Below are positions 1-64,000 of a stretch of 64,000 nt of DNA, piece after piece. Position 1 is the first letter of the stretch. Every line of letters begins with the position of its first letter. The position numbers were made by a program, and so were the translations under genes. The stretch comes from Mustelus asterias (lineage: Eukaryota). Under the pieces are notes generated by a model. That model saw only the letters and a list, made by a program, of their open reading frames with translations. It was not told the origin of the DNA and searched no databases. The stretch is from NCBI RefSeq assembly GCF_964213995.1, contig NC_135808.1, positions 12,834,001-12,898,000 on the forward strand, written 5' to 3'.

Positions 1-370
1 GTCTTCTGAAAAAGTAGAGGCGTTGGCGGGCTTTCCTAACTACAGTGTCTGCTTGGGGGGACCAGTACAGGTTGTTGGTGATTTGGACACCTAAAAACTT
101 GAAGTTCTCGACCATTTCTGCTTCATCCCATTGATGTAGACGGAGCATGTTCTCCACTACGTTTCTTGAAGTCGATGACTATCTCCTTCATTTTGCTGAC
201 ATTGAGGGAGAGATTATTGTCGTCGCATCAGTTCACTAGATTCTCTATCTCTTTCCTGTACTCCGTCTCGTCCGACCCACTACGGTGGTGTCATCAGCAA
301 ATTTGAAAATCAAGTTGGAGGGGAATTTGGCCACACAGTCATAGGTGTAGAAGAAGTATAATAATGGGTT
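1..370 (-). mobile_element. Rex1/Babar LINE RT fragment
   Basis: Minus strand encodes FADDTTVVG and KARQRLYFFRR. Confidence 0.8.
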
Positions 371-560
371 GTAAGTAATTTATGTGTTAATCGTTATATT
401 CCTAGCAATACTTTGATCATGACTCATGTTTTCCTATCAGCTATTTTGCTACTTTGCGGCTACTTGATTCCTGCACATCAGGTTTTATGTCTAGCCCAAT
501 TTAAAACAGGAGAGTTATGTGTTAATTTTCATATTCTGCAGCAATACTTTTGACGATTAC

Positions 561-836
561 TCATATTTTCCAATCGGCTATTTGTGTACTCTGAGGCCAG
601 TTGATACCTGCACACTGGACATGAACATCAAACTTCAAGTAAACATAATCCGGAAATAAAGATTAAAATCTGATGCCACCTTAACCTAATATATGTGGTT
701 AATTAAGCATGGAATTAAACACCATGCACAGGAAAATATTTGTCCATCAACATAAATCAGAATTTGAAAGGCATTGCAAATGGCAAATTGTTTTTATTTA
801 GATGGCTTGTCGCAGTCAGAGAAGTATTTCACGGAT
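561..836 (-). CDS. Gene A candidate terminal exon: either 836-829 (DP*, AATAAA at 798-793) or 607-561 (GINWPQSTQIADWKI*)
   Basis: Two phase-1-compatible acceptors (ccttctatcctgcctcatag and gtccagtgtgcag); cannot choose between them without RNA data, and the gene could continue beyond the window. Confidence 0.35.
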
Positions 837-994
837 CTATGAGGCAGGATAGAAGGCACACATATTTTAATGCGGTTAAAAAAGTCTAATCTAATGATGA
901 ATCAATTAGAGCTTCCTTGCCTTTCGGTAATAATGTTATATGCTGTTAACTGCATCAATGCAGGTTTACAATAAAAACTTGAATGGTAAAATGC

Positions 995-1257
995 CGGGAC
1001 AGCACGGTGGCATAGTGGTTAGCACTGCTGCCTCACAGCTCCAGGGGTCTGGGTTCGATTCCCGGCTTGGGTCACTGTCTGTGTGGAGTTTGCACATTCT
1101 CCCCGTGTCTGCGTGGGTTTCCTCCGGGTGCTCGGGCTTCCTCCCACAGTCCAAAAATTTGTGGGTTAGGTTGATTGGTGACGCTAAATTTGCCCATAGT
1201 GTCCCGGGATGTGTAGGTTAGCGGGGTAAATGTGTGGGGTCATGGGGATAGGGCCTG
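995..1257 (+). mobile_element. HE1-type V-SINE (3' truncated)
   Basis: tRNA-like A/B boxes plus V-domain TGTGGAGTTTGCACATTCTCCCCGTGTCTGCGTGGGTTTCCTCCGGGTGCTC. Confidence 0.9.
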
Positions 1258-1619
1258 GATGCTGTGGGATAAGGCTTGGGCTGGGGAATTGGCAGCAAAG
1301 ACAAAGTCACCCTTTCCCGATGCAGGGTCCCTTAATCAGGTACCAAGTACCTTTGAATAAATACCATTCCCTGGAGCTTGCAAGCAAATCTGATGAACCT
1401 CATGCTGAGTTCCCACCCACTACTGAGTGAATACAGCAGCAGCAGGATGTGGGCCTTTAGCAGGCATTAGTTACTTCATCTATGGGTCTTCCTGCCTTGA
1501 ACTTAATCAGGGCCACTATGGGAATACGACAGGGTCCCACCCAACACCACCCCATCCAATTAACTGGGCCCACTCCCCCCTTCAAACTTGTCTTGGGGAA
1601 TACATTGAATTGAAATTTA

Positions 1620-1997
1620 TAGAATCTCTACAGAAGTGCAGAAGGAGGCCATTCAGCCCATCGAGTCTGCACCAACTCTCCGACAGAGCATCTTAACCAG
1701 GCCCATCCCTCACCCTATCCCTGTAACTCCACTAATCCCCCAAATCTACACATCATGGGACATTAAGGGCCAGCCAGCGATGTCCCAACAAAATGATAAT
1801 TTAAAAATTTTAGCATGGCCAATCAACTCAACCTTCACATCTTTGGAGGGTGGGAGGAAACTGGAGTATCTGGAAGAAACTCACATAGACACGGGGAGAA
1901 CGTGCGAGCTCCACACAGTCACCGAAGACTGGAATTGAAACCGGATCCCTGGCGCTGTGAGGCAGCAGTGCTTTTCATTGTGCCACCCTGCCGCCCG
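1620..1997 (-). mobile_element. HE1-type V-SINE, CR1 tail
   Basis: Same consensus. Confidence 0.85.
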
Positions 1998-2084
1998 TGA
2001 TACAATTGTCTGAGTACGGCTGTGATATTGATAAAATCTGCTGTTGTGTCATGACAGACACCTGCAAATTGTTTAATTTCTCTG

Positions 2085-2215
2085 TGATTTGATTTATTAT
2101 TGTCACATGTATTTACAGTCAAAAGTATTGTTTCTTGTGCGCTATACAGACAAAGCATACCATAGGTAGAGAAGGAAAGGAGAGAGTGCAGAATGTAGTG
2201 TTACAGTTATAGCTC
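2085..2215 (-). mobile_element. Rex1/Babar 3' tail
   Basis: GTGACAATAATAAATCAAATCA tail, as at 9750, 20050 and 50760. Confidence 0.65.
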
Positions 2216-2342
2216 CCAACAAAGGGGGGAATGACAATTCTTTTGGGCCAGCGCTTTGACAATGCTGGAAAGGTGGTGGGATTATATTTGTAAGTCAAAT
2301 GGCCAAGCCGATATATAACTTTCCACAAAGCATTCCTCTTAC

Positions 2343-2399
2343 CTGAACATCTTGACTGGACATTTTCTTTTTCTGTTTGCTCCTGATTCCGCTTACAGC
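2343..2399 (-). CDS. Gene A cytoplasmic exon (GCKRNQEQTEKENVQSRCS)
   Basis: Strong acceptor ttttcttctcttag and donor CAG|GTAAGA, 57 nt, phase 1-1, open frame. Confidence 0.75.
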
Positions 2400-2707
2400 C
2401 TAAGAGAAGAAAACCTTGTTAACCTTTCTCTGGTATTGATCGATTGTTGCAATTGTTAGAACCCACAGTTTAAATCAATATTAGCACGTGAAAATAATGA
2501 TGCCTTTAAAAAATGCATTGTAACATTGTGCAGGTAAAGTTGCACATTCAACATTCCTGCGTCCTACTGTCTGTCAATGGACTCAAGAGCAGCACTCAGT
2601 GTCAATCACCTTATGAGGTAAATTTTTTTTCTTTTGTACGATCATGATTACTATTGTTTAATCAACATTGTGCTTACTTCAACCATGCAATTAGTTTTGA
2701 TGTTAAC

Positions 2708-2900
2708 AGCACGATGGCATGGTGGCTAGCATTGCTGTTCCACAGTGCCTGAGAATGGGGTTCAATTCTGGCCTCGAGTCACTGTCTATGTGGGGTTTGC
2801 GCTTCTCCTTGTGTCTACGTGGGTTTCCTCTGGGTGCTCTGGTTTCCTCTCACAATGCAAAGCTGTGCAGATTAGGTGGATTGGTCACGGTACATAGTCC
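2708..2900 (+). mobile_element. HE1-type V-SINE (degenerate)
   Basis: Same consensus. Confidence 0.75.
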
Positions 2901-3499
2901 TTGGGTACATAGTCCTAACTTGCACATTGAGAAGCTGACAGGATTGGGTCAAACATGGATTTATATCATTTCTGAGTTCATCTCCCTTAAATTCAACTGG
3001 GAATAATATTGTACAGGGTGTCGTTCATCTGGTTAATGTCAGCGCAACGCATTGGATGAAAGGCAATAAAAGATTGGAAGTAAAATGAACACTATTACAG
3101 AAATGAACAAGAACCCAGAAAATAATCAGGGGCAAGATTCTTCGGTCTCCCAGCCGTGTGTTTCCCACCAGCGGGAGGTGGCACATTGTTTGCTAATAGT
3201 GGGACTCTCCGGTTCCGCCGCTATCAATAAGAATTCGCATTGATGTCACAGGGTGGGGGCTATGGGATAAGGCGGGGGATTTGGCAGCAAAGGCAGATCA
3301 CCCTTTCCCGATGTCACCCCACGCTGGCGGGAAACCCGCAGCTGGGAGTGCATCGTTGGCAGGATCGGAAAATCCCGCCAGCGTGAACGGCTGGAGAATT
3401 CCAACCCAGATTTTATTTTCATGTTGCTGGACTGAGGTCACTTTGAACAGAAGAATAAATCATTCATTGATCTCCATCATTGATGGGTGAATGTCACCG

Positions 3500-3657
3500 A
3501 ATTGAATCCCTACAGTGCAGAAGGAAGCCATTTGGCCCATCGAATCTGCACTGACAACAATTCCACCCAGTTCTTATCGCCATAATTCCGCAAATTTACC
3601 CTGTTAATTTACCCTGACACTAAGGGGCAATTCAACAGTGGCCACCACTGTGCCACC
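3500..3657 (-). mobile_element. HE1-type V-SINE, internally deleted
   Basis: Tail and 5' tip only. Confidence 0.75.
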
Positions 3658-3771
3658 CAAACGTCTTTTAATTAATATTGGGTATTCATGATAAAACTGA
3701 AAAGTAAGAAAAAAATGTACAGACAGCATTTGTAACGGTACAGGAGAATGTCTGACAACATTATCGCTTAC

Positions 3772-3864
3772 CTCTTTGCGTTTTCACGGTGAAACATAAG
3801 AAGATAAAAATAACAATGAGGCTTAAATATCGAACTTTTGCTTCAACTCCTGGTCTTTGTTCCT
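3772..3864 (-). CDS. Gene A transmembrane exon (EEQRPGVEAKVRYLSLIVIFIFLCFTVKTQR)
   Basis: Acceptor cacatctacag|AG and donor AGAG|GTAAGC, 93 nt, phase 1-1; hydrophobic run followed by basic residues. Confidence 0.75.
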
Positions 3865-4070
3865 CTGTAGATGTGCAATAGATTAAGGAGTTAGTTATTT
3901 CACTGAAATAGTAGGAATAAGCATCGCTATTAGTTATTATTTGAGTACATTCATTTGGAAAAATTGGAACTTCCAATACACTAATACATGTCATTGATAT
4001 ATGTATCTTAGGTCACTGTGGTGACTGAATGAAAAGCAACCTATTAATTATTTCTGCTCCTGTTATTAAG

Positions 4071-4378
4071 CATAGAATCCCTATCGTGCAGAAGGAGGCC
4101 ATTCAGTCCAATGATCTTACACCGCCAACAATCCCACCCAGTCCCTATCCCGATAACCCCACGTATGTACCTTGTTAATCCTCCGACACTAATTTAGCAT
4201 GGCCAATCCACCTAACCCGCACATCTTTGGACTGTGGGAAGAAACCAGAGCACCCGGAGGAAACCCAAGCAGACAAAGGGAGAACATGCAAACTCCACAC
4301 CAATAGTCACTCAAGGCCAGAATTGAACCCAGGTCCCTGGTGCTGTGAGGCAGCAGTGCTAATCACTGTGCCACCACC
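4071..4378 (-). mobile_element. HE1-type V-SINE
   Basis: Same consensus. Confidence 0.9.
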
Positions 4379-5125
4379 GGAGATAGGAATCTTATTTCTT
4401 TCATTTACAGCAGCTTTTACCTGTCATTGAAAATAAACTGCTTCTAACTCTGGAGATATCGCAAACTTATGCAGGCTTTTAACTTTAGGTGGTTAACTTT
4501 GATAGCTAACGATAAAATGGATTCCTTTACTCCCCCTTGATCTTGCTCTCTGATATCTCTACCCAAGCCATGCTCATTATCCAGACAGTAAAGACGATTC
4601 CCCAGCTGTGCTCGCCCCAAAACTGGAGAATCCCGCCCGAGATCAGTGGACCTTTGCGTGGTCTGTCCCCGCCCGCTACAATTCCCATGGCGGGCGTGAT
4701 GAGAGAATTCCCCCAAAATTCTGCCGACATTGTATGTCACAGCTTCCACATACTAAATACATGGTTTAATTCGCAGCTGTAATTTCTCCTCATTGTACTT
4801 ACTATATATAATCCGCATTTATATATGGGAACAGATACCATTACACACATGCTTAATACTTATTCATTCAAATTTTATATTTCCATGACTTAGAGTATAT
4901 TCAGTTTCATAAACAGAATTATTCTGAATGTGGACTGTTAAGAAACACCAGCTTATTATTACATTGGTAATGTTGATTTTTTTTGTGGCCCATATTTTTA
5001 TTTATTTCCAATTTATTATTTTCAACCTGCCTTCTCATTAATGCTTTAGGTACATCGCATACTTCACCATGCCATCCCTACTGGGAGGGCAAGGTTCAAA
5101 TGAATTGATTTGGAAATAGACCCTT

Positions 5126-5476
5126 TCATAGAAATCATAGAAACCCGACAGTGCAGAAGTAGGCCTTTTGTCCCATTGAGTCTGCACTGATTCACTGATG
5201 GAGCATTCCACCCAGACCCTATCCTAGTAACCCTATATATTTACCCAGCTAATCCCCCATAATCTACACATCTTGGGACAGTAAGAGGCAATTTTAGCAT
5301 AGCCAATGCACCTAACCTGCACATCTTTGGACCGTGGGAGGAAACCGGAGCACCTAGAGGAAACTCACGCAGACACAGGGGGAAACATGCAAACTCCACA
5401 CAGACAGTGACCCAAGCCAGGAATCAAACCCGGGTCACTGGTGCTATGAGGCAGCCGTGCTAACCACTGTGCCACC
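5126..5476 (-). mobile_element. HE1-type V-SINE
   Basis: Same consensus. Confidence 0.9.
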
Positions 5477-5609
5477 CTTAAATGACAACATTATTAATCA
5501 CTGTTTAGGTTTCAGCTGGAATATTGTGTCCAAACTAGATGCCTCAATTTAAGAAGGGCATCGAAATATTGAAGAGGGTGCAGGAGAGGGGCAGACTGGC
5601 ATCAAGGAT

Positions 5610-5940
5610 TAGAATCATAGAATTCCTACAGTGTAGAAGGAGGCCATTCGGCCCATCAAGTCTGCACCGACCCCAATCCCACCCAACCCCTGTCCCCGTA
5701 GCCACATGTATTTACCCTGCTAGCCCCTCTGACACTGAGTGGTAATTTTAGCATGGCCAAACAACCTGACCCCGCACATCTTTGGACTGAGGGAGGAAAC
5801 CAGAGCACCCAGAGGAAACCTACGCAGACACGGGGAGAACATGCAAACTCCACACATACAGTGACCCAAGCTGGGAATTGAACCCGGATCCGTGGCACTG
5901 TGAGGCAGCTGTGCTAACCACTGTGCCGCCGTGCTGCCCT
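5610..5940 (-). mobile_element. HE1-type V-SINE
   Basis: Same consensus. Confidence 0.9.
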
Positions 5941-6056
5941 AGAGAATTCAGTTATGTGGGAACACTACAGAAATTGGGATTGTTCTCAGAGCAGAAAAGA
6001 TTACTGGGGCATTAAATAGAGGTGTTCCAAATTAACTTGGGATATGATATTAGCTT

Positions 6057-6415
6057 GGGCGGCACGGTAGCACAGTGGTTAGCACTGCTGCTTCACAGCT
6101 CCAGGGACCTGGGTTGAATTCCTGGCTTGCGTCACTGTCTGTGTGGAGTTTGCACATTCTCCTCGTGTCTGCGTGGGTTTCCTCCGGGTGCTCCGGTTTC
6201 CTCCCACAGTCCAAAGATGTGCGGGTTAGGTTGATTGGCCATGCTAAAAAATTGCCCCTTAGTGTCCTGAGATGCGTAGGTTAGAGGGATTAGTGGGTAA
6301 AATATGTAGGGATATGGGGATAGGGCCTGGGTGGGATTGTGGTCGGTGCAGACTCGATGGGCCGAATGGCCTCTTTCTGTACTGTAGGATTTCTATGATT
6401 TCTATGATTTCTATG
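6057..6415 (+). mobile_element. HE1-type V-SINE, full length and young
   Basis: Complete head and V-domain; (ATTTCTATG)n tail. Confidence 0.95.
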
Positions 6416-7189
6416 ACAGAGTAAATAAGGAGAAAGGCAGGAGGATCTGTAACTAAAAGACACAGATAATTGTCCAAAAAATGCCATGATCGGGAATTAG
6501 CTGCTGAAAGGCTGGAGGGAGCAGATTCAATGGTAACTTTCGAAATAGAATTGCACATGTACTTGAAAGAAAATATTTGCAGGGCTATGGGGATATTGGA
6601 AGGGAATGGGACTAATTAGATAGGTCTTTCAAAGAGGTAAAATGGGCTGAATGGCATTTTTGTGTTCTTTGATTGAACCTCAGTTTTGAAGGAAGGACAT
6701 AATTATTTTGATATCCGTTCATGGCGACGTGAACGTAACATGAGAACAAGTAAAGAGAGGTGATAACTCAGCTCACTCCCTTGTGTCAGATGTGGCAGTT
6801 TTCAAGTTGTGAACCTCTTGTCTTCTCATGCAAAACCTAAAGAAGAGCATCAGGTCTTCTGTTCAATTTCAGTGATTAGTTGGTACAAGGCCACAGAGAT
6901 ACAAACAGTTGTCTTCTGAGGAGGATTGAATGGTTCTGTATCAGTTACTGCAGGAGGCATTTTTATTCTGCAAAATTATCAGATTAGTGATTCATTTTGA
7001 GATGGATGCCTAGAATTAAGGTACAACTGGTGATATTAGTGGGCTAATGCCTAATTTGCTCCTGTTACATTCTTCTACCCTGTACCTTAATGGAAACCAT
7101 CATGATAAATCAAGATGAGGTAGCTGTTTCTAGCTTATCTTCCACAGAAACCCACTGTCCCCATTGCAGTATCAAACTGCGCATGTTTA

Positions 7190-7487
7190 AACTTTATTCA
7201 TTAGTGTCATAAGTAGGCTTACATTAACAGTGCAATGAAGTTACTGTGAAAATCCCTAGTCACCACACTCTGTTCGAGTACACTGAAGGAGAATTTAGCA
7301 TGGCCAATGCACCTAACCAGCACGCCTTTCGGACTGTGGGATGAAGCCGGAGCACCCAGAGGGAATCCAGGCAGACACGGGGAGAACTTGCAGACTCTGC
7401 ACAGACAGTGACCCAAGCCGGGAATCGAACCTGGGTCCCGAGCGCTGTGAGGCAGCAGTGCTAACCACTGTGCCACCGTGCTGCCCC
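7190..7487 (-). mobile_element. V-SINE with alternative tail B
   Basis: Tail ...TAATGTAAGCCTACTTATGACACTAAT. Confidence 0.9.
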
Positions 7488-7904
7488 TAGAAGGATGTCA
7501 GAGTTTTTCCTCCACTCCTAACCAAAGACAATTTCAGTTCAGTTGCATTCTGTACGGCAGAATTCAGATCTGAACAGTATTTTATCTGTTAGTACCAATG
7601 CGCTCATTTCCGACAATTGAATTGAATACATCAACAAAGAAGTGAACGATGAAGGAATATTGTGAATTAAATCCAGTGATCTGGCCACAAACAATTTAGT
7701 GAAGAGGTTACCACTATGTACTAGACCCCTTATAGGTTTCCAACCAGGTCAGTAGATAAAATGGATGAGATGTGATATTTACAGCTCTCCAATTCTGCCC
7801 CATTCATCAGACCCGATTTTAACCCTTCCGCCAGTGGCAACCATGCCTTCAGGTGCCGAGTTCAAGACTTTCCTCCTTAATCCTGAATGCCTCTCTATCT
7901 CCCT

Positions 7905-8465
7905 CATCTATACAAGGCACTAGTCAGACCACACACAGGAATGCTGTGAACAGTTTTGGTCGCCTTATCTAAGGAAAGATATACTGGCATTGGAGGCAGT
8001 TCAGGTTCACTAGGTTGATCCCAGGTATGGAGGGATTTTCTTATGAGATGAGATTAAGTAGGTTGAGCCCATACTCATTGGGGTTTAGAAGAATGAGAGG
8101 CGACCTTATCGAGACAGATAGGATTCTCAGGGAGCTTGACAGGGTAGATGCTAAGAAGCTGTTTCCCCTCATGGGACAGTCTAGGACCAGAGGTCATATT
8201 CTCGAGGTAAAGACAGAGATGAGGAGGATGCTTTCTCTCAGTGGGTAGTAAATCAGTGGGATTCTTTACCGCAGTGAGCTATAGAGGCTGTGTCCTTGTT
8301 CTGAGATCGACAGATTTTTAATCAGTAAGGGAATCAAGGGTTGTGGGGGTAAGGCGGGAAAGTGAAATTAAGGATTATCACATCAGATCGGTCATGATCT
8401 CATTAAATGGTGGAGCAGACTTGATGGGCTGAATGGCTACCTCTGCTCCTACATCTGATGGTCTC
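7905..8465 (+). mobile_element. Old CR1 LINE 3' fragment
   Basis: Degenerate LVRPH, RRMRGDLIE and SRTRGH motifs. Confidence 0.8.
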
Positions 8466-8831
8466 CCTTAAGACCCTCCTTGAAACCTATCCCCTTGACC
8501 AAGCTTTAGGTTGCTATACATCTAATTTTTCCTTAAGTGATTATTTGATAATTCCTCCTGTAAAACCGCTTGGGATATTTTACTCTGTTAAAGCACTGCA
8601 TAAATGTAGCTGGATTTTGACATGTTTCATATAATGTTCTCACCACATATTAAATAAACTTATCCTGACATTCTGCAAACTAAAACCAAAAATCTTTACA
8701 AAGCAGAGGAGGTTTGCATTGCTCTCAAGAAATAAATTCTGAATTTAATGTGGACCGCTGCTAATTCAATAAGTACATCATTGCTGGAAATATTCTTTAC
8801 AATTGAGTAAATCCAGTGGAGAAGTACCTAC

Positions 8832-9206
8832 CAATTCTGCAGCTGGAGACGGGCTGGACTGTTAACACAAACTTGGCCATCTCTGTTCCTGTTGAGTGGC
8901 TAATGGATAATTCATAAATCCCGCTATCGTTAAGCTGCAAATACTTCAGCAGCAATGAAGCATTCTCTGGGAAAAAAACGGTCCGAAGTCTGTAGTCATC
9001 TCGAACAGACTGGCGGTAATTGCATTCAGTGAGCTTGTTGCCTGTCTTCGACAGGCATCTATATTCCACAATTCTAGTCTTGGCTTTGAGCCATTTGATC
9101 CTGAGGTACCCGTCTGAGTTTGAGACCGTGTAAGAGGCGGATAGGAGCACGGACTGGCCAACAGTTCCATTCAGACTGTTCTGATTCACCTTCAGTGTTA
9201 CAGCGG
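8832..9206 (-). CDS. Gene A exon 2: Ig V-set domain, HEPACAM/CD2/CEACAM-like
   Basis: Acceptor ctccatctttag|CC and donor ATTG|GTAGGT, 375 nt, phase 1-1. Motifs NGTVGQSVLLSASY, RIKW, NASLLLKYLQLNDSGIYELSIS and FVLTV resemble the HEPACAM N-domain. Confidence 0.9.
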
Positions 9207-9348
9207 CTAAAGATGGAGATAATAGTTTCTTTAAAAGAAAAGTGACAATATATAGAATTACATTGTTTAAACTATTGCATATAAGCAATTGATTAATTGA
9301 TAAATAATTAATAAAAATTCATTGCATCTTACATATTTTAATGTGAAA

Positions 9349-9576
9349 GGATGGCACAATGGCACAGTGATTAACACTGCTGCATCGGTTTCGTCCGGGT
9401 GCTCCAGTTCCCTCCCACAGTCCGAAAGATGTGCTGGTTAGGTGCATTGGCCATGCAAAATTTCCCTTCAGTGTCAGGGGTAAATACCTGGGGTTGGGGC
9501 CTGGGTAGGATTGTTGTTGGTGCAAGCTCGATAGGCCAAATGGCCTCCTTCTGTACTCTAGGGACGCTATGATTCA
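9349..9576 (+). mobile_element. HE1-type V-SINE, internally deleted
   Basis: Same consensus. Confidence 0.8.
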
Positions 9577-9747
9577 ATGATGGTACTTGGTGTTTTTACA
9601 ACAATCGATGATAGTTTCAGGTCACCATTACTGAGACGAGTTTTTAATTACAGATGTTAAAAAATAATAAATTGAATTTAAATTCTGCCAGCTGCCATGG
9701 TGCGATTTGAACTTGTGTCCCCAGAGAATTTTGTTAGGCCTCTGGAA

Positions 9748-10040
9748 TTTGATTTGATTTATTATTGTCACATGTATTGGAATACAGTGAAAAGTTTCTT
9801 CTGCACTACATAACATTCTTGAGTACATAGGGGAGAAGGAAAGGAGAGGGTGCAGAATGTAGTGTTACAGTCATAGCTGGGGTGTAGAAAAAGATCAACT
9901 TAGTGCGAGGTAGGTCCATTCAAAAGTCTGATGGCAGCAGGGAAGAAGCTGTTCTTGAGTGGGTTGGTACGTGACCTCAGACTTTTGTATCTTTTTCCCG
10001 ACGGAATAAGGTGGAAGGAGAATGTCCGGGGTGCGTGGAG
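9748..10040 (-). mobile_element. Rex1/Babar 3' end
   Basis: Conserved NSFFPAAIRLLN-type end plus (ATCAA)n tail. Confidence 0.75.
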
Positions 10041-10707
10041 TACCATGGCTCCTTGTATCTGGGGCATTCCCCAACATCAGAAAAAGTTTTTTAATCGTTC
10101 ATGGGGTGTGGGCATCGCTGGTTGGGCCAACATTTATTATCCATCCCTGAAGACATTTAAGAGTTAATCATATTGCTGTGCCTCTGGAGTCACATGTAGG
10201 CCAGACCAGGTAAGGACGGCATTTTTCCTTCCCTAAAGGACATTAGTGAACCTGATGGCTTTTTAACGACAATCGACAATGGTTTCATGGCCATCATTAG
10301 GCTTTTAATCCCAGTGTACAGCAATTAATAATAACATTTCATTAATGTTTGTGTAAGGACTAACCCATATGGCTTTTATAAACCTTATATACTAACTGCT
10401 GAAAACAGTGGTGATATTGGGAGAATGTGGAACAGGGTCAAAGATATAATGGTCGAACAAACGGCCGTTAGACTGGCAGGAATTATTCTGACCCCTTTAG
10501 ATTTGACAAATTGTGGTTACTTTTAGAATCACATGGGACAAAAGGAGGTCAGTAGACCCATTGCGTCTCTTTGACAGAGATATCAGAATTGTCCTGCTGA
10601 CCAGATCTTTTAAGTGAACCTGCAAATATTTCCTCTTCTGAAATTCAACAGTTGTCAAACCACAAATGGAAATAAGTTCTCATTTGATTCGAAACACAAC
10701 TGAGTGA

Positions 10708-11725
10708 TAGAACATAGAACAGTACAGCACAGAACAGGCCCTTCGGCCCACGATGTTGTGCCGAGCTTTATCTGAAACCAAGATCAAGCTATCCCACTCC
10801 CTATCATCCTGGTGTGCTCCATGTGCCTATCCAATAACTGCTTAAATGCTCCTGAAGTGTCTGACTCCACTATCACTGCAGGCAGTCCATTCCACACCCC
10901 AACCACTCTCTGCGTAAAGAACCTACCTCTGATATCCTTCCTATATCTCCCACCACGAACCCTATAGTTATGCCCCCTTGTAATAGCTCCATCCACCCGA
11001 GGAAATAGTCTTTGAGCGTTCACTCTATCTATCCCCTTCATCATTTTATAAACCTCTATGAAGTCTCCCCTCAGCCTCCTCTGCTCCAGAGAGAACAGCC
11101 CTAGCTCCCTCAACCTTTCCTCATAAGACCTACCCTCCAAACCAGGCAGCATCCTGGTAAATCTCCTCTGCACTCTTTCCAGCGCTTCCACATCCTTCTT
11201 ATAGTGAGGTGACCAGAACTGCACACAATATTCCAAATGTGGTCTCACCAAGGTCCTGTACAGTTGCAGCATAACCCCACGGCTCTTAAACGCTAACCCC
11301 CCATTAATAAAAGCTAACACACTATAGGCCTTCTTCACAGCTCTATCCACTTGACTGGCAACCTTTAGAGATCTGTGGATATGGACCCCAAGATCTCTCT
11401 GTTCCTCCACAGTCTTCAGAACCCTACCTTTGACCCTGTAATCCACATTTAAATTAGTCCTACCAAAATGAATCACCTCACATTTATCAGGGTTAAACTC
11501 CATTTGCCATTTTTCAGCCCAGCTTTGCATCCTATCTATGTCTCTTTGCAGCCTACAACTCCCTCCACCTCATTCACTACTCCACCAATCTTGGTGTCAT
11601 CAGCAAATTTACTGATCCACCCTTCAGCCCCCTCCTCTAAGTCATTAATAAAAATCACAAAGAGCAGAGGACCAAGCACTGATCCCTGTGGCACTCCGCT
11701 AGCAACCTGCCTCCAATCCGAAAAT
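10708..11725 (-). mobile_element. Young 5'-truncated CR1 (HER1-like) LINE in gene A intron 1
   Basis: ORF 10784-11530 encodes the RT C-terminus; (TTCTATG)n tail; near-identical to 36555-37580. Confidence 0.95.
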
Positions 11726-11855
11726 GATGTGTTGATGAATTTTGTTAAACGATGGTTCTGTTATATACCATCGATGTATTATCCCAAATCATTCCTCCAA
11801 ATCTCTCACAATCTAAATAAAATTTGAAGCACGCTTAATTGTAGCAGACACTTAC

Positions 11856-11922
11856 CAATCAGAATGAAGTAACTAGAAGCAAAAAGATAGACACCGAACA
11901 TACTATTTCCTTTAAGTGGCAT
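11856..11922 (-). CDS. Gene A exon 1: signal peptide MPLKGNSMFGVYLFASSYFILI (phase-1 donor)
   Basis: ATG at 11922, 22 codons with a hydrophobic core, then G|GTAAG donor at 11855; phase matches the IgV exon acceptor. Confidence 0.8.
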
Positions 11923-12089
11923 TGAGTTACTGATTCTGTTCAGGTGTTTCCAGTTGAGTTTAATCGAAGGGTGGTTTGGCCGTTGTTAATGTGGAAACAT
12001 CAACAGTATAACAATTCAAACCTCTTCCAGGGTGAGGTTTGATCGCAAGCATCGAGATGATGCCCCTGACTCAGAATCTGACCTCGTTT

Positions 12090-12135
12090 TAATCTGTGGT
12101 CAACTTCACACCAAATTGTCAGTATTTCCTGTTTG
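12090..12135 (-). promoter_or_regulatory. Candidate gene A promoter motifs: ETS (ACAGGAAAT) and RUNX-like (TGTGGTC)
   Basis: Short motifs 170-210 nt upstream of the ATG in unique sequence; could be chance matches. Confidence 0.2.
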
Positions 12136-12193
12136 CTGAAAGGTGATCTTAATTGTCTCCTTTGGCGAAAGGTTTACAACTTGCAGTTTTGAC

Positions 12194-13295
12194 CATAGAA
12201 TCATAGAATCCTATAGTGCAGAAGGAGGCCATTCAGCTCATCAAGTCGGCACCGACAACAATCCCACCCGAGCCCCATCCCCACAACCCCATGCATTTAA
12301 CCTAGCTAGTCCCCCTGACACTAAGAGGCAATTTAGCATGGCCAATCCACCTAACCCGCATATCTTTGGACTGTGGGAGGAAACCAATGCACCCGGAGGA
12401 AACCCAAGCAGAAACGGGGAGAATATGCAAACTCCACACAGACAGTGACCCAAGCTGGGAATCGAACTCAGGTCCCTGGCACTGTGAGGCAGCAGTGCTA
12501 ACCATTGTGCCACTGTACCATCCCAGTATCGGGGTAGAATTGCTACTGGGGTCTCCAGACCCTCTGCTATTATTGAAACAAAAGAATATTTGAATATGGA
12601 AACAGGAATAGACCATTCAACAACTGGAGCCTGTTCCACCTGTTCCATTAGGCAGCATGGTGGCACAGTGATTAGCACTGCTGCCTTACAGCGCCAGGGA
12701 CCTGGGTTCAATTCCTGGCTTGGGTGTGCAGAGTCTGCGCCTTCTCTGCATGTCTGCATGGGTTACCTCTGGGTGCTCCAGTTTCCTCCCACAGTCCGAA
12801 AGATGTGCTGATCAGGGGCATTGGTCATTCTAAATTCTCCCTCAGTGTACCCGAACGGGTGCTGGAGTGTGGTGACTAGGGGATTTTCGCAGCAACTTCA
12901 TTGCAGTATTGATGTTAAGCCTACTTGTGACTAACAAATAAACTTACCTGATTATGGCTGATCTGTATAGAATCATAGAATCCCTACAGTGCTGAAGGAG
13001 GCCATTCGGCCTATCGAACCTGCACTGACAACAAACCCACCCAGGCCCTATCCCCGTAACCCCAGGTATTTACCCTACAAATTCCCCTGAAACTAAGTGT
13101 CAATTTAGCTTGGCCAATCAACCTAACCTGGACATCTTTGGACTGTAGGAGGAAACCGGAGCACCAGGAGGAAACCCACGCAGACCTGGGGAGAATGTGC
13201 AAACTCCACACAGACATTCACTTGAGGCCGGGATTGAACCATGGTCCCTGGCACTGTGAGGCAGCAGTGCTAACCACTGTGCCAACGTGCCACCC
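12194..13295. mobile_element. Three V-SINEs: 12194-12520(-), 12650-12945(+, tail B), 12967-13295(-)
   Basis: Same consensus. Confidence 0.9.
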
Positions 13296-13984
13296 CAAAC
13301 ATGTCAATCAAACACTGAAGGGAGGGATCTCAGATTTAAATCGGGGACCTCTTAATCTGTAGCCAAATGCTCGACCACTGAGCCATACTCCCTCAGATAT
13401 CTTAACTCTTATTTATCAGCCTTGAGTTCATATCTCTTAACCGCCATGCTGAACAAAAATCTAGGGATGTCCAATCGAGTTTGGTGCTGGGACCACTGTT
13501 GATCTTCATTTGCCCAAATGATTGGGGCTCAGAAATGTTGTAGTATATTATCAGAATTTACAAATGGCACTGCGTTGGGTGTAGAATTTCTGTTCTCCAT
13601 ATTACAACAAAAGAAAGTAGACACACTGGAAAAAGTGCAAAAAATATTTTCAGAATGATGCCTGATCTAGGAGGTGACAACTATCAAGAAAGCCTCTTTA
13701 GAAAACTTGTGGTGACTTGATAGGACTTTTTGATGAAGAGATTCCATAGGGAAGAGGGGGAGCGAGGGGCGGGGGGAGGGTGGTGGGGGTGGAGGGGAGG
13801 CAAGGGAGTTCTGCCATCCTAAAAATCCAGGCCGTAATTGTATGGAACTGCATCAATAAAAGTGCTGCTCTCTCAATCAAGTTGTCTTTTTACAATTTAA
13901 AAAGGCAGAGGGGCTGGTGGGTGCTGTAAATCAACACTCTGCCTTTCAATGTGAAATGTCACTGCCACCCCCCTCCCCATAGTG

Positions 13985-14315
13985 ATATTGTCACAGGATT
14001 AGTAATATAGAGACCCAGGGTAATATTCTGGGGACCCAGGTTCGAATCCCACCATGGCAGGTGGTGAAGTTTGAATTGAATAAAAATCTGGAATTAAAAG
14101 TCTGATGATGACCATGAAACCATTGTCGATTGTCGTTTAAAACCCATCTGGTTCACCAATGTTCTTTAGGGAAGGAAATCTGTCATCCTTACCTGGTCTG
14201 GCCTACACATGACTCCAGAGCTACAGCAATGTGGTGACTCTCAATTGCCCTCAGGTAGTTAAGGATGGGCAATAAATATTGGCCCAGCCAGCGACACCCA
14301 TATCCCATGCACAAT
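13985..14315 (+). mobile_element. tRNA-derived SINE with MetaSINE/SlmI-like core
   Basis: B box GGTTCGAATCCC; core TTTAGGGAAGGAAATCTG..CCTTACCTGGTCTGGCCTAC..GACTCCAG; related copies at about 9580-9745(-), 10090-10315(-), 46090-46240(+), 46250-46445(-) and 61170-61580(-). Confidence 0.7.
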
Positions 14316-14499
14316 TTTTTTAAAACTCAGGCTGATTTGGTCAATTTTATCCTCTGTAACCATCATAAAGACCAAATGTGAAATGGACAGTTTCACTGTA
14401 GTTCCCAGAACACTGAAGCAGAAAACCACTCTAATTCTGCACCAAAACCTTTAAGTTCCTCACCCCTGCAACTCTTTGGTCAATAAAAATCAGAGGAAA

Positions 14500-15090
14500 A
14501 CTCTCAACAGGTTGGAGTCATACTTAGCACAAAGGCAGATCACGTGGCTTGTTGGAGGCCAATCATCTCAGTGCCAGGACATGCTGTCAGGAGTTCCTCA
14601 GGGTAGTGTCCTGGCCCACCATCCTCAGTTACTTCATCAATGACCTTCACTCCATCATGAAGTAGGGATGTTCACTGATGATTGTACAATGATCAGTACC
14701 ATTCGCATCTCCTCGGATACCAAAGCAATTCAACTCAATCCGACTCTTGAGCGTCGTTGGAGCTGCAAGATGCAGCAACTTATCAATGCCCACTTGGCAG
14801 GACCTTCCAAACTGCAACTTCTACTTAGAATGGGGCAATAGACCCAATGGTGGCACCACCACCTGCAAGCTCCTCTCCAAGCCATGCACCATCCTGATTT
14901 TGAACTGTGCCATTGGTTCCTTCACTGTCAGTGGGTCAAAATTCTGGAACACCCGTCCTCACAACACTATATGTCCCTGCACCAGATGGACTTCAGCAAT
15001 TCAGGAAGTCGGCTTACCACCACCATCTCAAGGGCAATTAGGGATGGGCAATAAATGTTGGCCTTGCCAGGAATGCTCAAATCTCATGAA
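14500..15090 (+). mobile_element. Degraded CR1/L2-group LINE fragments
   Basis: GGAGTTCCTCAGGGTAGTGTCCT (GVPQGSVL), FINDL and F(T)DD remnants; 3' tail shared with the MetaSINE-like SINE. Confidence 0.55.
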
Positions 15091-15234
15091 AGTGTTTTTA
15101 AAAAAAGCACCACCCATTTGGTAAAAGCACTCCCCGATGGATAAAAGTACAACCTTTTCGAGAAAGCCACAGTTCTTAGTCCATTTCTGTTCTTTGCTTG
15201 TGATCTCAGCTGTGGCAACAATTGGGAAGCTACA

Positions 15235-15543
15235 ACTGGCACAGCGGTTAGCACTGCTGGCTCATAATGCCAGGGACCCGGGTTCAATTCTGGCATCGGG
15301 TCACTGTGTGGAATTTGCACATTCTCCCCGTGTCTGCGTGGGTTTCATCTGTGTGCTCTGGTTTCCTCCCACACTCCAAAGATGTGCAGGTTAGGTTGAT
15401 TGGCCGTGCTAAATTGACCCTTAGTATCAGGGGGATGAACAGGGTAAATGCACAAGGTCACGGGGATAGGGCCTGGGTGGGATTGTTGTCGGTGCAGGCT
15501 CAATGGGCCGAATGGCCTCCTTCTGCACTGTAGGGATTCTATG
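15235..15543 (+). mobile_element. HE1-type V-SINE
   Basis: Same consensus. Confidence 0.9.
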
Positions 15544-15837
15544 CACTAACCACAGGCCCCTAGAATTGGAAGAACCCCACCAAAGTCCCCCTAAGATACT
15601 TTAAACTAGTTTTACATCTTAAATTCCCCCCAATTAAATGCATGTATCTATAGATTCCAGTATTATTTGCACCACCTAGGTACTGCTATAATCCTGTGTT
15701 TTCTCAGTGCCCAGTTCAGCTTGTAAGTATTGGAATTCCCAGCCACCCTTTGTGGTTTGGTCAGGTTGGATAACATCTTGACAATGTTTCATGTCAAAGC
15801 CTGTTGCTAAATGCATTTCCATGAATTATCTTAGATT

Positions 15838-16820
15838 AGGAGTGGAATTCTCCCCCAAATTTTGAAGTGTCATAAGGGCGAGAAAATGGGAGCTCTCCAT
15901 GCACTGCACTCTTCTGGCACTCTGTCCATTTTTTTGACAGCTTGGGAGCCTTTCACCGGTATGGGGGTGTCAGTGAAGCTGGCTTCAGAGAGCTCAGGCA
16001 CCTTTCTGAAAGGTGCCCCAAACTGCTGTTGAACTGGGAGACCTCCTACCCCCACCCACAACATCAGACCTCCCTCCCCCTTCATCTACGCCATTGTTAT
16101 CCCACACACCGACGTTGGTCTCCAGCATCGGGGCATCCAGACTCTCACAATGAGTTCCCTGGCAGACCCCTGACATTCCCTGCCCCCCCCTCATGACTCC
16201 TTCTGCGACCCACCCTTGCATGACCCCTCCGTAACTATCTCCCCCCTCACTACTCTCGCCTCGCATGACTCTCCCCTATGTCCACACTCCCCCCCATCTT
16301 TGCATAGGTTCCTCCCCTGCATAGGCTCGCCGTCTTCGTGAATATCCCCACTCCCCATGCATAGCCCCCTGTCATAGACCCCTTTGTACTGCTCCTGGCA
16401 CACTTACGGTTGTTCAACTGGGCACTGCCAGGATGCCCGTTGGGTACAGCCAAGGTGCCAGGTGGGTACTGCTCAATGTACGTTGTCCAGACATGCCTTG
16501 ACCACCCAGAAGCCTCAATGACCTCCAATCCCCCTACCGTGGCCATGGTACCTGGTTTCCGCTACTGCAGAGCAGTGACTTTCTCTGGCATGGTGTCTCA
16601 CTGGAGAGATTGGAAGCATCCGGAAGGGTGGAAGCAGCCGTGCCTGACCCGCTAACATAGACAGATGCAGGCAGCTAATAGTAATGAGATTTGCGCCCTT
16701 TCTGGGCATGAAGCTGTTCTCGCCGGCAAAACAGGGCCGAGAAGATATTTGGCCTCTCACACTATCTTCCTGGGTTGCCATGCTAATCGATGGGTGCAGT
16801 GAGCCGGTAAGATCGCACCC
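15838..16820. mobile_element. GC-rich non-autonomous DNA-transposon-like repeat
   Basis: Imperfect termini GGAGTGGAATTCTC...AAGATCGCACCC; internal similarity to 22242-22980. Confidence 0.55.
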
Positions 16821-17149
16821 TACCCATTTCAAATTCCTTTGCTAAAGCTCATCCTTATTCATTACGGCGGTAAGTTTTGGTGGGATTTAATCTTTCTGTG
16901 ATTGTTAACCTCTTTTCTTGTGCTACTGCCAACCTCCTGTGTCGGTGAAAACTCCAGCTCTGTATATTCATAGATCGAGGGATTAGTTACTTAATTCATG
17001 GAAAAAGCAATGAATGATTCTGCCTTTTCAGTTGAGCTAGCCATGACTTAGTCTGTAATAAACTATTCCTTCTGTATATCTGACCCCATTTCTTTAGCCT
17101 AGGAGATTATGTCAGTCACTAGTGTTTGAAGGACAGGAAATCCACTTTG

Positions 17150-17310
17150 AATCATAGACTCATAGAATCCTACAGTGCTGAAGGAAGCCATTCGGCCCAT
17201 CGAGTCTGCAATGACTACAATCCCACCCAGGCCCTATCTCCATAGCCCCATGCATTTAGCCTAGGTAATCCCCCTGACACTCAGGGGAAATTTAGCACAT
17301 TTTTGGACTT
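17150..17310 (-). mobile_element. HE1-type V-SINE 3' half
   Basis: Tail consensus. Confidence 0.85.
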
Positions 17311-17596
17311 GTGGTTATCACGTCCTCAAGATCCTTTCTTCTTTATCTTAAACAGTCCTGAAGGGAAATTGATGTTTAATGATTAGGTTTCGTTTGCACA
17401 CAATCAAAGTATATTAATTGACCAACCAAACAAAATATCAACTTTTTAAACTATAGCAAATAGAAGATGTCAGTATTTGATATCATGTAACACTGCTTAA
17501 CCAAGTTTTGATGTGGAGATGCCGATGTTGGACTGGGGTGAACACAGTAAGAGTTTTAACAACACCAGGTTAAAGTCCAACAGGTTTATTTGGTAG

Positions 17597-17892
17597 TGAT
17601 GCGCGATATAACACGAGAGGCGTGATGTACTCGGGAAATAAAGGCTTTTATTGCCAACAATAACAGAGCTACCATATACAGTATACGATCCCAGACTAAA
17701 GGGTCACCAGGCAGAGCAGTGACCTTTATACCTCTCCCAGGAGGCGGAGCCGACTGGGGTGTACCATAACAACTATATTAACAGGTAGAACAGCCCAACC
17801 CTAACCCCAACAGTAACATATATACAGACTCATAGTACTGGCCAGACCATGGCTCAGCACTACCTGGTGGGAACCAACAATGGTTCACCACA
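17597..17892 (-). mobile_element. Solo LTR related to the Gypsy element at 40.7 kb, inserted into a Penelope pLTR
   Basis: TGATGC...TGGTTCACCACA termini shared with the Gypsy LTR; TSD GGTAG at 17592-17596 and 17893-17897. Confidence 0.9.
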
Positions 17893-17910
17893 GGTAGCAA
17901 ATACAATTAA

Positions 17911-17936
17911 CTTTCGGAGCGCTGCTCCTTCGTCAG
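17911..17936 (-). ncRNA. Minimal hammerhead ribozyme-like core in Penelope pLTR
   Basis: CTGACGA-A-GGAGC(AGC)GCTCC-GAAAG; a mutated copy (CTGACAA) lies at 19143-19168 on the + strand. Confidence 0.7.
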
Positions 17937-19425
17937 ATGGAGTGGAAATATGCTCTCAAACAGGGCACAGAGACACAAAAATCAAGTTACAGAATACTGA
18001 TTAGAATGCGAATCCCTACAGCCAGCCAGATCTTAAAGATACAGACAATGTGGGTGGAGGGAGCATTAAGCACAGGTTAAAGAGATGTGTATTGTCTCCA
18101 GATAGGACAGCCTGCAAGTCCAGGAGGCAAGCTGTGGGGGTTACTGATAATGTGACATAAATCCAACATCCCGGTTGAGGCCGTCCTCATGTATGCGGAA
18201 CTTGGCTATCAGTTTCTGCTCAGCCACTCTGCGCTGTCGTGTGTCGTGAAGGCCGCCTTGGAGAACGCTTACCTGAAGATCAGAGGCTGAATGCCCGTGA
18301 CTGCTGAAGTGCTCCCCCACAGGAAGAGAACAGTCTTGCCTGGTGATTGTCGAGCGGTGTTCATTCATCCGTTGTCGTAGCGTCTGCATGGTTTCCCCAA
18401 TGTACCATGCCTCGGGACATCCTTTCCTGCAGCGTATCAGGTAGACAACGTTGGCCGAGTTGCAAGAGTTGGTACCGTGGACTTGTGGTTATCACGTCCT
18501 CAAGATCCTTTCTTCTTTATCTTAAACAGTCCTGAAGGGTAGATGGTGTTCTCACGTGAGATGGTGTTCTTGTGCCCGGTAGATGGTGTTCTCACGTGAG
18601 ATGATGGCATCCGTGTCGATGATCCGGCACGTCTTGCAGAGGTTGCTGTGGCAGGGTTGTGTGGTGTCGTCGTCACTGTTCTCCTGAAGGCTGGGTAGTT
18701 TGCTGCGGACAATGGTCTGTTTGAGGTTGCGCGGTTGTTTGAAGGCAAGAAGTGGGGGTGTGGGGATGGCCTTGGCGATATGTTCGTCTTCATCAATGAC
18801 ATGTTGAAGGCTCCGGAGGAGATGCCGTAGCTTCTCCGCTCCGGGGAAGTACTGGATGGCGAAGGGTACTCTGTCCACCGTGTCCTGTGTTTGTCTTCTG
18901 AGGAGGTCGGTGCGGTTTTTCGCTGTGGCGCGTCGGAACTGTTGATCAATGAGTCGAGCACCATATCCTGTTCTTATGAGGGCATCTTTCAGCGTCCGGA
19001 GGTGTCTGTTGTGACGTCCACCCACCCACATTGTCTGTATCTTTAAGATCTGGCTGGCTGTAGGGATTCGCATTCTAATCAGTATTCTGTGACTTGATTT
19101 TTGTGTCTCTGTGCCCTGTTTGAGAGCACATTTCCACTCCATCTGACAAAAGAGCAGCGCTCCGAAAGCTAATGGTATTTGCTACCAAATAAACCTGTTG
19201 GACTTTAACCTGGTGTTGTTAAAACTCTTACTGTGTTAACCAAGTTTTGACAGAGGAAGACATCTTGGGATTTTTAGACAAGCGTAGAGGTAATTTCCAT
19301 GAGTTCATTTCAGATCAACTGCCGAAGAGCTCCCTGTTATACTTATTTCAGTAAGAAGTCTCATAACACTCTTCTTGGAGATCCTCTCCACTTGGAGCCG
19401 GCAGTTTGCGGTGTCGATGGTAGCC

Positions 19426-19546
19426 ATGATGTGGAGATGTTGGCGTTGGACTGGGGTAAGCACAGTAAAAAGTCTCTTACTGTGACTTCTTACTGTGACT
19501 TCTTACTGTGCTTACCCCAGTCCAACGCCGACAGCTCCACATCATA
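19426..19546. repeat. Inverted pair of Penelope pLTR end fragments (hairpin)
   Basis: ATGATGTGGAGATG...GGGGTAAGCACAGTAA and its reverse complement flank CTTACTGTGA repeats. Confidence 0.75.
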
Positions 19547-19604
19547 CTTATTTCCTCAGCCTTTGAGGTTGAGTAGGTGAGCTAACATCTTGGTATGCGG
19601 CTCT

Positions 19605-20078
19605 CACCAGCTTTTACAAATGCATCATAGAAAGAATTCTTTCTGATTGTACCACAGCTTGGTATGTTTCCTGCTTTGTCCAACGCCGCAAGAAACTACG
19701 AAGCCCAGTCCATCACACAAACCAGCCTCCTATCCATTGACTCCGCGCTCAGAAAAGCAGCCAGCATAATCAAGGACCTCACGCACTCTGGACATTCTCT
19801 CTTCCACCTTCTTCCATCGGGAAAAAGATACAAAAGTCTGAGAACATGTACCAATCGACTCAAGAACAGCTTCTTCCCTGCTGCCATCAGACCTTTGAAT
19901 GGACCTACCTTATATTAAGTTGATCTTTCTCTACAACCTAGCTATGACTGTAACACTACATTCTGCACCCTCTCCTTTCCTTCTCCCCTATGAACGGTAT
20001 GCTTTGTCTGTGTAGCGCACAAGAAACAATACTTTTCACTCCATCCTAATACATGTAACAATAATAAATCAAATCAAA
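19605..20078 (+). mobile_element. Rex1/Babar 3' end
   Basis: ORF 19664-19918 (HSGHSLFHLLPSGKRYKSL...NSFFPAAIR) plus tail. Confidence 0.85.
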
Positions 20079-20149
20079 CAATAAAACATCAGCAAAGGAA
20101 AGTTAGAAATAATGTAAAAGCGGGGGAGTAGGTAGAATAACAGCAGCCA

Positions 20150-20616
20150 TGTTCTTTGTTAGTGGGAGAGATTCTCAAATAAATCACTCAATGCTCAGTG
20201 TTGGTCCTCACATCAAACTGTTTATTTTCGCCGGCGGGGAGATTACTTCTGTTAAAGCCCAGTGCCTCTCTCTGATGAACAAAGGAAAAACATCCATTCT
20301 TATACATTTTCCAAACATCTACATAGCCCATCATGGCTGGATCTTATCCAATCATATTGATTATAGATTACATACCATTTGTCACATAACCAATGAAAAA
20401 GGCATTACATAAGGTGGGCTTGTGCATGATCAGCTCATCGTCTCATGGACACAGCTCATGGGACCTCATTAATATTATCTTCTTTTCTCCCATCTGGAGT
20501 CCTTGAATTTACAATACTCCTTGTCTGGTGGGCCCCCTTATCATTTTCTATGAATGCCCTCCCTAATCTTATGTGTCTGGCTTCCATCCGAGACCTTGGA
20601 CCATAGGCTGGTACCA
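20150..20616 (-). mobile_element. Candidate solo LTR (ERV-like)
   Basis: TG/CA ends with possible TSD GCCA; minus-strand ATTGG, TATAAG and AATAAA in LTR order; right boundary uncertain. Confidence 0.45.
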
Positions 20617-20879
20617 GCCACCAGTATCTGTGGTAACTGTCTCTGCTGTTGTACACAAGCTTGTGATTAAGCCAGCAAATTGTGTTCAGGAATGTGGCTA
20701 ACCCAGCTCGTATCCATTTTGTGTCGTTTTAATATTCTGCACTTCTGTTAACATGGTGGAGCTGACATGCATGCCCTTTGTGATCGTATAACAATAAATT
20801 CATTCACATTCATCACATAATATCTATTCCTACAAATATGGATTGTTATACAGGCACTTAAGAATATAAATTGTTATAA

Positions 20880-21737
20880 AGTTTAAAGCTGATTTATTAG
20901 TGTCCCAAGTAGGCTTACATTAACACTGCAATGAAGTTACTGTGAAAATCCCCGAGTCACCACACTCTGGCGCCTGTTTGGGTACACTGAGGGAGAATTT
21001 AACATGGCCAATTTACCTAACCAGCACGTCTTTCCGACTGTGGGAGGACTCCGAGCACCCGGAGAAAACCCACGCAGACACAGGGAGAATGTGCAAACTC
21101 CACACAGACAGTGGCGCAAGCCCGGAATCAAACCCGGATCCCTGGCATTGTGAGGCAGCAGTGCTAACCACTGTACCACCATGCCGCCCCATCCAGGCAC
21201 CTAAGAATATAAATTGTTGTACAGGCACCTAGACCAACGATCCTATTCCCTCTAAACCTATTCATTAAATATTCCTTCATCATTCTTCATTCAGTTAGTT
21301 TTAATTTGTAATATTTCAGGAAAAAAACAATTGAATTTGTTACAAATCATTCCTTATATTAGAAATATTCTTTGTAATAGCTTCTGACTAGATTTGTGAC
21401 TGCATAATCCTGACTAGTATATAAACTAATGCTTTAGACACTCGGGGCAGCATGGTGGCACAGCGTCAGGGACACAGCGTCAGGGACCCAGGTTCGATTC
21501 CCACCTTGGGTTACTGTCTGCGGAGTCTGCACGTTCTCCCCGTGTCTGCGTGGGTTTCCTCCGGGTGCTCTTGTTTCCTCCCACAATCTGAAAGATGTGC
21601 TGGTTAAGTGCATTGGCCAAGCTAAATTCTCCCTCAGTGTACCCGAACAGCCACCGGAGTGTGACGACGAGGGGGTTTTCACAGTAACTTCATTGCAGTG
21701 TTAATGTAAGCCTACTTGTGACACTAATAAGTAAACT
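20880..21737. mobile_element. Two tail-B V-SINEs: 20880-21190(-) and 21445-21737(+)
   Basis: Same consensus with tail B. Confidence 0.9.
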
Positions 21738-22241
21738 GTTAAGCACATATATTTGATATAAACCCTGTCTAATTTTTAAGTACTACCTATTTGAGATATA
21801 TTTTACATTAGTATGTTGTAAACTTTATTGGTTTTGAGGTTTTAAGCAGCTTCACCACTCTACCTTTTGTTTTAAAAGTAAAATAATCCATTCCAAGTAA
21901 CCACAGGAAAAGACCCAAAATGGCTTCTAAATACAGTCACTGATAAGGGTCTGATTTAATGAATATATTGTACCAATTAAACAGGTCTGAAATGTTGGGT
22001 ATCAATCTTGAGGGTGTGACAGCATATTTCCCCCATCCTGAACAAGTGGGATCGGGAGATATCAAAACTGTTACCATCGTAGTTGGTGTTGTAACTGAAC
22101 AGAAAGATCCCAGAATGGAACCCTGGCTCAAAAGACCGTGGAAGAATAGGGCCACTACTTTTAACAAGAAAGAAGAACTTGAAAAGTTGGAATATTATAC
22201 AAGTCCCTTTTAAGATATACTCTGCTCTGAACCCAAGTTAG

Positions 22242-25200
22242 TGGGCAGAATTTTCTCAAAGAAAGTGTCGAACAGGAGAGAAAACGGTAGGTTTTCTTGC
22301 TGGTTTTTTCAGTCAGGTAAGTAACATAAATTTATGGCACTCTGCAAAAACTGAGCCTTCATGCGATTCTCGCCAGTAGTTGCGGCTGGAGCCTCAGCTC
22401 ACCTGTGAAGTTCGCTGCTGAACGCATCGCACAGGAGCCTAATCTCCCAGTATACTGTGTACAGTCCCTCCCATGAACATCACTCCCCTTTCTTCCATTG
22501 CCACCCCAGGCATCGTCCCCACACCTGCCATCACTGCCCCAGACACCACACGGCCCCCCCTCACCCCCATTGCCATCCCTGCAGAGTTCCAACCATCCCC
22601 CCCCTCCCTCCCCGATCACCACCCTCACCAGTCAACCCCCCCAATTGCCACCCCTCATGATAAATCCCTTCCCTGCAAAGTTTCCAAATTTCCTCGCCCC
22701 TTCCACGACCTCCCGTCTGTTTGGCTCCCCCCCTTCTCAAGCTTGGGCCCTCAGGCCCCACCTCCACATGCCCCAGCTCTTTGGCACTGCCAGGCTGCCT
22801 GCTGGGCAGTGCCAGAGTGCCCAGTGGGCAGTACCAGGGTGCTGGCACTGCCCCATCGGCACCAACCACCTCTGCCCCCGACCACCTGGGGGCTTCAATG
22901 GCCTCTAGACCCATCAGCAAGGTCATCACGACTGGTCCCCCATTGGTGGGGACCATCTGTGATTCCCGCCAGTGAGGACATAAAACATAGAACATAGAAA
23001 AACTACAGCACAAACATTCCCTTCGGCCCACAAGTTGCGCCGGTCGTGTCCCTACCTACCTGGGATTATAAATAGACTTACCTATAACCCTCAATCCTAT
23101 TAGGTCCCATGTACTCATCCGGAAGCCTCTTAAAAGACCCTATCGAGTCTGCCTCCACCACCACTGACGGCAGCCGATTCCACTCACCCACCACCCTGAG
23201 TGAAAAACTTACCCCTGACATCTCCTCTGTACCTACTCCCCAGCATCTTAAACCTGTGTCCTCTCGTAGCAACCATTTCAACCCTGGGAAAAAGCCTCCG
23301 AGAGTCCACCCGATCTATACCTCTCAACATCTTGTAAACCTCTATCAGGTCACCTCTCATCCTTCGTCTCTCCAAGGAGAAAAGACCGAGCTCCCTCAAC
23401 CTATCCTCATAAGGCATGCCACCCAATCCAGGCAACATCCTTGTAAATCTCCTCTGCACCCTTTCTATGGCTTCTACATCCTTTCTGTAATGAGGCGACC
23501 AGAACTGGGCACAGTACTCCAGGTGGGGTCTGACAAGGGTCTTATAAAGCTGCATCATTATCCCGCGACTCCTAAACTCAATCCCTCGATTGATGAAGGC
23601 CAGCTCACCATACACCTTCTTAACCACCTCCTCCACCTGCGAGGCCGATTTAAGAGTCCTATGGACCCGGACCCCAAGGTCCTTCTGATCCTCTACACTG
23701 CTAAGAGTCTTACCCCTGATATTATACTCCTTCATCCCATTTGACCTGCCAAAATGGACCACTACACATTTATCCGGGTTGAAGTCCATCTGCCACTTCC
23801 CCGCCCAGTCTTGCATCCTATCTATGTCACTCTGCAGCTTCTGACATCCCTCCAAACTTTCCACAACACCACCAATCTTCGTGTCGTCAGCAAACTTGCC
23901 AACCCATCCCTCCACTTCCTCATCCAGGTCATTTATGAAGATGACAAACAGCAAGAGTCCCAGAACAGATCCCTGGGGCACTCTACTGGTGACCAACCTC
24001 CATTCAGAAAAAGACCCATCTACAACCACTCTCTGCCTTCTACAGGCAAGCCAGTTCTGGATCCACAAGGCAACAGCCCCTTGGATCCCATGCCCTCTCA
24101 CTTTCTCGAGAAGTCTTGCATGGGGGACCTTATCGAACGCCTTGCTGAAGTCCATGTAAACCACATCTACCGCTTTTCCTTCGTCAATGTGTTTCGTCAC
24201 ATTTTCAAAGAACTCCACCAGGCTCGTAAGGCACGATTTGCCTTTGACAAAGCCGTGCTGACTACTTTTGAGCAGACTAAACTTCTCGAAATGTTCATAA
24301 ATCCTGTCCCTCAGGATCTTCTCCATCAACTTACCAACCACTGAGGTTAGACCCACCGGTCGGTAATTTCCTGGGCTATCACTATTCCCTTTCTTGAATA
24401 TAGGAACCACATCCGCAATCCTCCAATCCTCCGGAACCTCTCCCATCTCCATCGACGACGCAAAGATCATTGCCAGAGGCTCTGCAATCTCTTCCCTCGC
24501 CTCCCACGGTAACCTGGGGTACATCCCATCCGGTCCTGGCGACTTATCTATCCTGATGCTATTCAAAATTTCCAACACATCCTCTTTCTTAACGTCCACA
24601 AACTCAATCTTTTCAGTCCGCCGCAATCCTGCAGTACAACCCCCAGGTCTTTTTCCACCGTGAATACCGAGGTAAAGTATTCGTTAAGCACCTCTGCTAT
24701 TTCTTCCGGTTCTGTACAGACTTTCTCACCTTCACATTTTATAGGTCCGATACCTTCACATCTCATCTTTTTACTCTTTACATATTTATAGAATGCCTTA
24801 GGGTTCTCCTTAATCTTACCTGCCAAGTCCTTCTCGTGACCGCTTCTGGCTCTCCTAATTTCCTTCTTAAGTCCCTTCCTACAAACCGTATACTCATTTA
24901 GATCCCTATCATTGCCTAGCTCTCTGAACCTTTTGTACGCTTTCCTTTTCTTTTTGACTAGGTTCAGCACAGCTTTCGTGCACCACAGTTCCCATAACCT
25001 ACCAAAACCTCCCTGTCTCATCGGAACATTGTCATTCAGAACTCTAGACAAACATTCCTTGAAAATCTGCCACCTTACTTCGGTACTTTTCCTCGAGAAT
25101 ACCTCCTTCCAATCACGCCTCTAATCTCCCGCCTGATGGCTTCATATTTCCCCTTACTCCAGATAAACACTTTCCTACCTTGCCTGATCCTATCTCTTTC

Positions 25201-26933
25201 CAATGCTAGCGTAAAGGAGATAGAGTTATGATCACTATCCCCAAGATGCTCCCCCACTGAGAGATCTGACACCTGTCCAGGCTCATTAGCCAGTACCAGA
25301 TCGAGTACAGCCTCTCCTCTTGTAGGCTTATCCACATGCTGTGTCAGGAAACCTTCCTGACCACACCTAACAAACTCCTCCCCATCCAGCCCCCTTATCC
25401 TAGGGATATTCCAATCGATGTTTGGGAAATTAAAGTCTCCCATCACGACAACCCTATTATCACTACATCTCTCCAGGATCTGTTTCCCTATCTGCTCCTC
25501 AACATCCCTGTTACTGTTGGGCGGCCTATAGAAAACACCTAGCAAAGTTATCGACCCCTTCCCACTCCGAACTTCCACCCACAGAGACTCCGTAGACAAT
25601 CACTCCACGGCGTCCACTTTCTCTACAGCTGTGACACTATCCCTGATCAGCAGTGCCACTTCCCCCCCCTCTTTTGCCTCCCTCTCTGTCCTTTCTGAAA
25701 CATCTGAAGCCCGGCACCTGAAGTATCCAGTCCTGTCCCTGTCCCCAAGTCTCCGTAATGGCCACCACATCACACTTCCAAGCATCGATCCACACTCTAA
25801 GCTCATCCACTTTATTCACTACACTCCTGGCGTTAAAATAGACATATCTCAGACATTTGGTCTGAGCGCTCCCCTTCTCCATCACCCATCTATTCTCCCT
25901 CTTACCCTATCTACAATCCTTCTCTATTTGCAGGCTACCCTCCTCGCTCTCAGTCACCTCACCTCGATTCCCTCCCCCCAACCTTTCTAGTTTAAAGTCT
26001 CCCCAGTAGTCTTTGCCAACCTTCCTGCCAGGATATTGGTCCCCCTGGGATTCAAGTGCCACCCGTCTTTTTTGTACAGGTCTAACCTGCCCCTAAAGAG
26101 GTCCCAGTGATCCAGGAACCTGAATCCCTGCCCCCTGCTCCAGTCCCTCAGCCACGCATTCATCCTCCACCTCACTCCATTCCTACTCTCACTTTCCTGT
26201 GGCACAGGCAGCAATCCCAAGATTACTACCTTTGCGTTCCTCCTTCTCAACTGTCTACCTAACTCCCTATATTCTCTTTTCATGACCCCTTCCCTCTTCA
26301 TACCTATGTCAGCGGTACCAATGTGTACCATGACCTCTGATTCCTCTCCCTCCCCCCTCAGGATTTCTGGGACGCGACCAGAGACATCCCGGATCCTGGC
26401 ACCAGGGAGGCAGACCACCATCCGAGACTCCCGTCTGCCTCCGCAAAAACGCCTGTCTGACCCCCTTACTGTTGAGTCCCAGATTAATACTGCCTTCCTC
26501 CTCCTTTCCTTTGCCCTCTGAGTTACAGGGCCGGACTCTGCTCCAGAGACACGGCCACTGCTGCTTCCCCCAGGTGGGCTGTCCCCCCCAGCAGTACTCA
26601 GACAGGAGTACTTATTGTGAAGGGGCACATCCACCGGGGTGCTCTCTATCACCCGAGCTTTCCCCTTCCTGGACGTTACCCACTTGTCTGCCTCCCGTGG
26701 CCCTGGTGTGACCACCTGCTGATAGCTCCTGTCTATCGCCTCCTCATTTTCCCTAACCAGACGAAGATCTTTAACCTTGTAAATCATGTCCTTAATTCTG
26801 AAATCAGCCTTGCGCCCTTTCTGGGATTTCGCCAGCAAAACAGTGCTGGCAAAATCACAAAAGGCACCCGATTTTTTGACTTTCGCTCTATCTTACCAGT
26901 GGTTTTGCGTGGCGAGCCGGGAAGATCACGCCC
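22242..26933. mobile_element. Related GC-rich non-autonomous repeat, interrupted by the CR1 at 22985-26765
   Basis: GGGCAGAATTTT start and GGAAGATCACGCCC end; shares GGCACTGCCAGG..GGTGC blocks with 15838-16820. Confidence 0.5.
22985..26765 (-). mobile_element. Near-full-length CR1 LINE: ORF1 (SGNH esterase) and frameshifted ORF2 (APE-RT)
   Basis: ORFs 25987-26838 (DSTVRG, HIGT, DGWHLN), 25637-25885, 25075-25599, 24563-25051 and 23184-24626 (PQGSVLG, FADD). Confidence 0.95.
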
Positions 26934-27039
26934 AGTGACTATGGAATTCTCCTCAGAATCCACCCAGAGGATTGTCAAATGAGAATTTCCGAACTCCACT
27001 CCCAAAAACATGCTTTAAAAATCTTCTCTCATAATAGTG

Positions 27040-27575
27040 TTTGCCCTTAGTGGTGGAGAGTATTCCATCACACTCCTGACTTGTACCTTGTCGATAGTGG
27101 TCAGGCTTTGGGAAGTCAGGGGGTGCGTCCAATTTCTGACCTCTGACCTGCTCTTGCAACCACAGTATCTATATGGCTGAGTCCAATTCAGTTTTATAAG
27201 AACATAAGAACTAGGAGCAGGAGTAGGCCATCTAGCCCCTTGAGCCTGCTCCGCCATTCAATAAGATCATGGCTGACCTTTTCATGGACTCAGCTCCACT
27301 CACCATAACCCTTAATTTCTGGTCAATGGTAACTCCAAGGATGTTGACAGTGGGGTTTCAGCAATAGTAATGCCATTGCAGTTAGATTCTTGTCGGAGAT
27401 GGTCATTGCCTGTGGCGTGAATATTATTTGCCACTTAGCAGCCCAAGTCTGGATATTGTCCAGGTCTTGCTGCATTTTGAACATGGACTGCTCGGTATCT
27501 GAGTAGCTGGGAATGCTGAAGAACATCCCCACTTCTGACCTTATGATGTAAGGTCAGTGATGGAGTAGCTGAATA
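27040..27575 (-). mobile_element. Degraded CR1/L2-group LINE with a CR1 tail inserted at 27196-27320
   Basis: MQQDLDNIQTWAAKWQ motif; (TTCTTATG)n CR1 tail. Confidence 0.6.
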
Positions 27576-27772
27576 TGGTTAGGCCCAATGGTAGTGAACG
27601 ATTAAGGAAATTCCACAAATATCCACATCCTTAAATGATGTCAGAACCCAGCATATCAGGGCAAAGACTTGTCACTGAACCAATGTTGCAGACTGGCACA
27701 TTCCAGAGGCCAGCATGCTGAGGAGTGCACTGAAGCTTGGGGCAATGGGGAGAGGACACTGTCACTTGACAG

Positions 27773-28085
27773 TGGCATGGTGGCACTGCTGCCTCACAGT
27801 GCCAGGGACCCGTGTTCAATTCCAGCCTTGGGTGACTGTCTATGTGGAATTTATATGTTCCCCCCATGTCTGCGTGGGTTTCCTCCAGGTGCTCCGGTTT
27901 TCTCTCATACTCAAAGATGAGAGGGTTAGGTTGACTGGCCATTGATAAATTGCCCCATAGTGTCAGCGAGATTAGCAGGGTAAATACGCTGGGTTATGGG
28001 GAGAGGGCCTGGGTGGGATTGTTGTTGGTGCAGGCTCGATGGGCCAAATATCCTCCTTCTGCACTGTAAGGATTCTATAATTCTA
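27773..28085 (+). mobile_element. HE1-type V-SINE
   Basis: Same consensus. Confidence 0.88.
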
Positions 28086-28264
28086 AGACTTTCAGTCACA
28101 GTGAACTGAGGGGAGTGGAAATGTATAGAAGCCCTCGGGCTGTATGACTCACATTGAATGTATTGGGTAAATATATCACAATTGTATTGAAGCACCTCAG
28201 AATGCAACTTGAACCATGTGGAAAACTCAAATATCATTACAATTTGTGTAATGATGATTTTGAA

Positions 28265-30093
28265 ATAGAGTCATAGAGGTTTACAGCATGGAAACAGGCC
28301 CTTTGGTCCAACTTGTCCATGCCGCCCTTTTCTTTATTTTTAAAACCCCTAAGCTAATCCCAATTGCCCGCATTTGGCCCATATCCCTCTGTACCCATTG
28401 TACCCATGTAACTATCTAACTGCTTTTTAAAAGATAAAATTGTACCCGCCTCTACTATTACCTCTGGCAGCTTGTTCCAAACACTCACCACCCTCTGTGA
28501 AAAAATTGCCCCCCTGGACACTTTTGTATCTCTCCCCTCTCACCTTAAACCTATGCCCTCTAGTTTTAGACTCCCCTACCTTTGCGAAAAGATATTGACT
28601 ATCTACCTTGTCTATGCCCCTCATTATCTTATAGACCTCTATAAGGTCACCCCTCAGCCTCCTACGCTCCAGAGAAAAAAGTCCCAGTCTATTCAGCCTC
28701 TCCTTATAACTCAATCCATCAAGTCCCGGTAGCATCCTAGTAAATCTTTTCTGCACTCTTTCTAGTTTAATAATATCCTTTCTATAATAGGGTGACCAGA
28801 ATTGCACACAGTATTCCAAGTGTGAGCTTACCAATGTCTTGTACAACTTCAACAAGATGTCCCAACTCCTGTATTCAATGTTCTGACCAATGAAACCAAG
28901 CATGCCGAATGCCTTCTTCACCACTCTGTCCACCTGTGACTCCACTTTCAAAGAGCTATGTACATGTACCCCTAGATTTCTTTGTTCTGTAACTCTCCCC
29001 AACGCCCTATCATTAACTGAGTAAGTCCTGCCCTGGTTCAATCTACCAAAATGCATCACCTCGCATTTGTCTAAATTAAACCCCATCTGCCTTTCGTCAG
29101 CCCACTGGCCCAATTGATCAAGATCCCATTGCAATTGGAGATAACTTTCTTCACTGTCCGCTATGCCACCAATCTTGGTGTCATCTGCACACTTACTAAT
29201 CATGCCTCCTATATTCTCATCCAAATCATTAATATAAATGACAAATAGCAGTGGGCCCAGCACTGATCCCTGAGGCACACCGCTGGTCACAGGCCTCCAA
29301 TTTGAAAACAACTCTCTACAACCACCCTCTGGCTTCTATCAAGAAGCCAATTTTGTATCCATTTAGATACCTCACCCTGGATCCCGTGAGATTTAACTTT
29401 ATGCAACAACCTGCCATGCGGTACCTTGTTAAAGGCCTTGCTAAAGTCCATTTAGACAACATCAACTGCACTGCCCTCATCTACCTTCTTGGTTACCCCT
29501 TCAAAAAACTCAATTAAATTTGTGAGACATGATTTTCCACTCACAAAGCCATGCTGACTGTCCCTAATCAGTCCTTGCATCTCTAAATGCCTGTAGATCC
29601 TGTCTCTCAAAATACTTTCCAACAATTTACCCACCACAGATGTGAGGCTCACTGGCCTGTAGTTCCCAGACTTTTCCCTGCAGCCCTTTTTAAACAAAGA
29701 CACAACATTTGCCACTCTCCAATCTTCAGGCACCTCACCCGTGACTATCGTGATTCAAAGATCTTGGCTAGGGGACCCGCAATTTCCTCCCTGGCCTCCC
29801 ACAACGTCCTGGGATATACTTCATCAGGTCCCGGGGATTTATCTACCTTGATGCGCTTTAAGACTTCGAGCACCTCCTTCTCTGTAATATGTACATTCCT
29901 CAAGACATCACTATTTATTTCCCCAAGTTCCCTAACATCCATGCTTTTCTCAACAGTAAATACTGATGAGAAATATTCATTTAGAATCTCACCCATCTCT
30001 TGTGGAACCGCACATAGATGACCTTGCTGATCCTTAAGAGGCCCTACTCTCTCCCTTGCTACTCTTTTGCCCTTTATGTATTTGTAGAAGCTC
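28265..30093 (-). mobile_element. 5'-truncated CR1 LINE
   Basis: ORFs 29745-30212, 29452-29733 and 28427-29311 (RT); CTATGACT tail. Confidence 0.95.
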
Positions 30094-31220
30094 TGCAATG
30101 TTTGTTCAGATATTTTAGGAATAAGGTATCTTTTGTAAACAAAAAAAATCTGAACAAATATTGAATTGGCCATATTTACAACTGCATCCAGTTGAGAATT
30201 GAAAGGTGTCACAGTTTTGAGTTGAGTATTTCATGTCTGGTTGAAATATACTGATTAATGTAGAAAGATAGAAAAGGGCTACTATAAGATTGGCAGACTC
30301 TGCTTGGGTTTTTAGATTCACTTTAAATCAATGGGGAGCAAGTCTGTTAGTAATTATAATGAGATGTTTTAAATACTTTGTAGTTTTAAAGGTACATATA
30401 AGACCTTTAATTATTCAAAACATATAAATATATCTTCTATACATTTTTCGAAATTAAACAAAGAAACTTTGGCGCACAGTTACAGTGTCCCTTTGATACC
30501 AAACATATGTTAGATACATTCCTTTAAAGCACCCAACTGTTGGAATCACAAGTCTATAAAGGAGACTTAATTGCTTCACCAGACACCTTATCAGAAACAA
30601 CTGGTACAAGAGTGAATTTTAATGAAGCTGCCTTCACAGTTTCTAATCAAAACAGGGTCAGAAAGACATTAATGACTTAGCTAATGAAAGAGTTATGGTC
30701 GGGGACTTCGTGGGAACTGACAAGGATTAATGGTAACATGATGATACCCCTTTTAATTGTCGATAGTGATAAAAAGCTGAGTCATTGAATTGATAAGCAA
30801 TATATACATGTGTTTCATTATGTTGGCAATAAACAAAAGTTGTCAGGGCTATAATCGGGGAATATCCTGAAGGCAAGTGGAGTTGACCACATGCCTCAGA
30901 GATTCAGGTAACTTCACTGACAAGGCCATAAAATACTGATGGCTTTTGTAGGCCCCCTTTATCAATTAAAGGATGCCCATGTGAGACTGTTTTAGTGAAA
31001 ATGCTTTGTGAGGCTGCTATCAAAAATAGAGACATGATATCTAACTAAGAGACTAGAGGATAGGCTTAGGGATGATATATTTGGGCATCCCACGAGGTAT
31101 CGTGATCTCATACATCAGGGTGGTTCTAAACAAAGAGTTTAACAGCACAACATAGCCCTGACTGCAACTGAAGCCTCATAGGGCAGGAATGTGCATCTGT
31201 ACTCTTGATTGGTCCAGGTA

Positions 31221-31281
31221 CATAGAACAGTACAGCACAGAACAGGCCCTTCGGCCCACGATGTTGTGCCGAGCTTTATCT
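31221..31281 (-). mobile_element. 60-bp CR1 3' terminus inside a possible degenerate LTR (about 31072-31361)
   Basis: Identical to the tail at 10714-10772. Confidence 0.75.
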
Positions 31282-31457
31282 ACGCATGCTCGCGCTCCAC
31301 TGGTTCCAGCCTGGTCACATGGCCACGAATGACCACCCATTAAAGGGACCACGCTATCACAGTATAAATGTACATAAGTTAAAATACAACCTCATAGGAA
31401 CATATAATTTATTTTTCCCATCTCAAGAACTTTAGCACTTACTTAGCCCCTCATCAA

Positions 31458-31605
31458 AGACGTGCCGGTTAGGTGCATTGGCCATGCTAAATTCTCCTTC
31501 AATGTACTCGAACAGGCACCAGAGTGTGGCAACTAGGTGATTTTCACAGTAATTTCGTTGCAGTGTTAATATAAGGCTACTTGTGACACTTATAAATAAA
31601 CTTAA
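31458..31605 (+). mobile_element. Tail-B V-SINE 3' half
   Basis: Tail B consensus. Confidence 0.8.
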
Positions 31606-31818
31606 AAACTTATTTGTTGGACTAACAAGAGAACACATCATCGCAACACTATTACTCTTGCCATATATAATTACCAACATCCAAAACATTTAATTACAAG
31701 TCTGCCTTTGCTGCGGTTTCGTTTGCCAAATGAAATGAGTAATACATGCTGAGTTGTTTACTTTAACACGGCCAATTAATTTCCTTACACTTTGATGGTT
31801 GTTACATCATTAGAACGG

Positions 31819-32375
31819 ACACGGGCTCCCGAGACTGCCCTTTCTGTGGCCTTGTGGAGTCCGTGGACCATGTCTACGTTCTGTGTTTTAGGCTGCACAC
31901 CCTTTTTGGTTTCCTCAAACACCTTTTACTGATGTTTTGTTTGCACTTCAGTCCCACGCTCCTGATCTACGGGCACCTGGTGCGGAGAAGGGCGGGTTGG
32001 GATGCCGACCTCCTCGTGAACCTGCTCCTGGGCCTGGCGAGACACGCCATCAATAGGTCCAGGCAGCGGGCGATCGATGGGGCTGTCCATCCCGACTGTC
32101 TGCCCCTCTACAGCGGCTACATTCGCGGCCAGGTGTCTCTGGAGAGGGAGTATGCAGTGTCCACGGGCGCGGTTGATGCCTTCCGCGACCGCTGGGCACC
32201 GCAGGGGCTGGGGTGTATTATCGACCCCGATAATCACCTTTTGGTTTGATGTTTTAAGTTTCCTTTCGACTTTGTTTTTGGTTCGGGCTGTTCCCCCTTT
32301 CTTTTGGGGAGCTGCCCCTTTTAATTTGTCCCTAAGTTAATTTGAGTTCGTTTACTTGATTGGTATCAAAAGAAA
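31819..32375 (+). mobile_element. Tx1-clade LINE 3' fragment
   Basis: CPFCGLVESVDHVYVLC zinc finger, C-terminal FRDRWAP, T-rich 3'UTR; 16-bp TSD TACATCATTAGAACGG at 31803-31818 and 32376-32391. Confidence 0.85.
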
Positions 32376-32939
32376 TACATCATTAGAACGGTCCCCAATC
32401 AATTCAAGAACTCTCTCCACTGTGACCTTCTCAAGGTCAACTAGGAATTCTGAATAATTGTCAGCCACACTCACATTCTGAGAATGAGCAATAACAAATT
32501 GCTCCTTGTGATCGCAATGTAACCAGTGATAGGCAAGAAATAATACCTTGCTCACAGGGCGGCATGGTTAGCACTGCTGTCTCACAGCACCTGGTTCAAT
32601 TCCAGCCTGGGTCACTGTCTGTGTGGAGTTTACACATTCTCCCTGTGTCTGTGTGGGTTTCCTCTGGGTGCTCCGGTTTCCTCCCACAGTCCAAAAATGT
32701 GTGGGTTGATTGGTCATGCTAAATTGCCCCTTAGTGTCACGGGATTAGCAAGGGAAATATCTGGGGTTATGGGGATAGACTGGGTGGGATTGTGGTTGGC
32801 ACAGACTCGATGGGCCGAATGACCTCCTCCTGCACTATAGGGATTCTATGATTTAACCATAAAAATACAGAAAGCTTTCCAATATAAAATTCATAAAAAT
32901 AAAGACTGACAAATGGAAAAGCATCATCGGAATTAAAGT

Positions 32940-33100
32940 CGGAAAATGCTGGAAAATCTCAGCAAGTCCGACAGCAGCTGTGGAGAGAGTTAACTTTGAG
33001 TCTGGTTGACTCTTTGTCAGAGCTCAAAACGCTAGTTCTGTCCTCTTGAGATTTCCAGCATTTCGGTTTCAGATTCCAACTTTCACAGTAATTTGCTTTT
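32940..33100. mobile_element. Degenerate Penelope-type pLTR remnant (second family)
   Basis: TGCTGGAAAATCTCA...TGAGATTTCCAGCA inverted ends and a decayed hammerhead core CTGACAAAGAGTC..GACTC on the minus strand. Confidence 0.5.
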
Positions 33101-33938
33101 ATCAAAATTAAAGTGTTCTTTTTGATTAACACATCACATTCAGTAAGGCTTCAACAATGAAACAAATGGCAACTTTTCCGATTAATTTTTGGTATGAACC
33201 AAAACTCTCGTTACGGCAGAACCTTCTCAGATCCAGCACTGCTGTCAGTGGTTTAATTGGAGAGGAGGGATTTTCCAGCCACGCTTGCCCCAAAGTTGGG
33301 TTCAATTCCAGCCTCGAGTAACTGTCTGTGTGGAGTTTACACATTGTCCACATGTCTGCGTGGGTTTCCTCTGGGTGCTCTGGTTTCCTTTCACAGTCCA
33401 AAGATGTGCGGGTTAGGCTGATTGGCCATGATAAATTGACCCTAGTGTCAGGGGATTAGCAGGGTAAATACCTGGGAATACAGGAATAGACTGGGTGGGA
33501 TTGTGGTTGGCGTAGAATCGATGGGCTGAATGACCTTCTGCACCAGCTAGTCCCCTGACACTAAGGGGCAATTTAGCATGGCCAATCAACCTAACCCGCA
33601 CACCTTTGACTGTGAGAGTATGTGTTTGAAATTGAATCCAGAGAAGGAAGTGGAATGATCAGAAGCGGAATTAAAAAGTGGTTAAGGAAGAGGTAGAAAT
33701 TGTGGATGAGATGAGCTTTGAAAGACCATGAGAGAAAATGGGAAAGCCTCAGGTCAGGAGGATTTTTACAAGAAAACTTTTGAGTTATAGTAAATATATA
33801 CATATAAAAAATAGGATAGGTTTTTAAATTAGGTTTTTGTATGTTTGTACTTATTGTGTGGAAGCGATCATTTTTTGAAATGGATTGGCTCAACACAATA
33901 AGGATGTTTCCCAAGGATTCCTTCAATACTCTTTGGAG

Positions 33939-34082
33939 TTAAATGTGTCCCATGGCTGAAAATGTTTGGGAAACGCAGATTTTGGGAAGTTCTTCGCCAG
34001 AAACAAGTTCTGCACCAGGAACCATAGTGCCAGATTCACGGCAGCTCTTCACTGCTGGATTTAAATGATGGGCCACCAGCTC
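33939..34082 (-). CDS. Gene B probable terminal exon (ELVAHHLNPAVKSCRESG...SAMGHI*)
   Basis: Very strong acceptor cctttttctcttttgttccgtag; phase 0 gives 47 codons plus TAA and matches the previous donor phase. Confidence 0.6.
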   Translation of the reverse strand, partial: ELVAHHLNPAVKSCRESGTMVPGAELVSGEELPKICVSQTFSAMGHI

Positions 34083-34579
34083 CTACGGAACAAAAGAGAA
34101 AAAGGTGTCAGGAACAGCTGAATAGAAGAGTCCCAGAAAACCCATTGCTGCAGTGAGTTTTCACCACGGTGAACAGATGTCTTCCTATTCAGACTCTCAC
34201 CTTGTCGCTTCAACAATCTCTATTTTTCTGACCCTTACTGTTTCCAGGCACGGTGGCACAGTGGTTAGTGCTGCTGCCTCACAGCGCTGGGGACCCAGGT
34301 TCAATTCCTGGTTTGGGTCACTGTCTGTGTGGAGTTTGCACATTCTCCCTGTGTCTGCGTGGGTTTCCTCCGGGTGGTCCGGTTTGCTCCCACAGTCCAA
34401 AGGTGTGCGGGTTCGGTGGATTGACCATGCTAAATTCCCACTTAGTGTCAGGGGACTAGCTGGGGTAAATGCATGGGGTTATGGGGATAGGGCCACAATA
34501 GGATTGTGGTTGGTGCAGACTTGATGGGCCGAATGGCCTCCTTTTGCACTGGAGGATTCTATGATTCTTTTCACTACAG

Positions 34580-35680
34580 ATATTCAATCCCATTAATCCT
34601 CCACTGCCCACCAGGATGGTACGAAAGGTTACTTTTCTCCTTCGACTGGAGAACCAACCAGTCCCCATCCGCCATCACCCTATCCCACCTGGTTGAGCTT
34701 GTTCTCACATCAATTACTTCTCATTCCAATCCACTCACTTCCTCCAAGGTGTGGATACTTGCATGGGTCCTAACCGTGCCTGCCTAGGGGCATTCCTTGT
34801 TGCAGTCCTACTCAGGCCCCCTTTCCTCACCTCTTTCTCTGGTACACTGATAAATGTACCAATGTCTCTCGCTGCTCTCACCTTGAACAGGAAGAGTTCA
34901 TTGGCTTTTTTTCCCCAATTTACACCTTTGTCTCACCTTCACATTGCCCATCAGTAACCCTTTCCTTTCCTTGGCTTCTCTGTGTCTGTTTCTGGAGATA
35001 GGCTATTAGCTAACATTCATCACAAGCCCATGGATTTTCACAGCTACTTTGACGACTTATGCTCACACCCAGGTTCCTGTCAGGAATCTATTCCACTCTC
35101 CCAGTTTCTCCATCTCTGTCACACCTGTTAAGAGCTAGGTCTTCTGATCTCTTCCCGAGTCTGTGTGGGTTTCGTGCGGGTGTTCCGATTTCTCCCCACA
35201 CTCCAAAGATGTGCAAGTTCAGTGGATTGGCCATGGTCAATTGTCCCTTAGAATCAGTAGTAGGGCAAATGCATCAGGTTATGGCAATAGGACATGGGTA
35301 GGATTGTTGTTGGTGCAGGTTTGATGGGCTGAATAGCCTCCTTATGCACAGTAGGGATTCTATGATCTGTCTTGCTTGTTCTCAACCGAGGATTCCCCTC
35401 AACATGTTTGACAGGGCTCTTCACGTGTTCGATCTATTTTGTGCACTTCTGCTCTCACCGTTTCTCCTCGCTCCCAGAAGCATGATATGGTTTCCTTACC
35501 CTCAGCTTCCACCCCTCCAGCCTTCTCCATTTCTGTCATCTCCAGTGTGTGGTGCCACCACTAAACAGATCTTTCTTTGCCCTCCCTATTCAGCATTCTG
35601 AAGGAAATGCTCCCTCCAAGACAACATAGTCCACTCTCAGTCACCTTCGACACCCATTCCCTTTCCGATGGCACTTTCCA
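34580..35680 (+). mobile_element. Degraded Penelope-like RT fragment, interrupted by a SINE piece
   Basis: Remnants resembling the GxxMG and YKPTDSHSYL motifs with many indels. Confidence 0.5.
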
Positions 35681-35704
35681 GTGAAAGGGTTAATAATCAC
35701 ACTT

Positions 35705-36020
35705 TAGAACATAGAACATAGAACAGTACAGCACAGAACAGGCCCTTCGGCCCACGATGTTGTGCCGAGCTTTATCTGAAACTAAGATCAAGCTATCCCA
35801 CTCCCTATCATCCTGGTGTGCTCCATGTGCCTATCCAATAACCGCTTAAATGTTCCTAAAGTGTCTGACTCCACTATCACTGCAGGCAGTCCATTCCACA
35901 CCCCAACCACTCTCTGCGTAAAGAACCTACCTCTGATATCCTTCCTGTATCTCCCACCACAAACCCGATAGTTATGCCCCCTTGTAATAGCTCCATCCAC
36001 CCGAGGAAATAGTCTTTGAA
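35705..36020 (-). mobile_element. CR1 3' fragment (young subfamily)
   Basis: ORF 35788-36000 and the same tail as 10708 and 36555. Confidence 0.92.
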
Positions 36021-36554
36021 AATCACATAAGCCGCAAGCTGCTAGACTGAGAAAACCACAGGTCTTGATTAAAGCAGACCCAGATAAGTATCAAGGGCCA
36101 TAATACTACACACAATTATGCACATTTACAGCTTTCAGCATCTGTTCGAACAAGAGACAATGGGACAGGGGAGTTGATGAACAACTGGTTAGAAAGATAT
36201 CTTCATAATTGTGTGGAAAGAAATACGTGCTTGGTGATATTACAATTCGGTAGGCGTGCACAAATTGTCATTGGCCAACTTTACCCTTAAGTTATGCATG
36301 GTGTAATTGATAGTTGTGAGTGGATATTGATATAGCTTCTGTGTAAATGTGCATCTTTGATTGGTCACAGAAGACAGAGGGTGGTAGTGGAAGGGTCTTT
36401 TTCCGGCTGGAGGCCTGTTACTAGTGGTGTTCCGCAGGGCTCTGTATTGGGACCTCTGCTGTTTGTGATTTATATAAACGATCTGGAAGAAGGTGTAACT
36501 GGGGTGATCAGTAAGTTTGCGGACGACACAAAATTGGCAGGACTTGCAGATAGT

Positions 36555-39500
36555 AGAACATAGAACATAGAACAGTACAGCACAGAACAGGCCCTTCGGC
36601 CCACGATGTTGTGCCGAGCTTTATCTGAAACCAAGATCAAGCTATCCCACTCCCTATCATCCTGGTGTGCTCCATGTGCCTATCCAATAACCGCTTAAAT
36701 GTTTCTAAAGTGTCTGACTCCACTATCACTGCAGGCAGTCCATTCCACACCCCAACCACTCTCTGCGTAAAGAACCTACCTCTGATATCCGTCCTGTATC
36801 TCCCACCACGAACCCTATAGTTATGCCCCCTTGTAATAGCTCCATCCACCCGAGGAAATAGTCTTTGAACGTTCACTCTATCTATCCCCTTCATCATTTT
36901 ATACACCTCTATTAAGTCTCCCCTCAGCCTCCTCCGCTCCAGAGAGAACAGCCCCAGCTCCCTCAACCTTTCCTCATATGACCTACCCTCCAAACCAGGC
37001 AGCATCCTGGTAAATCTCCTCTGCACTCTTTCCAGCGCTTCCACATCCTTCTTATAGTGAGGCGACCAGAACTGCACACAATATTCCAAATGTGGTCTCA
37101 CCAAGGTCCTGTACAGTTGCAGCATAACCCCACGGCTCTTAAACTCCAACCCCCTGTTAATAAAAGCTAACACACTATAGGCCTTCTTCACAGCTCTATC
37201 CACTTGACTGGCAACCTTTAGAGATTTGTGGATATGGACCCCAAGATCTCTCTATTCCTCCACAGTCTTCAGAACCCTACCTTTGACCCTGTAATCCACA
37301 TTTAAATTTGTCCTACCAAAATGAATCACCTCACATTTATCAGGGTTAAACTCCATTTGCCATTTTTCAGCCCAGCTTTGCATCCTATCTATGTCTCTTT
37401 GCAGCCTACAACAGCCCTCCACCTCATCCACTACTCCACCAATCTTGGTGTCATCAGCAAATTTACTGATCCACCCTTCAGCCCCCTCCTCTAAGTCATT
37501 AATAAAAATCACAAAGAGCAGAGGACCAAGCACTGATCCCTGCGGCACACCGCTAGCAACCTGCCTCCAATCTGAAAATTTTCCATCGACCACCACCCTC
37601 TGTCTTCGGTCAGACAGCCAGTTGCCTATCCAATCGGCCAACTTTCCCTCAATCCCACACCTCCTCACTTTCATCATAAGCCGACCATGGGGGACCTAAT
37701 CAAACGCCTTACTAAAATCCATGTATATGACATCAACTGCCCTACCTTCATCAACACACTTAGTTACCTCCTCAAAAAATTCTATCAAATTTGTGAGGCA
37801 CGACTTGCCCTTCACGAATCCGTGCTGACTATCTCGGATTAATCCGCATCTTTCTAAATGGTCGTAAATCCCATCCCTAAGGACCCTTTCCATCAATTTA
37901 CCAACCACCGAAGTAAGACTAACCGGTCTATAATTACCAGGGTCATTTCTATTCCCTTTCTTAAACAGAGGAACAACATCCGCCATTCTCCAGTCCTCTG
38001 GCACCATCCCCGTGGACAGCGAGGACCCAAAGATCAACGCCAAAGGCTCTGCAATCTCATCCCTTGCCTCCCACAGAATCCTAGGATACATTTCATCAGG
38101 CCCAGGGGACTTATCGACCTTCAGTTTATTCAAAACTGCCAAGACATCCTCCCTCCGAACATCTATTTCCTCCAGCCTATTAGCCTGTAACACCTTCTCT
38201 TCCTCAAAAACATGGCCCCTCTCCTTGGTGAACACTGAAGAAAAGTATTCATTCATCACCTCGCCTATCTCTACTGACTCCAGACACAAGTTCCCACTAC
38301 TGTCCTTGACCGGCCCTAACCTCACCCTGGTCATTCTTTTATTCCTCACATAAGAGTAAAAAGCCTTGGGGTTTTCCTTGATCCGACCCGCCAAAGACTT
38401 CTCATGTCCCCTCCTTGCTCTCCTAAGCCCCTTTTTCAGCTCATTCCTTGCTAACTTGTAACCCTCAATCGAGCCATCTGAACCTTGTTTCCTCATCCCT
38501 ACATAAGCTTCCCTCTTCCTTTTCACAAGACATTCCACCTCTTTTGTGAACCATGGTTCCCTCACTCGGCCATTTCCTCCCTGCCTGACAGGAACATACC
38601 TATCAAGGACATCCAGTATTTGTTCCTTGAAAAAGTTCCACTTTTCATTAGTTCCTTTCTCTGACAGTTTCTGTTCCCAACTTATGCCCCCTAATTCTTG
38701 CCTAATCGCATCATAATTACCCCTCCCCCAATTGTAAACCTTGCCCTGCCGTACGGCCCTATCCCTCTCCATTGCAATAACAAAAGACACCGAATTGTGG
38801 TCACTATCTCCAAATTGCTCTCCCACAACCAAATCTAACACTTGGCCCGGTTCATTTCCCAGTACCAAATCCAATGTGGCCTCACCTCTAGTCGGCCCAT
38901 CCACATATTGTGTCAGGAAACCCTCCCGCACACACTGCATAAAAACTGCCCCATCCAAACTATTTGACCTACAAAGGTTCCAATCAATATTTGGAAAGTT
39001 AAAGTCCCCCATGACAACTACCCTGTGACCCCCACACATATCCATAATCTGCTTAGCAATTTCTTCCTCCACATCTCTATTACTATTTGGGGGCCTATAG
39101 TAAACTCCTAGCAACGTGACCGCTCCTTTCCTATTTCTAACTTCAGCCCATATTACCTCAGTGTGCAGATCCCCCACGAAATGCCTTTCCGCAGCCGTTA
39201 AACTATCCTTGATTAACAATGCCACTCCTCCACCTCTTTTACCAGCTTCCCTACACTTAGTGAAACATCTATACCCCGGAACGTCCAACAACCATTCCTG
39301 TCCTTGTTCTACCCACGTCTCCGTAATGGCCACAACATCGTAGTCCCAAGTACCAATCCACGCCCCAAGTTCATCTACCTTGTTCCGGATGCTCCTTGCA
39401 TTGAAGTAGACACACTTCAACCCACCTTCCTGTCTACCAGTACCCACCCTTGACCCTGATACCTTCCCCAATACCTCACCACCCTCACTGACTTCTGGAC

Positions 39501-40219
39501 TACAACTCCCTTTCCCACTCCCCTGACAAATTAGTTTAAACCCCCCTGAAGAGCCGTAACAAATTTCCCTCCGAGGATATTGGTGCCCCTCTGGTTCAGG
39601 TGCACCCCGTCCTGTTTGTACAGGTCCCACCTTCCCCAGAACGTGTTCCAATTATCCACGTATCTGAAACCCTCCCTCCTACACCATCCCTGCAACCACA
39701 TATTTAACTGCACTCTCTCCCTGTTCCTCAACTCGCTATCACGTGGTACCGGCAACGTACCAGAGATGACCACATGTTTCGTCTTGGCTCTCAGCTTCCA
39801 GCCCAGCTCCAGAAATTCCTGCTTTAAATCCCCGTCCCTTCTCTTACCTATGTCATTGGTACCAATGTGCACCACGACTTGTGACTGTTTCCCCTCCCCC
39901 TTCAGAATCTGGAAAACACGGTCTGAGACATCACGGACCTTGGCATCCGGTAGGCAACATACCATCCGTGAGTCTCTTTTGCTGCCACAGAACCTCCTAT
40001 CTATCCCTCTAACTAACGAGTCCCCAATAACTATCGCCCTCCCGCTCTCCCCCTTTCCCTCCCGAGCCACAGAGACGGACACAGTGCTGGAGATCCTCTC
40101 ACTGCGGCTCCCCACTGGTATGTCATCCCCCTCAACCGTATCCAAAGCGGAATACTTGTTGCTAAGGGGAACGACCACCGGGGATCCCTGCATGGACTGC
40201 TTCCTCCCAGCCCCTCTCA
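36555..40219 (-). mobile_element. Nested near-full-length CR1: ORF1 esterase part plus ORF2 with two in-frame stops
   Basis: ORFs 39531-40193 (GDSLVRG, HIGTND, DGVHLN), 37696-39651, 37252-37677 and 36637-37203; the last three share one frame. Confidence 0.96.
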
Positions 40220-40723
40220 GAGAGCATTGTCAGAAGCTACAGAAGTATATAGATAGGCTGGAAATTTGGGCAAAGAAATGGCAGATGGAGTTCAATCCTG
40301 ATAAATGCGAAGTGATGCATTTTGGTAGAAATAATGTAGGGAGGAGCTATACAATAAATGGCAGAACCATAAAGGGTGTAGATACGCAGAGGGACCTGGG
40401 TGTGCAAGTCCACAGATCCTTGAAGGTGACGTCACAGGTGGAGAAGGTGGTGAAGAAGGCATATGGCATGCTTGCCTTTATAAGACGGGGCATGGAGTAT
40501 AAAAGTTGGGGTCTGATGTTGCAGATGTATAGAACGTTGGTTCGGCCGCATTTGGAAGACTGCGTCCAGTTCTGGTCGCCACACTACCAGAAGGACGTGG
40601 AGGCTTTGGAGAGTTTACCAGGAGGTTGCCTGGTATGGAGGGGCTTAGTTATGAGGAGAGATTGGGTAAACTGGGCTTGTTCTCCCTGGAAAGACGGAGG
40701 ATGAGGGGAGACTTAATAGAGGT

Positions 40724-43700
40724 TGATGCACCTCAATGAGCACCCGGAAACAAGGCTTTAGAACTGAAGGCTTTAATACATTAACAATGAAACTACTAAC
40801 ACAAATTCACCCGTTCAGACTGAAGGGGTCCTGCCGGAGCAGGGGGTCTTATACCCTGCCACCGGAGGCGGGACCCCACTGGAGTGTGCCATGATAACAC
40901 TTGGGACAGGTAAACACCCTATCCCAACAACATAGTACAACCCCCATAACAACAACAATAACAACCCCAGTGGTGAACCAACGATGGTTCACCACATTCA
41001 CCCCTCCTTTAGGAACCAAAGGTGGCGGGGTGGATGAAAACAGACAATGACAAAAAAAATAACAGGATTCACAAGTCCAGACGGTCTGGAGGACCACACC
41101 GACGCTGCGATCTTCTCAACACCGGTTGCGAAACCGGAGCAGGTGCTTGCGGTGGCTCTCTCAAAGCAACATCTGGCTGTCCCCTCAAAGACTCCCGGGC
41201 CGGCCGGCCCTGATGAGGCGATGGTGTAGGGGATCCTGGAACGTTTGGTGGTGGTGGTGGTGGTGATGATGGTGGCGCCGATCTCCGAGTCTCAGGCAAG
41301 CTGTACATGGGAGTAAAAGTGTTATGCACTGGTCCCGGTGCTGACCGCGCCACGTCTGGGGAAGTAATGAGGAGTAGTGGATCTGTGACTGGGGGAATAG
41401 GAGCGACAGGAGTTGCTACGTCCCCTGCGGGCGCCAGGTCTCTAATGGAGACAGTGTCCTCTCGCCCGTCAGGATATGCCACATAGGCATACTGAGGGTT
41501 GGCGTGGAGGAGTTGGACCGGTTCGACCAAGGGGTCGGACTTGCGAGCCCTCACATGGCGCCGCAGAAGGACGGGTCCTGGGTACGTCAACCAGGCTGGC
41601 AATGAGGTCCCCGAGGACGACTTCCGAGGGAATGAGAACATCCTCTCGTGGGGAGTAGCATTGGTTGCCGTACACAGGAGGGAGCGGATAGAATGGAGCG
41701 CAGTTGGAAGGACCTCCTGCCACCGGGAGACTGGAAGGCCCTTGGATTTCAGTGCCAGTAGGACAGCCTTCCAGACTGTAGCATTCTCCCTTTCCACCTG
41801 TCCGTTACCCCTAGGGTTGTAGCTCGTGGTTCTACTAGAGGCAATCCCGAATGAGAGCAGGAATTGCCTCAAGTCGTTGCTCATGAACGACGAGCCCCTG
41901 TCGCTATGAATATAGCAGGGGTACCCGAACAGGGTAAAAAGCTCACTGAATGCCTTGATGACGGTGGCAGTCGACGTGTCCGCACAGGGGAAAACAAACG
42001 GAAACCGGGAAAATTCGTCTATTATGTTAAGAAAATAGACATTCCGATCCGTTGAGGGAAGGGGGCCCTTAAAATCTACACTCAGCCTCTCAAAAGGGCG
42101 AGTGGCCTTGACCAAATGTGCCCGGTCTGGTCGATAAAAGTGTGGTTTGCATTCTGCGCAAATCCGACAACTTCTAGTAACTGACCTGACCTCCTCCACC
42201 GAGTAGGGTAGGTTGCGGGCTTTTATGAAGTGGTAGAGTCTGGTGACTCCAGGATGACACAGATCATTGTGGAGAGCCTTCAAGCGGTCCTCCTGCATGA
42301 TGGCGCATGTTCCGCGCGAGAGGGCATCCGAGGGCTCATTGAGCTTCCCTGGACGATACATAATATCGTAATTATAGGTGGAGAGCTCAATTCTCCACCG
42401 CAAGATCTTATCGTTCTTGATCTTGCCCCTCTGCGTGTTACTGAACATAAACGCCACGGATCGTTGATCCGTGATCAGGGTGAACCGCTTACCTGCCAGG
42501 TAATGGCGCCAGTGTCTGACTGCCTCCACAATGGCCTGAGCCTCCTTTTCCACCGCTGAGTGCCGAATCTCTGGGCCTTGAAGGGTGCGGGAAAAAAACG
42601 CGACGGGCCTGCCTGCCTGGTTTAGTGTGGCGGCTAGGGCGAAGTCCAATGCATCACTCTCCACCTGGAAAGGGATGGATTCATCCACCGCGTGCATCGT
42701 GGCTTTCGAGATGTCGCTTTTCAAAACCTTGAAGGCCAATTGGGCCTCCGGCGTAAGTGGGAAGGTCGTGGACTTAATGAGCGGACGAGCTTTGTCCGCG
42801 TAGTTGGGGACCCACTGTGCACAATACGAAAAGAACCCGAGGCATCTCCTCAGTGCTTTCGTGCTAGCGGGCAAGGGAAGTTCAGTGAGTGGGCGCATAC
42901 GGTCTGGATCAGGGCCAATGACCCCGTTTTCCACCACGTATCCGAGGATGGCTAACCTACGCGTACGGAATACGCACTTTTCCCTGTTATAGGTCAGATT
43001 CAGGCGAGATGCAGTGCGTAGAAAGTGTTGGAGATTCGTGTCGTGGTCCTGCTGGTCATGGCCGCAGATGGTGACGTTATCCAGGTACGGGAAGGTAGCC
43101 CGCAACCCGTTCTGGTCCACCATTCGGTCCATAGCACGCTGGAAGACCGAGACCCCATTGGTGACACCAAATGGAACCCTGAGGAATTGGTATAGACGAC
43201 CATCCGCCTCAAAAGCCGTATATTGTCGGTCCTCTGGGCGGATGGGGAGTTGATGGTAGGCGGACTTAAGGTCTATGGTAGAAAACACTCGGTACTGCGC
43301 AATCTGATTGACCATATCAGAAATGCGCGGGAGAGGATACGCATCCAGCTGCGTGTATCTATTAATGGTCTGACTATAGTCGATGACCATCCGAGGTTTG
43401 TTCCCGCTTTTGACTACCACGACCTGCGCTCTCCACGGACTAGCACTGGCCTGTATGATCCCTTCCTTGAGGAGCCGCTGAACCTCAGATCTAATAAAGA
43501 TCCGGTCCTCAGCGCTGTAACGCCTACTTTTAGTAGCGATGGGCTTGCAGCCAGGTACCAGATTTTTAAAAAGGGATGGTGTCGTGATCTTCAGGGTGGA
43601 TAGATTGCACGCGGGGCGTTTTGGGCAATTTGGAGGCTGCGGCTGGCTCCCTACGGCCAGTGAAGGGAGTGGCCCACCGTACTGTAGGATCACACTCTTC

Positions 43701-45401
43701 ATGTGGACCATAAAATTTAGTCCGAGGAGAATTGGCGCGCAAAGGTGAGGTAACACAAGGAGCCTGTATTGCTCGTAAACTGTGCCCTGTACCTCAAGAG
43801 TTACCATACATCGTCCTTGGATCGGTACAGACCGGGACTGTGATGCCATGGAAATTGTCTGCTTGGCAGGGAGAACCCGGAGTCCACACCTTTTAGCAGT
43901 TTCAGGGTGTATGAAACTTTCGGTGCTCCCACTGTCAAACAGACAATTTACAGTTCTGCCACTAACCTTTACCTCCATCATGGAATGTTCCAGTCTGTAA
44001 TGCCTGGTCTGATCCAGAGAGATCGACGCCACCGTTGGCCCCTGGGTGTCACTGCATGCTGCCGATGTGGATGCTGAGGACCCCTGCTGGTCGCTGCTGC
44101 ATGCTGCCGATGTGGATGCTGAGGACCCCTGCTGGTCGCTCCTAGTCGTCGTGGACCATGATGGCCGCCCCCATGAATCGCATGTGGCCGAGGGCTCCAA
44201 GCGCAGCGACTCCTGGTGGTCTTCCTCCTCCTCTGTTTGCCACGATGGCGCCGTCCTGAGATCGCACGTGGTCGGACCTCGTGGGTACTGCGACGCCGAA
44301 GGAGATTGTCTCCGTTCTGGAGGGTTACAAGCTGCACTGCCGTTTTTAGGTTTGGACCTGCAGACTTTGCCGTAGTGGCCTTTTTTACCGCACTGGCTGC
44401 AGATTGCCGTTCTTGCCGGACACTGCTGCCGTGGATGCTTGGCCCCACCGCAAAAATAGCATCGCTGGCCCCCTGGAGCTGCCGCCGTCGTCGAATCGAT
44501 CTGGGAGCGCGGGTTCGCGGGGCGAGGAGGGAGCAGAGCTTGCTCCAACCACGTTGACTGCACGTGGTCCTCGGGGTACAGCGCCAAGCTCTTCGACGCC
44601 GCCTCCAACCTCACGGCCATCCCCATTGCCTGGGTCAAGTTGAGTTTCCCCTTTTCTAATAATTTAAGTCTGATGTACGAGGACCCTACCCCTGCTACGA
44701 ACGCATCTCGGGCGAGGTCTTGCATGTACTGCTCGGCGGAGACGTCCTTACAGTCACAACCCCTGGCAAGCTGCAGGAGTTCATTGGCGTAGTCTTCTAT
44801 GGTCTCGCCCGACTGCCGACGTCGTGTAGCGAGGAGATAACGAGCGTGAATCTCGTTGGGTGGCGTAATGTACCTATTCTTTAGGAGCTCGACGGCACCC
44901 TGGTAAGTGGAAGCTGCACGAATGGCTAGGTAAATCGTGTCGCTTACCCTTGCGTGGAGGACCTGGAGTCTATCACTGTCTGTAGTGATAGCTACCGAGG
45001 CTGCCAGGTAGTCCTCAAAGCACTTCCACCAATGTTCGAACGTGTTAGCTGCACCGACCGCACGTGGGTCCAGTGTCAGACGATCCGGTTTTAGGATCTG
45101 TTCCATATTCTCAGTTAATGTATTAAATTGATGCACCTCAATGAGCACCCGGAAACAAGGCTTTAGAACTGAAGGCTTTAATACATTAACAATGAAACTA
45201 CTAACACAAATTCACCCGTTCAGACTGAAGGGGTCCTGCCGGAGCAGGGGGTCTTATACCCTGCCACCGGAGGCGGGACCCCACTGGAGTGTGCCATGAT
45301 AACACTTGGGACAGGTAAACACCCTATCCCAACAACATAGTACAACCCCCATAACAACAACAATAACAACCCCAGTGGTGAACCAACGATGGTTCACCAC
45401 A
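40724..45401 (-). mobile_element. Full-length Ty3/Gypsy LTR retrotransposon
   Basis: 273-bp TG...CA LTRs at 40724-40996 and 45129-45401 (identical by eye), TSD GAGGT (40719-40723 and 45402-45406), PPT AAAGGAGGGGTGAA at 41010-40997, single gag-pol ORF. Confidence 0.97.
41069..45106 (-). CDS. Gypsy Gag-Pol polyprotein (two CCHC knuckles, protease, RT, RNase H, integrase), about 1345 aa
   Basis: ATG at 45106 (MEQILKP); CYFCGGAKHPRQQC, CSQCGKKGHYGKVC, LFDSGS, YLDN, ESDAL/EKEA/TDQ, HHCC, VDFKG-SDRG-VERE. Confidence 0.95.
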   Translation of the reverse strand: MEQILKPDRLTLDPRAVGAANTFEHWWKCFEDYLAASVAITTDSDRLQVLHARVSDTIYLAIRAASTYQGAVELLKNRYITPPNEIHARYLLATRRRQSGETIEDYANELLQLARGCDCKDVSAEQYMQDLARDAFVAGVGSSYIRLKLLEKGKLNLTQAMGMAVRLEAASKSLALYPEDHVQSTWLEQALLPPRPANPRSQIDSTTAAAPGGQRCYFCGGAKHPRQQCPARTAICSQCGKKGHYGKVCRSKPKNGSAACNPPERRQSPSASQYPRGPTTCDLRTAPSWQTEEEEDHQESLRLEPSATCDSWGRPSWSTTTRSDQQGSSASTSAACSSDQQGSSASTSAACSDTQGPTVASISLDQTRHYRLEHSMMEVKVSGRTVNCLFDSGSTESFIHPETAKRCGLRVLPAKQTISMASQSRSVPIQGRCMVTLEVQGTVYEQYRLLVLPHLCAPILLGLNFMVHMKSVILQYGGPLPSLAVGSQPQPPNCPKRPACNLSTLKITTPSLFKNLVPGCKPIATKSRRYSAEDRIFIRSEVQRLLKEGIIQASASPWRAQVVVVKSGNKPRMVIDYSQTINRYTQLDAYPLPRISDMVNQIAQYRVFSTIDLKSAYHQLPIRPEDRQYTAFEADGRLYQFLRVPFGVTNGVSVFQRAMDRMVDQNGLRATFPYLDNVTICGHDQQDHDTNLQHFLRTASRLNLTYNREKCVFRTRRLAILGYVVENGVIGPDPDRMRPLTELPLPASTKALRRCLGFFSYCAQWVPNYADKARPLIKSTTFPLTPEAQLAFKVLKSDISKATMHAVDESIPFQVESDALDFALAATLNQAGRPVAFFSRTLQGPEIRHSAVEKEAQAIVEAVRHWRHYLAGKRFTLITDQRSVAFMFSNTQRGKIKNDKILRWRIELSTYNYDIMYRPGKLNEPSDALSRGTCAIMQEDRLKALHNDLCHPGVTRLYHFIKARNLPYSVEEVRSVTRSCRICAECKPHFYRPDRAHLVKATRPFERLSVDFKGPLPSTDRNVYFLNIIDEFSRFPFVFPCADTSTATVIKAFSELFTLFGYPCYIHSDRGSSFMSNDLRQFLLSFGIASSRTTSYNPRGNGQVERENATVWKAVLLALKSKGLPVSRWQEVLPTALHSIRSLLCTATNATPHERMFSFPRKSSSGTSLPAWLTYPGPVLLRRHVRARKSDPLVEPVQLLHANPQYAYVAYPDGREDTVSIRDLAPAGDVATPVAPIPPVTDPLLLITSPDVARSAPGPVHNTFTPMYSLPETRRSAPPSSPPPPPPNVPGSPTPSPHQGRPARESLRGQPDVALREPPQAPAPVSQPVLRRSQRRCGPPDRLDL

Positions 45402-45849
45402 GAGGTGTATAAAATTATGAAAGGCATAGATAGGGTGAACGGTGGGAAGCTTTTCGCCAGGTCGGTGGTGACGTTCACGAGGGGTCATAGGTTCAAGGTG
45501 AAGTGGGGGCGGTTTAACACAGATATCAGAGGGTGGTGGGGGCCTGGAATGCGCTGCCAGGCAAGGTGGTGGAGGCGGACACACTGGGAACGTTTAAGAC
45601 TTATCTAGACAGCCATATGAACGGAGTGGGAATGGAGGAATACAAAAGAAAGGTCTAATTTGGACCAGGGAGCGGCACGGGCTTGGAGGGCCGAAGGGCC
45701 TGTTCCTGTGCTGTATTGTTCTTTGGTATATGCTAATTTCTTGTAACTGGACCTTAACTATAAATGTCTGTTTAATCCTTGGATTGAAGTTCCTCCTGGT
45801 GAACCACTATTTATCTCTTAGTTCATGGGATGTGGGTATGGGCCTCGAG

Positions 45850-45995
45850 ACCAGGCAATATCCTGGTGAACCTTCTTGCACTCTCTCCAAAGCTTCCATG
45901 TCCTTCTGGTACTGTGGCGACCAGAAATGCACGCAATACCCCAAATGCGGCCTAACTAAGGTTTTATGTAGCTGCAACATGATTTGCAATTTGCC
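45850..45995 (-). mobile_element. CR1 fragment
   Basis: LVRPHLGYCVHFWSP motif. Confidence 0.8.
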
Positions 45996-47359
45996 ATTTG
46001 AAGTATAACAAACTAAAGGAATATAATAACTGTAACAGATGGCAGGATTTGGGTAACTATTACAGGAATAACTGTGGAATGGAAAACAGGTATACATGTG
46101 ACTCCAGATCCACAGCAATGAGGTTGACTCTTTAACTGCTCTCTGAAATGGCTTAGCAAGCCACTCAGTTCAAGGGTAACTAGTGATGGGCAAAAAAAGC
46201 TGACCAGTCAGCAATGCCCATGTCCCACGAATGAAGAAAAAAAATTGTTCTTGAACTGGATGGCTAGGCCATTCCTGTGGATCTGGGGTCACATGTAGAC
46301 CAGACAAGGCAAGAATGGCAGATTTCTTTCCCGAAATGACTTAAGTGAACCAGATTCCAGATCCCTGTTGAAGTTGGGTCCCTGGGGCATTATTCTAGAT
46401 CTCCAGATTACTAGTCCAGTGACATTGCCCCCATGCCATCACCTCTCCTGCATTCTCTAGTAGTAAAGAATAAACGTTAAGGAATATGAAAGTTCTATGT
46501 ATTTCAGATTTAGGGACAATAAAATGTTAAAATCATTAAAAAAATAGTGATAACATATAAACCATTTTATCAGCACAGATGAAGTAGTCACTGAAATATC
46601 CTCACTGTTGAGTAAGCTCGATACAAAAAATTCAAATGAGATTTGGTATGGAAGATGGAAATCTTATACTTATACCTTAAATAATCGGGTCATTATTGTA
46701 ACACCTGAACATTTTTAATTAGTGTTAAAGAAGTGTCGACGATATCAGGGCAGAGGTGTTTAAAAGGAAATTAGGGAGTGGTTATAAAATTTAAAATTTA
46801 CATTGGCAGTTTGCTCCATTTATCTTGTATTAGTGTAAAAATTATTCGAAAGGATGTAGGGGTTTGGATGATGAATATATTAAACTTATCGATTTTCCCC
46901 AGACATAAACATAGAATCCCTACAGTGCAGAAGGAGGCCATTCGGCCCATCAATTCTGCACTGACCACAATCCCACCCAGGCCTCATCCCCATAACCCCC
47001 CATATTTACCCTGCTAATCCCCTGACACTAGGGTCAATTCAGCATTGCCAAGCAACCTAACACACACATCTTGCTAACTACTGTGCCACCGTGCTGCCCC
47101 GGCATTTTACCATTCAAGTTTTTATCGTAAACCTTAAAGCAGTCTAGTATTAACATTAAACATTTTTATTCTGGGCAATGCAGCAATACATAGTGTTTAA
47201 TATTGCAATTTAAATCCTCTGTATAAATGCAGCACTTTCAGTATTTACCCTGTTCTCTCATTTTACGCCCAATTTGCAATTGCACTTTTTGCAATTAGAT
47301 AAGGGAAAATTGGTGATAAAATTTTAATTGGCATCAAACGCTAGGCTATTAATTTAATC

Positions 47360-48060
47360 ACATAGAAAAATAGAAACTAGAAGCATGAGTAGGCCATTCT
47401 GCTCTTCAACCTGCTCCGCCATTCATTTTGATCATAGCTGATCATCAAATTCAATATCCTGATCCCCCATTTCCCCCATATCCCATGACCCCTTTAGCCC
47501 CAAGAGCTATATCTAATTTCTTCTCGAAACTTTTGGCCTCAACTACTTTCTGTGGTAGTGAATTCCACAGATTCACCACTCTCTGGGTGAAGAAATTTCT
47601 CCTCACCTCAGTCCTAAAAGGTGTGCCCCTTATCCTCAAACAATGACCCCTAGTTCGAGACTCTCCCACCATTCAGCAACATTCTTTCTGCATCTACCCT
47701 GTCTAATCCGGTTAGAATTTTATAAACTTCCATGAGATTCCCTCTCACTCTCCTAAAATCCAATGAATATAATCCTAACTGACTAAGTCTCTCTTCATAT
47801 GACAGACCTGCCATCCCAGGAATCAGCCTGGTAAACTTTTGCTGCACTCCCTCTAAAGCTAAGACATCCTTCCCCAGATAAGGACACCAAACCTGTACAT
47901 AATACTCCAGGTGTGGCCTCATCAACGCCCTATACAATTGCAGCAAGACATCCCTATTCCTGTACTCAAATTCTCTCGCTATAAAGGCCAACATACCATT
48001 TGCCTTCTTTACTGTACCTGTGTGCTGACTTTCAGTGACTGATGCACAAAGGGACCAAGG
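47360..48060 (-). mobile_element. CR1 3' fragment
   Basis: ORFs 47650-47994 and 47451-47672. Confidence 0.9.
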
Positions 48061-48358
48061 TGTGCATGTTGCCTACAAGGAGAGAGATTATTTAAATTGC
48101 CCTACTGAATGTTAAACAGAGCATAGTTTAGAATAAATAATTCTTGATAAGTTCTGCCTGCAGCTAACACTATTGGTATGCATTTTGCTCAATACTGGAA
48201 CACATCCATATTTCCTTACAAATTACATTTGAACAGCAAAATGAAAGCATAATTTCATTTCATATTATTCTATAATAATATGGGAAGTGTCCATTTACCA
48301 AAGTTTCAGACACCAGATGCATTTCTAACTTGCCACCTATATTTAAACCAATACTTAC

Positions 48359-48438
48359 AATACATTCAGGGTCATCAGCCTCTTTCACATTGGGGTTTGG
48401 AGTTGGGGTTCGAGTTCTCCATGCATTCCATTTTCTAT
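48359..48438 (-). CDS. Gene B juxtamembrane cytoplasmic exon (YRKWNAWRTRTPTPNPNVKEADDPECI)
   Basis: Acceptor caccaacag and donor ATT|GTAAGT, phase 1-0; basic stop-transfer RK directly after the TM. Confidence 0.8.
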
Positions 48439-49499
48439 CTGTTGGTGGTGAACATACAAATACAATGAGTTGTATCAATGACAGAATGAACTGAGCAAGG
48501 GTTTTTCAAAGAAAAGATTATTAAAATAGCAGCCCATAAATTCTTTCAAACACAAAACAAGTTGTCCTTTAATTTTTGCCATTTAGTGTGTCTATGTTTT
48601 AAGTTTTTTTACGTTTTATTTATTACTGTCACGAGTAGGCATTAACACCGCAATGAAGTTGCTGTGAAAATCCCCTAGTCGCCACACCCCATCTCCTGCT
48701 CTGGTACACTGAGGGAGAATTTAGCACGGCCAATCCACCTAACCAGCACATCTTTCAGACTATGGAAGGAAACCGGAGCACCCGGAGGAAATCTAGGCAG
48801 ACGCAGGGAGAATGTGTAGACTCCGCAAAAACAGTGACCCAAGCCAGGAGTTGAATCCAGGTCCCTGGCATTGTGAGGCAACAGTGCTAACCACTGTGCC
48901 ACCGTGCCGCCCAGTTTAACAGGTCATATGAAATTCCCTTCTCCATTATATTTATTAGCCTAGTTATTTCAATCCCTCAGCTAAAGTAGCAAATTAATTT
49001 CACAGAAACTGTTAAGAGATGAGCATCATTTCCATGCTTGAGGATATCGTGCTTTGGTCTTAGGGTCAGCAACTGGGGTGGCACAGTGGTTAGCACTGCT
49101 GTCTCACAATGCCAAGGACCCAGGTTCAATTCTAACCTTGGGTGACAGTCTGTGTGGAGTTTGCACATCCTCCCTGTGTCTGCGTAGGTTTCCTCTGGGT
49201 GCTCTGGTTTCCTCCCACAGTCCAAAGATGTACAGGTTAGGTGGACCGGCCATGCTAAATTGTCCCTTCGTGTCACAAGATGTGTAGGTTAGGGGGATTA
49301 GTGGGATAAATTGGTGGGGTTACGGCAGGAGTTTGAGCCTGGGAAAGAGTTGGTGCAGACCCGATGAGCCGAATGGCCTCCTTCTGTACTGTAAGGATTG
49401 TATGGTTCCATAATTGGCAAACAGTTAAAAGAAGCGATTGTGGCAAGAAAAAGTGGACATGGCTGACTGGTCATGTGCTGTACAAAGACATGTAAAATA

Positions 49500-50625
49500 T
49501 AAACATAAACTCTTCAATGATGAAGAATATTCCACCACTTGTTGAATGTATATTGAATATGTACTTCATATAATGACTTTTGGGATACCTGATGATGTTA
49601 GTTACCCAAATATGGATTGGGTTAATGATAGGGTGATGGCTAAGGAGTGGGAGGAATATCTGAACTACGTTCTGGAGAACTTCCTTGATCTGCAGGTACT
49701 CAGCCCAACTAGAAAGGAGGCATTGCTGAATGCAATGATGGGAAATGAGGTACATCAAGTAGACTAGGGGTGGGATTTTCTGGCCATGCTCGCCTGAAGA
49801 CCAGAAAATCCCACCAGTGGTCAAAGGACCTTTGCATGGTCCGCCCCCTGCCCGCTACGATTCCCTTGGCAGGCGGGAAGGGAAAATTCCTCCCTAAGTG
49901 TCTGTGAGGGAACACTTGGGTAAGAATGATTATATTATAAGGTTCTTGCCTTTCACATTATAAGGCTTTCATATCACATGACTATCATATCTTAAGGCTT
50001 CTTGGCCTTTTGGCTAGATCAAGCATCAGATCAAGCCAAGAAGTGGTGCAGTGCCTTATCTTGTCAGCTTGGATCTTGTTTTCCTCTCTTGTGGAGACCA
50101 TGAGTCGGATTCAATTGGAATTGGAATTTGGTTTTTGGAGCAAGCAAGGAATGGATTTCGGTCTGCCAGGTCCACTCTGAGCATTGGGTTTGGAACTTTA
50201 AGAATGGAGTAAAAAAACTTTTAAAAGACTATCATATCATTAGGTTTCGTTTAGTAATGGTGAAGGGCAAGAAGCAATCGAAGATAATATTTCTAAATTG
50301 GAACTTCAATGTGATGAGAAGGGATCTAGACAGGATAGAATGGAACCAGGAACTGACAGGAAACATTGCAATGGAACAGTGGGTGATCTTTAAGGAAGAG
50401 GTGTTTGAGATGTACAGGGTAAGAACATTCTGACAAGGAGGAAAAGGTGCAGGCGTGAAAAACAGGACTCCATGGATGATGAAGGAGATAGAGATGTCAA
50501 AACAAGAAAAGTGGGTGTACCATGTGTGTCAAGTGAATTCTTCAAGTGGAAACAAAATCAAGTACAACAGATTAAGGGGGGATGTGAGGAGGGAAATAAG
50601 ACTGGAAAAGAGAGAATGAGAATAG
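49500..50625 (+). mobile_element. Highly degraded CR1 ORF2 (endonuclease/tether region), interrupted by a MITE and the U2-derived insert
   Basis: YPNMDW, PTRKEALL and MGNE..QV remnants. Confidence 0.6.
49997..50226 (+). mobile_element. U2 snRNA-derived retroposed element (SINE-like or processed pseudogene)
   Basis: GCTTCTTGGCCTTTTGGCTAGATCAAG matches the U2 5' end; GGTTTTTGGAGCA and GTCCACTC..GCAT match the U2 Sm site and 3' region; A-rich tail; direct repeat GACTATCATATC at 49980-49991 and 50227-50238. Confidence 0.8.
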
Positions 50626-50756
50626 GATGGCAGTCAAGGGGGGGTGGGGGGGAGAAAGAGGCAGGGGAGAGGGAGGTGGTGAGTGGCATGGAGAGAGGTT
50701 CAAAGTTCAACAGGGGTCCTGGGGTTCAATTGGGAACCAAGGCCTGAAGGTCGCTG

Positions 50757-51335
50757 AGATTTGATTTGATTTGATTTATTGTTGTCACATGTATTGGTAG
50801 CCATGATGGAGAGATGCCGGCATTGGACTGGGGTAAACACAGTACGAAGTCTCGATATGCGCGATCTTCTTATATGTATCAGTAAACAGTGAAAAGTATT
50901 GTTTCTTGCACGCTATACAGACAAAACATACCATAGAGAAAGAAAGGAGAGGGGGCAGAATGTAGTGTTACAGTCATAGCTAGAGTGTAGAGAAACATCA
51001 ACTTAATACAACATAGGTCCATTCAAAAATCTGATGGCAGCAGGGAAGAAGCTGTTCTTGAGTTGATTAGTACGTGACCTCAGACTTTGTATCTTTTTCC
51101 CGACGGAAGAAGGTGGAAGAGAGTATGTCCGGGGTGCGTGAGGTCCTTGATTATGCTGACTGCTTTTCCGAGGCAGCAGGAAATGTAGACAGAGTCAATG
51201 GATGGGAGGCTGGTTTGAGTGATGGACTGGGCTACATTCACGACCCTTTGTAGTTTCTTGTGGCCTTGGACAGAGCAGAAGCCACACCGAGCTGCGATAC
51301 AACCAGACAGAATGCTTTCTATGGTGCAACTGTAA
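50757..51335 (-). mobile_element. Rex1/Babar 3' end with a short Penelope fragment inserted at about 50802-50853
   Basis: ORF 51080-51364 (IESILSGCI...HPGHTLFHLLPSGKRY) plus tail. Confidence 0.85.
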
Positions 51336-51531
51336 AGGGAGGCTAAACTGTGATGTAGGCCCAAGAGTTATGGGTGGTGTATAAGGGAGGGGACTGCACA
51401 AGGTGATATGAGTTAGCACGTATGGTATAATAGCGGAGAGTGAATGAAGTAGAAAATCTCAGTCAATCAAAGTTCTTTGCATGTATTACAACAGTTTTGA
51501 TACAACCTGTAACCACATCAACATTACTTAC

Positions 51532-51633
51532 ATATGATGTAACCGGCAAAAAGGATCAAAACTAAAATGAATGGCACGAATGCAGCAAAAATTAGATTTG
51601 TTTGTAGATTGTCGACTGGTTCACATTCATTAC
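51532..51633 (-). CDS. Gene B last TM exon (GNECEPVDNLQTNLIFAAFVPFILVLILFAGYII)
   Basis: Acceptor tatctattgcag and donor T|GTAAGT, 102 nt, phase 1-1, very strong TM helix. Confidence 0.85.
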
Positions 51634-52092
51634 CTGCAATAGATATCATCATATAAATTTACAAAGTGCAGTTCCAATGAGCACGCGACTCAAGACTCAT
51701 CATTATATAGTTAAAACTGAGATAAGATATGATGTAACATATCTTCTACAGTTTTACACAACACACAGTTCATTCAAAAAAATCAATAGCAAGGTTGGTA
51801 TATCATAAAATATAATTATACACTTTACATGAATAGAATTCATTGTCTAAAATGCACAGCATCAGAATATGCCCTATTAATCTGGTGCCAAAGTAGAAAT
51901 AATTCTGCCAGGAATACATTTGCTTAAACCAGAGTCTGGAATTTTCCAATCGTTCTTGCCAGGGGAATTTCCCAATCCCGCTGCAGTGAATGGAGATTTG
52001 GCTTGTCGCCAAATTATCCATCTTCCTCGCAGCGGGAACGTGGCATGAATGAGCGATAAGATCGCACCCATTGGTTGTATTCTAACCAAGGC

Positions 52093-52398
52093 AGGCGGCG
52101 CGGTGGCACAGTGGTTAGCACTGCTGCCTCGCAGCGCCAGGGACCCAGATTCGATTTGCCACTGTCTGTGCGGAATCTGCACATTCTACCCGTGTCTGCG
52201 TGGTTTTCCTCCGGGTGCTCCAGTTTCCTCCCACACTCTAAAGATGTGCTGGTTAGGTGCATTGGCCATGCTAAATTCCCCCTCAGTGTACCCGAACAGG
52301 CACCGGATTGAGGCGACTCGGGGATTTTCACAGTGTCTTCACTGCAGTGTTGATGTATGCCTACTTGTGACATTAATAAATAAACTTAAACTTAAACT
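52093..52398 (+). mobile_element. Tail-B V-SINE
   Basis: Same consensus; (TAAACT)n end. Confidence 0.9.
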
Positions 52399-52499
52399 AG
52401 AAAATAACAACTTCCAAGTGTCATTCCTTTTTGGATTGGGTATTTTTCCCACTCAATGTTCTTCCCACTTCGCATCAGCGATGGCTCGCAGAATTGTTA

Positions 52500-53200
52500 T
52501 GGTGCAGGTCCACAGATCCTTGAAGGTGACGTCACAGGTGGAGAAGGTAGTGAATAAGGCATATGGCATGCTTGCCTTTATAGGACGGGGCATAGAGTAT
52601 AAAAGTTGGGATCTGATGTTGCAGTTGTATAGAACGTTGGTTCGGCCGCATTTGGAATACTGCGTCCAGTTCTGGTCGCCACACTACCAGAAGGACGCGG
52701 AGGCTTTAGAGAGAGTGCAGAGGAGGTTTACCAGGGTGTTGCCTGGTATGGAAGGGCTTAGTTATGAGGAGAGATTGGGTAAACTGGGGTTGTTCTCACT
52801 GGAAAGACGGAGGATGAGGGGTGACCTATTAGAGGTGTATAAAATTATGAAAGGCATAGATAGGGTGAACGGTGGGAAGCTTTTTCCCAGGTCGGTGGTT
52901 ACGTTCACGAGGGGTCATAGGTTCAAGGTGAGGGGCCGGGGGTGGTGGGGGGGGGGGGGGGGTTTAACACGGATATCAGAAGGACGTATTTTACACAGGG
53001 TGGAGGGGGCCTGGAATGTGCTGCCGGGCAAGGTGGTGGAGGCGGACACACTGGGAACGTTTAAGACTTATCTAGATAGCCACATGAACGGAGTGGGAAT
53101 GGAGGGATACAAAAGAATGGTCTAGTTTGGACCAGGGAGCGGCGAGGGCTTGGAGGGCAAAGGACCTGTTCCTGTGCTGTATTGTTCTTTGTTCTCTTTG
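52500..53200 (+). mobile_element. CR1 3' fragment
   Basis: VQVHRSLKV...EGYKRMV* plus tail. Confidence 0.93.
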
Positions 53201-53679
53201 TTCTGAAGGAGGCCATTTGGCCCATCATGTCTACACTGGCTTTCTGAATGAGCATTATGCCCTCTTGATCCTCGGTGTCCACCGATTGAACAAACTGCTG
53301 AGTGGCCTGGAGCCAACACTTCATTTTGTGCCTCTTTTTTTATGATAAGACACCAGCTCTAAAATTGATGCCTCGGAACCCTCCACAGCTGCTTTCACAC
53401 TCCCTGTATTCGCCAAGGCTAAATGATCCAATAGTCTGAAATGCAGGGGCTAGGATGACAAGCTGTGGGTCCCCCTCTGACTTTCATTTTGGAAGTGAGT
53501 AACGCTGGTCTCTCTTTTATTGAACAGAAGAGACTGAGGGAGTGACCTAAGAGAAGCCTTTAAAATGATGACAGGTTTTGACAGGTTAGACACAGAGGGA
53601 ATGGCCCCACAGGTCAGGCAGAGCAAACTGGAAGCCAGCGATAGAAGTTAGTCTTCAAGAAATTAAACAGGGAATTCAA

Positions 53680-55432
53680 AGAAGAAAGAACAAAGAAAAT
53701 TACAGCACAGGAACAGGCCCTTCGGCCTCCAAGCCTGCACTGACCATGCTGCCCGACTTAACTAAAACCCACTACCCTTCCGGAGACCATATCCCTCTAT
53801 TCCCATCCTATTCACATACTTGTCAAGATGCCCTTTAAAAGTCACTACCGTATCCGCTTCCACTACCTCCCCCGGCAACGAATTCCAGGCACCCACTACT
53901 CTCTGTCTAAAAAACCTGCCTCGTACATCTCCTTTAAACCTTGCCCCTCACACCTTAAACCTATGCCCCCTAGTAATTGACTCTTCCACCCTGGGAAAAA
54001 GCTTCTGACTATCCACTCTGTCCATGCCTCTCATAATCTTGTAGATTTCTATCAGGTCTCCCCTCAACCTCCGTCGCTCCAGTGAGAACAAATCAAGTTT
54101 CTGCAACCCCTCCTCATAGCTAATGCCCTCCATACCAGGCAACATCCTGGTAAATCTTTTCTGTACCTTCTCCAAAGCCTCCACACCCTTCTGGTAGTGT
54201 GGCAACCAGAATTGAACACTGTATTCCAAGTGCGGCCTAACTAAGGTTCTATAAAGCTGCAACATGACTTGCCAATTTTTAAACTCAATACCCCGGCCGA
54301 TGAAGGCAAGCATTCCATATGCCTTCTTGACTACCTTCTCCACCTGCATTGTCACTTTCAGTGACCTGTGTACCTGTACACCCAGATCCCCTTGCCTATC
54401 AATATTCTTAAGGGTTCTGCCATTTACTGTATATTTCCTATCTGTATTAGACCTTCCAAAATGCATTACCTCACATTTGTCTGGATTAAACTCCACCTGC
54501 CATCTCTCCGCCCAAGTCTCCAACTGATCTATATCCTGCTGTATCCTCTGATGGTCCTCATCGCTATCCGCAAATCCACCAACCTTTGTGTCATCGGCAA
54601 ACTTACTAACCAATCCAGTTATATTTTCCTCCAAATCATTGATATATATTACAAACAGCAAAGGTCCCAGCACTGATCCCTGAGGAACACAGTCCAACGC
54701 CGGCATCTCCACATCATGAACACCACTTGTCACAGCCCTCCATTCAGAAACGCACCCTTCCACTGCTACCCTCTGTCTTCTTTGAGTCAGTTTTGTATCC
54801 ACCTTGCCAGCTCACCTCTGATCCCATACGACTTCACCTTCTGCACCAGTCTGCCATGAGGGACCTTGTCAAAGGCCTTACTGAAGTCCATGTAGACAAC
54901 ATCCACTGCCCTACCCTCATCAATCATCTTTGTCGCTTCCTCGAAAAATTCGATCAAGTTCGTGAGACACGATCTCCCCTTCACAAAACCATGTTGCCTC
55001 TCACTAATACGTCCACTTATTTCCAAATTGGAATAAATCCTGTCTCGAAGAATCCTCTCCAATAATTTCCCTACCACTGATGTAAGGCTCACCGGCCTGT
55101 AATTACCTGGATTTCCTTGCTACCCTTCTTAAACAAAGGAACAACATTGGCTATTCTCCAATCCTCCGGGACCTCCCCTGTAGCCAGTGAGGATACAAAG
55201 ATTTCTCTCCCTTGCCTCTCTCAGTATTCTGGGGTATATCCCATCAGGCACTGGGGACTTGTCTACCTTAATGTTTCTCAAGAACCCCAATACCTCCTCC
55301 TTTTTGATCTCAACATGACTCAAACTATCTACCCAACCTTTCCCAGACTCATCATCCACCAAGTCCTTCTCTTTGATGAATACTGACACAAAGTACTCAT
55401 TTAATACCTCGCCCATTTCCTCTGGCTCCACG
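53680..55432 (-). mobile_element. 5'-truncated CR1 LINE
   Basis: ORFs 55129-55431, 54787-55092 and 53948-54802. Confidence 0.95.
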
Positions 55433-55699
55433 CAATTCCTAAGAAACCTCTTTCGTCATATTTTGAAGTGAATGCATCAATGTGAGTAATATCAAAAACA
55501 TTTAGGAAAAAGTTTAGGGAAGGTCATGCCATAACAGTTAGATGATAAAGGATGAAGAGAGATTTGAGTGAAGCATTCATATTGAATGAGACTGGTTGAG
55601 CCCAAATGGTCTGTTTCTGTACTGTATTCTCAACGTAATTTGAAGTATTTTTGCCACTCAAGTTAAAAAGGCAGTTTAGGAGAAATTTATTTCCACAGG

Positions 55700-56382
55700 C
55701 GGCGGGGTGGCATCGTGGCACTGTGGTTAGCACTGCTGCCTCACAGCGCCAGGGACCCAGGTTCTATTCTGGCCTCGGGTCACTGTCTGTGTGGAGTTTG
55801 TCTCCCCGTGTCTGCATGTGTTTACTCTGGGTGCCATTCCTCTGGTTTAGAATTATAGAATCATAGAAACACTGCAGTGCAGAAGGAGGCCATTCGGCCC
55901 ATCGAGTCTGCGCCGACAACAATCCCACCCAGGCCCTATCCCCGTAACCCCACATATTTACCCCGCTAATCCCTCTAACCCACACATCCCAGGATACTAA
56001 CGGGCAATTTAACATGGTCAACCAACCTAACCTGGACTTCTTTCAGACTGTGGGAGGAAACCAGGGAGCACCCGGTGGAAACTCACGCAGACGCGGGGAG
56101 AATGTGCAAACTCCACTCAGACAGTGACCCAAGCCGGGAATCGAACACAGATCCCTGGAACTGTGAGGCAGCAGTGCTAACCACTGTGTCACCGTTTCCT
56201 CCCACAGTCCAAAGATGTTCGGGTTAGGTTGACTGGCTATGCTAAATTGACCCTAGTGTCAGGGGGATTAGCAGGGTAAATATGTCAAGTTACAGGAATA
56301 GGGCCTGGGTGGGATTGTTGTCGGTGCAGACTCAAGGGGCCGAATGGCCTCCTTCTGCACCGTAGGGATTCATTGATTCTAT
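55700..56382. mobile_element. V-SINE(+) interrupted by V-SINE(-) at about 55850-56193
   Basis: Plus-strand consensus resumes at GTTTCCTCCCACAG after the inserted copy. Confidence 0.85.
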
Positions 56383-56706
56383 GAGGATCGAATGTTTTAC
56401 CACAAGGAGCTGTTGAAATGGGACCATTGTATATATTGAAGGAAATTTGGAGAAGTATTTGAGGCAGAGTGCTCAGTCGGGATGTGAGGAGACAGCAGAG
56501 TAGAGTGATTAAATTCAGATTGGTCTTGCAAAGTGGCACAGACACAATGGGCCAAATGGCTTCCTTCTGCACTAGAATCATCAATCGTTTGATAGTTTCC
56601 AATGTACGATGTAGCAAAAATGACACAATCCTAACCAGACAATTCCTGACCCGACGTAACATTCAGAATTAATTTGCTGGCTTCTATTTTATCACTGACC
56701 ACTCAC

Positions 56707-56805
56707 CAGCTTGAAGCTTTGGTTTCGCAATCAGGAATGTCGATGTACACAACACACTGAGTTCACCTGCCGCAGTTACTGCGACCATTAACATCAGAAA
56801 GTGAG
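56707..56805 (-). CDS. Gene B TM exon (SHFLMLMVAVTAAGELSVLCTSTFLIAKPKLQA)
   Basis: Acceptor cattccttcccag and donor CTG|GTGAGT, 99 nt; only the phase-1 frame is open. Confidence 0.7.
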
Positions 56806-57583
56806 CTGGGAAGGAATGACACGCAATTACAGAGTGCGCAAAAAATTATGCACGCACGCACGCACACGGGAAGTACCTGAAGGATATTCCTATTCCTGTG
56901 TTTGGGATTATTGGATCATCTGGAACACAGGAAAATAGGCAGGAAAACTCTACATCCTGAGCAGTCTGCCTGATACTTGTTCCATTTCAAATCAGATTGC
57001 AAATCCGAGTCTTGTTTATGGATGTTTACACCTCTCTCCCCATTTCTCCTGGATTGGTTATGTCTGGGTGGTCCAATACTCCCAGGAGCAGAAAGTGACC
57101 TCTTTATCTTTCTCTACTGAACTTGTGGTCCAAATATGAGTGTGCGGGTGCCAGTGGTGGCTGTGAAATGAATTCACTGTCAGGCCATTCACTTGATCTA
57201 TTATTAATTTCACAGTCGTTGGCATTTGGCCATCATATCTCAACTGGTGATGGCCTCGTCACCTGGAGCTATTAACATAGAAACTCTAATTCTCCTTTTG
57301 CCCCTTCTGGATCCCCAAGTTCCAATGTTGGGATGTGCTGGGGAGCAGACATTACTTTACAGAAGAGAGATGTCGACTCTGCAGTGAAATTTGACAGAAG
57401 CAGCCTAATACTCCAAACAGCAAACCAAGGTCCAGCCTGACTCATGGCTTGAAGCAGGAATGTCAAGTCCATTTTCTATATTGGGCCTGATCTGACATTG
57501 CAGCACGTAAAGGTGGGGAAGCCACACTCAGCACAAGTTATTTGGAAACACTGATGGAAATTGGTGTGCTTTGTTGATTTCCT

Positions 57584-57935
57584 GGCAGCATGGTAGCACA
57601 GTGGTTAGCACTGCTGCCTCACAGTGCCAGGGACCCGGGTTTGATTCCAGCCTTTGGGTGACCGTCTGTGTGGAGTTTGCACTTTCTCCCCGTATCTGTG
57701 TGGGTTTCCTCTGGTTGCTCCGGTTTCCTCCCACAGTCCAAAAGTGTGTGGGTTAGGTGGATTAGCCATGCTAAACTGCCCCGTAGTATCCCAAGATGTG
57801 TAGGTTAGGAGGATTAATGGGGTAAATGCATGGGGTTAGAGCGGGGTGGGTGGGGGTGGTGGCTTGGGTAAGATGCACTGAGAGATGATGCAGACGCAAT
57901 GGGCCGAATGGCCTCCTTCTGCACTTTAGGGATTC
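57584..57935 (+). mobile_element. HE1-type V-SINE
   Basis: Same consensus. Confidence 0.88.
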
Positions 57936-58189
57936 AATGAAAATGGCTGCAATATAATTCAATTCTTTGGTCCCTGGCCCTACACCCAATCCAGTTGTGG
58001 TGTCACGGTCACTTTTGTCTTTCTCATCTTATATGCTTCGCTGGAAAACTGTAGTAGCTGTACAATGAAGGCTCCAGCACCTGTTTCAGGACCCCTTTGT
58101 AAATATACGTAAAAAGCAAGAAGGAGGATGTGCCATGTGATATCCATTAAGACTTTTAAAAAATAAAATTGGCTGCTGAAGTAAATTCA

Positions 58190-59083
58190 GGGACAGTGTG
58201 TCTGGTTAACAGTGAGGCGGAGTGTCTTGGGCTACAAGGCAATACAGAAGGAATGGTCAAATGGGCAGAAAAGTGGCAGATGGAATTTAACACTGAAAAG
58301 TGTGAGGTGATACACTTTGGAAGGAGTAATTTGACAAGAAAGTATTTAATGATGGTAGGACACTCAAAAGTTCTGCAGAACAAAGGGACCTTGGTGTGTT
58401 TGTCCACAGATCTCTGAAAGCAGAAGGGCATCTTAGTAGAGTAGTGAAAAATGCATATGGGACACTTGCTTTTATCAACCGAGGCAAAGATTACAAAAGC
58501 AGGAAAGTCATGTTGGAGTTGTATAAAACTTTGGTGTGGCCACAGCAAGAGTGCTGTGTGCAGTTCTGGTCGCCACATTATTGCACGGGAGGGGATGCAG
58601 AGAAAATTCACTCGCATGCTGCCTCGGATGGAACATTTAAGTTATGAAGAGACTTTGGATAGGTTTGAGTTGGTTTCGTTGGAGCAGAGAAGACTGAGGA
58701 GGCGACCTGATCGAGGTGTACAAGATTATGAGAGACATGGACATAGTAGATAAGGAGCAACTATTCCCCTTAGTTGAAGGGTCAGTCACAAGGGGACATA
58801 GGTTCAAGGTGAGGGGCAGGAGGTTTAGGGGGGATGTGAGGAAAATCTTTTTTGCCCAGAGGTTGGTGACGGTCTGGAATGCGCAGCCTGGGAAGGTGCT
58901 AGAGGATGGTTGCCTCAAATCCTTCAAAAAGTATCTGGATGAGCACTTGGCATGTCATAACATTCAACGCTATGGGTCAAGTGCTGGCAGATGGGATTAG
59001 ATGGGAGTTCAGGTGTTTCTAATGTGTCGGTGCTGACTCGATAGGCCAAAGGGCCTCTTCTGCACTGTATGATTCTATGATTC
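58190..59083 (+). mobile_element. CR1 3' fragment (older)
   Basis: WAEKWQMEFN...TRGHRFKV; ATTCTATG tail. Confidence 0.9.
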
Positions 59084-59207
59084 CTGGGTCCACAGTACTA
59101 CAGCTGGAGACTGTAAATTTACACTCAATCCTGCTGAATTTCCCCTTATGATTTACCAGAAATGCAGCGTGTCTAAATTTGAACCATCAAATCGAACATC
59201 ACTCTTT

Positions 59208-59497
59208 CAATCATAGAATCCCTACAGTGCAGAAGGAGGCCATTCGGACCATTGAGCCTGTACCAACAACAATCCCACCTCGTCCTATCCACGTAACCCT
59301 GCATATTTACCCTGCGAATCCCCCTGACACTTAGAGAGGATTTAGCACATCTTTGGACATGAAGGGGCAACTTAGCATGGCCAATCAACCTAACCTGCAC
59401 ATCTTGGATTGTGGGAGGAAACCCACACAGTCATGGGGAGAATGTGCAAACTCCACACAGAGAGTCACCCAAGGCCGGAATTGAACCCGGGTCCCTG
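59208..59497 (-). mobile_element. HE1-type V-SINE
   Basis: Same consensus. Confidence 0.85.
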
Positions 59498-59520
59498 TGC
59501 AATCGTGCGGTGACACCATA

Positions 59521-60073
59521 TGTGGGAGTTAGGTTACAACTGTGAAAATTAAAGTTCCATAATTGTCAAAAAAATACTCTGTCAAGTAATGGAAAATGAT
59601 TATTAGCCAAACACAGCCTTTAGTCAGGCCTTCAGTAAGGCTAACGCTGACGTAAGCAGGATAAGTGAGTATATCTAAAACCTTGTTCCAGAAACACTGC
59701 ATTCCAGGTCATGACAGCAGGATGAAAACAAAATAATAAGTTCCCATGGCGATTTCCAAATAGTAAGAAATGGGGACATATTATGCTAATAAAGGGTTGG
59801 TTTTCTATTGGATAAGAAAGGGCAAAAGGCCTATGCTATGATTGGTGGATATGTATGTCAATGAAAGATGTGAAAAATCTCTTGTTCCTGATTTGTAACT
59901 GCTGAGCTGTTTCTCTATAACCTGAGAACTGCTCCGGTCATCCAGTGTTGGTGGAGAGTTCTCCTTGTGCACAAGTAATCAAAGACTTTGCATTTGATGC
60001 ATGGTGTCCAGTGCTGTTTGTGTTAAGAGTCGACTGAGTGCCTTTAGATTGCTGATACCCAAGAGAACGAACA
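59521..60073 (+). mobile_element. Solo LTR (ERV-like), 553 bp
   Basis: TGT...ACA termini, 4-bp TSD CATA (59517-59520 and 60074-60077), ATTGG boxes and TATAA. Confidence 0.7.
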
Positions 60074-60149
60074 CATAGAATCCAAATCTCACCAACCCTC
60101 CCCTCAACATTGACCATGAGATTTTAGAACACTGGATATAAAAACTTAC

Positions 60150-60254
60150 ACTTGGCCTTCAGGATCGTGAATGACCTGTCACAAATCAAAAATACGGATG
60201 GCATTGCCAAGAGACAGAAGAACACCAATACGGACACTGTTTTTTTGTCAGGTC
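60150..60254 (-). CDS. Gene B TM exon (GPDKKTVSVLVFFCLLAMPSVFLICDRSFTILKAK)
   Basis: Acceptor ttttgttcttttaatag and donor T|GTAAGT, 105 nt, phase 1-1, open and hydrophobic. Confidence 0.75.
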
Positions 60255-60469
60255 CTATTAAAAGAACAAAAAGCGAATAAAGTTACATAATTTCATCGAT
60301 GAGAGAATATGTGCCATTTGCAAGTTCATTCACCACCGCGCCTCTCAAGACGTGGCAAGACTGTGAAGCATGAAAAGAACGGGAGATAGTGACTTTCATG
60401 TATTGCTTAAGGGAGGCAGGAGGTGCAATATTTGGATTTTCATCGGGCCTTTAACAACGTTCAGATAAT

Positions 60470-60810
60470 TTGAAATCAGGAAACAAGTCGCAGAATGGAC
60501 AGGAAGTTTGGAAAATAAATGGATATAGGAGAAACGATACAGTTTGAATGTATACAAAAATCATTACAACTCGTGATGCAGGTTAATAAAGTCATTAAAA
60601 ATTGAACTGAGATCCATTTACAGAGGGTTAAAATTGAACAACCAAGATGTTAAGTTGAATTTGTATCAAACATTGATTACGCCTCACTTATCGAATACTG
60701 TTCATTTCTCCAATTATAAAAATGATAAAGGCGCACGTGAAGGTGCAAAGGTATCTCACAAGAATTATATCAGAGTTGACAGATTATAACGATGAGGAAA
60801 GGCTGAGTGT
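60470..60810 (+). mobile_element. Very degraded CR1 fragment
   Basis: Remnant LYQTLI.PHL motif. Confidence 0.4.
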
Positions 60811-60852
60811 CATGAAAATGTGCTCTATGCCAAATAGTAATTTTTAACACAC

Positions 60853-60980
60853 TGGCCAGGATTTTACCGGCACACCCGCCCGACTCCGGGGGCGGGCGAG
60901 GCTCGGAGAACGGAATTCTCCGTTGGCCTCGGGTGGGATCGTACGAACCTCGGGCGGACATGCCGGTAAAACTCCGCCCT
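60853..60980. repeat. Palindromic MITE-like element; related ends at 3129-3407, 4600-4726, 49767-49895 and 51930-52070
   Basis: GGCCAGGATTTTACCGGCA...TGCCGGTAAAACTCCGCCC terminal inverted repeat. Confidence 0.65.
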
Positions 60981-61584
60981 CTGTATTCAATGAATAAAGA
61001 AAATGTTACGAAAAAATTCAAAGTGCCGAAAGAGCGAGAAAACGGGTGCGTTTCAAACCTGGTTTTTGGGCAAGATTAAAAACGCAATCTTATATCACCC
61101 AATTTCAACTAAACACCAATGTGGGGACACTAACACGACAAAGCCAATTAGGGTAAAGGACCAATATTTTTTATTCATTCATTCAGGAGATGTAGGCTTC
61201 ATTGGGCAATAAATGCTTGCCTTACCATTCCAATTACCCTTGAGAAAGTGATGGTGAACCATGGCTTCACCATAATTAACAGGTAAAATAATTGGCTTGC
61301 TAAGTCATTTCTCACAACAGTTAAGAGTCAATCACCTTTCTGTTAGTCTGTGAGACACATGTACGCCAGACTGGGTAAGGCTGGAAGGTTTCCTTTCTGA
61401 ATGAACCAGATGGGTTTTTACAACACTCTATCTACCAGCTCGTTGTCATCATTTCAAACTCTGGCTTTTTAATCCTCATTTGTTGAGTTTCTAAATTTAA
61501 ACATGCCAGCTGAAATTTGAACTTATATCTCCAGAAAATTGGCCCAGCCCACAGGATTACTGATCCAGTCACAACCAGCATTGG

Positions 61585-62218
61585 GGCATCACAGTTCCAG
61601 GGACCCAGGTTCAATTCCTGGCTTGGGTGCATGTCTGTGTGGAGTTTGTACTTTCTCCCCGTGTCTGCGTGGGTTTCCTCCGGATGCTTCGGTTTCCTCC
61701 TATACTCCAAAGATGCGCAGGTTAGGAGGATTGGACATGCTAAGTTGCCTCTTAGCATCAGGGGGATTAAGCTTTTAAGTTTTAAAAAAAGTTTATCTAT
61801 TAGTGTCACAAGTAGGCTTACGTTAACGCTGCAATTAAGTTACTGTGAAAATCCCCTCATCACCACACTCCGGCGCCTGTTTCAGTACACTGAGGGAGAA
61901 TTTAGCATGGCCAATGCACCGAACTAGCATGTCTTTCAGACTGTGGGAGGAAACCAGAGCACCCGGAGGAAACCCATGCAGACACGGGGAGAACGTGCAG
62001 ACTCTGCACAGACAGCGGCCCAAGATGGGAGTTGAACCCAGGTCCTGATGCTGTGAGGCAGCAGTGCCCCCTATTGTGCCTCCCTATTATGCCATCATGC
62101 CGTCCATGGTAAATATGTGAGGTTAAGGGGACAGGGGCTGGGTGGGTTGGTTATCGGTGCAGGTTTGATGGGCTGAATGGCCTCCTTCTGCACTGTAGGG
62201 ATTCCATAATTCTATGAT
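61585..62218. mobile_element. V-SINE(+) interrupted by tail-B V-SINE(-) at about 61775-62105
   Basis: Plus-strand tail resumes at GGTAAATATGTG. Confidence 0.85.
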
Positions 62219-62656
62219 CAATGCTCCCATCCCCTTTCTCTTGGGCCTTCATAAATGCAAAACATCTTTGAACATTGACGTTTGTGTCAATTCTCAGTGG
62301 GATCAGGTTACTCTGCCACAGAAATGGAATTAGGGGAACATTTGCAAGAATTCCTGAGCTTTTGGGGCCAGTAGTGAGGGCCAGAGCAGATCGCAGTGAG
62401 ATAGAGACTTATCAACATAGCTGATGGACAACTGTACTCTATATATTAATATGGAGTGAGGTTGTAACGCTGGAGGTCATGAAGCCACAGTTACATGGGG
62501 CTACATGTGGACACTCCACATTTAAAAAGTGTTCAATTCCTCAAGACTCAATTTGAATATGAATGCAGAAGGATTAGAATTGTGGAAAATATTTAATATG
62601 GGTCTAGCAGAAACATGCACGGCCAGACTGGCAGAGCTTGTAGAAATAAGTAGGAT

Positions 62657-63085
62657 CATTCTTTCTGAAACGACCCTGTCTAATCCTGTTAGAATTGTAT
62701 AAGTTTCTGTGAAAGGGGATCTCATAGAAACGTATAAGGCTCTAACAGGACTAGACAGGATAGATTCAGAAAGAATGTTCCTGATGGTGGGGCAATCCAG
62801 AAGTAGGGATCATAGTTTGAGGATAAGTGGTAAACCTTTTAGGACTGAGGTGAGGAGAAATTTCTTCACCCAGAGGGTGGTATGTGGAATTCACTACCAC
62901 ACAATGTAGTTGAGGCCAAAACATTGTGTGATTTCAAGAAGAGGTTAGATACAGCTCTTGGGGCTAATGGGGATATGGGGGGAGACGTGAGCAGGATATT
63001 GAAGTTGACGATCAGCTATGATCAAAGTTAATGGTGGAGTGGGATTGAAGGGCTGAATGGCCAACTCCTGCTGCTAGTTTCTATG
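62657..63085 (+). mobile_element. CR1 3' fragment with inverted 5' duplication
   Basis: KGDLIETYK...RNFFTQRVV; 62657-62712 is the reverse complement of 62722-62777. Confidence 0.85.
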
Positions 63086-63415
63086 TCCTTCGCTGAGGAA
63101 CATCAGAGGTAGCTTGACAAGCTTGGAGAATGGGCTAACAAGTGTTAATGCGGGAAGACTGGTCAAAAATAGACAGATTTTTGCAGGAATTGCTGGGGTC
63201 GCAAGATTGAGAATGAGTGGAAATTATTCATTACAGTTGATTCCAATTTCTTCAGAAATGCAATGAGGGTATAAAAGTCGATGGGAGCAGTTCTGAAGGA
63301 ATTTCCAAACTTAGTGGGTCTTTTGCAAAAAAAAAATTTTTTTGATTCCAGTCCGCAAAGCAACAAGTTGATTGAGGTTAAATTCATGGTTTGGCAAAGT
63401 AAGATTGGAGCTCAC

Positions 63416-63611
63416 CCAAATTCTCGGTCTGCAACATATTAAACTGGTATTTGCTGCATTGGAACGTAGTGTATTGTAGAAGTATAATTACCAACTGGGA
63501 ATAAGGAAACAGGAGCACATACAGTACCTTCAAGCCATATCCAATACCCAAGGATGACGACAAGAGGCAAATACTGCACAATTTGGAGTAGATTTTCAAA
63601 TAACTCACAAA
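63416..63611 (-). CDS. Gene B most upstream visible exon (hydrophobic); two alternative readings
   Basis: Acceptor ttcttattgttccag at 63612. Either phase 0-1 to GTGAGC at 63415 (FVSYLK...VLYVLLFPYSQLVIILLQY...TENL) or phase 1-1 to GTACTG at 63527 (CELFENLLQIVQYLPLVVILGYWIWLE). Both join the next exon in frame. Confidence 0.55.
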
Positions 63612-63671
63612 CTGGAACAATAAGAAAATTTGTATTAACAGCATTTGAATTAAGAACATTTACATATTCAA

Positions 63672-63987
63672 ATAGCACAGTGGTTAGCACTGCTGCCTCA
63701 CAGTTCCAGGGACCTGAGTTCAATTCCAGCCTTGGGTGAGTGCCTGTGTGAAATTTGCACGTTCTCCCCATGTCTGCGTGGGTTTCCTCCGGGTGCTCCG
63801 GTTTCCTCCCACACTCTAAAAGATGTGCGGGTTAGGTTAATTGGCCATGCTAAAATTGCCCCATAGTGTCAGGGGGATTAGCAGGGTAAAAACATGGGGT
63901 TACGGTGGGCAATAGGGTCAGGGTGGAATTGTGGTCGGTGCAGACTCGACGGGCCAAATGGCCTCCTCCTGCACTGTAGGGATTCTA
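63672..63987 (+). mobile_element. HE1-type V-SINE
   Basis: Same consensus. Confidence 0.92.
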
Positions 63988-64000
63988 AAAAAAAGGGTTA

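Follow-up and report, generated by a model that had tools for sequence, protein, structure and literature searches.

Receptors of the CD300, TREM, and pIgR-like groups, including skate MDIR and fish NITR and DICP, carry a single V domain, exist in paired forms, and have an extra disulfide near C-C'. In these receptors the B-F disulfide is retained, and DAP12 is mostly engaged through a mid-membrane Lys. The ectodomains of LRC and FCRL receptors are C2-type, the N-terminal V domain of CD2/SLAM proteins is free of the B-F disulfide, and VSTM5, about 200 aa long, has a single V domain. Downstream of ITAM adaptors, signaling proceeds through Syk/ZAP70-type kinases. Adaptor coupling has been reported as established for LILRA2, OSCAR, GPVI, NKp46, and Fc-alpha-R. 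For Xenopus FcR-like receptors and for LRC receptors, an N-terminal transmembrane (TM) Arg in an NxxR motif was reported to mediate FcR-gamma association (PMC2413239; PMC6557307), and inhibitory receptors were described as giving rise to activating ones (PMC2213150). One survey reported no FcR-gamma homologue in shark genomes (PMC4016189). Chicken, turkey, and zebra finch were reported to lack CEACAMs (PMC3628338), activating CEACAMs were described as carrying their own ITAM-like motif (PMC5112662), and VSTM5 as conserved, essentially single-copy, and present in mammals (PMC5528877).

The window, a stretch of 64,000 nucleotides of Mustelus asterias DNA, contains a gene of five minus-strand exons with canonical AG/GT ends and every intron in phase 1. 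The spliced product was predicted to be 212 aa, consisting of a signal peptide, one IgV domain, a TM segment, and a short tail, which confirmed the phase-1 layout of about 200 aa proposed in the initial annotation. The signal peptide, the V and TM exons, and all splice sites are intact, and the gene is predicted to be a real shark cell-surface receptor gene. Its features are as follows.

11856..11922, minus strand: exon 1, ATG and signal peptide of about 23 aa; phase-1 donor GTAAGT; N-terminus in agreement with shark homologues P0003, P0004, and P0006
8832..9206, minus strand: exon 2, IgV, 375 nt, phase 1-1, recognized by Pfam V-set, AlphaFold, and catshark identity
9136..9138, minus strand: Ala46, in the place of the B-strand Cys (alignment to CAR)
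9022..9057, minus strand: Cys73-x10-Cys84, in the extended C'-C'' hairpin
8908..8910, minus strand: Leu122, in the place of the F-strand Cys (DSGIYEL; alignment to CAR); the column is V/I/L in 126 of 130 family domains
8839..8841, minus strand: Cys145 (SSCRI), unpaired and membrane-proximal
3772..3864, minus strand: exon 3, short stalk and TM segment (VEAKV-R-YLSLIVIFIFLCFTV-K), 93 nt, phase 1-1
3830..3832, minus strand: Arg159, 16 residues ahead of the first cytoplasmic Lys, at the outer end of the TM helix; proposed adaptor contact
2343..2399, minus strand: exon 4, first tail exon, 57 nt
561..607, minus strand: exon 5, probable last exon, INWPQSTQIADWKI-stop; TGA at 563-561
380..477, minus strand: tandem copy of the last-exon region, 79% over 100 bp; its stop is the third codon

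None of the 19 stop-free minus-strand stretches of at least 55 aa at positions 3700-8900 matched any Ig family, and elsewhere on the minus strand the one Ig match among 76 stretches of at least 85 aa was the V exon itself. In all six frames of the window, the family profile matched the V and TM exons alone. The single Ig domain was thus upheld, as the proposed check of 3865-8831 for a missed IgC2 exon yielded no Ig exon. The tandem cluster with a "gene B" was retained in part: clustering is supported in other genomes, where several paralogues lie on contigs of equal length, but because the window has no second Ig gene, gene B was not demonstrable as a paralogue. Its candidate exons matched none of the retrieved proteins, and the window held no inhibitory sibling of the gene. 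In a word search of public sequencing runs, four runs of one study contained 0.21-0.80 of the words and 20 runs guessed to be RNA contained 0.05-0.08; no RNA run was listed as containing the gene.

The V domain matched the Pfam V-set profile PF07686 (E 1.6e-10; 41.6 bits against a cut-off of 26), and the AlphaFold model reached a pLDDT of 91 with a 106-row alignment (50 with 23 rows). By this profile and a modeled nine-strand V fold, the protein belongs to the Ig V-set. In the fold search, the VCBP3 V domain ranked first (Z 15.7, rmsd 2.1, 116 aligned), with many V domains tied behind; the top matches, namely, VCBP3, PD-L1, TIGIT, CAR, nectins, and CD48, lay within about 2 Z units, and ESM Atlas returned generic V-set clusters only. 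As the fold searches yielded generic V domains only, no family was assigned by fold; HEPACAM and VSTM5 were absent from the fold-search listing, which excludes neither.

Regarding the cysteines, the initial annotation was borne out: Ala46 and Leu122 stand where B- and F-strand cysteines would be, the extra pair was placed by the AlphaFold model at the end of strand C' (Cys73) and the start of C'' (Cys84; strands 43-52 and 61-67 in domain numbering), and the membrane-proximal Cys is Cys145. Cys73 and Cys84 probably form a replacement disulfide. A B-F pair occurred in 0 of 130 homologous domains, and at least two cysteines in C'-C'' occurred in 88 of the 130 and in 20 of 23 shark and ray domains. 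Judged from these alignments, both characters are family traits and no lineage quirks. Exon 2 also contains three N-glycosylation sequons (N35, N104, and N115). The suggested disulfide-linked dimer is weakly supported; Cys145 is present, but of the 16 shark and ray relatives shown, 3 had a Cys in its place, and Tyr stands there in the closest orthologue. The homodimer prediction of the V domain, with a score of 0.03 against a mark of 0.32, speaks neither for nor against a dimer.

The short TM core of about 15 aa noted earlier was recovered as 15 hydrophobic residues after Arg159. The segment is short because it is the Arg form; the initial annotation had missed both this Arg and the pairing of activating and inhibitory forms in the family. 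Compared with the TM exon in shark and ray relatives of the Arg type, exon 3 was 61-78% identical. Position -16 is Arg in the Arg type and Pro in 8 of the 8 uncharged shark and ray relatives shown; Hemitrygon P0016 has Arg at -16 on a TM segment otherwise of the uncharged type. Arg159 corresponds to the N-terminal TM Arg of FcR-gamma-coupled NxxR-TM receptors. The Asn three residues before it is absent (EAKVR), and NxxR was found in 4 of 44 Arg-type rows, one being a sawfish paralogue.

On the V-domain tree, S. canicula LOC119976031 was the sister of the window gene (100/97), with 76% identity in the V exon and 75% over 190 aligned residues. The family spans chimaera (LOC103190391), sharks, rays, amphibians, turtles, alligator, birds (chicken LOC771657), and monotremes (platypus LOC114812814 and echidna LOC119929970). 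The description as lineage-specific was therefore contradicted by relatives from chimaera to birds and monotremes; that of an immune receptor with a single Ig domain and a CD2/CEACAM-type V domain stood. The family is multi-copy and fast-evolving, with variable copy number and 1-6 V domains per protein. Its members are mostly annotated as uncharacterized; automated "-like" names, such as HEPACAM-like, A33-like, and CEACAM-like on some relatives, are spread over six different families. The annotation of kittiwake members as TMLHE isoforms suggests a different region from that of HEPACAM (human TMLHE lies at Xq28, HEPACAM at 11q24). Among the matches listed, no gene named as a two-Ig HEPACAM, as VSTM5, as CD2/SLAM, or as a true CEACAM emerged as an orthologue. 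Judged from titles and abstract starts in the searchable literature, no paper described the family, and the search for LOC771657 returned none.

Two forms were distinguished in the family, one with Arg, a short hydrophobic core, and almost never an ITIM/ITSM, and the other with an uncharged TM segment and an ITIM/ITSM. From 150 listed 50%-representatives, 108 had a V match of at least 45 bits; 30 of those were without a TM segment, and 78 were classed. A Tyr motif occurred in 1 of 33 proteins with Arg and a core of at most 20 residues and in 27 of 45 others (Fisher p 5e-8, on phylogenetically non-independent counts). At 90 bits or more, the counts were 1/13 and 16/24. For sharks and rays alone, the split was not significant (5/14 versus 6/9, p 0.21). 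TxYxxI/V motifs occurred in uncharged siblings and not in the window gene.

Between a Tyr-less and an ITIM/ITSM gene of the same species, V identity was 80-97% in Hemitrygon and in all 7 of the hand-picked bird pairs (in the duck, the two may be isoforms from a single locus), compared with 58-80% between the Tyr-less gene and its counterpart in other tested species. The bird Tyr-less genes have Arg about 26 residues out (one has no Arg) and were counted as non-Arg in the form split. Homogenisation was weak in the catshark (67%) and in the sawfish, whose 57% falls short of the 60% seen between species. In sharks and rays, the Arg-type V domains did not form one clade (6 changes, AU p 7e-111), and on the shark and ray tree the form label was neither more clustered nor more scattered than shuffles suggest (43/500 as low). 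As V domains group by species and not by form, paired receptors are indicated; with related ectodomains in two forms, the family shows the sequence pattern of paired activating/inhibitory receptors, more weakly in sharks and rays alone.

Since the short TM segment is the Arg form, the window gene would most likely be an activating receptor relying on a borrowed ITAM adaptor, and we assign a probability of about 0.6 to its product being the activating type within a family of paired Ig-superfamily receptors. The V domain would share its ligand, on a cell surface or of microbial origin, with an inhibitory sibling. Arg159 would pair in the membrane with acidic residues of an ITAM-bearing adaptor dimer, of FcR-gamma or CD3-zeta type, which would then signal via Syk/ZAP70-type kinases, probably in leukocytes. 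Among eight Arg-type shark and ray relatives with full tails of about 50-75 residues, five had no canonical motif at either homologous site, the Tyr being changed to His, Phe, or Arg or the +3 residue being altered, and some other Arg-type relatives have no tail whatever. Counting against the activating reading are the missing NxxR Asn, the shark FcR-gamma reported missing in the survey (PMC4016189), and the canonical ITIM/ITSM retained by three of these eight relatives, together with the non-significant form split and weak homogenisation in sharks and rays and the absence from the window of any inhibitory sibling.

The predicted tail is without any Tyr, as had been noted. Exon 4 is seemingly one base longer than that of homologues, whose exon length was inferred from proteins only; accordingly, its last six codons are shifted and it ends in phase 1. 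Of 14 homologues tried, 13 could be parsed, and in 12 of these the final six residues fit the shifted frame better. Exon 561..607 is a probable decayed homologue of the family's last tail exon, with a stop before the second Tyr motif. It is the least secure part of the gene model, with modest homology support. Against shark last-exon peptides, it ranked 2 of 137 phase-1 acceptors in 1-2342 and 13 of 4486 in the whole window, and the tandem copy ranked 1 of 137 in 1-2342. Its first eight residues ranked 1 of 127948 against ray tail units in a post hoc test; an HMM of those units gave no match to it. Between 608 and 2342, neither the tail profile nor the peptide scans picked up a Tyr micro-exon. 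The tail thus appears to have decayed, with one extra base, a tyrosine micro-exon not found, and premature stops. In an activating receptor, this would be an inhibitory tail dismantled in three ways, as exon 4 gained a base, the first Tyr micro-exon was lost, and a stop arose before the second motif, which fits the origin of activating receptors from inhibitory ones.

The same three separate lesions could instead mark the death of a copy in a birth-and-death cluster, giving little or no functional protein, and activating paired receptors have been described as short-lived (PMC2213150). This pseudogene explanation is unlikely, as exons 1-3 are open with canonical splice sites, the branches of the window gene and the catshark orthologue are equal (0.12 and 0.12), the lesions are confined to the tail, which Arg-type relatives lose repeatedly, and the extra base brings exon 4 into phase with the last-exon homologue. 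Slightly less probable is a dual-function receptor, in which the extra base would reflect a minor allele or a fault in the assembly. The true tail exons would then lie left of the window, giving an Arg TM segment and a 65-residue tail with one ITIM/ITSM-like motif, as in Mustelus, Heterodontus, and Pristis relatives. In its favor, only 560 bases separate the end of the gene from the window edge, all eight relatives above have full tails and three of them keep a motif, the homologue tail profile over the window matched exon 4 only, and exon 607 fell outside the top 15 of 63932 positions in a 22-residue peptide scan; however, two decayed last-exon copies at 607 and 470 and no micro-exon in 608-2342 argue against it, and a third, intact exon set further left is an added assumption. 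Slightly less probable again is a HEPACAM/VSTM5/CEACAM-like adhesion or junction molecule with homophilic V domains, possibly a Cys145-linked dimer, and Arg as a mere membrane-boundary residue: the missing B-F disulfide, a trait shared with CD2/SLAM and the N domains of CEACAMs, the automated names, and the best sequence matches among solved structures (CAR, B7-H3, JAML, and CEACAM) would suit it, but the variable copy number, 1-6 V domains, and two-form TM/tail split are unlike conserved adhesion genes, Cys145 is not conserved, and profile E-values to solved adhesion molecules were 1e-12 or weaker versus 1e-30 to 1e-134 inside the family.

Returning to the activating reading, the window gene looks like the "switch-on" partner in an old family of on/off immune receptor pairs that apparently has no name, and not like a shark-only adhesion molecule. 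By itself, it is unremarkable within the family, a member in the course of losing its inhibitory tail. A broader proposal is tentative: the family would be an undescribed paired leukocyte-receptor family about 450 million years old, whose V domain exchanged the B-F disulfide for a hairpin at C'-C'' bridged by Cys. Its genes would cluster close to TMLHE, on a segment ancestral to the mammalian X, and would have persisted in lineages from chimaeras to birds and monotremes but disappeared from marsupials and placentals. The Arg-type members in sharks, along with the sawfish paralogue that has NxxR, would show that FcR-gamma/zeta-type adaptor coupling of innate receptors predates bony fish. Paired receptor families are usually short-lived and lineage-bound, and a span from cartilaginous fish to monotremes would be unusual. 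The family would add a new entry to the inventory of ancient innate immune receptors, one currently obscured by misleading automated names, and chicken, duck, turtle, and Xenopus-like frogs are tractable models. Moreover, the shark Arg-type members allow a direct test for an FcR-gamma-like signaling partner in sharks; if true, their adaptor coupling would contradict a published claim.

Compared with known systems, the window gene is closest to LOC119976031 and the uncharacterized family, sharing the V signature and Arg TM segment and differing in its shortened Tyr-free tail and extra Cys145. LILRA2, PIR-A, OSCAR, GPVI, NKp46, and Fc-alpha-R and the Xenopus XFL, ILR, and CD2/SLAM-like receptors likewise have an outer-end TM Arg, then about 15 hydrophobic residues and a short tail. 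The NxxR-TM receptors are likewise reported to have inhibitory siblings with an uncharged TM segment (PMC2413239, PMC4536121, PMC6557307), whereas the window gene has a single V domain and no NxxR Asn. With CD2/SLAM proteins (CD2, CD48, CD58, 2B4, and NTB-A), it has in common a V domain without the B-F disulfide, and its inhibitory siblings carry ITSM-type motifs; Pfam Receptor_2B4 matched weakly (E 0.005), and the CD2/SLAM fold gave Z 12.8-14.1. Unlike their V + C2 arrangement, it has a single V domain without C2 and a long Cys-bridged C'-C'' hairpin, and the CD2/SLAM-like V-C2 genes neighboring the family in rays and sharks fell outside it on the tree. CEACAMs resemble the family in a V (N) domain without the disulfide, paired activating and inhibitory members, and repeated V domains in some; in contrast, the family is abundant in birds and uses a TM Arg, not an ITAM-like motif of its own. 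Synteny with CEACAM was judged indirectly, with no marker genes of the LIPE/TOMM40/APOE region in the window. HEPACAM, HEPACAM2, and VSTM5 share a V domain without B-F cysteines but are conserved and essentially single-copy, unlike this multi-copy family; no VSTM5-named row and no mammalian HEPACAM or VSTM5 was among the 28, 120, and 120 matches listed, and, unlike the V-then-C2 HEPACAM and HEPACAM2, the window gene has no C2 exon in 3865-8831. Finally, in contrast to CD300/TREM/pIgR-like receptors, the family is without the B-F pair in 130 of 130 domains.

Self-repeats account for 47% of the window, which is repeat-rich vertebrate DNA, from a shark as judged by the relatives. The receptor gene was resolved into five exons. 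The splice sites are canonical, all introns are in phase 1, and 212 aa were obtained on splicing the exons:

11922-11856, minus strand, exon 1
9206-8832, minus strand, exon 2, V domain
3864-3772, minus strand, exon 3, transmembrane (TM) segment
2399-2343, minus strand, exon 4, first tail exon
607-561, minus strand, probable last exon

Exon 2 encodes a V-set domain (Pfam E 1.6e-10), and on alignment to CAR the B- and F-strand cysteine positions were found to be occupied by Ala46 and Leu122, respectively. The AlphaFold model of this domain, built with a 106-row alignment, was a confident V fold (pLDDT 91, pTM 0.83). In the model, the long C'-C'' hairpin is closed by Cys73 and Cys84, from which we infer the bond itself. 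A scan for a missed second Ig exon, for which the initial annotation had called, gave no Ig family match in any of the 19 stop-free stretches lying between exons 2 and 3. Elsewhere on the minus strand, one of 76 longer stretches matched, namely the V exon itself, and the family profile matched only the V and TM exons in six frames of the window. Thus, the initial description of the exons, the single IgV domain, the missing B-F cysteines and the C'-C'' cysteine pair was accurate, and the gene is real and correctly observed. The TM exon is phase-1/phase-1, and in-frame skipping is possible there, as in the annotated Chiloscyllium plagiosum isoform X3 (P0239), a possible soluble form.

A search with the V domain returned 28 proteins. 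V-domain identity to the window gene was 58-76% in sharks, 48-59% in rays and 38-45% in amphibians, turtles, gull and chicken, with Logan rows reaching 46%. With a cut-off of E 0.001, the profile search gave 1205 representatives, the best 150 of which were used for downstream counts. Named members came from chimaera, sharks, rays, amphibians, turtles, alligator, birds, platypus and echidna, so that the proposal of a lineage-specific receptor does not hold; gar, sturgeon, lungfish and coelacanth contributed weaker, putative members. Names of marsupials, placentals, teleosts or squamates were absent from the matches listed (28, 120 and 120 rows; 30 looked up), most of the 1205 matches being nameless and the word-based search not exhaustive. 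A V-domain tree of 56 rows placed the window gene as sister to catshark (S. canicula) LOC119976031 (100/97), both within a shark/ray clade of 25 rows (100/98); CD2/SLAM-like V domains from neighbouring genes lay outside the family, on long branches. The B-F cysteine pair was present in 0 of 130 family domains, and 88 of these 130, as well as 20 of 23 shark/ray domains, had at least two cysteines between strands C and D; judged from these alignments, the cysteine pattern of the window gene is a family trait. Some members from ducks, chicken and frogs (P0030, P0018, P0034, P0039) have the same V domain repeated in tandem, with 2 to 6 copies. Most family rows were annotated as uncharacterized, and the automated names of the remainder are drawn from six unrelated families. 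The open-access literature searched gave no description of the family, and there is none in the consulted portions of PMC4079198, PMC5112662 and PMC5528877. For the window gene itself an orthologue is already annotated; the interest rests in the apparently unnamed, ancient paired family of which it is one member.

Two forms were distinguished by TM and tail. Among the best 150 of the 1205 representatives, 108 had a V match of at least 45 bits, and 78 were left after 30 without a TM were dropped. Where Arg precedes a hydrophobic core of at most 20 residues (Arg-type; median tail 14), an ITIM/ITSM-like motif occurred in 1 of 33 proteins, compared with 27 of the 45 others (median tail 67; Fisher p 5e-8, the samples not being independent). 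In shark/ray proteins alone (n=23), the motif was present in 5 of 14 Arg-type proteins, two of the five in read-through ends, versus 6 of 9 others (p 0.21). Ten hand-picked within-species pairs of a Tyr-less and an ITIM/ITSM gene were also compared. V identity was 80-97% in seven bird pairs and the ray Hemitrygon, against best cross-species values of 58-80%; the catshark (67%) and sawfish (57%) pairs showed no clear excess. In the bird Tyr-less genes Arg sits further out, and is absent in one; the duck pair may be isoforms. A single clade of shark/ray Arg-type V domains was rejected (AU p 7e-111), with 6 changes on the tree, a number as low being reached in 43 of 500 label shuffles. In the window gene, Arg159 lies 16 residues ahead of the first cytoplasmic Lys, and Pro takes its place in all 8 uncharged shark/ray relatives shown. 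By sequence, the window gene is the Arg form, which accounts for its short TM core. A classic NxxR TM with almost no tail was seen in two cartilaginous-fish members, P0136 (Pristis pectinata LOC127585852) and P0138, which are relevant to the question of how old FcR-gamma-type coupling is.

In Arg-type shark relatives, the tail is about 50-75 residues long and contains two sites for Tyr motifs, often altered; a canonical motif was kept in 3 of 8. Exon 4 of the window gene matches homologues over 13 residues and then shifts, and for 12 of 13 parsed homologues its +1 frame gave the better fit to the final six residues. Exon 4 thus seems one base longer than in homologues, whose exon length was inferred from proteins, and owing to this base it could splice in frame to the last exon or to a tandem copy thereof (79%). 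Against shark last-exon peptides, the last exon and the copy ranked 2 and 1 among the 137 phase-1 acceptors located to the left of exon 4, but only 13 and 3 among 4486 in the whole window; longer peptides and an HMM matched neither. Both are taken as putative decayed homologues ending ahead of the second Tyr motif. Tail profile and peptide scans of 608-2342 gave no micro-exon for the first Tyr. That the whole gene is a decaying copy is considered unlikely. A long-tail dual receptor, for which the extra base may be an assembly error and the true tail exons lie left of the window, is rather improbable. An adhesion molecule or dimer is likewise improbable; the membrane-proximal Cys145 is matched in 3 of 16 relatives, and the orthologue has Tyr.

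Architecture, family, two forms, Arg and a tail without Tyr were established here by sequence and model. The receptor is predicted, with a probability of about 0.6 and by analogy, to bind a ligand common with an inhibitory sibling and to signal through an ITAM adaptor. Coupling to FcR-gamma runs through an N-terminal TM Arg (NxxR) in LILRA2, OSCAR, GPVI, NKp46 and Fc-alpha-R, and also in the FcR-like and SLAM-like receptors of Xenopus, according to the portions consulted of PMC2413239, PMC4536121 and PMC6557307. Inhibitory receptors are described as giving rise to short-lived activating ones (PMC2213150, in part). However, Arg159 lacks the NxxR Asn, NxxR occurred in 4 of 44 Arg-type rows, and shark genomes were reported to lack FcR-gamma (PMC4016189, in part), all of which count against the prediction. 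A sawfish NxxR paralogue, on a contig equal in length to that of an Arg-type family gene, suggests that an adaptor of the FcR-gamma type exists. CD3-zeta is an alternative adaptor.

The other features of the window were as follows:

18144-18488, GIY-YIG fragment
23187-26892, minus strand, long LINE copy (GDSL-esterase ORF1, endonuclease/RT ORF2 pieces)
36640-40229, minus strand, long LINE copy (same pieces)
40723-45401, minus strand, LTR retrotransposon inside a LINE, 274-bp LTRs 100% identical
about 48438-48357, minus strand, possible exon for the tail of an upstream gene
60254-60150, minus strand, candidate TM exon of the same upstream gene, phase 1-1, about 19 hydrophobic residues, core without charge

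The LTR retrotransposon, with a 1380-codon open frame matching protease, RT, RNase H and integrase, is a very recent insertion. The ectodomain of the upstream gene is absent from the window, and none of the fetched proteins match it; the gene is perhaps the second one that the initial annotation placed in tandem, and could be an uncharged sibling or a V-C2 neighbour. Paralogues lying on contigs of equal length, three in catshark, five in Hemitrygon and four in platypus, were read as clusters. Since kittiwake members are annotated as TMLHE isoforms, the cluster is suggested to adjoin TMLHE, which in human lies at Xq28. Gene models P0221 (Chiloscyllium), P0042 and P0017 (rays), P0013 and P0026, some with several TM segments, fuse family members with adjacent CD2/SLAM-like V-C2 genes, which shows that genes of a second Ig family are interspersed in the cluster.

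Fold searches with the V model returned generic V domains only. Membership of HEPACAM and CD2/SLAM was rejected because the window gene has no C2 domain, and that of CD300/TREM because it has no B-F bond. VSTM5 orthology is unlikely. The gene is probably not a CEACAM, as CEACAM was reported absent from birds (PMC3628338, in part), where the family occurs. The V domain resembles the CD2/SLAM and CEACAM N domains, and in its proposed way of working the receptor would be akin to FcR-gamma-coupled paired receptors.

Follow-up and report, generated by a model that had tools for sequence, protein, structure and literature searches.

An apparently undescribed family of jawed-vertebrate immunoglobulin receptors with five predicted membrane helices and a CD47-like design

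We found that six minus-strand exons in the window (the whole 64,000-nucleotide stretch of Mustelus asterias DNA analysed) make up exons 5-10 of a 10-exon gene, the part that encodes the membrane region and the tail. Its product apparently belongs to an undescribed jawed-vertebrate family of receptors with an immunoglobulin (Ig) ectodomain on five predicted membrane helices, a CD47-like design. On balance, we read the 465-residue protein as a receptor for recognition at the cell surface, kept upright, like CD47, by a predicted disulphide; its membrane domain is best taken as a family of its own and not as a proven CD47 homologue.

Results

Exon structure of LOC144497662

An earlier note on this DNA had chained six minus-strand exons with GT-AG sites into one frame. 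As observed, every one of the six has an AG acceptor, the internal ones also have a GT donor, and together they form one open frame matching P0044, the 465-aa protein of the existing but uncharacterised RefSeq model LOC144497662. The chain is thus real, and the gene, previously described as hidden, had already been modelled. Exon 5 (63528..63611, minus strand, 84 nt) encodes membrane helix 2 and ends in the family loop motif W-x-x-x-E-G. Two ends had been proposed for it: 63528 is the one found in P0044 and the homologues, while the donor at 63416 also reads through but is used by neither. Exon 6 (60150..60254, minus strand, 105 nt) encodes helix 3 and a basic inner loop, exon 7 (56707..56805, minus strand, 99 nt) the least hydrophobic helix, helix 4, and exon 8 (51532..51633, minus strand, 102 nt) outer loop 2 with Cys361 (C-E-P) and helix 5. 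The basic, Pro-rich cytoplasmic tail starts in exon 9 (48359..48438, minus strand, 80 nt) and ends, with the stop codon, in exon 10 (33939..34082, minus strand, 144 nt); ATTAAA hexamers follow 681, 1613 and 2244 nt past this stop. Phases are 1-1 for exons 5-8, 1-0 for exon 9 and 0-stop for exon 10.

Signal-peptide and Ig exons had been expected beyond position 64000, and extension of the window to the right, as the note had asked, located four more minus-strand exons: exon 1 (signal peptide, C8:12927168-12927084), exon 2 (IgV, C8:12908052-12907747), exon 3 (IgC2 with an extra Cys195, C8:12899617-12899354) and, just right of the window, exon 4 (helix 1, C8:12898423-12898295). The 10-exon chain has GT-AG boundaries at 9/9 introns, and its translation equals the 465 aa of P0044 plus stop, letter for letter. 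The same exon series was found again in paralogues and other species. Because the chain gives P0044 exactly and the series recurs, chance is excluded. Splicing in Mustelus asterias is taken from the RefSeq model rather than from reads, and a query of RNA data with a 1.4-kb stretch round exon 10 gave no match. In turtle and chicken, full-length members are found on assembled contigs of 1.5-2.7 kb, which implies spliced transcripts in these animals.

Protein layout and predicted topology

The encoded protein begins with a signal peptide, followed by a cysteine-poor IgV domain and an IgC2 domain; five predicted membrane helices come next, and the tail lacks tyrosine motifs. This bears out the suggestion of an uncharacterised Ig-multipass receptor gene. 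Each predicted helix lies on its own phase-1 exon, as had been noticed; the helix count needed correction, since there are five membrane exons, one of them right of the window. Hydropathy analysis gave five hydrophobic segments, helix 4 reaching no more than a moderate value (mean 1.44). Five long helices also appeared when P0058, a close catshark relative, was modelled (mean pLDDT 78, pTM 0.63), and the target's own model was poor in the membrane part (pLDDT < 50 at 324-373). Mean K+R counts were 2.9 and 3.9 in the two inner loops and 3.5 where the tail begins, versus 0.5, 0.5 and 2.0 outside (46/56 rows), and 4/4 N-glycosylation sequons fell inside the Ig domains. From sequence and models, five membrane crossings are predicted after the Ig part, with the N-terminus outside and the C-terminus inside. 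Among 46 tails, we counted no ITAM, no ITSM and one ITIM-like motif.

The target's V domain contains no Cys; zero Cys were likewise present in 34/49 rows, and two in 1/49. The nearest solved relatives of the ectodomain include CEACAM1, CD48 and CD2; the V domain is of the CD2/CEACAM type and the second domain of the C2/I type. In the alignment, IgC2 is joined to helix 1 by a linker resembling G-L-x-x-L-H, in which no W-F pair is conserved, and the short outer loop 1 carries a near-invariant Gly (16/16 tetrapod and 29/30 chondrichthyan rows).

A conserved cysteine pair

Cys195, at the end of IgC2 nearest the membrane, and Cys361, in the loop before helix 5, form a conserved extra pair. Among the 52 rows with letters at both columns, both cysteines were present in 44 and both absent in 4; three rows showed Cys361 without Cys195, and one partial model the reverse. 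Co-losses fell on two separate branches in a tree of family rows that included no outgroup Ig sequences. Within the cluster, one paralogue lacks both cysteines, and the loop Cys stands without the Ig Cys in the triplicated single-pass genes and in one multipass gene. Fisher's test on the pairing gave p 6e-4, a value that overstates the case as the rows are related. This covariation points to a predicted Cys195-Cys361 disulphide that would act as a CD47-like ectodomain tether; modelling IgC2 and the helix bundle as a complex, with the alignment not used, gave a score of 0.04.

Distribution of the family

The membrane-part profile retrieved 40 relatives among 1.84 billion representatives, namely 27 chondrichthyan (sharks, rays, chimaera) and 13 tetrapod proteins (amphibians, turtles, birds, monotremes), with chicken and platypus among the members. 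The family is therefore not limited to chondrichthyans, contrary to the first supposition. No teleost or therian member was among these 40 matches, and tetrapod representatives were few per species. With a tetrapod-only profile, 35/38 chondrichthyan rows outscored all controls, whether reversed or locally shuffled (35.5 bits for the target, 18.3 for the best control). Shark-chicken identity is only ~22%. The earlier note had considered a hit to a known unrelated family; the membrane part has no Pfam family. A word-based search with the target membrane part among 806 candidates returned only itself and one catshark protein. ESM Atlas gave no usable match for the membrane part and, for the chicken protein, a 110-member chordate cluster (probably its own) followed by ordinary Ig receptors. 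Two ray proteins tried as members, P0056 and P0057, did not match (membrane-profile probability 2.6 and 0.2). Automatic database names were misleading: HEPACAM-like, taken from the ectodomain, for many members, and also CD48-like and VEGFR-like. No description of the family was found, including by seven gene ids, in full-text literature outside subscription papers and supplements.

Tandem cluster

The tandem cluster comprises nine multipass genes, the target among them; it is adjoined by a TRIM cluster and mixes single-pass and multipass forms with triplications. In chicken, the family protein is LOC422295, and LOC771657 is the neighbouring single-pass IgV receptor. The gene had been placed next to IgV gene A. 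Its Ig exons do lie beyond the window; gene A, tried as the 5' end of LOC144497662, lies downstream and carries a leader and membrane exons of its own; it is a distinct, single-pass gene. Scanning 56/1284 candidate frames in 200 kb on each side gave TRIM genes and mobile elements only. The dN/dS analysis proposed earlier was done for one paralogue pair only, yielding 0.37 for the Ig part and 0.62 for the membrane exons.

Comparison with CD47

One study (PMC8410850) calls CD47 the sole five-pass receptor known in the immune system and finds no other protein with a similar membrane fold. There, a C15-C245 tether is required for function, C245-I246-P247 makes a Cys-x-Pro, G182 lies in the short outer loop 1, helix III is central in the fold, and the SWF linker loop docks into the outer loops. 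The new family is likewise predicted to place an Ig ectodomain on five membrane helices, with the N-terminus outside and the C-terminus inside. It has a Cys-x-Pro before helix 5, predicted to pair with a cysteine of the closest Ig domain as has been shown in CD47, and a short, Gly-containing first outer loop. In contrast to the single IgV of CD47, however, it has two Ig domains (three in some members), a CD2/CEACAM-type V domain without the canonical disulphide, its tether Cys in IgC2 rather than IgV, and no SWF linker motif; it forms a multigene tandem cluster with no therian member found, and its membrane part has no detectable sequence similarity to that of CD47. Of the motif likenesses to CD47 seen earlier by eye, the Cys-x-Pro before the last helix stood, and the other two were out of register. 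The stretch in the exon starting at 63611 is helix 2, and its CD47 counterpart is what we take to be helix 1; that in the exon starting at 60254 runs from an outer loop into helix 3, and its counterpart presumably from an inner loop into helix 2.

The CD47 membrane family PF04549 was matched by 0/18 membrane segments at E up to 1 and by 0/14 divergent members at E up to 10, in searches whose HMMER filters may lose weak hydrophobic matches. PF08204 (CD47-type IgV) was seen once among 14 proteins, under the cut-off (E 0.063). The membrane profile matched no PDB sequence at E up to 10, with the same filters losing weak hydrophobic matches, and CD47 was absent from the 40 profile matches. Fold searches, suggested earlier for a comparison with CD47 and Skint, were run with the P0058 model and gave only generic helical-bundle matches. 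Foldseek returned 0 PDB matches at E up to 0.001; VIA-align returned generic four-helix bundles over helices 1-4, the best being the vinculin tail (Z 11.8, rmsd 2.9, 121 aligned), a level that common arrangements also reach. The 50 VIA-align matches listed included no CD47 chain, which excludes nothing. The full-length P0058 model matched via its Ig domains only, among the matches listed. In a viral fold search, three poxvirus CD47-like models ranked 7, 11 and 15 (E 0.27-0.47, TM ~0.26, rmsd ~20 A). In human gene order, IFT57 and BBX are neighbours of CD47. For the shark's own CD47, searching the genome with Pfam yielded no convincing candidate, and an exon scan that misses weak acceptors showed none in the 200 kb next to IFT57 or the 200 kb next to BBX. 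These searches give no sequence evidence of descent from CD47, and the membrane domain is best read as its own family working like that of CD47.

Discussion

The first alternative is a true distant CD47 paralogue, whose five-helix domain and tether came from one ancestor while the Ig part was exchanged or extended. The CD47 gene, too, has one helix per phase-1 exon, and helix count, topology, the Cys-x-Pro tied to the nearest Ig domain and the short Gly loop agree; an IgC2-skipping isoform, P0053, has the exact domain order of CD47, and the poxvirus models weakly point the same way. However, the V domain, the position of the tether Cys and the blank PF04549, PDB and profile searches, soft as these are given the HMMER filters, argue against it, and we consider such descent rather unlikely.

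Similarly doubtful is an epithelial or glial junction protein or auxiliary subunit, in which the Ig part would adhere and the bundle chaperone a channel or transporter. HEPACAM/GlialCAM is an adhesive Ig protein of this kind. The HEPACAM-like names, tails without immune tyrosine motifs and few tetrapod representatives per species fit this view. The CD2/SLAM, CEACAM and HEPACAM families, the source of the best ectodomain matches and automatic names, share with the new one a cysteine-poor V domain followed by a C2 domain. Those families are single-pass or GPI-anchored, and many signal via ITSM/ITIM. The new family, in contrast, has four extra helices before the last one and almost no ITSM/ITIM, and only some cluster neighbours are single-pass. 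The tandem expansion, triplications, mixed forms, fast membrane-exon change and adjoining TRIM array are more typical of immune clusters, and the low shark-chicken identity also argues against a junction role.

It is still less probable that, within a real family, this copy is decaying or mostly takes a four-helix form through an altered helix-1 exon donor. Where 4/5 paralogues end this exon with a GTAAGA donor, at the in-frame 99-nt position, the target has GAAAGA; the RefSeq model instead uses a weak GTGTTG donor (129-nt exon 4), adding 10 residues, and helix-1-skipping models exist in relatives P0038 and P0051. Nevertheless, the 465 codons hold no stop or frameshift, the sites other than this donor, 8 donors and 9 acceptors, are all ordinary GT/AG, both tether cysteines are present, and dN/dS was below 1 in the one pair compared.

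Skint and butyrophilin proteins carry a B7-type V domain with a canonical disulphide. Although Skint1, a butyrophilin-family member, also joins IgV, IgC and several helices (three; PMC4382165), in the same domain order and in a tandem cluster, the Skint-like design proposed earlier is already largely refuted and very improbable, as the new family has five helices, a different V-domain type without that disulphide, a C2/I-type second domain, CEACAM/CD2-like neighbours and no Skint among the 40 profile matches.

We return to the recognition receptor. Its CD2/CEACAM-type V domain may bind an Ig partner on another cell, whether itself, a paralogue or one of the cluster's single-pass IgV receptors. 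The Cys195-Cys361 bond would fix the angle of the ectodomain on the helix bundle, and a signal may pass via the bundle and membrane partners rather than via ITIM, ITAM or ITSM. The role is probably immune or barrier-related, judged from cluster behaviour and ectodomain type. A bolder and rather speculative view makes this the sister family that CD47 has lacked. Disulphide-tethered Ig five-pass receptors would then form an ancient self-recognition system of jawed vertebrates, retained between chimaera and platypus together with a single-pass IgV partner of its own but lost in therians, and skipping of single phase-1 helix exons would flip membrane topology or make single-pass forms. If true, the supposedly unique fold of CD47 would have a family.

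The family would provide a second Ig five-pass design beside CD47, conserved across jawed vertebrates and predicted to have the same outer-loop tether. Its cluster, building multipass and single-pass receptors from the same phase-1 exons, offers a direct view of helix gain and loss, and members in chicken, axolotl and turtles open the family to study there. If related to CD47, it would explain the origin of CD47; if not, it would be a clean case of convergence.

Gene structure and predicted topology of the encoded protein

The six minus-strand exons chained by the earlier note, from 63611-63528 to 34082-33939, had the AG and GT ends it gave them and joined in one open frame. A homologue search returned P0044, which its source lists as an uncharacterised Mustelus asterias protein, LOC144497662 (XP_078075231.1, 465 aa), and a 10-exon chain reproduced this protein and its stop letter for letter, with GT-AG sites at 9 of 9 introns. 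The six exons were exons 5-10 of the chain, which used 63528, and not 63416, of the two ends offered for the first of them. Thus, the gene is annotated though unnamed, since the chain translates to a RefSeq model. Introns 1-8 were phase 1 and intron 9 was phase 0. Within the 1.46 Mb covered around the window, which spans C8:12834001-12898000, exons 1-4, including the Ig exons expected beyond 64000, were located to its right, on the minus strand: exon 1, signal peptide (C8:12927168-12927084); exon 2, IgV (C8:12908052-12907747); exon 3, IgC2 (C8:12899617-12899354), followed by exon 4, helix 1 (C8:12898423-12898295). The last intron of the gene held an LTR retroelement with an unbroken 1380-aa gag-pol-like frame (41069-45211, minus), and related copies lay elsewhere in the surrounding gene cluster.

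The protein ran from signal peptide through IgV, IgC2 and five hydrophobic segments to a tail of ~70 residues. In 46 of 56 aligned family sequences (the ten dropped were exon-skipped, partial or tail-less), K+R averaged 2.9 for inner loop 1, 3.9 for inner loop 2 and 3.5 at the start of the tail, compared with 0.5, 0.5 and 2.0 for the outer segments. The target's four N-glycosylation sequons all fell within the Ig domains. The model of P0058, a close catshark relative, built from 56 sequences (mean pLDDT 78, pTM 0.63), contained five long helices, with an additional short helix within inner loop 2; the target's own model, from 25 sequences, was weak over the membrane part. Charge bias, sequon placement and the helix model together support a predicted topology of N outside, five crossings and C inside. 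We regard the target gene and its five-pass layout as nearly certain.

The in-frame end of exon 4 read GAAAGA in the target versus a GTAAGA donor in 4 of 5 paralogues, and the target model took a weak donor 30 nt further on. In this copy that donor may be the one used, helix 1 may be skipped, or the gene may be decaying. Among 22 isoform pairs of relatives, all annotation models, 8 had an isoform missing exactly one helix exon (1, 2, 3 or 5) and 1 an isoform missing the IgC2 exon. If real, skipping one helix would invert the topology downstream.

Relation to CD47 and Skint proteins

The family resembles CD47 in design and in how it would work. However, its V domain fell outside CD47 membership, the SWF linker was missing and the Pfam CD47 membrane profile did not match the family. 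For the membrane part, neither a Pfam match at a meaningful level nor a PDB sequence match was found. Fold comparison yielded generic helical bundles along with weak matches to poxvirus CD47-like proteins (E 0.27-0.47, rmsd about 20 A), which serve as a lead only. Of three CD47 resemblances noted earlier by eye, the one before helix 5 was in register and the other two were shifted by one helix relative to CD47. Downstream of BBX, where CD47 might have been expected, lay a cluster of receptor genes with VJ-type V, C1-like and single membrane exons and a PPP motif (C17:70.76-70.93 Mb, loci L177-L193). The target is not a Skint, since Skint1, a member of the butyrophilins, carries three helices (PMC4382165).

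Besides its IgC2 disulphide cysteines (C151, C200), the target has C195, five residues N-terminal to C200, and C361, directly before helix 5. By standard Ig geometry, C195 sits at the membrane-proximal end of IgC2. Both columns had letters in 52 rows: 44 with both cysteines, 4 with neither, 3 with the loop cysteine alone and 1, a partial model, with the Ig cysteine alone; the four double losses required two changes on a quick tree. One cluster paralogue lacked both, and the loop cysteine without its Ig partner occurred in another multipass gene and in triplicated single-pass genes of the cluster. In CD47, the inter-domain bond C15-C245 reaches the same loop, with I246-P247 next, and its loss impairs ligand binding and signalling (excerpt of PMC8410850). 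By analogy, a C195-C361 bond equivalent to this tether is predicted, and we consider it quite probable.

Paralogue cluster and neighbouring genes

Nine multipass genes including the target occupied C8:12.16-13.24 Mb; five helix exons were found in six and four in three. In the paralogue at C8:12978266 (L013) and its orthologues, helices 2 and 3 were separated by an additional, mildly hydrophobic phase-1 exon of 87 nt, which may encode a longer outer loop 1 or a further helix. Four further genes apparently retained just IgV, IgC2 and helix 5 as sole membrane exon, so they would be single-pass. A recent triplication (C8:12.60-12.81 Mb, unit ~72-75 kb) carried IgV-IgC2-helix-5-only genes and orphan helix-5 exons; these genes seem to derive from the five-pass family by reduction to a single pass. 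Compared with one paralogue, the target had a dN/dS of 0.37 in its Ig exons and 0.62 in its helix exons.

Scattered through the cluster were three single-pass IgV genes that belong to a different type. Among them was gene A, which indeed lies in the window (11913-2362, minus) but is separate from the target, with its own leader (near 11913), IgV exon (9210-8833), membrane exon (3864-3772) and a next exon near 2400. It had two paralogues in the cluster, and further relatives, of which almost none is characterised, occurred in sharks, rays, turtles and chicken (LOC771657). At the right edge of the cluster (C8:13469354-13482811, L172-L173) lay another IgV-IgC2 gene; it is apparently single-pass and has no counterpart of the extra IgC2 cysteine. 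Broken gag, pol and env pieces, endogenous-retrovirus-like as labelled by eye, lay in the right flank (C8:13.35-13.38 Mb, L160-L163), and a TRIM array of about six near-identical tandem RING-B-box-coiled-coil-PRY/SPRY genes on the left (C8:12.06-12.14 Mb, L137-L145).

The family across vertebrates

Searching 1.84 billion representatives with a profile of the membrane part gave 40 matching proteins at E up to 0.001: 27 from chondrichthyans (sharks, ray, chimaera) and 13 from tetrapods (caecilian, two salamander species, turtle, four birds, platypus, echidna). Conversely, with a tetrapod-only profile, 35 of 38 chondrichthyan rows scored over every control. Teleosts, frogs, squamates, marsupials and eutherians were not among the 40; these absences are soft because even the tetrapod matches obtained were weak, with E values from 3e-13 to 1e-4. 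Some members of turtle and chicken protein clusters were full-length on assembled contigs of just 1.5-2.7 kb, which would fit only spliced transcripts. The chicken five-pass gene and the gene A relative were each on a contig of 90,861,225 bases, suggesting an old linkage. P0010, a bamboo shark model, fused a single-pass IgV gene to a five-pass gene, suggesting adjacency there too. Stingray P0056 and P0057 combine the family's IgV with a second, internal IgV and ~9-12 hydrophobic segments; they are fused models or else multipass forms that have expanded.

A full-text search of openly accessible literature that included gene ids found no description of the family, nor did the excerpt of PMC13262535 hold anything on it. 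It is apparently an ancient, so far undescribed Ig five-pass receptor family.

Proposed mechanism

Cysteines were missing from the V domain of the target and of 34 of the 49 rows, and structural comparison of the ectodomain put CEACAM1, LAG3, CD48 and CD2 among its best neighbours. CD2, SLAM and CEACAM domains bind Ig partners on other cells; the family's V domain would likewise bind an Ig partner on an opposing cell, with the predicted disulphide fixing its angle relative to the helix bundle. A scan of 46 tails gave no ITAM, no ITSM and one ITIM-like motif, and 28 had no tyrosine at all. Because the tails lack such motifs, signalling would pass through the bundle and membrane partners. We hold this mechanism as a whole, from binding through tether and bundle signalling to physiological role, to be slightly favoured; from the expanding cluster, the fast change and the neighbours, we infer that this role would be an immune or barrier one.

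Follow-up and report, generated by a model that had tools for sequence, protein, structure and literature searches.

A 4.7-kb LTR retrotransposon of Mustelus asterias (contig NC_135808.1) very probably primes its reverse transcription with its own LTR RNA and independently of tRNA. The element occupies 45401-40724 on the minus strand of the window, by which we mean the whole stretch of 64,000 nucleotides analysed, and the self-complementarity sits at its 5' end. What the sequences show is the pairing itself, a fixed register in which the CA of the LTR end is followed by one base and then by the primer site, a strict 13-bp Watson-Crick core and the absence of TGG. They also show insertions that carry, directly behind the LTR end, an extended copy of the arm region, the part of the LTR that pairs with the site. 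With moderate confidence, the sequence patterns suggest that the primer is LTR RNA cut in cis from the 5' end of the transcript, just 3' of a TAAA motif.

The element and the pairing at its primer site

The element is a young Ty3/Gypsy copy. Its LTRs run from TG to CA, it has a 5-bp target duplication and a polypurine tract as expected of Ty3/Gypsy LTR retrotransposons, and Pfam hits gave the Ty3/Gypsy domain order of protease, RT, RNase H and integrase. The best PDB match of the element protein was Ty3 Gag-Pol (E 9e-62), and neither a chromodomain nor env was among the eight Pfam hits at E up to 0.001. All 150 scored Gag hits (150/150) were identical, which indicates a young family, and the host genome held 488 junctions of the window-copy type. 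The named protein relatives came, best first, from sharks and rays, then from a sea anemone, a tunicate and nematodes. Comparison with a protein atlas gave no clade name for the element, which may be Mag-like, and viral contigs yielded 74 pattern matches and no relatives. The features are as follows, in the order of the element strand.

45402..45406, minus strand: target-site duplication ACCTC, upstream copy
45129..45401, minus strand: 5' LTR, 273 bp, TG...CA, identical to the 3' LTR
45253..45258, minus strand: predicted TATA box TATAAG; TATA lies 31-34 nt before the initiator in most own-genome families
45224..45228, minus strand: initiator TCAGT; predicted +1, by motif, is the A at 45226, and the by-product L542 ends at the equivalent A
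45177..45190, minus strand: LTR arm, putative 3' end of the self-primer, with ATTAAA at 45182-45177
45174..45176, minus strand: conserved GCC/ACC after the arm; putative cut between 45177 and 45176
45128..45176, minus strand: loop of 49 nt, made up of the remainder of R, U5 and the single spacer A; putative template of minus strong-stop DNA
45114..45127, minus strand: primer-binding site without TGG, which pairs with the LTR arm
41069..45106, minus strand: single open frame of 1345 aa with Gag (two CCHC), protease, RT (YLDN), RNase H and integrase
41001..41010, minus strand: polypurine tract, separated from the 3' LTR by 4 nt
40724..40996, minus strand: 3' LTR, 273 bp, TG...CA, with a second arm copy and no primer site behind it
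40719..40723, minus strand: target-site duplication ACCTC, downstream copy

The initial annotation had described a 14-mer at the primer-site position that pairs with the element's own LTR over the poly(A) signal ATTAAA, with no TGG, and this was confirmed. Read on the minus strand, 45127-45114 and 45190-45177 are perfectly reverse-complementary: all 14 positions pair, and the complementarity stops on both sides. A single A (45128) separates the CA of the LTR end from the 14-mer, 7 nt lie between the 14-mer and the gag ATG (45106), and TGG is absent between the 5' LTR end and the gag ATGG in the window copy. Among 5000 first-order Markov shuffles of the LTR, the longest perfect complement was 12 nt and none reached 14. 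The stem was present in the predicted minimum-energy fold of the 5' RNA (z -2.7 and -1.5 for two RNA lengths), and single-sequence folds showed inner helices. The stem is possible at the 5' LTR only, and the poly(A) hexamer was mostly open in the predicted 3' fold. A search of 45050-45450 against Rfam gave no match.

Several other features of the window were noted. The first 26 bases of the LTR (45401-45376 and 40996-40971) are nearly palindromic. The RT motif of the window copy is YLDN, not YxDD (residues ~673-676), in a family with at least 150 copies identical in the Gag N-terminus; its Asn is common to many members of the clade, others have DD, and a literature search on the RT motif YLDN returned nothing relevant. 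The remainder of the window (1-64000) is rich in short interspersed repeats and pieces of other repeats.

Conservation of the pairing and comparison with tRNAs

Ninety related loci were collected from metagenome and genome contigs, and the 44 that lacked a 5' end were dropped. Sixty loci of other families from the element's own genome, the window copy and a sister copy, L211, were added, giving 108 loci in total. An anchored search found pairing at 11 or more of 13 positions in 97 of the 108 loci and at 13 of 13 in 79, while 12 or 13 of 13 never occurred in 1080 trials with shuffled upstream regions, for which the maximum was 11. Nine non-own loci were missed by this search. The stem was present in L064, L113 and L125 after anchor correction, L072 and L095 were decayed copies of a positive family, and L075 and L142 were without a true gag start. 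L078 and L087, which have an apparent gag start and no complement within their short contigs, are real misses.

The perfect cases comprised 43 different 13-mers, 21 of them from other organisms. When compared with the arms of other families, these 13-mers matched at a mean of 8.4 of 13 positions and at a maximum of 12, never 13. In all 43 families the site begins one base after CA and starts with TT (TTT in 42), not with the TGG of tRNA-primed elements. The arm is followed by GCC in 35 families and by ACC in six, and the loop in relatives is 24-66 nt long. The set was chosen for perfect pairing, so the use of G-U pairs cannot be assessed from it. Loss of the complementarity in diverged relatives had been named beforehand as an observation that would speak against the suggested interpretation; it was kept there, through matched changes on the two sides.

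Copies were also chosen from the primer-site side only. The pattern used matched 3204 junctions; the 100 listed matches, all on one contig, were taken, and the arm could be placed in 97 of them. Positions 1-13 paired in 92-97 of these copies, position 14 in 60, position 15 in 74 (with 20 G-U) and position 16 in 11. Over positions 8-14, 620 of 679 pairs were formed, whereas permutations gave 415 on average and 464 at most. Watson-Crick pairing is thus enforced over a core of 13 bp. Subfamilies with a fixed G-U pair or mismatch have it at position 14 or later, a pattern that is expected from copying and that a purely structural stem need not give. According to a review on Ty3, about 13 bp lie between the polymerase and RNase H sites of its RT (PMC5371799); the agreement in number is a lead only.

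Within a single family, covariation was nearly empty, as one of 100 listed junctions (488 in total) differed in the arm. Discordance between arm and site was checked by eye in 20 chosen copies, 17 of which had a 3' LTR; mostly the 5' arm alone or the site alone had changed, and in L448, L397 and L153 both arms differ from the site, as they do in L246, a copy examined separately. L456 (L442) and L457 (L384) carry two sister-subfamily alleles in the arm of the 5' LTR alone, and their 3' arm matches the primer site. A more distant relative (L103:34-140) keeps a 14-bp complement, with a different spacer and without the motif of TAAA followed by RCC.

A match of the 14-mer to a host tRNA end had likewise been named as evidence against self-priming. 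Within a partial set of 35 non-mitochondrial calls with 13 anticodon labels, the longest match of the partner to a real tRNA was 7 nt. Three 14-nt tRNA matches were rejected as false calls spanning the element itself. A tRNA family search gave 63 matches, and among 30 loci the 11 that were typed all had tRNA-Lys at their centre; ARAGORN found no tRNA within the window. A genome search for the arm outside LTRs was dominated by primer sites, and none of the 10 of 30 loci that were non-element lay inside a real tRNA call. Furthermore, each of the 43 family-specific sites matches its own LTR, which no set of tRNAs can track.

Palindromic and extended insertions

The complement continues past the primer site in 163 loci, among which three pairs are duplicates. 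Most are LTR palindromes of about 600 bp, many with 5-bp target duplications. In 142 the extension reaches the LTR start and stops, five rows enter the polypurine tract, and in 16 no LTR start was found. In a 98-locus subset, full palindromes that have TG...CA ends and a 5-bp target duplication account for 73 loci, at 72 different sites; in a later subset, 22 of 40 loci stopping at the LTR start have the duplication. The palindromes share a design of about 540-610 bp, with a full LTR, one A and the reverse complement of the arm and U3 (for example L252, L258, L239 and L245). One subfamily had 35 palindromes compared to 267 normal junctions, and the window's own family had five or six extended copies compared to 488 junctions; in each case the two search patterns differ in strictness.

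Full palindromes with a 5-bp target duplication must have arisen before integration. Since there is no polypurine tract in the palindrome and each matches its own subfamily, the palindromes most likely arose repeatedly during reverse transcription. We had expected the extensions to accumulate at the cap, and as a general rule they did not: 142 of 163 pass the predicted cap and only one ends there.

Nine copies jump into forward element sequence, after extensions of 17, 21, 25, 28, 28, 28, 38, 52 and 176 nt. In L211, for example, which has a target duplication and two identical LTRs, the complement extends over 28 nt before the sequence jumps into integrase. Eight of the nine jumps lie at or before the predicted cap, the exception being L247 with its 176 nt, which goes beyond the cap. 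The 52-nt extension of L542 reaches precisely to the predicted +1, but 6 nt of microhomology with pol span this point, and the real break could be earlier. Early jumps may be favoured by kinetics alone. Another arrangement was seen in L231-L234, which are target-duplicated and join an inverted 3' half of the element to the LTR end, the primer site and an inverted U3.

The template of the appended copies was considered from several sides. In L328 the appended R copy carries five sister-subfamily alleles, which implies a template other than the adjoining LTR. Five rows (four independent places) and L244 continue into the polypurine tract and beyond, which is consistent with a 3' R template. A left-versus-right test on 72 palindromes gave 17 subfamily swaps per 2.61 summed heterozygosity in R and 43 per 7.55 in U3, which is no excess in R over U3. 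Between palindrome halves, non-CpG mismatches amounted to 1.75% in upstream R compared to 0.9-1.4% in U3 bins, with no excess at segregating sites. Collectively, the by-products show that reverse-transcription DNA ends in, or traverses, an arm copy directly after the LTR end. Such products speak for a primer that extends beyond the paired core, but do not prove which R copy supplies it.

A candidate priming route, its competitors and known systems

The right end of an LTR is where minus-strand synthesis starts, so the primer must pair directly after CA. In the route proposed here, transcription would begin about 36 nt upstream of the arm. The arm would fold onto the primer site over a loop of 24-66 nt and, where it contains the 5' poly(A) hexamer, would hide it. 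A nuclease (RNase H, by analogy with Tf1) would cut between TAAA and RCC, leaving a capped primer of about 50 nt that is paired only by its last 13-15 nt. The very short minus strong-stop DNA would jump to the 3' R via the sequence from the cut to the poly(A) site. Plus-strand DNA would copy the primer, by which the primer site would be rewritten from the arm and the match would stay perfect. A copy overrunning the site, or an end folding back on its own arm, would give an LTR palindrome or an internally deleted copy, which integrase would still insert. Run-through to the LTR start needs an additional fold-back step, which would equally occur with a 13-nt primer or a 3' R primer, as the complementarity of arm and site permits it regardless.

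The position of the arm within the RNA is predicted from promoter motifs. The initial annotation had placed the partner about 65 nt from a TATA-like motif and away from the expected cap site; the distance measured from the start of TATAAG (45258) is 68 nt, and the conserved TATA-initiator pair agrees, by prediction, with a partner inside the RNA. In most own-genome families TATA and the TCAGT-like initiator are 31-34 nt apart and the arm starts 36-60 nt downstream of the initiator; the arm ends 50-55 nt after it (74-75 nt in one family). The argument comes mostly from one genome, the pair being found among non-own loci in L126 only. Contigs from four runs of unspecified kind yielded neither a transcript start nor a transcript end. 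On inspection by eye, the space for an intron from initiator to arm was judged too short. The partner is thus predicted to sit about 36 nt inside the transcript, unlike that of Tf1.

LTR RNA could also prime from the 3' R trimmed to TAAA, or as a short R-only transcript of a 5' or solo LTR. The arm exists in both R copies, most extensions traverse U3 and some reach the polypurine tract and pol, and the R copy of L328 comes from another subfamily, all of which would fit such a primer. However, the 5' arm is just 49 nt away and the predicted minimum-energy fold contains its stem, which should give it the advantage over partners that are distant or act in trans. Furthermore, the 142 of 163 extensions that end at the LTR start point to plus-strand DNA, not RNA, as the last template, and eight of nine jumps fall inside the predicted 5' fragment. 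A 3' or trans primer is unlikely, though it deserves serious consideration.

Improbable, too, is an exact Tf1 mechanism, in which the RNA would be capped at the arm's first base and would use its initial 13-15 nt as the primer. In the accessible passages on Tf1, the primer consists of the transcript's first 11 bases (PMC7175516) and RNase H cuts after the paired stretch (PMC7175516; PMC4600332; bioRxiv 10.1101/2022.12.06.519325). Such a primer would suit a strict core of sharply 13 nt, the window copy has a TCATT resembling an initiator 3 nt ahead of the arm, and the upstream start is predicted only. Yet most own-genome families have kept TATA and initiator at 36-60 nt upstream of where the arm begins, and extensions of 17-52 nt with microhomology jumps would be easier from a longer single-stranded copy.

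Self-priming, concealment of the 5' poly(A) signal, or both had been suggested for the pairing by the initial annotation. The first has gained support, and concealment as the sole function has become weaker. If the stem merely hid the signal and a host RNA (a tRNA fragment or other) primed at or near the site, one would understand why A(A/T)TAAA lies in the paired arm in 37 of 43 families and why a stem at the 5' LTR only leaves the hexamer mostly open in the 3' fold; the tRNA set compared was also small. This reading is very improbable, as the 43 different sites are each matched to their own LTR, positions 1-13 have no fixed G-U, no TGG is in register and every site begins with TT. Six of the 43 families lack A(A/T)TAAA in the arm, although three of them have one in the loop. 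Because these six keep the junction motif and register, poly(A) occlusion may accompany priming and cannot be the sole function of the pairing. Scarcely credible, finally, is an origin of the by-products from post-insertion rearrangements between short inverted repeats, which can seed template switches and could explain copies reaching pol (L244, L521/L522) as inversions, but not easily 73 of 98 loci that end exactly TG...CA with a 5-bp duplication at 72 sites, in many subfamilies and with a match to their own LTR.

Compared to known self-primed elements, the cis-cut primer proposed here has both shared and distinct features. First, in the passages available, Tf1/Tf2 (Schizosaccharomyces pombe), Tj1 and Tf1/sushi likewise have no tRNA site and a primer site that pairs with their own LTR RNA, and the complementarity to the own 5' LTR that marks Tf1/sushi is found here. 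Tf1/sushi elements also have a three-duplex 'pretzel' around the primer site. Second, the prediction here puts the arm 36-60 nt from the RNA start, mostly with a poly(A) hexamer in it; the core measures 13 bp, the loop is 24-66 nt long, and the search for a chromodomain was negative. A primer at the extreme 5' end is at odds with the promoter motifs, with which one by-product (L542) agrees. The arrangement resembles Tf1 self-priming, and membership of Tf1/sushi fails on the chromodomain and probably also on the predicted primer position. Third, plant Tcn1 (Gypsy) and TAR (Copia) are predicted self-primers with a complement of at least 10 bp located 0-5 bp after the 5' LTR, the same detection principle as used here in different lineages and hosts; the accessible passages mention neither an overlap with the poly(A) signal nor palindromic by-products (PMC6317226).

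The Mag-lineage and other non-chromovirus animal Gypsy clades (A, B, C and MolGy) are likewise compact, with Gag CCHC knuckles and aquatic animal hosts. The available text of two clade surveys (PMC6238403, PMC8556966) contains neither "PBS" nor "primer" and hence no account of the site. Considering the pairing over the hexamer, the element can also be compared with viruses. The 5' poly(A) hairpin of HIV-1 pairs over the hexamer at the 5' LTR; HIV-1 uses a tRNA primer, and its hairpin is separate from the primer site, whereas here the strand that covers the hexamer is the primer site itself.

In the parts of the literature searched, which included few subscription papers or Repbase reports, self-priming was described for Tf1/sushi, Tcn1 and TAR, and there was no mention of such palindromes or of priming at the poly(A) signal in any non-chromovirus clade of animals. 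Whether animal self-priming is new in print is uncertain. Some animal Gypsy families may reportedly be labelled self-primed in Repbase.

The broadest reading, for which we consider the evidence evenly balanced, is that a very large animal Gypsy clade outside Tf1/sushi uses a capped primer of about 50 nt cut inside R at the poly(A) signal. One 13-bp duplex would silence the 5' poly(A) site and supply the primer, the primer would be copied back each cycle, and misfires would give target-duplicated LTR palindromes, about one per eight normal copies in one subfamily. If true, this would be a second, animal-wide form of self-priming outside the Tf1/sushi chromoviruses, in which self-priming is established, making tRNA-free priming common among Gypsy elements, and the internal cut at the poly(A) signal would link priming to 3'-end control. 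Fragments of tRNA 3' ends, which could silence elements through the primer site, would presumably not act on such elements. As the family is young and abundant, the cap, the cut and the primer are directly mappable in tissue RNA and cDNA.

The palindromic insertions provide genome-only evidence on a reverse-transcription intermediate. They could be taken for inverted-repeat DNA transposons and, if transcribed, would be expected to yield long double-stranded RNA. Animal-type retrotransposons were also seen on contigs filed as bacterial genome bins (L141-L149), where they are probably host contamination.

What the first reader, a model, noticed from the sequence alone, without database searches (positions are those of the whole stretch)
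49980..50238. U2 snRNA-derived retroelement with TSD and A-tail: possible shark SINEU-like family
Seen: a roughly 230-bp insert collinear with U2 (5' stem, Sm-site region, 3' stem remnant). It is remodelled: AGATCAAGC is duplicated, the GTAGTA branch-pairing motif is lost and extra internal sequence is present. It ends in an A-rich tail and is flanked by a direct repeat of at least 12 bp. Known: U1/U2-derived SINEs (SINEU) are described from crocodilians, whereas ordinary U2 retrocopies are typically truncated rather than remodelled. Inference: the remodelling suggests a master element that amplified as a SINE independently in sharks, or a variant U2 gene.
Basis: partly seen in the sequence, partly recalled or inferred. 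Interest (0 to 1): 0.7.

Follow-up and report, generated by a model that had tools for sequence, protein, structure and literature searches.

The report
Shark retroposon family built from U2
This is one old copy of a short jumping-gene family, made from a remodelled U2 splicing RNA, that appears to be present in thousands of copies in several shark species; I found such elements described in print only from crocodilians.

Summary
A 235-base insert (49992-50226) between exact 12-base target-site repeats sits in a decayed CR1 LINE of a shark genome. It is collinear with nearly all of U2 snRNA but carries two internal insertions, a changed branch-point-pairing hexamer and a changed Sm site. It is not a lone pseudogene. 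Contigs of four shark-like species laid at 80% likeness pile up on it at roughly 2,000-10,000 times single-copy depth and stop at its ends. A true U2 gene is too distant (55% over the body) to make that pile. The AGATCAAGC duplication is a family trait in all four species, and an unrelated contig holds a second copy with the same spacer and Sm change. The insertion is shared at the orthologous site in all four species, so it is old. Family letters repair six of six stem positions, so the master RNA was folded, including a new hairpin over the branch-point region. Best reading: an independently born SINEU-like family moved by an L1/Tx1-type LINE. Not shown: other copies' TSDs, the partner LINE, transcription, and whether the source was several SINE masters or one variant U2 gene.

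The parts
49980..49991 (+). 5' target-site duplication (12 bases exact; may extend about 6 bases into the junction with one gap and one mismatch)
49992..50226 (+). whole insert: U2-derived retroposon copy with A-rich tail
49997..50023 (+). U2 head, U2 nt 4-31 (stem-loop I); this copy lacks one A that 46-76% of laid depth carries behind 50015
   Evidence: table 4
50024..50044 (+). insertion 1 with the second AGATCAAGC (50028-50036); 5' arm of a new hairpin; GATCAAGCC at 50029 fits the Pol III B-box pattern
   Evidence: table 7, 25, 32, 41
50028..50076 (+). predicted hairpin absent from U2; 16 of 18 pairs in this copy, 18 of 18 with family-majority letters; the branch-point-pairing remnant sits at its tip
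   Evidence: this copy alone z -1.42, 19 of 200 shuffles as good
50048..50053 (+). degenerate branch-point recognition hexamer (U2 nt 33-38); the family majority at 50051 moves it further from U2
50082..50098 (+). stem-loop IIb equivalent (4 of 6 pairs here, 6 of 6 with majority letters)
50099..50124 (+). insertion 2: GAATT-type micro-repeat spacer before the Sm site; shared with copy P0046
50131..50138 (+). Sm-site remnant with A>G at its first position; the same change is in P0046 and in one contig table 5c
50148..50178 (+). stem-loop III equivalent (11 of 12 pairs here, 12 of 12 with majority letters)
50181..50210 (+). shortened stem-loop IV equivalent (outer stem 5 of 6 pairs, 4 of them G-U; inner stem 3 of 3 with majority letters); register set by hand from the U2 alignment
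50211..50226 (+). A-rich tail (A7, CTTTT, A4); other copies' pieces end at 50213-50226; no likeness to LINE 3' ends in the window
   Evidence: table 8, 68
50227..50238 (+). 3' target-site duplication, continuing in frame into CR1 ORF2
49928..49954 (+). decayed duplicate of the target site plus the first ~17 bases of the U2 head (5'-junction duplication or earlier abortive insertion)
   Evidence: 1 of 7086 window tiles scores as high
49594..49761 (+). host: decayed CR1 LINE ORF2 (endonuclease region), left part
   Evidence: tblastn E 2e-8 against a CR1 ORF of the window
50224..50613 (+). host: decayed CR1 LINE ORF2, right part
   Evidence: tblastn E 6e-11
49768..49894 (.). unrelated MITE-like palindromic high-copy element in the same CR1 (served as a multi-copy positive control)

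Best explanation
A copy of a dispersed, non-autonomous retroposon family (SINEU-like) that arose in sharks from a U2 snRNA gene, independently of crocodilian SINEU. Shown: a multi-copy dispersed family with shared remodelling, an A-rich 3' end, a 12-base TSD at this locus, and an insertion older than the split of four species. Inferred steps: (1) A full-length U2 copy gained two insertions, lost its branch-point pairing and Sm consensus, and became a master. (2) Its folded RNA was transcribed, most likely by Pol II from an upstream promoter, because T4 and T5 runs stay inside it. (3) It was reverse-transcribed at chromosomal nicks by a LINE that needs no matching 3' tail, probably L1/Tx1 clade. 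(4) More than one source copy was active, since a tandemly duplicated hairpin variant recurs. This copy is a dead, decayed member.
For: Depth 110k-208k over 50033-50196 against 19.9 on unique flank in X1; 46k-83k vs 9.5 (X3), 16k-33k vs ~6.5 (X13), 28k-52k vs ~9.3 (X14); back to CR1 background (30-148) after 50237 (ratios). A canonical U2 is 55% identical over 50045-50198 with gaps, at best 70% over any 40 columns, so it cannot lay at 80%. Loose-end consensus carries the duplicated motif in 4 of 4 runs (126-180 contigs per row). At 12 of 12 listed positions in 50033-50196 one other letter holds 83-98% of depth in all four runs. Long single-copy-depth contigs carry the element between unrelated flanks (e.g. 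X1 record 4: 163 of 1850 letters; X14 record 20: 201 of 1611). P0046, an ORF on an unrelated 926-base contig, is a second copy beside a different repeat, matching 4 of 4 informative majority codons plus spacer and Sm change. Orthologous junction contigs: X3 record 26, X13 record 15, X14 records 17 and 24. Majority letters restore pairing at 6 of 6 stem positions. 6 of 12 rows shown in table 5c go back from 50079-50081 to 50036-50061, read as a shared hairpin duplication. An L1/Tx1-like ORF end is in the window (lead only).
Against: Only this copy's TSD was seen. The tool warns that summed contig depth is no copy number. Tables show only the best-supported rows (40 shown, 171 hidden; 15 joints shown, 159 hidden), which favours high majority shares. 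Depth over the U2 head (49992-50032) is 40-70 times lower than over the body, so most copies may be 5'-truncated, or human-like U2 contigs were filtered out; these cannot be told apart. The U2 reference is not a shark U2. The target lacks the TT/AAAA L1 consensus (recalled). No partner LINE was identified. This copy folds no better than shuffles (z -1.09, 31 of 200). Stem registers were partly chosen by hand. No empty orthologous site was seen among the joints shown.
Confidence: 0.65

Rival explanations
1. Processed pseudogenes of a single host gene: a shark-specific, U2-derived variant snRNA or structured non-coding RNA with its own snRNA-type promoter, whose RNA was repeatedly retroposed (master-gene model, as recalled for BC1/ID). 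The copies never propagated themselves.
For: Full U2 collinearity with no foreign body or LINE tail. Stem-loops I, IIb, III and IV can still form in the family. Copies are very uniform (majority share 0.90-0.95). snRNA genes have no internal promoter, so dispersed copies should be silent (Kojima 2015, PMC4494074). Kojima 2020 (PMC7245038, Discussion) withholds SINE status from full-length 7SL-plus-polyA families for this reason.
Against: The Sm-site A and the branch-point hexamer are changed in the family, which a working snRNA should not tolerate (established U2 biology). CpG count 2 against 10 in U2, with C>T the commonest change, suggests time spent as methylated DNA (this copy only). Recurrent structural variants suggest several sources (tables 4, 5c).
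Confidence: 0.25
2. The pile-up comes from the U2-derived 5' head of a longer element (a Tx1 LINE or composite SINE), or partly from tandem arrays, and this locus is only a fragment.
For: Crocodilian Tx1-11_Crp has a U2 head (PMC4494074). A head-to-tail joint 50217 to 50045 occurs in 2 contigs of X1. Loose ends behind the 3' end are among the 2427 rows not shown.
Against: This copy is bounded by an exact TSD directly after its A-tail. The listed pieces end at the tail and lie in long contigs of single-copy depth; only 6-19% of laid records run on unlike. P0046 has a different neighbour.
Confidence: 0.07
3. An ordinary, independently decayed U2 processed pseudogene.
For: Full-length snRNA retrocopies with A-tail and TSD are known (PMC4494074, Discussion). 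No second copy lies in this 64-kb window.
Against: Thousands-fold depth at 80% likeness where U2 itself is 55-70% alike; shared insertions in four species and in P0046. One copy per 64 kb is not expected for a few thousand copies in a multi-gigabase genome (inference).
Confidence: 0.03

Closest known systems
SINEU-3 of crocodilians (Kojima 2015, PMC4494074; parts 1-4 of 5 read, figures and supplements not seen)
   Same: Made only of U2 sequence plus an A-tail; the U2 head breaks at about nt 32; structural change shared among copies; internal T-runs; copy number of the same order (about 1,600 there); no LINE-derived tail identified.
   Different: SINEU-3 deleted about 50 internal bases and has about 40 non-U2 3' bases. 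The shark element keeps the U2 frame to about nt 184 and has insertions instead, so neither derives simply from the other (inference; sequences not compared). SINEU-3 targets Mariner-N4_AMi; this copy is in a CR1, and the pile-up does not extend into its flanks. The paper found no SINEU outside crocodilians.
SINEU-1 and SINEU-2 (same paper)
   Same: snRNA-derived heads, partial internal duplications, tandem insertions around a TSD, TSDs of about 10 bases.
   Different: They are chimeric (U1+U2, or U2 head plus a non-snRNA body); no U1 or foreign body is seen here.
U2 retropseudogenes, tailless and A-tailed (Noll et al. 2015, PMC5322556, passages and section 19 read; PMC4494074 Discussion)
   Same: U2 origin and TSD.
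   Different: They are independent copies of canonical U2, often 3'-truncated and tailless; here the copies share non-U2 insertions.
P7SL_Cpo / P7SL_MD and monomeric Alu (as discussed in Kojima 2020, PMC7245038, Discussion read)
   Same: A whole small RNA plus an A-tail; the same question of SINE versus retrocopy set; the RNA's working domain is lost while the fold is kept.
   Different: 7SL origin with an internal Pol III promoter; P7SL lacks shared internal changes, which this family has.
Known chondrichthyan SINEs: CmiSINE, SacSINE1 (PMC5499810, passages read); HE1 (recalled)
   Same: Same host group.
   Different: tRNA-type heads (partly recalled); 'snRNA' occurs 0 times in PMC5499810.

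Membership tests
SINEU (class of snRNA-headed SINEs) | 5' head derived from U1 or U2 snRNA | tested here: met
   U2 nt 4-31 at 49997-50023, 0 of 500 shuffles; head plus duplication in the family loose-end consensus
SINEU (class of snRNA-headed SINEs) | short (<500 bases), non-coding, with 3' A-tail | tested here: met
   235 bases, A-rich tail; the tail is A7-CTTTT-A4 rather than pure poly(A); longest open frame 62 codons, no protein relatives except another copy
SINEU (class of snRNA-headed SINEs) | many dispersed copies sharing a structural change from the snRNA gene | tested here: met
   copy number only as an order of magnitude from contig depth
SINEU (class of snRNA-headed SINEs) | independent insertions with their own target-site alterations | tested here: inconclusive
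   TSD seen at this locus only; different flanks for other copies, but their junction letters are not available
SINEU (class of snRNA-headed SINEs) | more than one master copy (subfamilies) | tested here: inconclusive
   recurrent hairpin duplication in 6 of 12 rows shown of table 5c; minority indels at 50015 and 50035; no copy phylogeny possible
SINEU (class of snRNA-headed SINEs) | mobilised by Tx1-clade LINEs | not testable with these tools
   only a zf-RVT-type ORF end in the window (lead; Pfam scan gave no significant family for it)
SINEU-3 family proper | shared ~50-base internal deletion of U2 and unique 3' 40 bases | tested here: not met
   U2 nt 33-87 is retained (6 of 500 shuffles) and the changes are insertions
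SINEU-3 family proper | insertion into Mariner-N4_AMi; crocodilian host | tested here: not met
   host sequence is CR1; the genome is a shark's (best identity 76% to Scyliorhinus canicula; one search lists a shark metagenome)
Classical Pol III SINE | internal A and B boxes and no internal terminator | tested here: inconclusive
   B-box pattern match at 50029; no A-box match in this copy; T4 at 50008, 50079 and T5 at 50132 (box patterns recalled)
Functional U2 snRNA (Rfam RF00004) | gathering score 46 bits; intact branch-point hexamer and Sm site | tested here: not met
   20.9 bits; both motifs changed

The most novel reading that the evidence does not exclude
The family's source was not a passive U2 copy but a remodelled RNA under selection. 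Either it is a shark-specific structured non-coding RNA gene that may still exist, or it is a SINE whose 22-base insertion did two jobs: it locked the branch-point-pairing region into a hairpin, making the RNA harmless to splicing, and it created a Pol III B box that gave a Pol II snRNA an internal promoter. With SINEU-3, which deleted the same region, this would point to a rule that U2 becomes a SINE only after its intron-reading part is disarmed.
Probability: 0.15. Interest if true: 0.85.

Novelty: new variant of a known kind. Interest (0 to 1): 0.62.

Why it matters
snRNA-derived SINEs were described from crocodilians alone (PMC4494074), and how they are transcribed without an internal promoter was left open there. 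A second vertebrate origin, with a different architecture and thousands of copies across several shark species, would show that U2 becomes a SINE repeatedly. It would allow a comparative test of which U2 parts must be lost (branch-point pairing, Sm site) or kept (stem-loops). It also offers presence/absence markers for shark phylogeny, and it warns that such copies could be mis-annotated as U2 pseudogenes.

Tried and rejected
No genome is held for the window, so no genome-wide BLAST was possible. No second copy in the window by blastn and no Rfam hit at the site in the whole-window scan. The diagnostic motif found 0 matches in viral contigs. Its 29 matches in prokaryote genomes are motif-only: 0 of 29 extend beyond 31 letters. 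The metagenome scan gave one canonical U2 gene and no family copy. No RNA holder listed; this says nothing about expression. Protein searches on the element's frames found only P0046 and nothing on the minus frame. The element's 3' 51 bases resemble none of six LINE 3' regions tested (scores 12-22; tile mean 15.0, best 33, self 102), so no LINE-derived tail is supported. The ACEA_U3 Rfam hit at 49463-49665 (22.9 bits, gathering 55) overlaps CR1 coding remnant and was rejected as chance. The bacterial promoter scan is irrelevant here. A claim of compensatory change in stem IIb was dropped: position 50095 differs among copies and no shark U2 was available. Literature: 10 searches listed no paper on a shark U2-derived SINE; Repbase, Dfam, SINEBase and most subscription journals were not searchable, and the supplements of PMC4494074 were not opened.

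Full report
Observation. The sequence at 49980-50238 is as described. An exact 12-base direct repeat stands at 49980-49991 and 50227-50238; 0 of 3180 comparable tile pairs in the window share a 12-mer. Between the repeats lie 235 bases ending in an A-rich tail. Rfam gives the insert a weak U2 match over the whole model (20.9 bits, E 0.22, gathering 46). For a real reference I fetched a canonical U2 gene (L001; 190.7 bits; not a shark gene). Against it the insert is collinear from U2 nt 4 to at least nt 169, and by hand to about nt 184. The head, Sm region, stem-loop III, nt 33-90 and nt 91-191 are matched or beaten by 0, 1, 5, 6 and 0 of 500 shuffles, whereas nt 33-66, IIb and IV alone are not significant (102, 32, 448 of 500). 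There are two insertions, about 22 bases after nt 31 (holding the second AGATCAAGC) and about 28 bases before the Sm site. The branch-point hexamer is changed rather than deleted, and the Sm site's first A is G.

Setting. Both flanks are one decayed CR1 ORF2 (tblastn E 6e-11 and 2e-8), also split by a palindromic MITE-like element at about 49768-49894. Just upstream, about 49928-49954 is a decayed repeat of the target site plus the first U2 bases (1 of 7086 tiles scores as high); I cannot say whether it is a junction duplication or an earlier abortive insertion. The genome is a shark's: an Ig V-set exon of the window is closest by identity to Scyliorhinus canicula (76%), then other sharks (63-71%), rays (48-59%) and tetrapods.

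Is it a family? No assembly is held and the window has no second copy, so I laid public contigs. Of 18 runs listed I laid 4, from four organisms (X1, X3, X13, X14), on 49500-50700 at 80% likeness. Summed depth over 50033-50196 is 110k-208k in X1 against 19.9 on unique flank, and 46k-83k, 16k-33k and 28k-52k in the others against about 9.5, 6.5 and 9.3 (the last two taken from single-copy contigs). That is about 2,400-10,400 times, like the MITE control and far above the CR1 flanks. It falls to background after 50237. The tool warns that depth is no copy number, so I read this only as thousands. Canonical U2 cannot cause it: it is 55% identical over 50045-50198 including gaps and at best 70% over 40 columns. 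The loose-end consensus before 50036 or 50045 carries the duplicated motif in all four runs. At the 12 positions listed within 50033-50196, one other letter holds 83-98% of depth in each run, so the other copies agree with one another and this copy's letters are private decay. Five of these positions lie in stretches U2 does not have. Only the best-supported 40 of 211 rows are shown, which favours high shares. Long contigs of single-copy depth carry the element between non-matching flanks, so the copies are dispersed. An independent check came from proteins: of 1.84 billion representatives one, P0046, matched the element's open frame (E 8e-11). It is a spurious ORF on a 926-base contig whose first half matches the window's abundant short repeat and whose second half is another copy of the element. 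It has the majority-predicted residue at 4 of 4 informative codons, the spacer, and the Sm-site G.

Age. Contigs bridge the 5' junction in X3 (record 26) and X14 (record 17), and the 3' junction in X13 (record 15; 34 differences in 524) and X14 (record 24; 54 differences and 25 gaps in 639). The insertion therefore predates the split of these species. No joint among the 15 shown (159 hidden) skips the insert, so no empty site was seen. Depth over the U2 head is 40-70 times lower than over the body. This may be 5' truncation, alignment breaks at this copy's own deletions, or the tool's filter on human-like contigs; these cannot be separated.

Structure. This copy folds no better than shuffles (z -1.09; sub-regions z -0.23 to -1.42). 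But of the 12 majority letters, the 6 that fall in predicted stems all restore a pair that this copy has broken: a new hairpin 50028-50076 (16 to 18 of 18), IIb (4 to 6 of 6), III (11 to 12 of 12) and inner IV (2 to 3 of 3); the product of chances is 0.0055, with registers partly set by hand. The other 6 lie in loops or the spacer. So the master was more structured than this copy. For the U2 stems that may be simple inheritance. The hairpin is new: insertion 1 pairs with U2 nt 42-62-derived sequence and puts the branch-point remnant at its tip. It could be selected, or merely the trace of an inverted duplication.

Mechanism. The A-tail, 12-base TSD and absence of a LINE-like 3' end fit target-primed reverse transcription by a LINE that accepts A-tailed RNAs, L1/Tx1 rather than CR1 (established knowledge; inference here). 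An ORF end at 31767-32246 resembles zf-RVT-bearing clusters (13-38% of members; recognition value below the tool's threshold; no significant Pfam hit), a lead that such LINEs are in this genome. Internal T4 and T5 runs argue against Pol III, as Kojima argued for SINEU, so transcription from an outside Pol II promoter is my default (about 75%). The duplicated motif does match the B-box pattern at 50029 (patterns recalled), but given the U2 motif only one further base must fit, so this is weak. Six of 12 rows shown in table 5c (80 hidden) run back from 50079-50081 to 50036-50061 with letters like the hairpin's start. I read this as a subfamily with a duplicated hairpin, which suggests more than one source copy.

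Comparison. Kojima 2015 (PMC4494074; main text read, figures and supplements not seen) describes SINEU only from crocodilians. SINEU-3 is a U2 with a shared ~50-base deletion after nt 32, about 1,600 copies, targeted to Mariner-N4_AMi and moved by Tx1-Mar. The shark element works like it but fails membership of SINEU-3: it has insertions rather than the deletion, another host and another target. It meets the class features I could test. Kojima 2020 (PMC7245038; passages and Discussion read) sets the bar between a SINE and a set of retrocopies: shared internal changes separate the two, and these are present here, but one variant host gene as sole source is not excluded. I also read passages of PMC5381603 and PMC5499810, and passages plus section 19 of PMC5322556; none of what I saw mentions a shark snRNA-derived SINE. 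Ten searches listed none; other hits were seen as listings only. Repbase, Dfam and SINEBase could not be searched, so a deposited consensus may exist. Earlier notes of this scan hold no look-alike sequence and nothing on this genome, but list unchecked U2-headed candidates in other genomes, one of them an arthropod's; these are leads only.

Verdict. A real, old copy of a high-copy U2-derived retroposon family in sharks: a new variant of a known kind, most likely an independent origin. Interest 0.62.

Noticed in passing
window 49768-49894: Palindromic MITE-like element at about 10,000 times single-copy depth in X1, with AT-rich heterogeneous flanks in four species; a 77% copy lies at 4609-4714.
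   Followed up: partly
window 49928-49979: The CR1 target sequence appears three times around the insert; the first repeat carries a decayed start of the U2 head, followed by a further partial repeat. Orthologous contigs in X3 and X14 cover this stretch.
   Followed up: partly
window 50037-50180: One reading frame stays open to the same stop in this copy and in P0046, and codes for a hydrophobic stretch; letters table 5c suggest an ATG near 50046 in other copies, giving a possible 44-codon frame. Probably incidental.
   Followed up: no
window 50211-50226: The tail is A7-CTTTT-A4, and 5 of the 32 listed pieces end exactly at 50226; it may be a family 3' end, perhaps a remnant of the snRNA 3' box (consensus recalled).
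   Followed up: no
window 50217 to 50045 (table 5): A head-to-tail joint in 2 contigs of X1 suggests tandem copies at a few loci, as reported for SINEU-3.
   Followed up: no
window 8842-9216 (-): Ig V-set exon of an uncharacterised gene family (A33/HEPACAM/CEACAM-like names) with several paralogues in sharks and rays.
   Followed up: partly
window 41069-45211 (-): A 1380-codon open gag-pol frame of an LTR retrotransposon (protease, RT, RNase H, integrase by Pfam) inserted into a CR1 element; apparently young.
   Followed up: partly
window 31767-32370 (+): 3' end of an L1/Tx1-like LINE (zf-RVT-like ORF end); candidate for the kind of LINE that moved the U2 element.
   Followed up: partly
window, about 25-30 places, e.g. 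5610-5934, 34248-34568, 63675-63987: An abundant ~330-base repeat at 70-85% identity between copies, probably the HE1-type tRNA SINE of sharks (name recalled, not tested).
   Followed up: no
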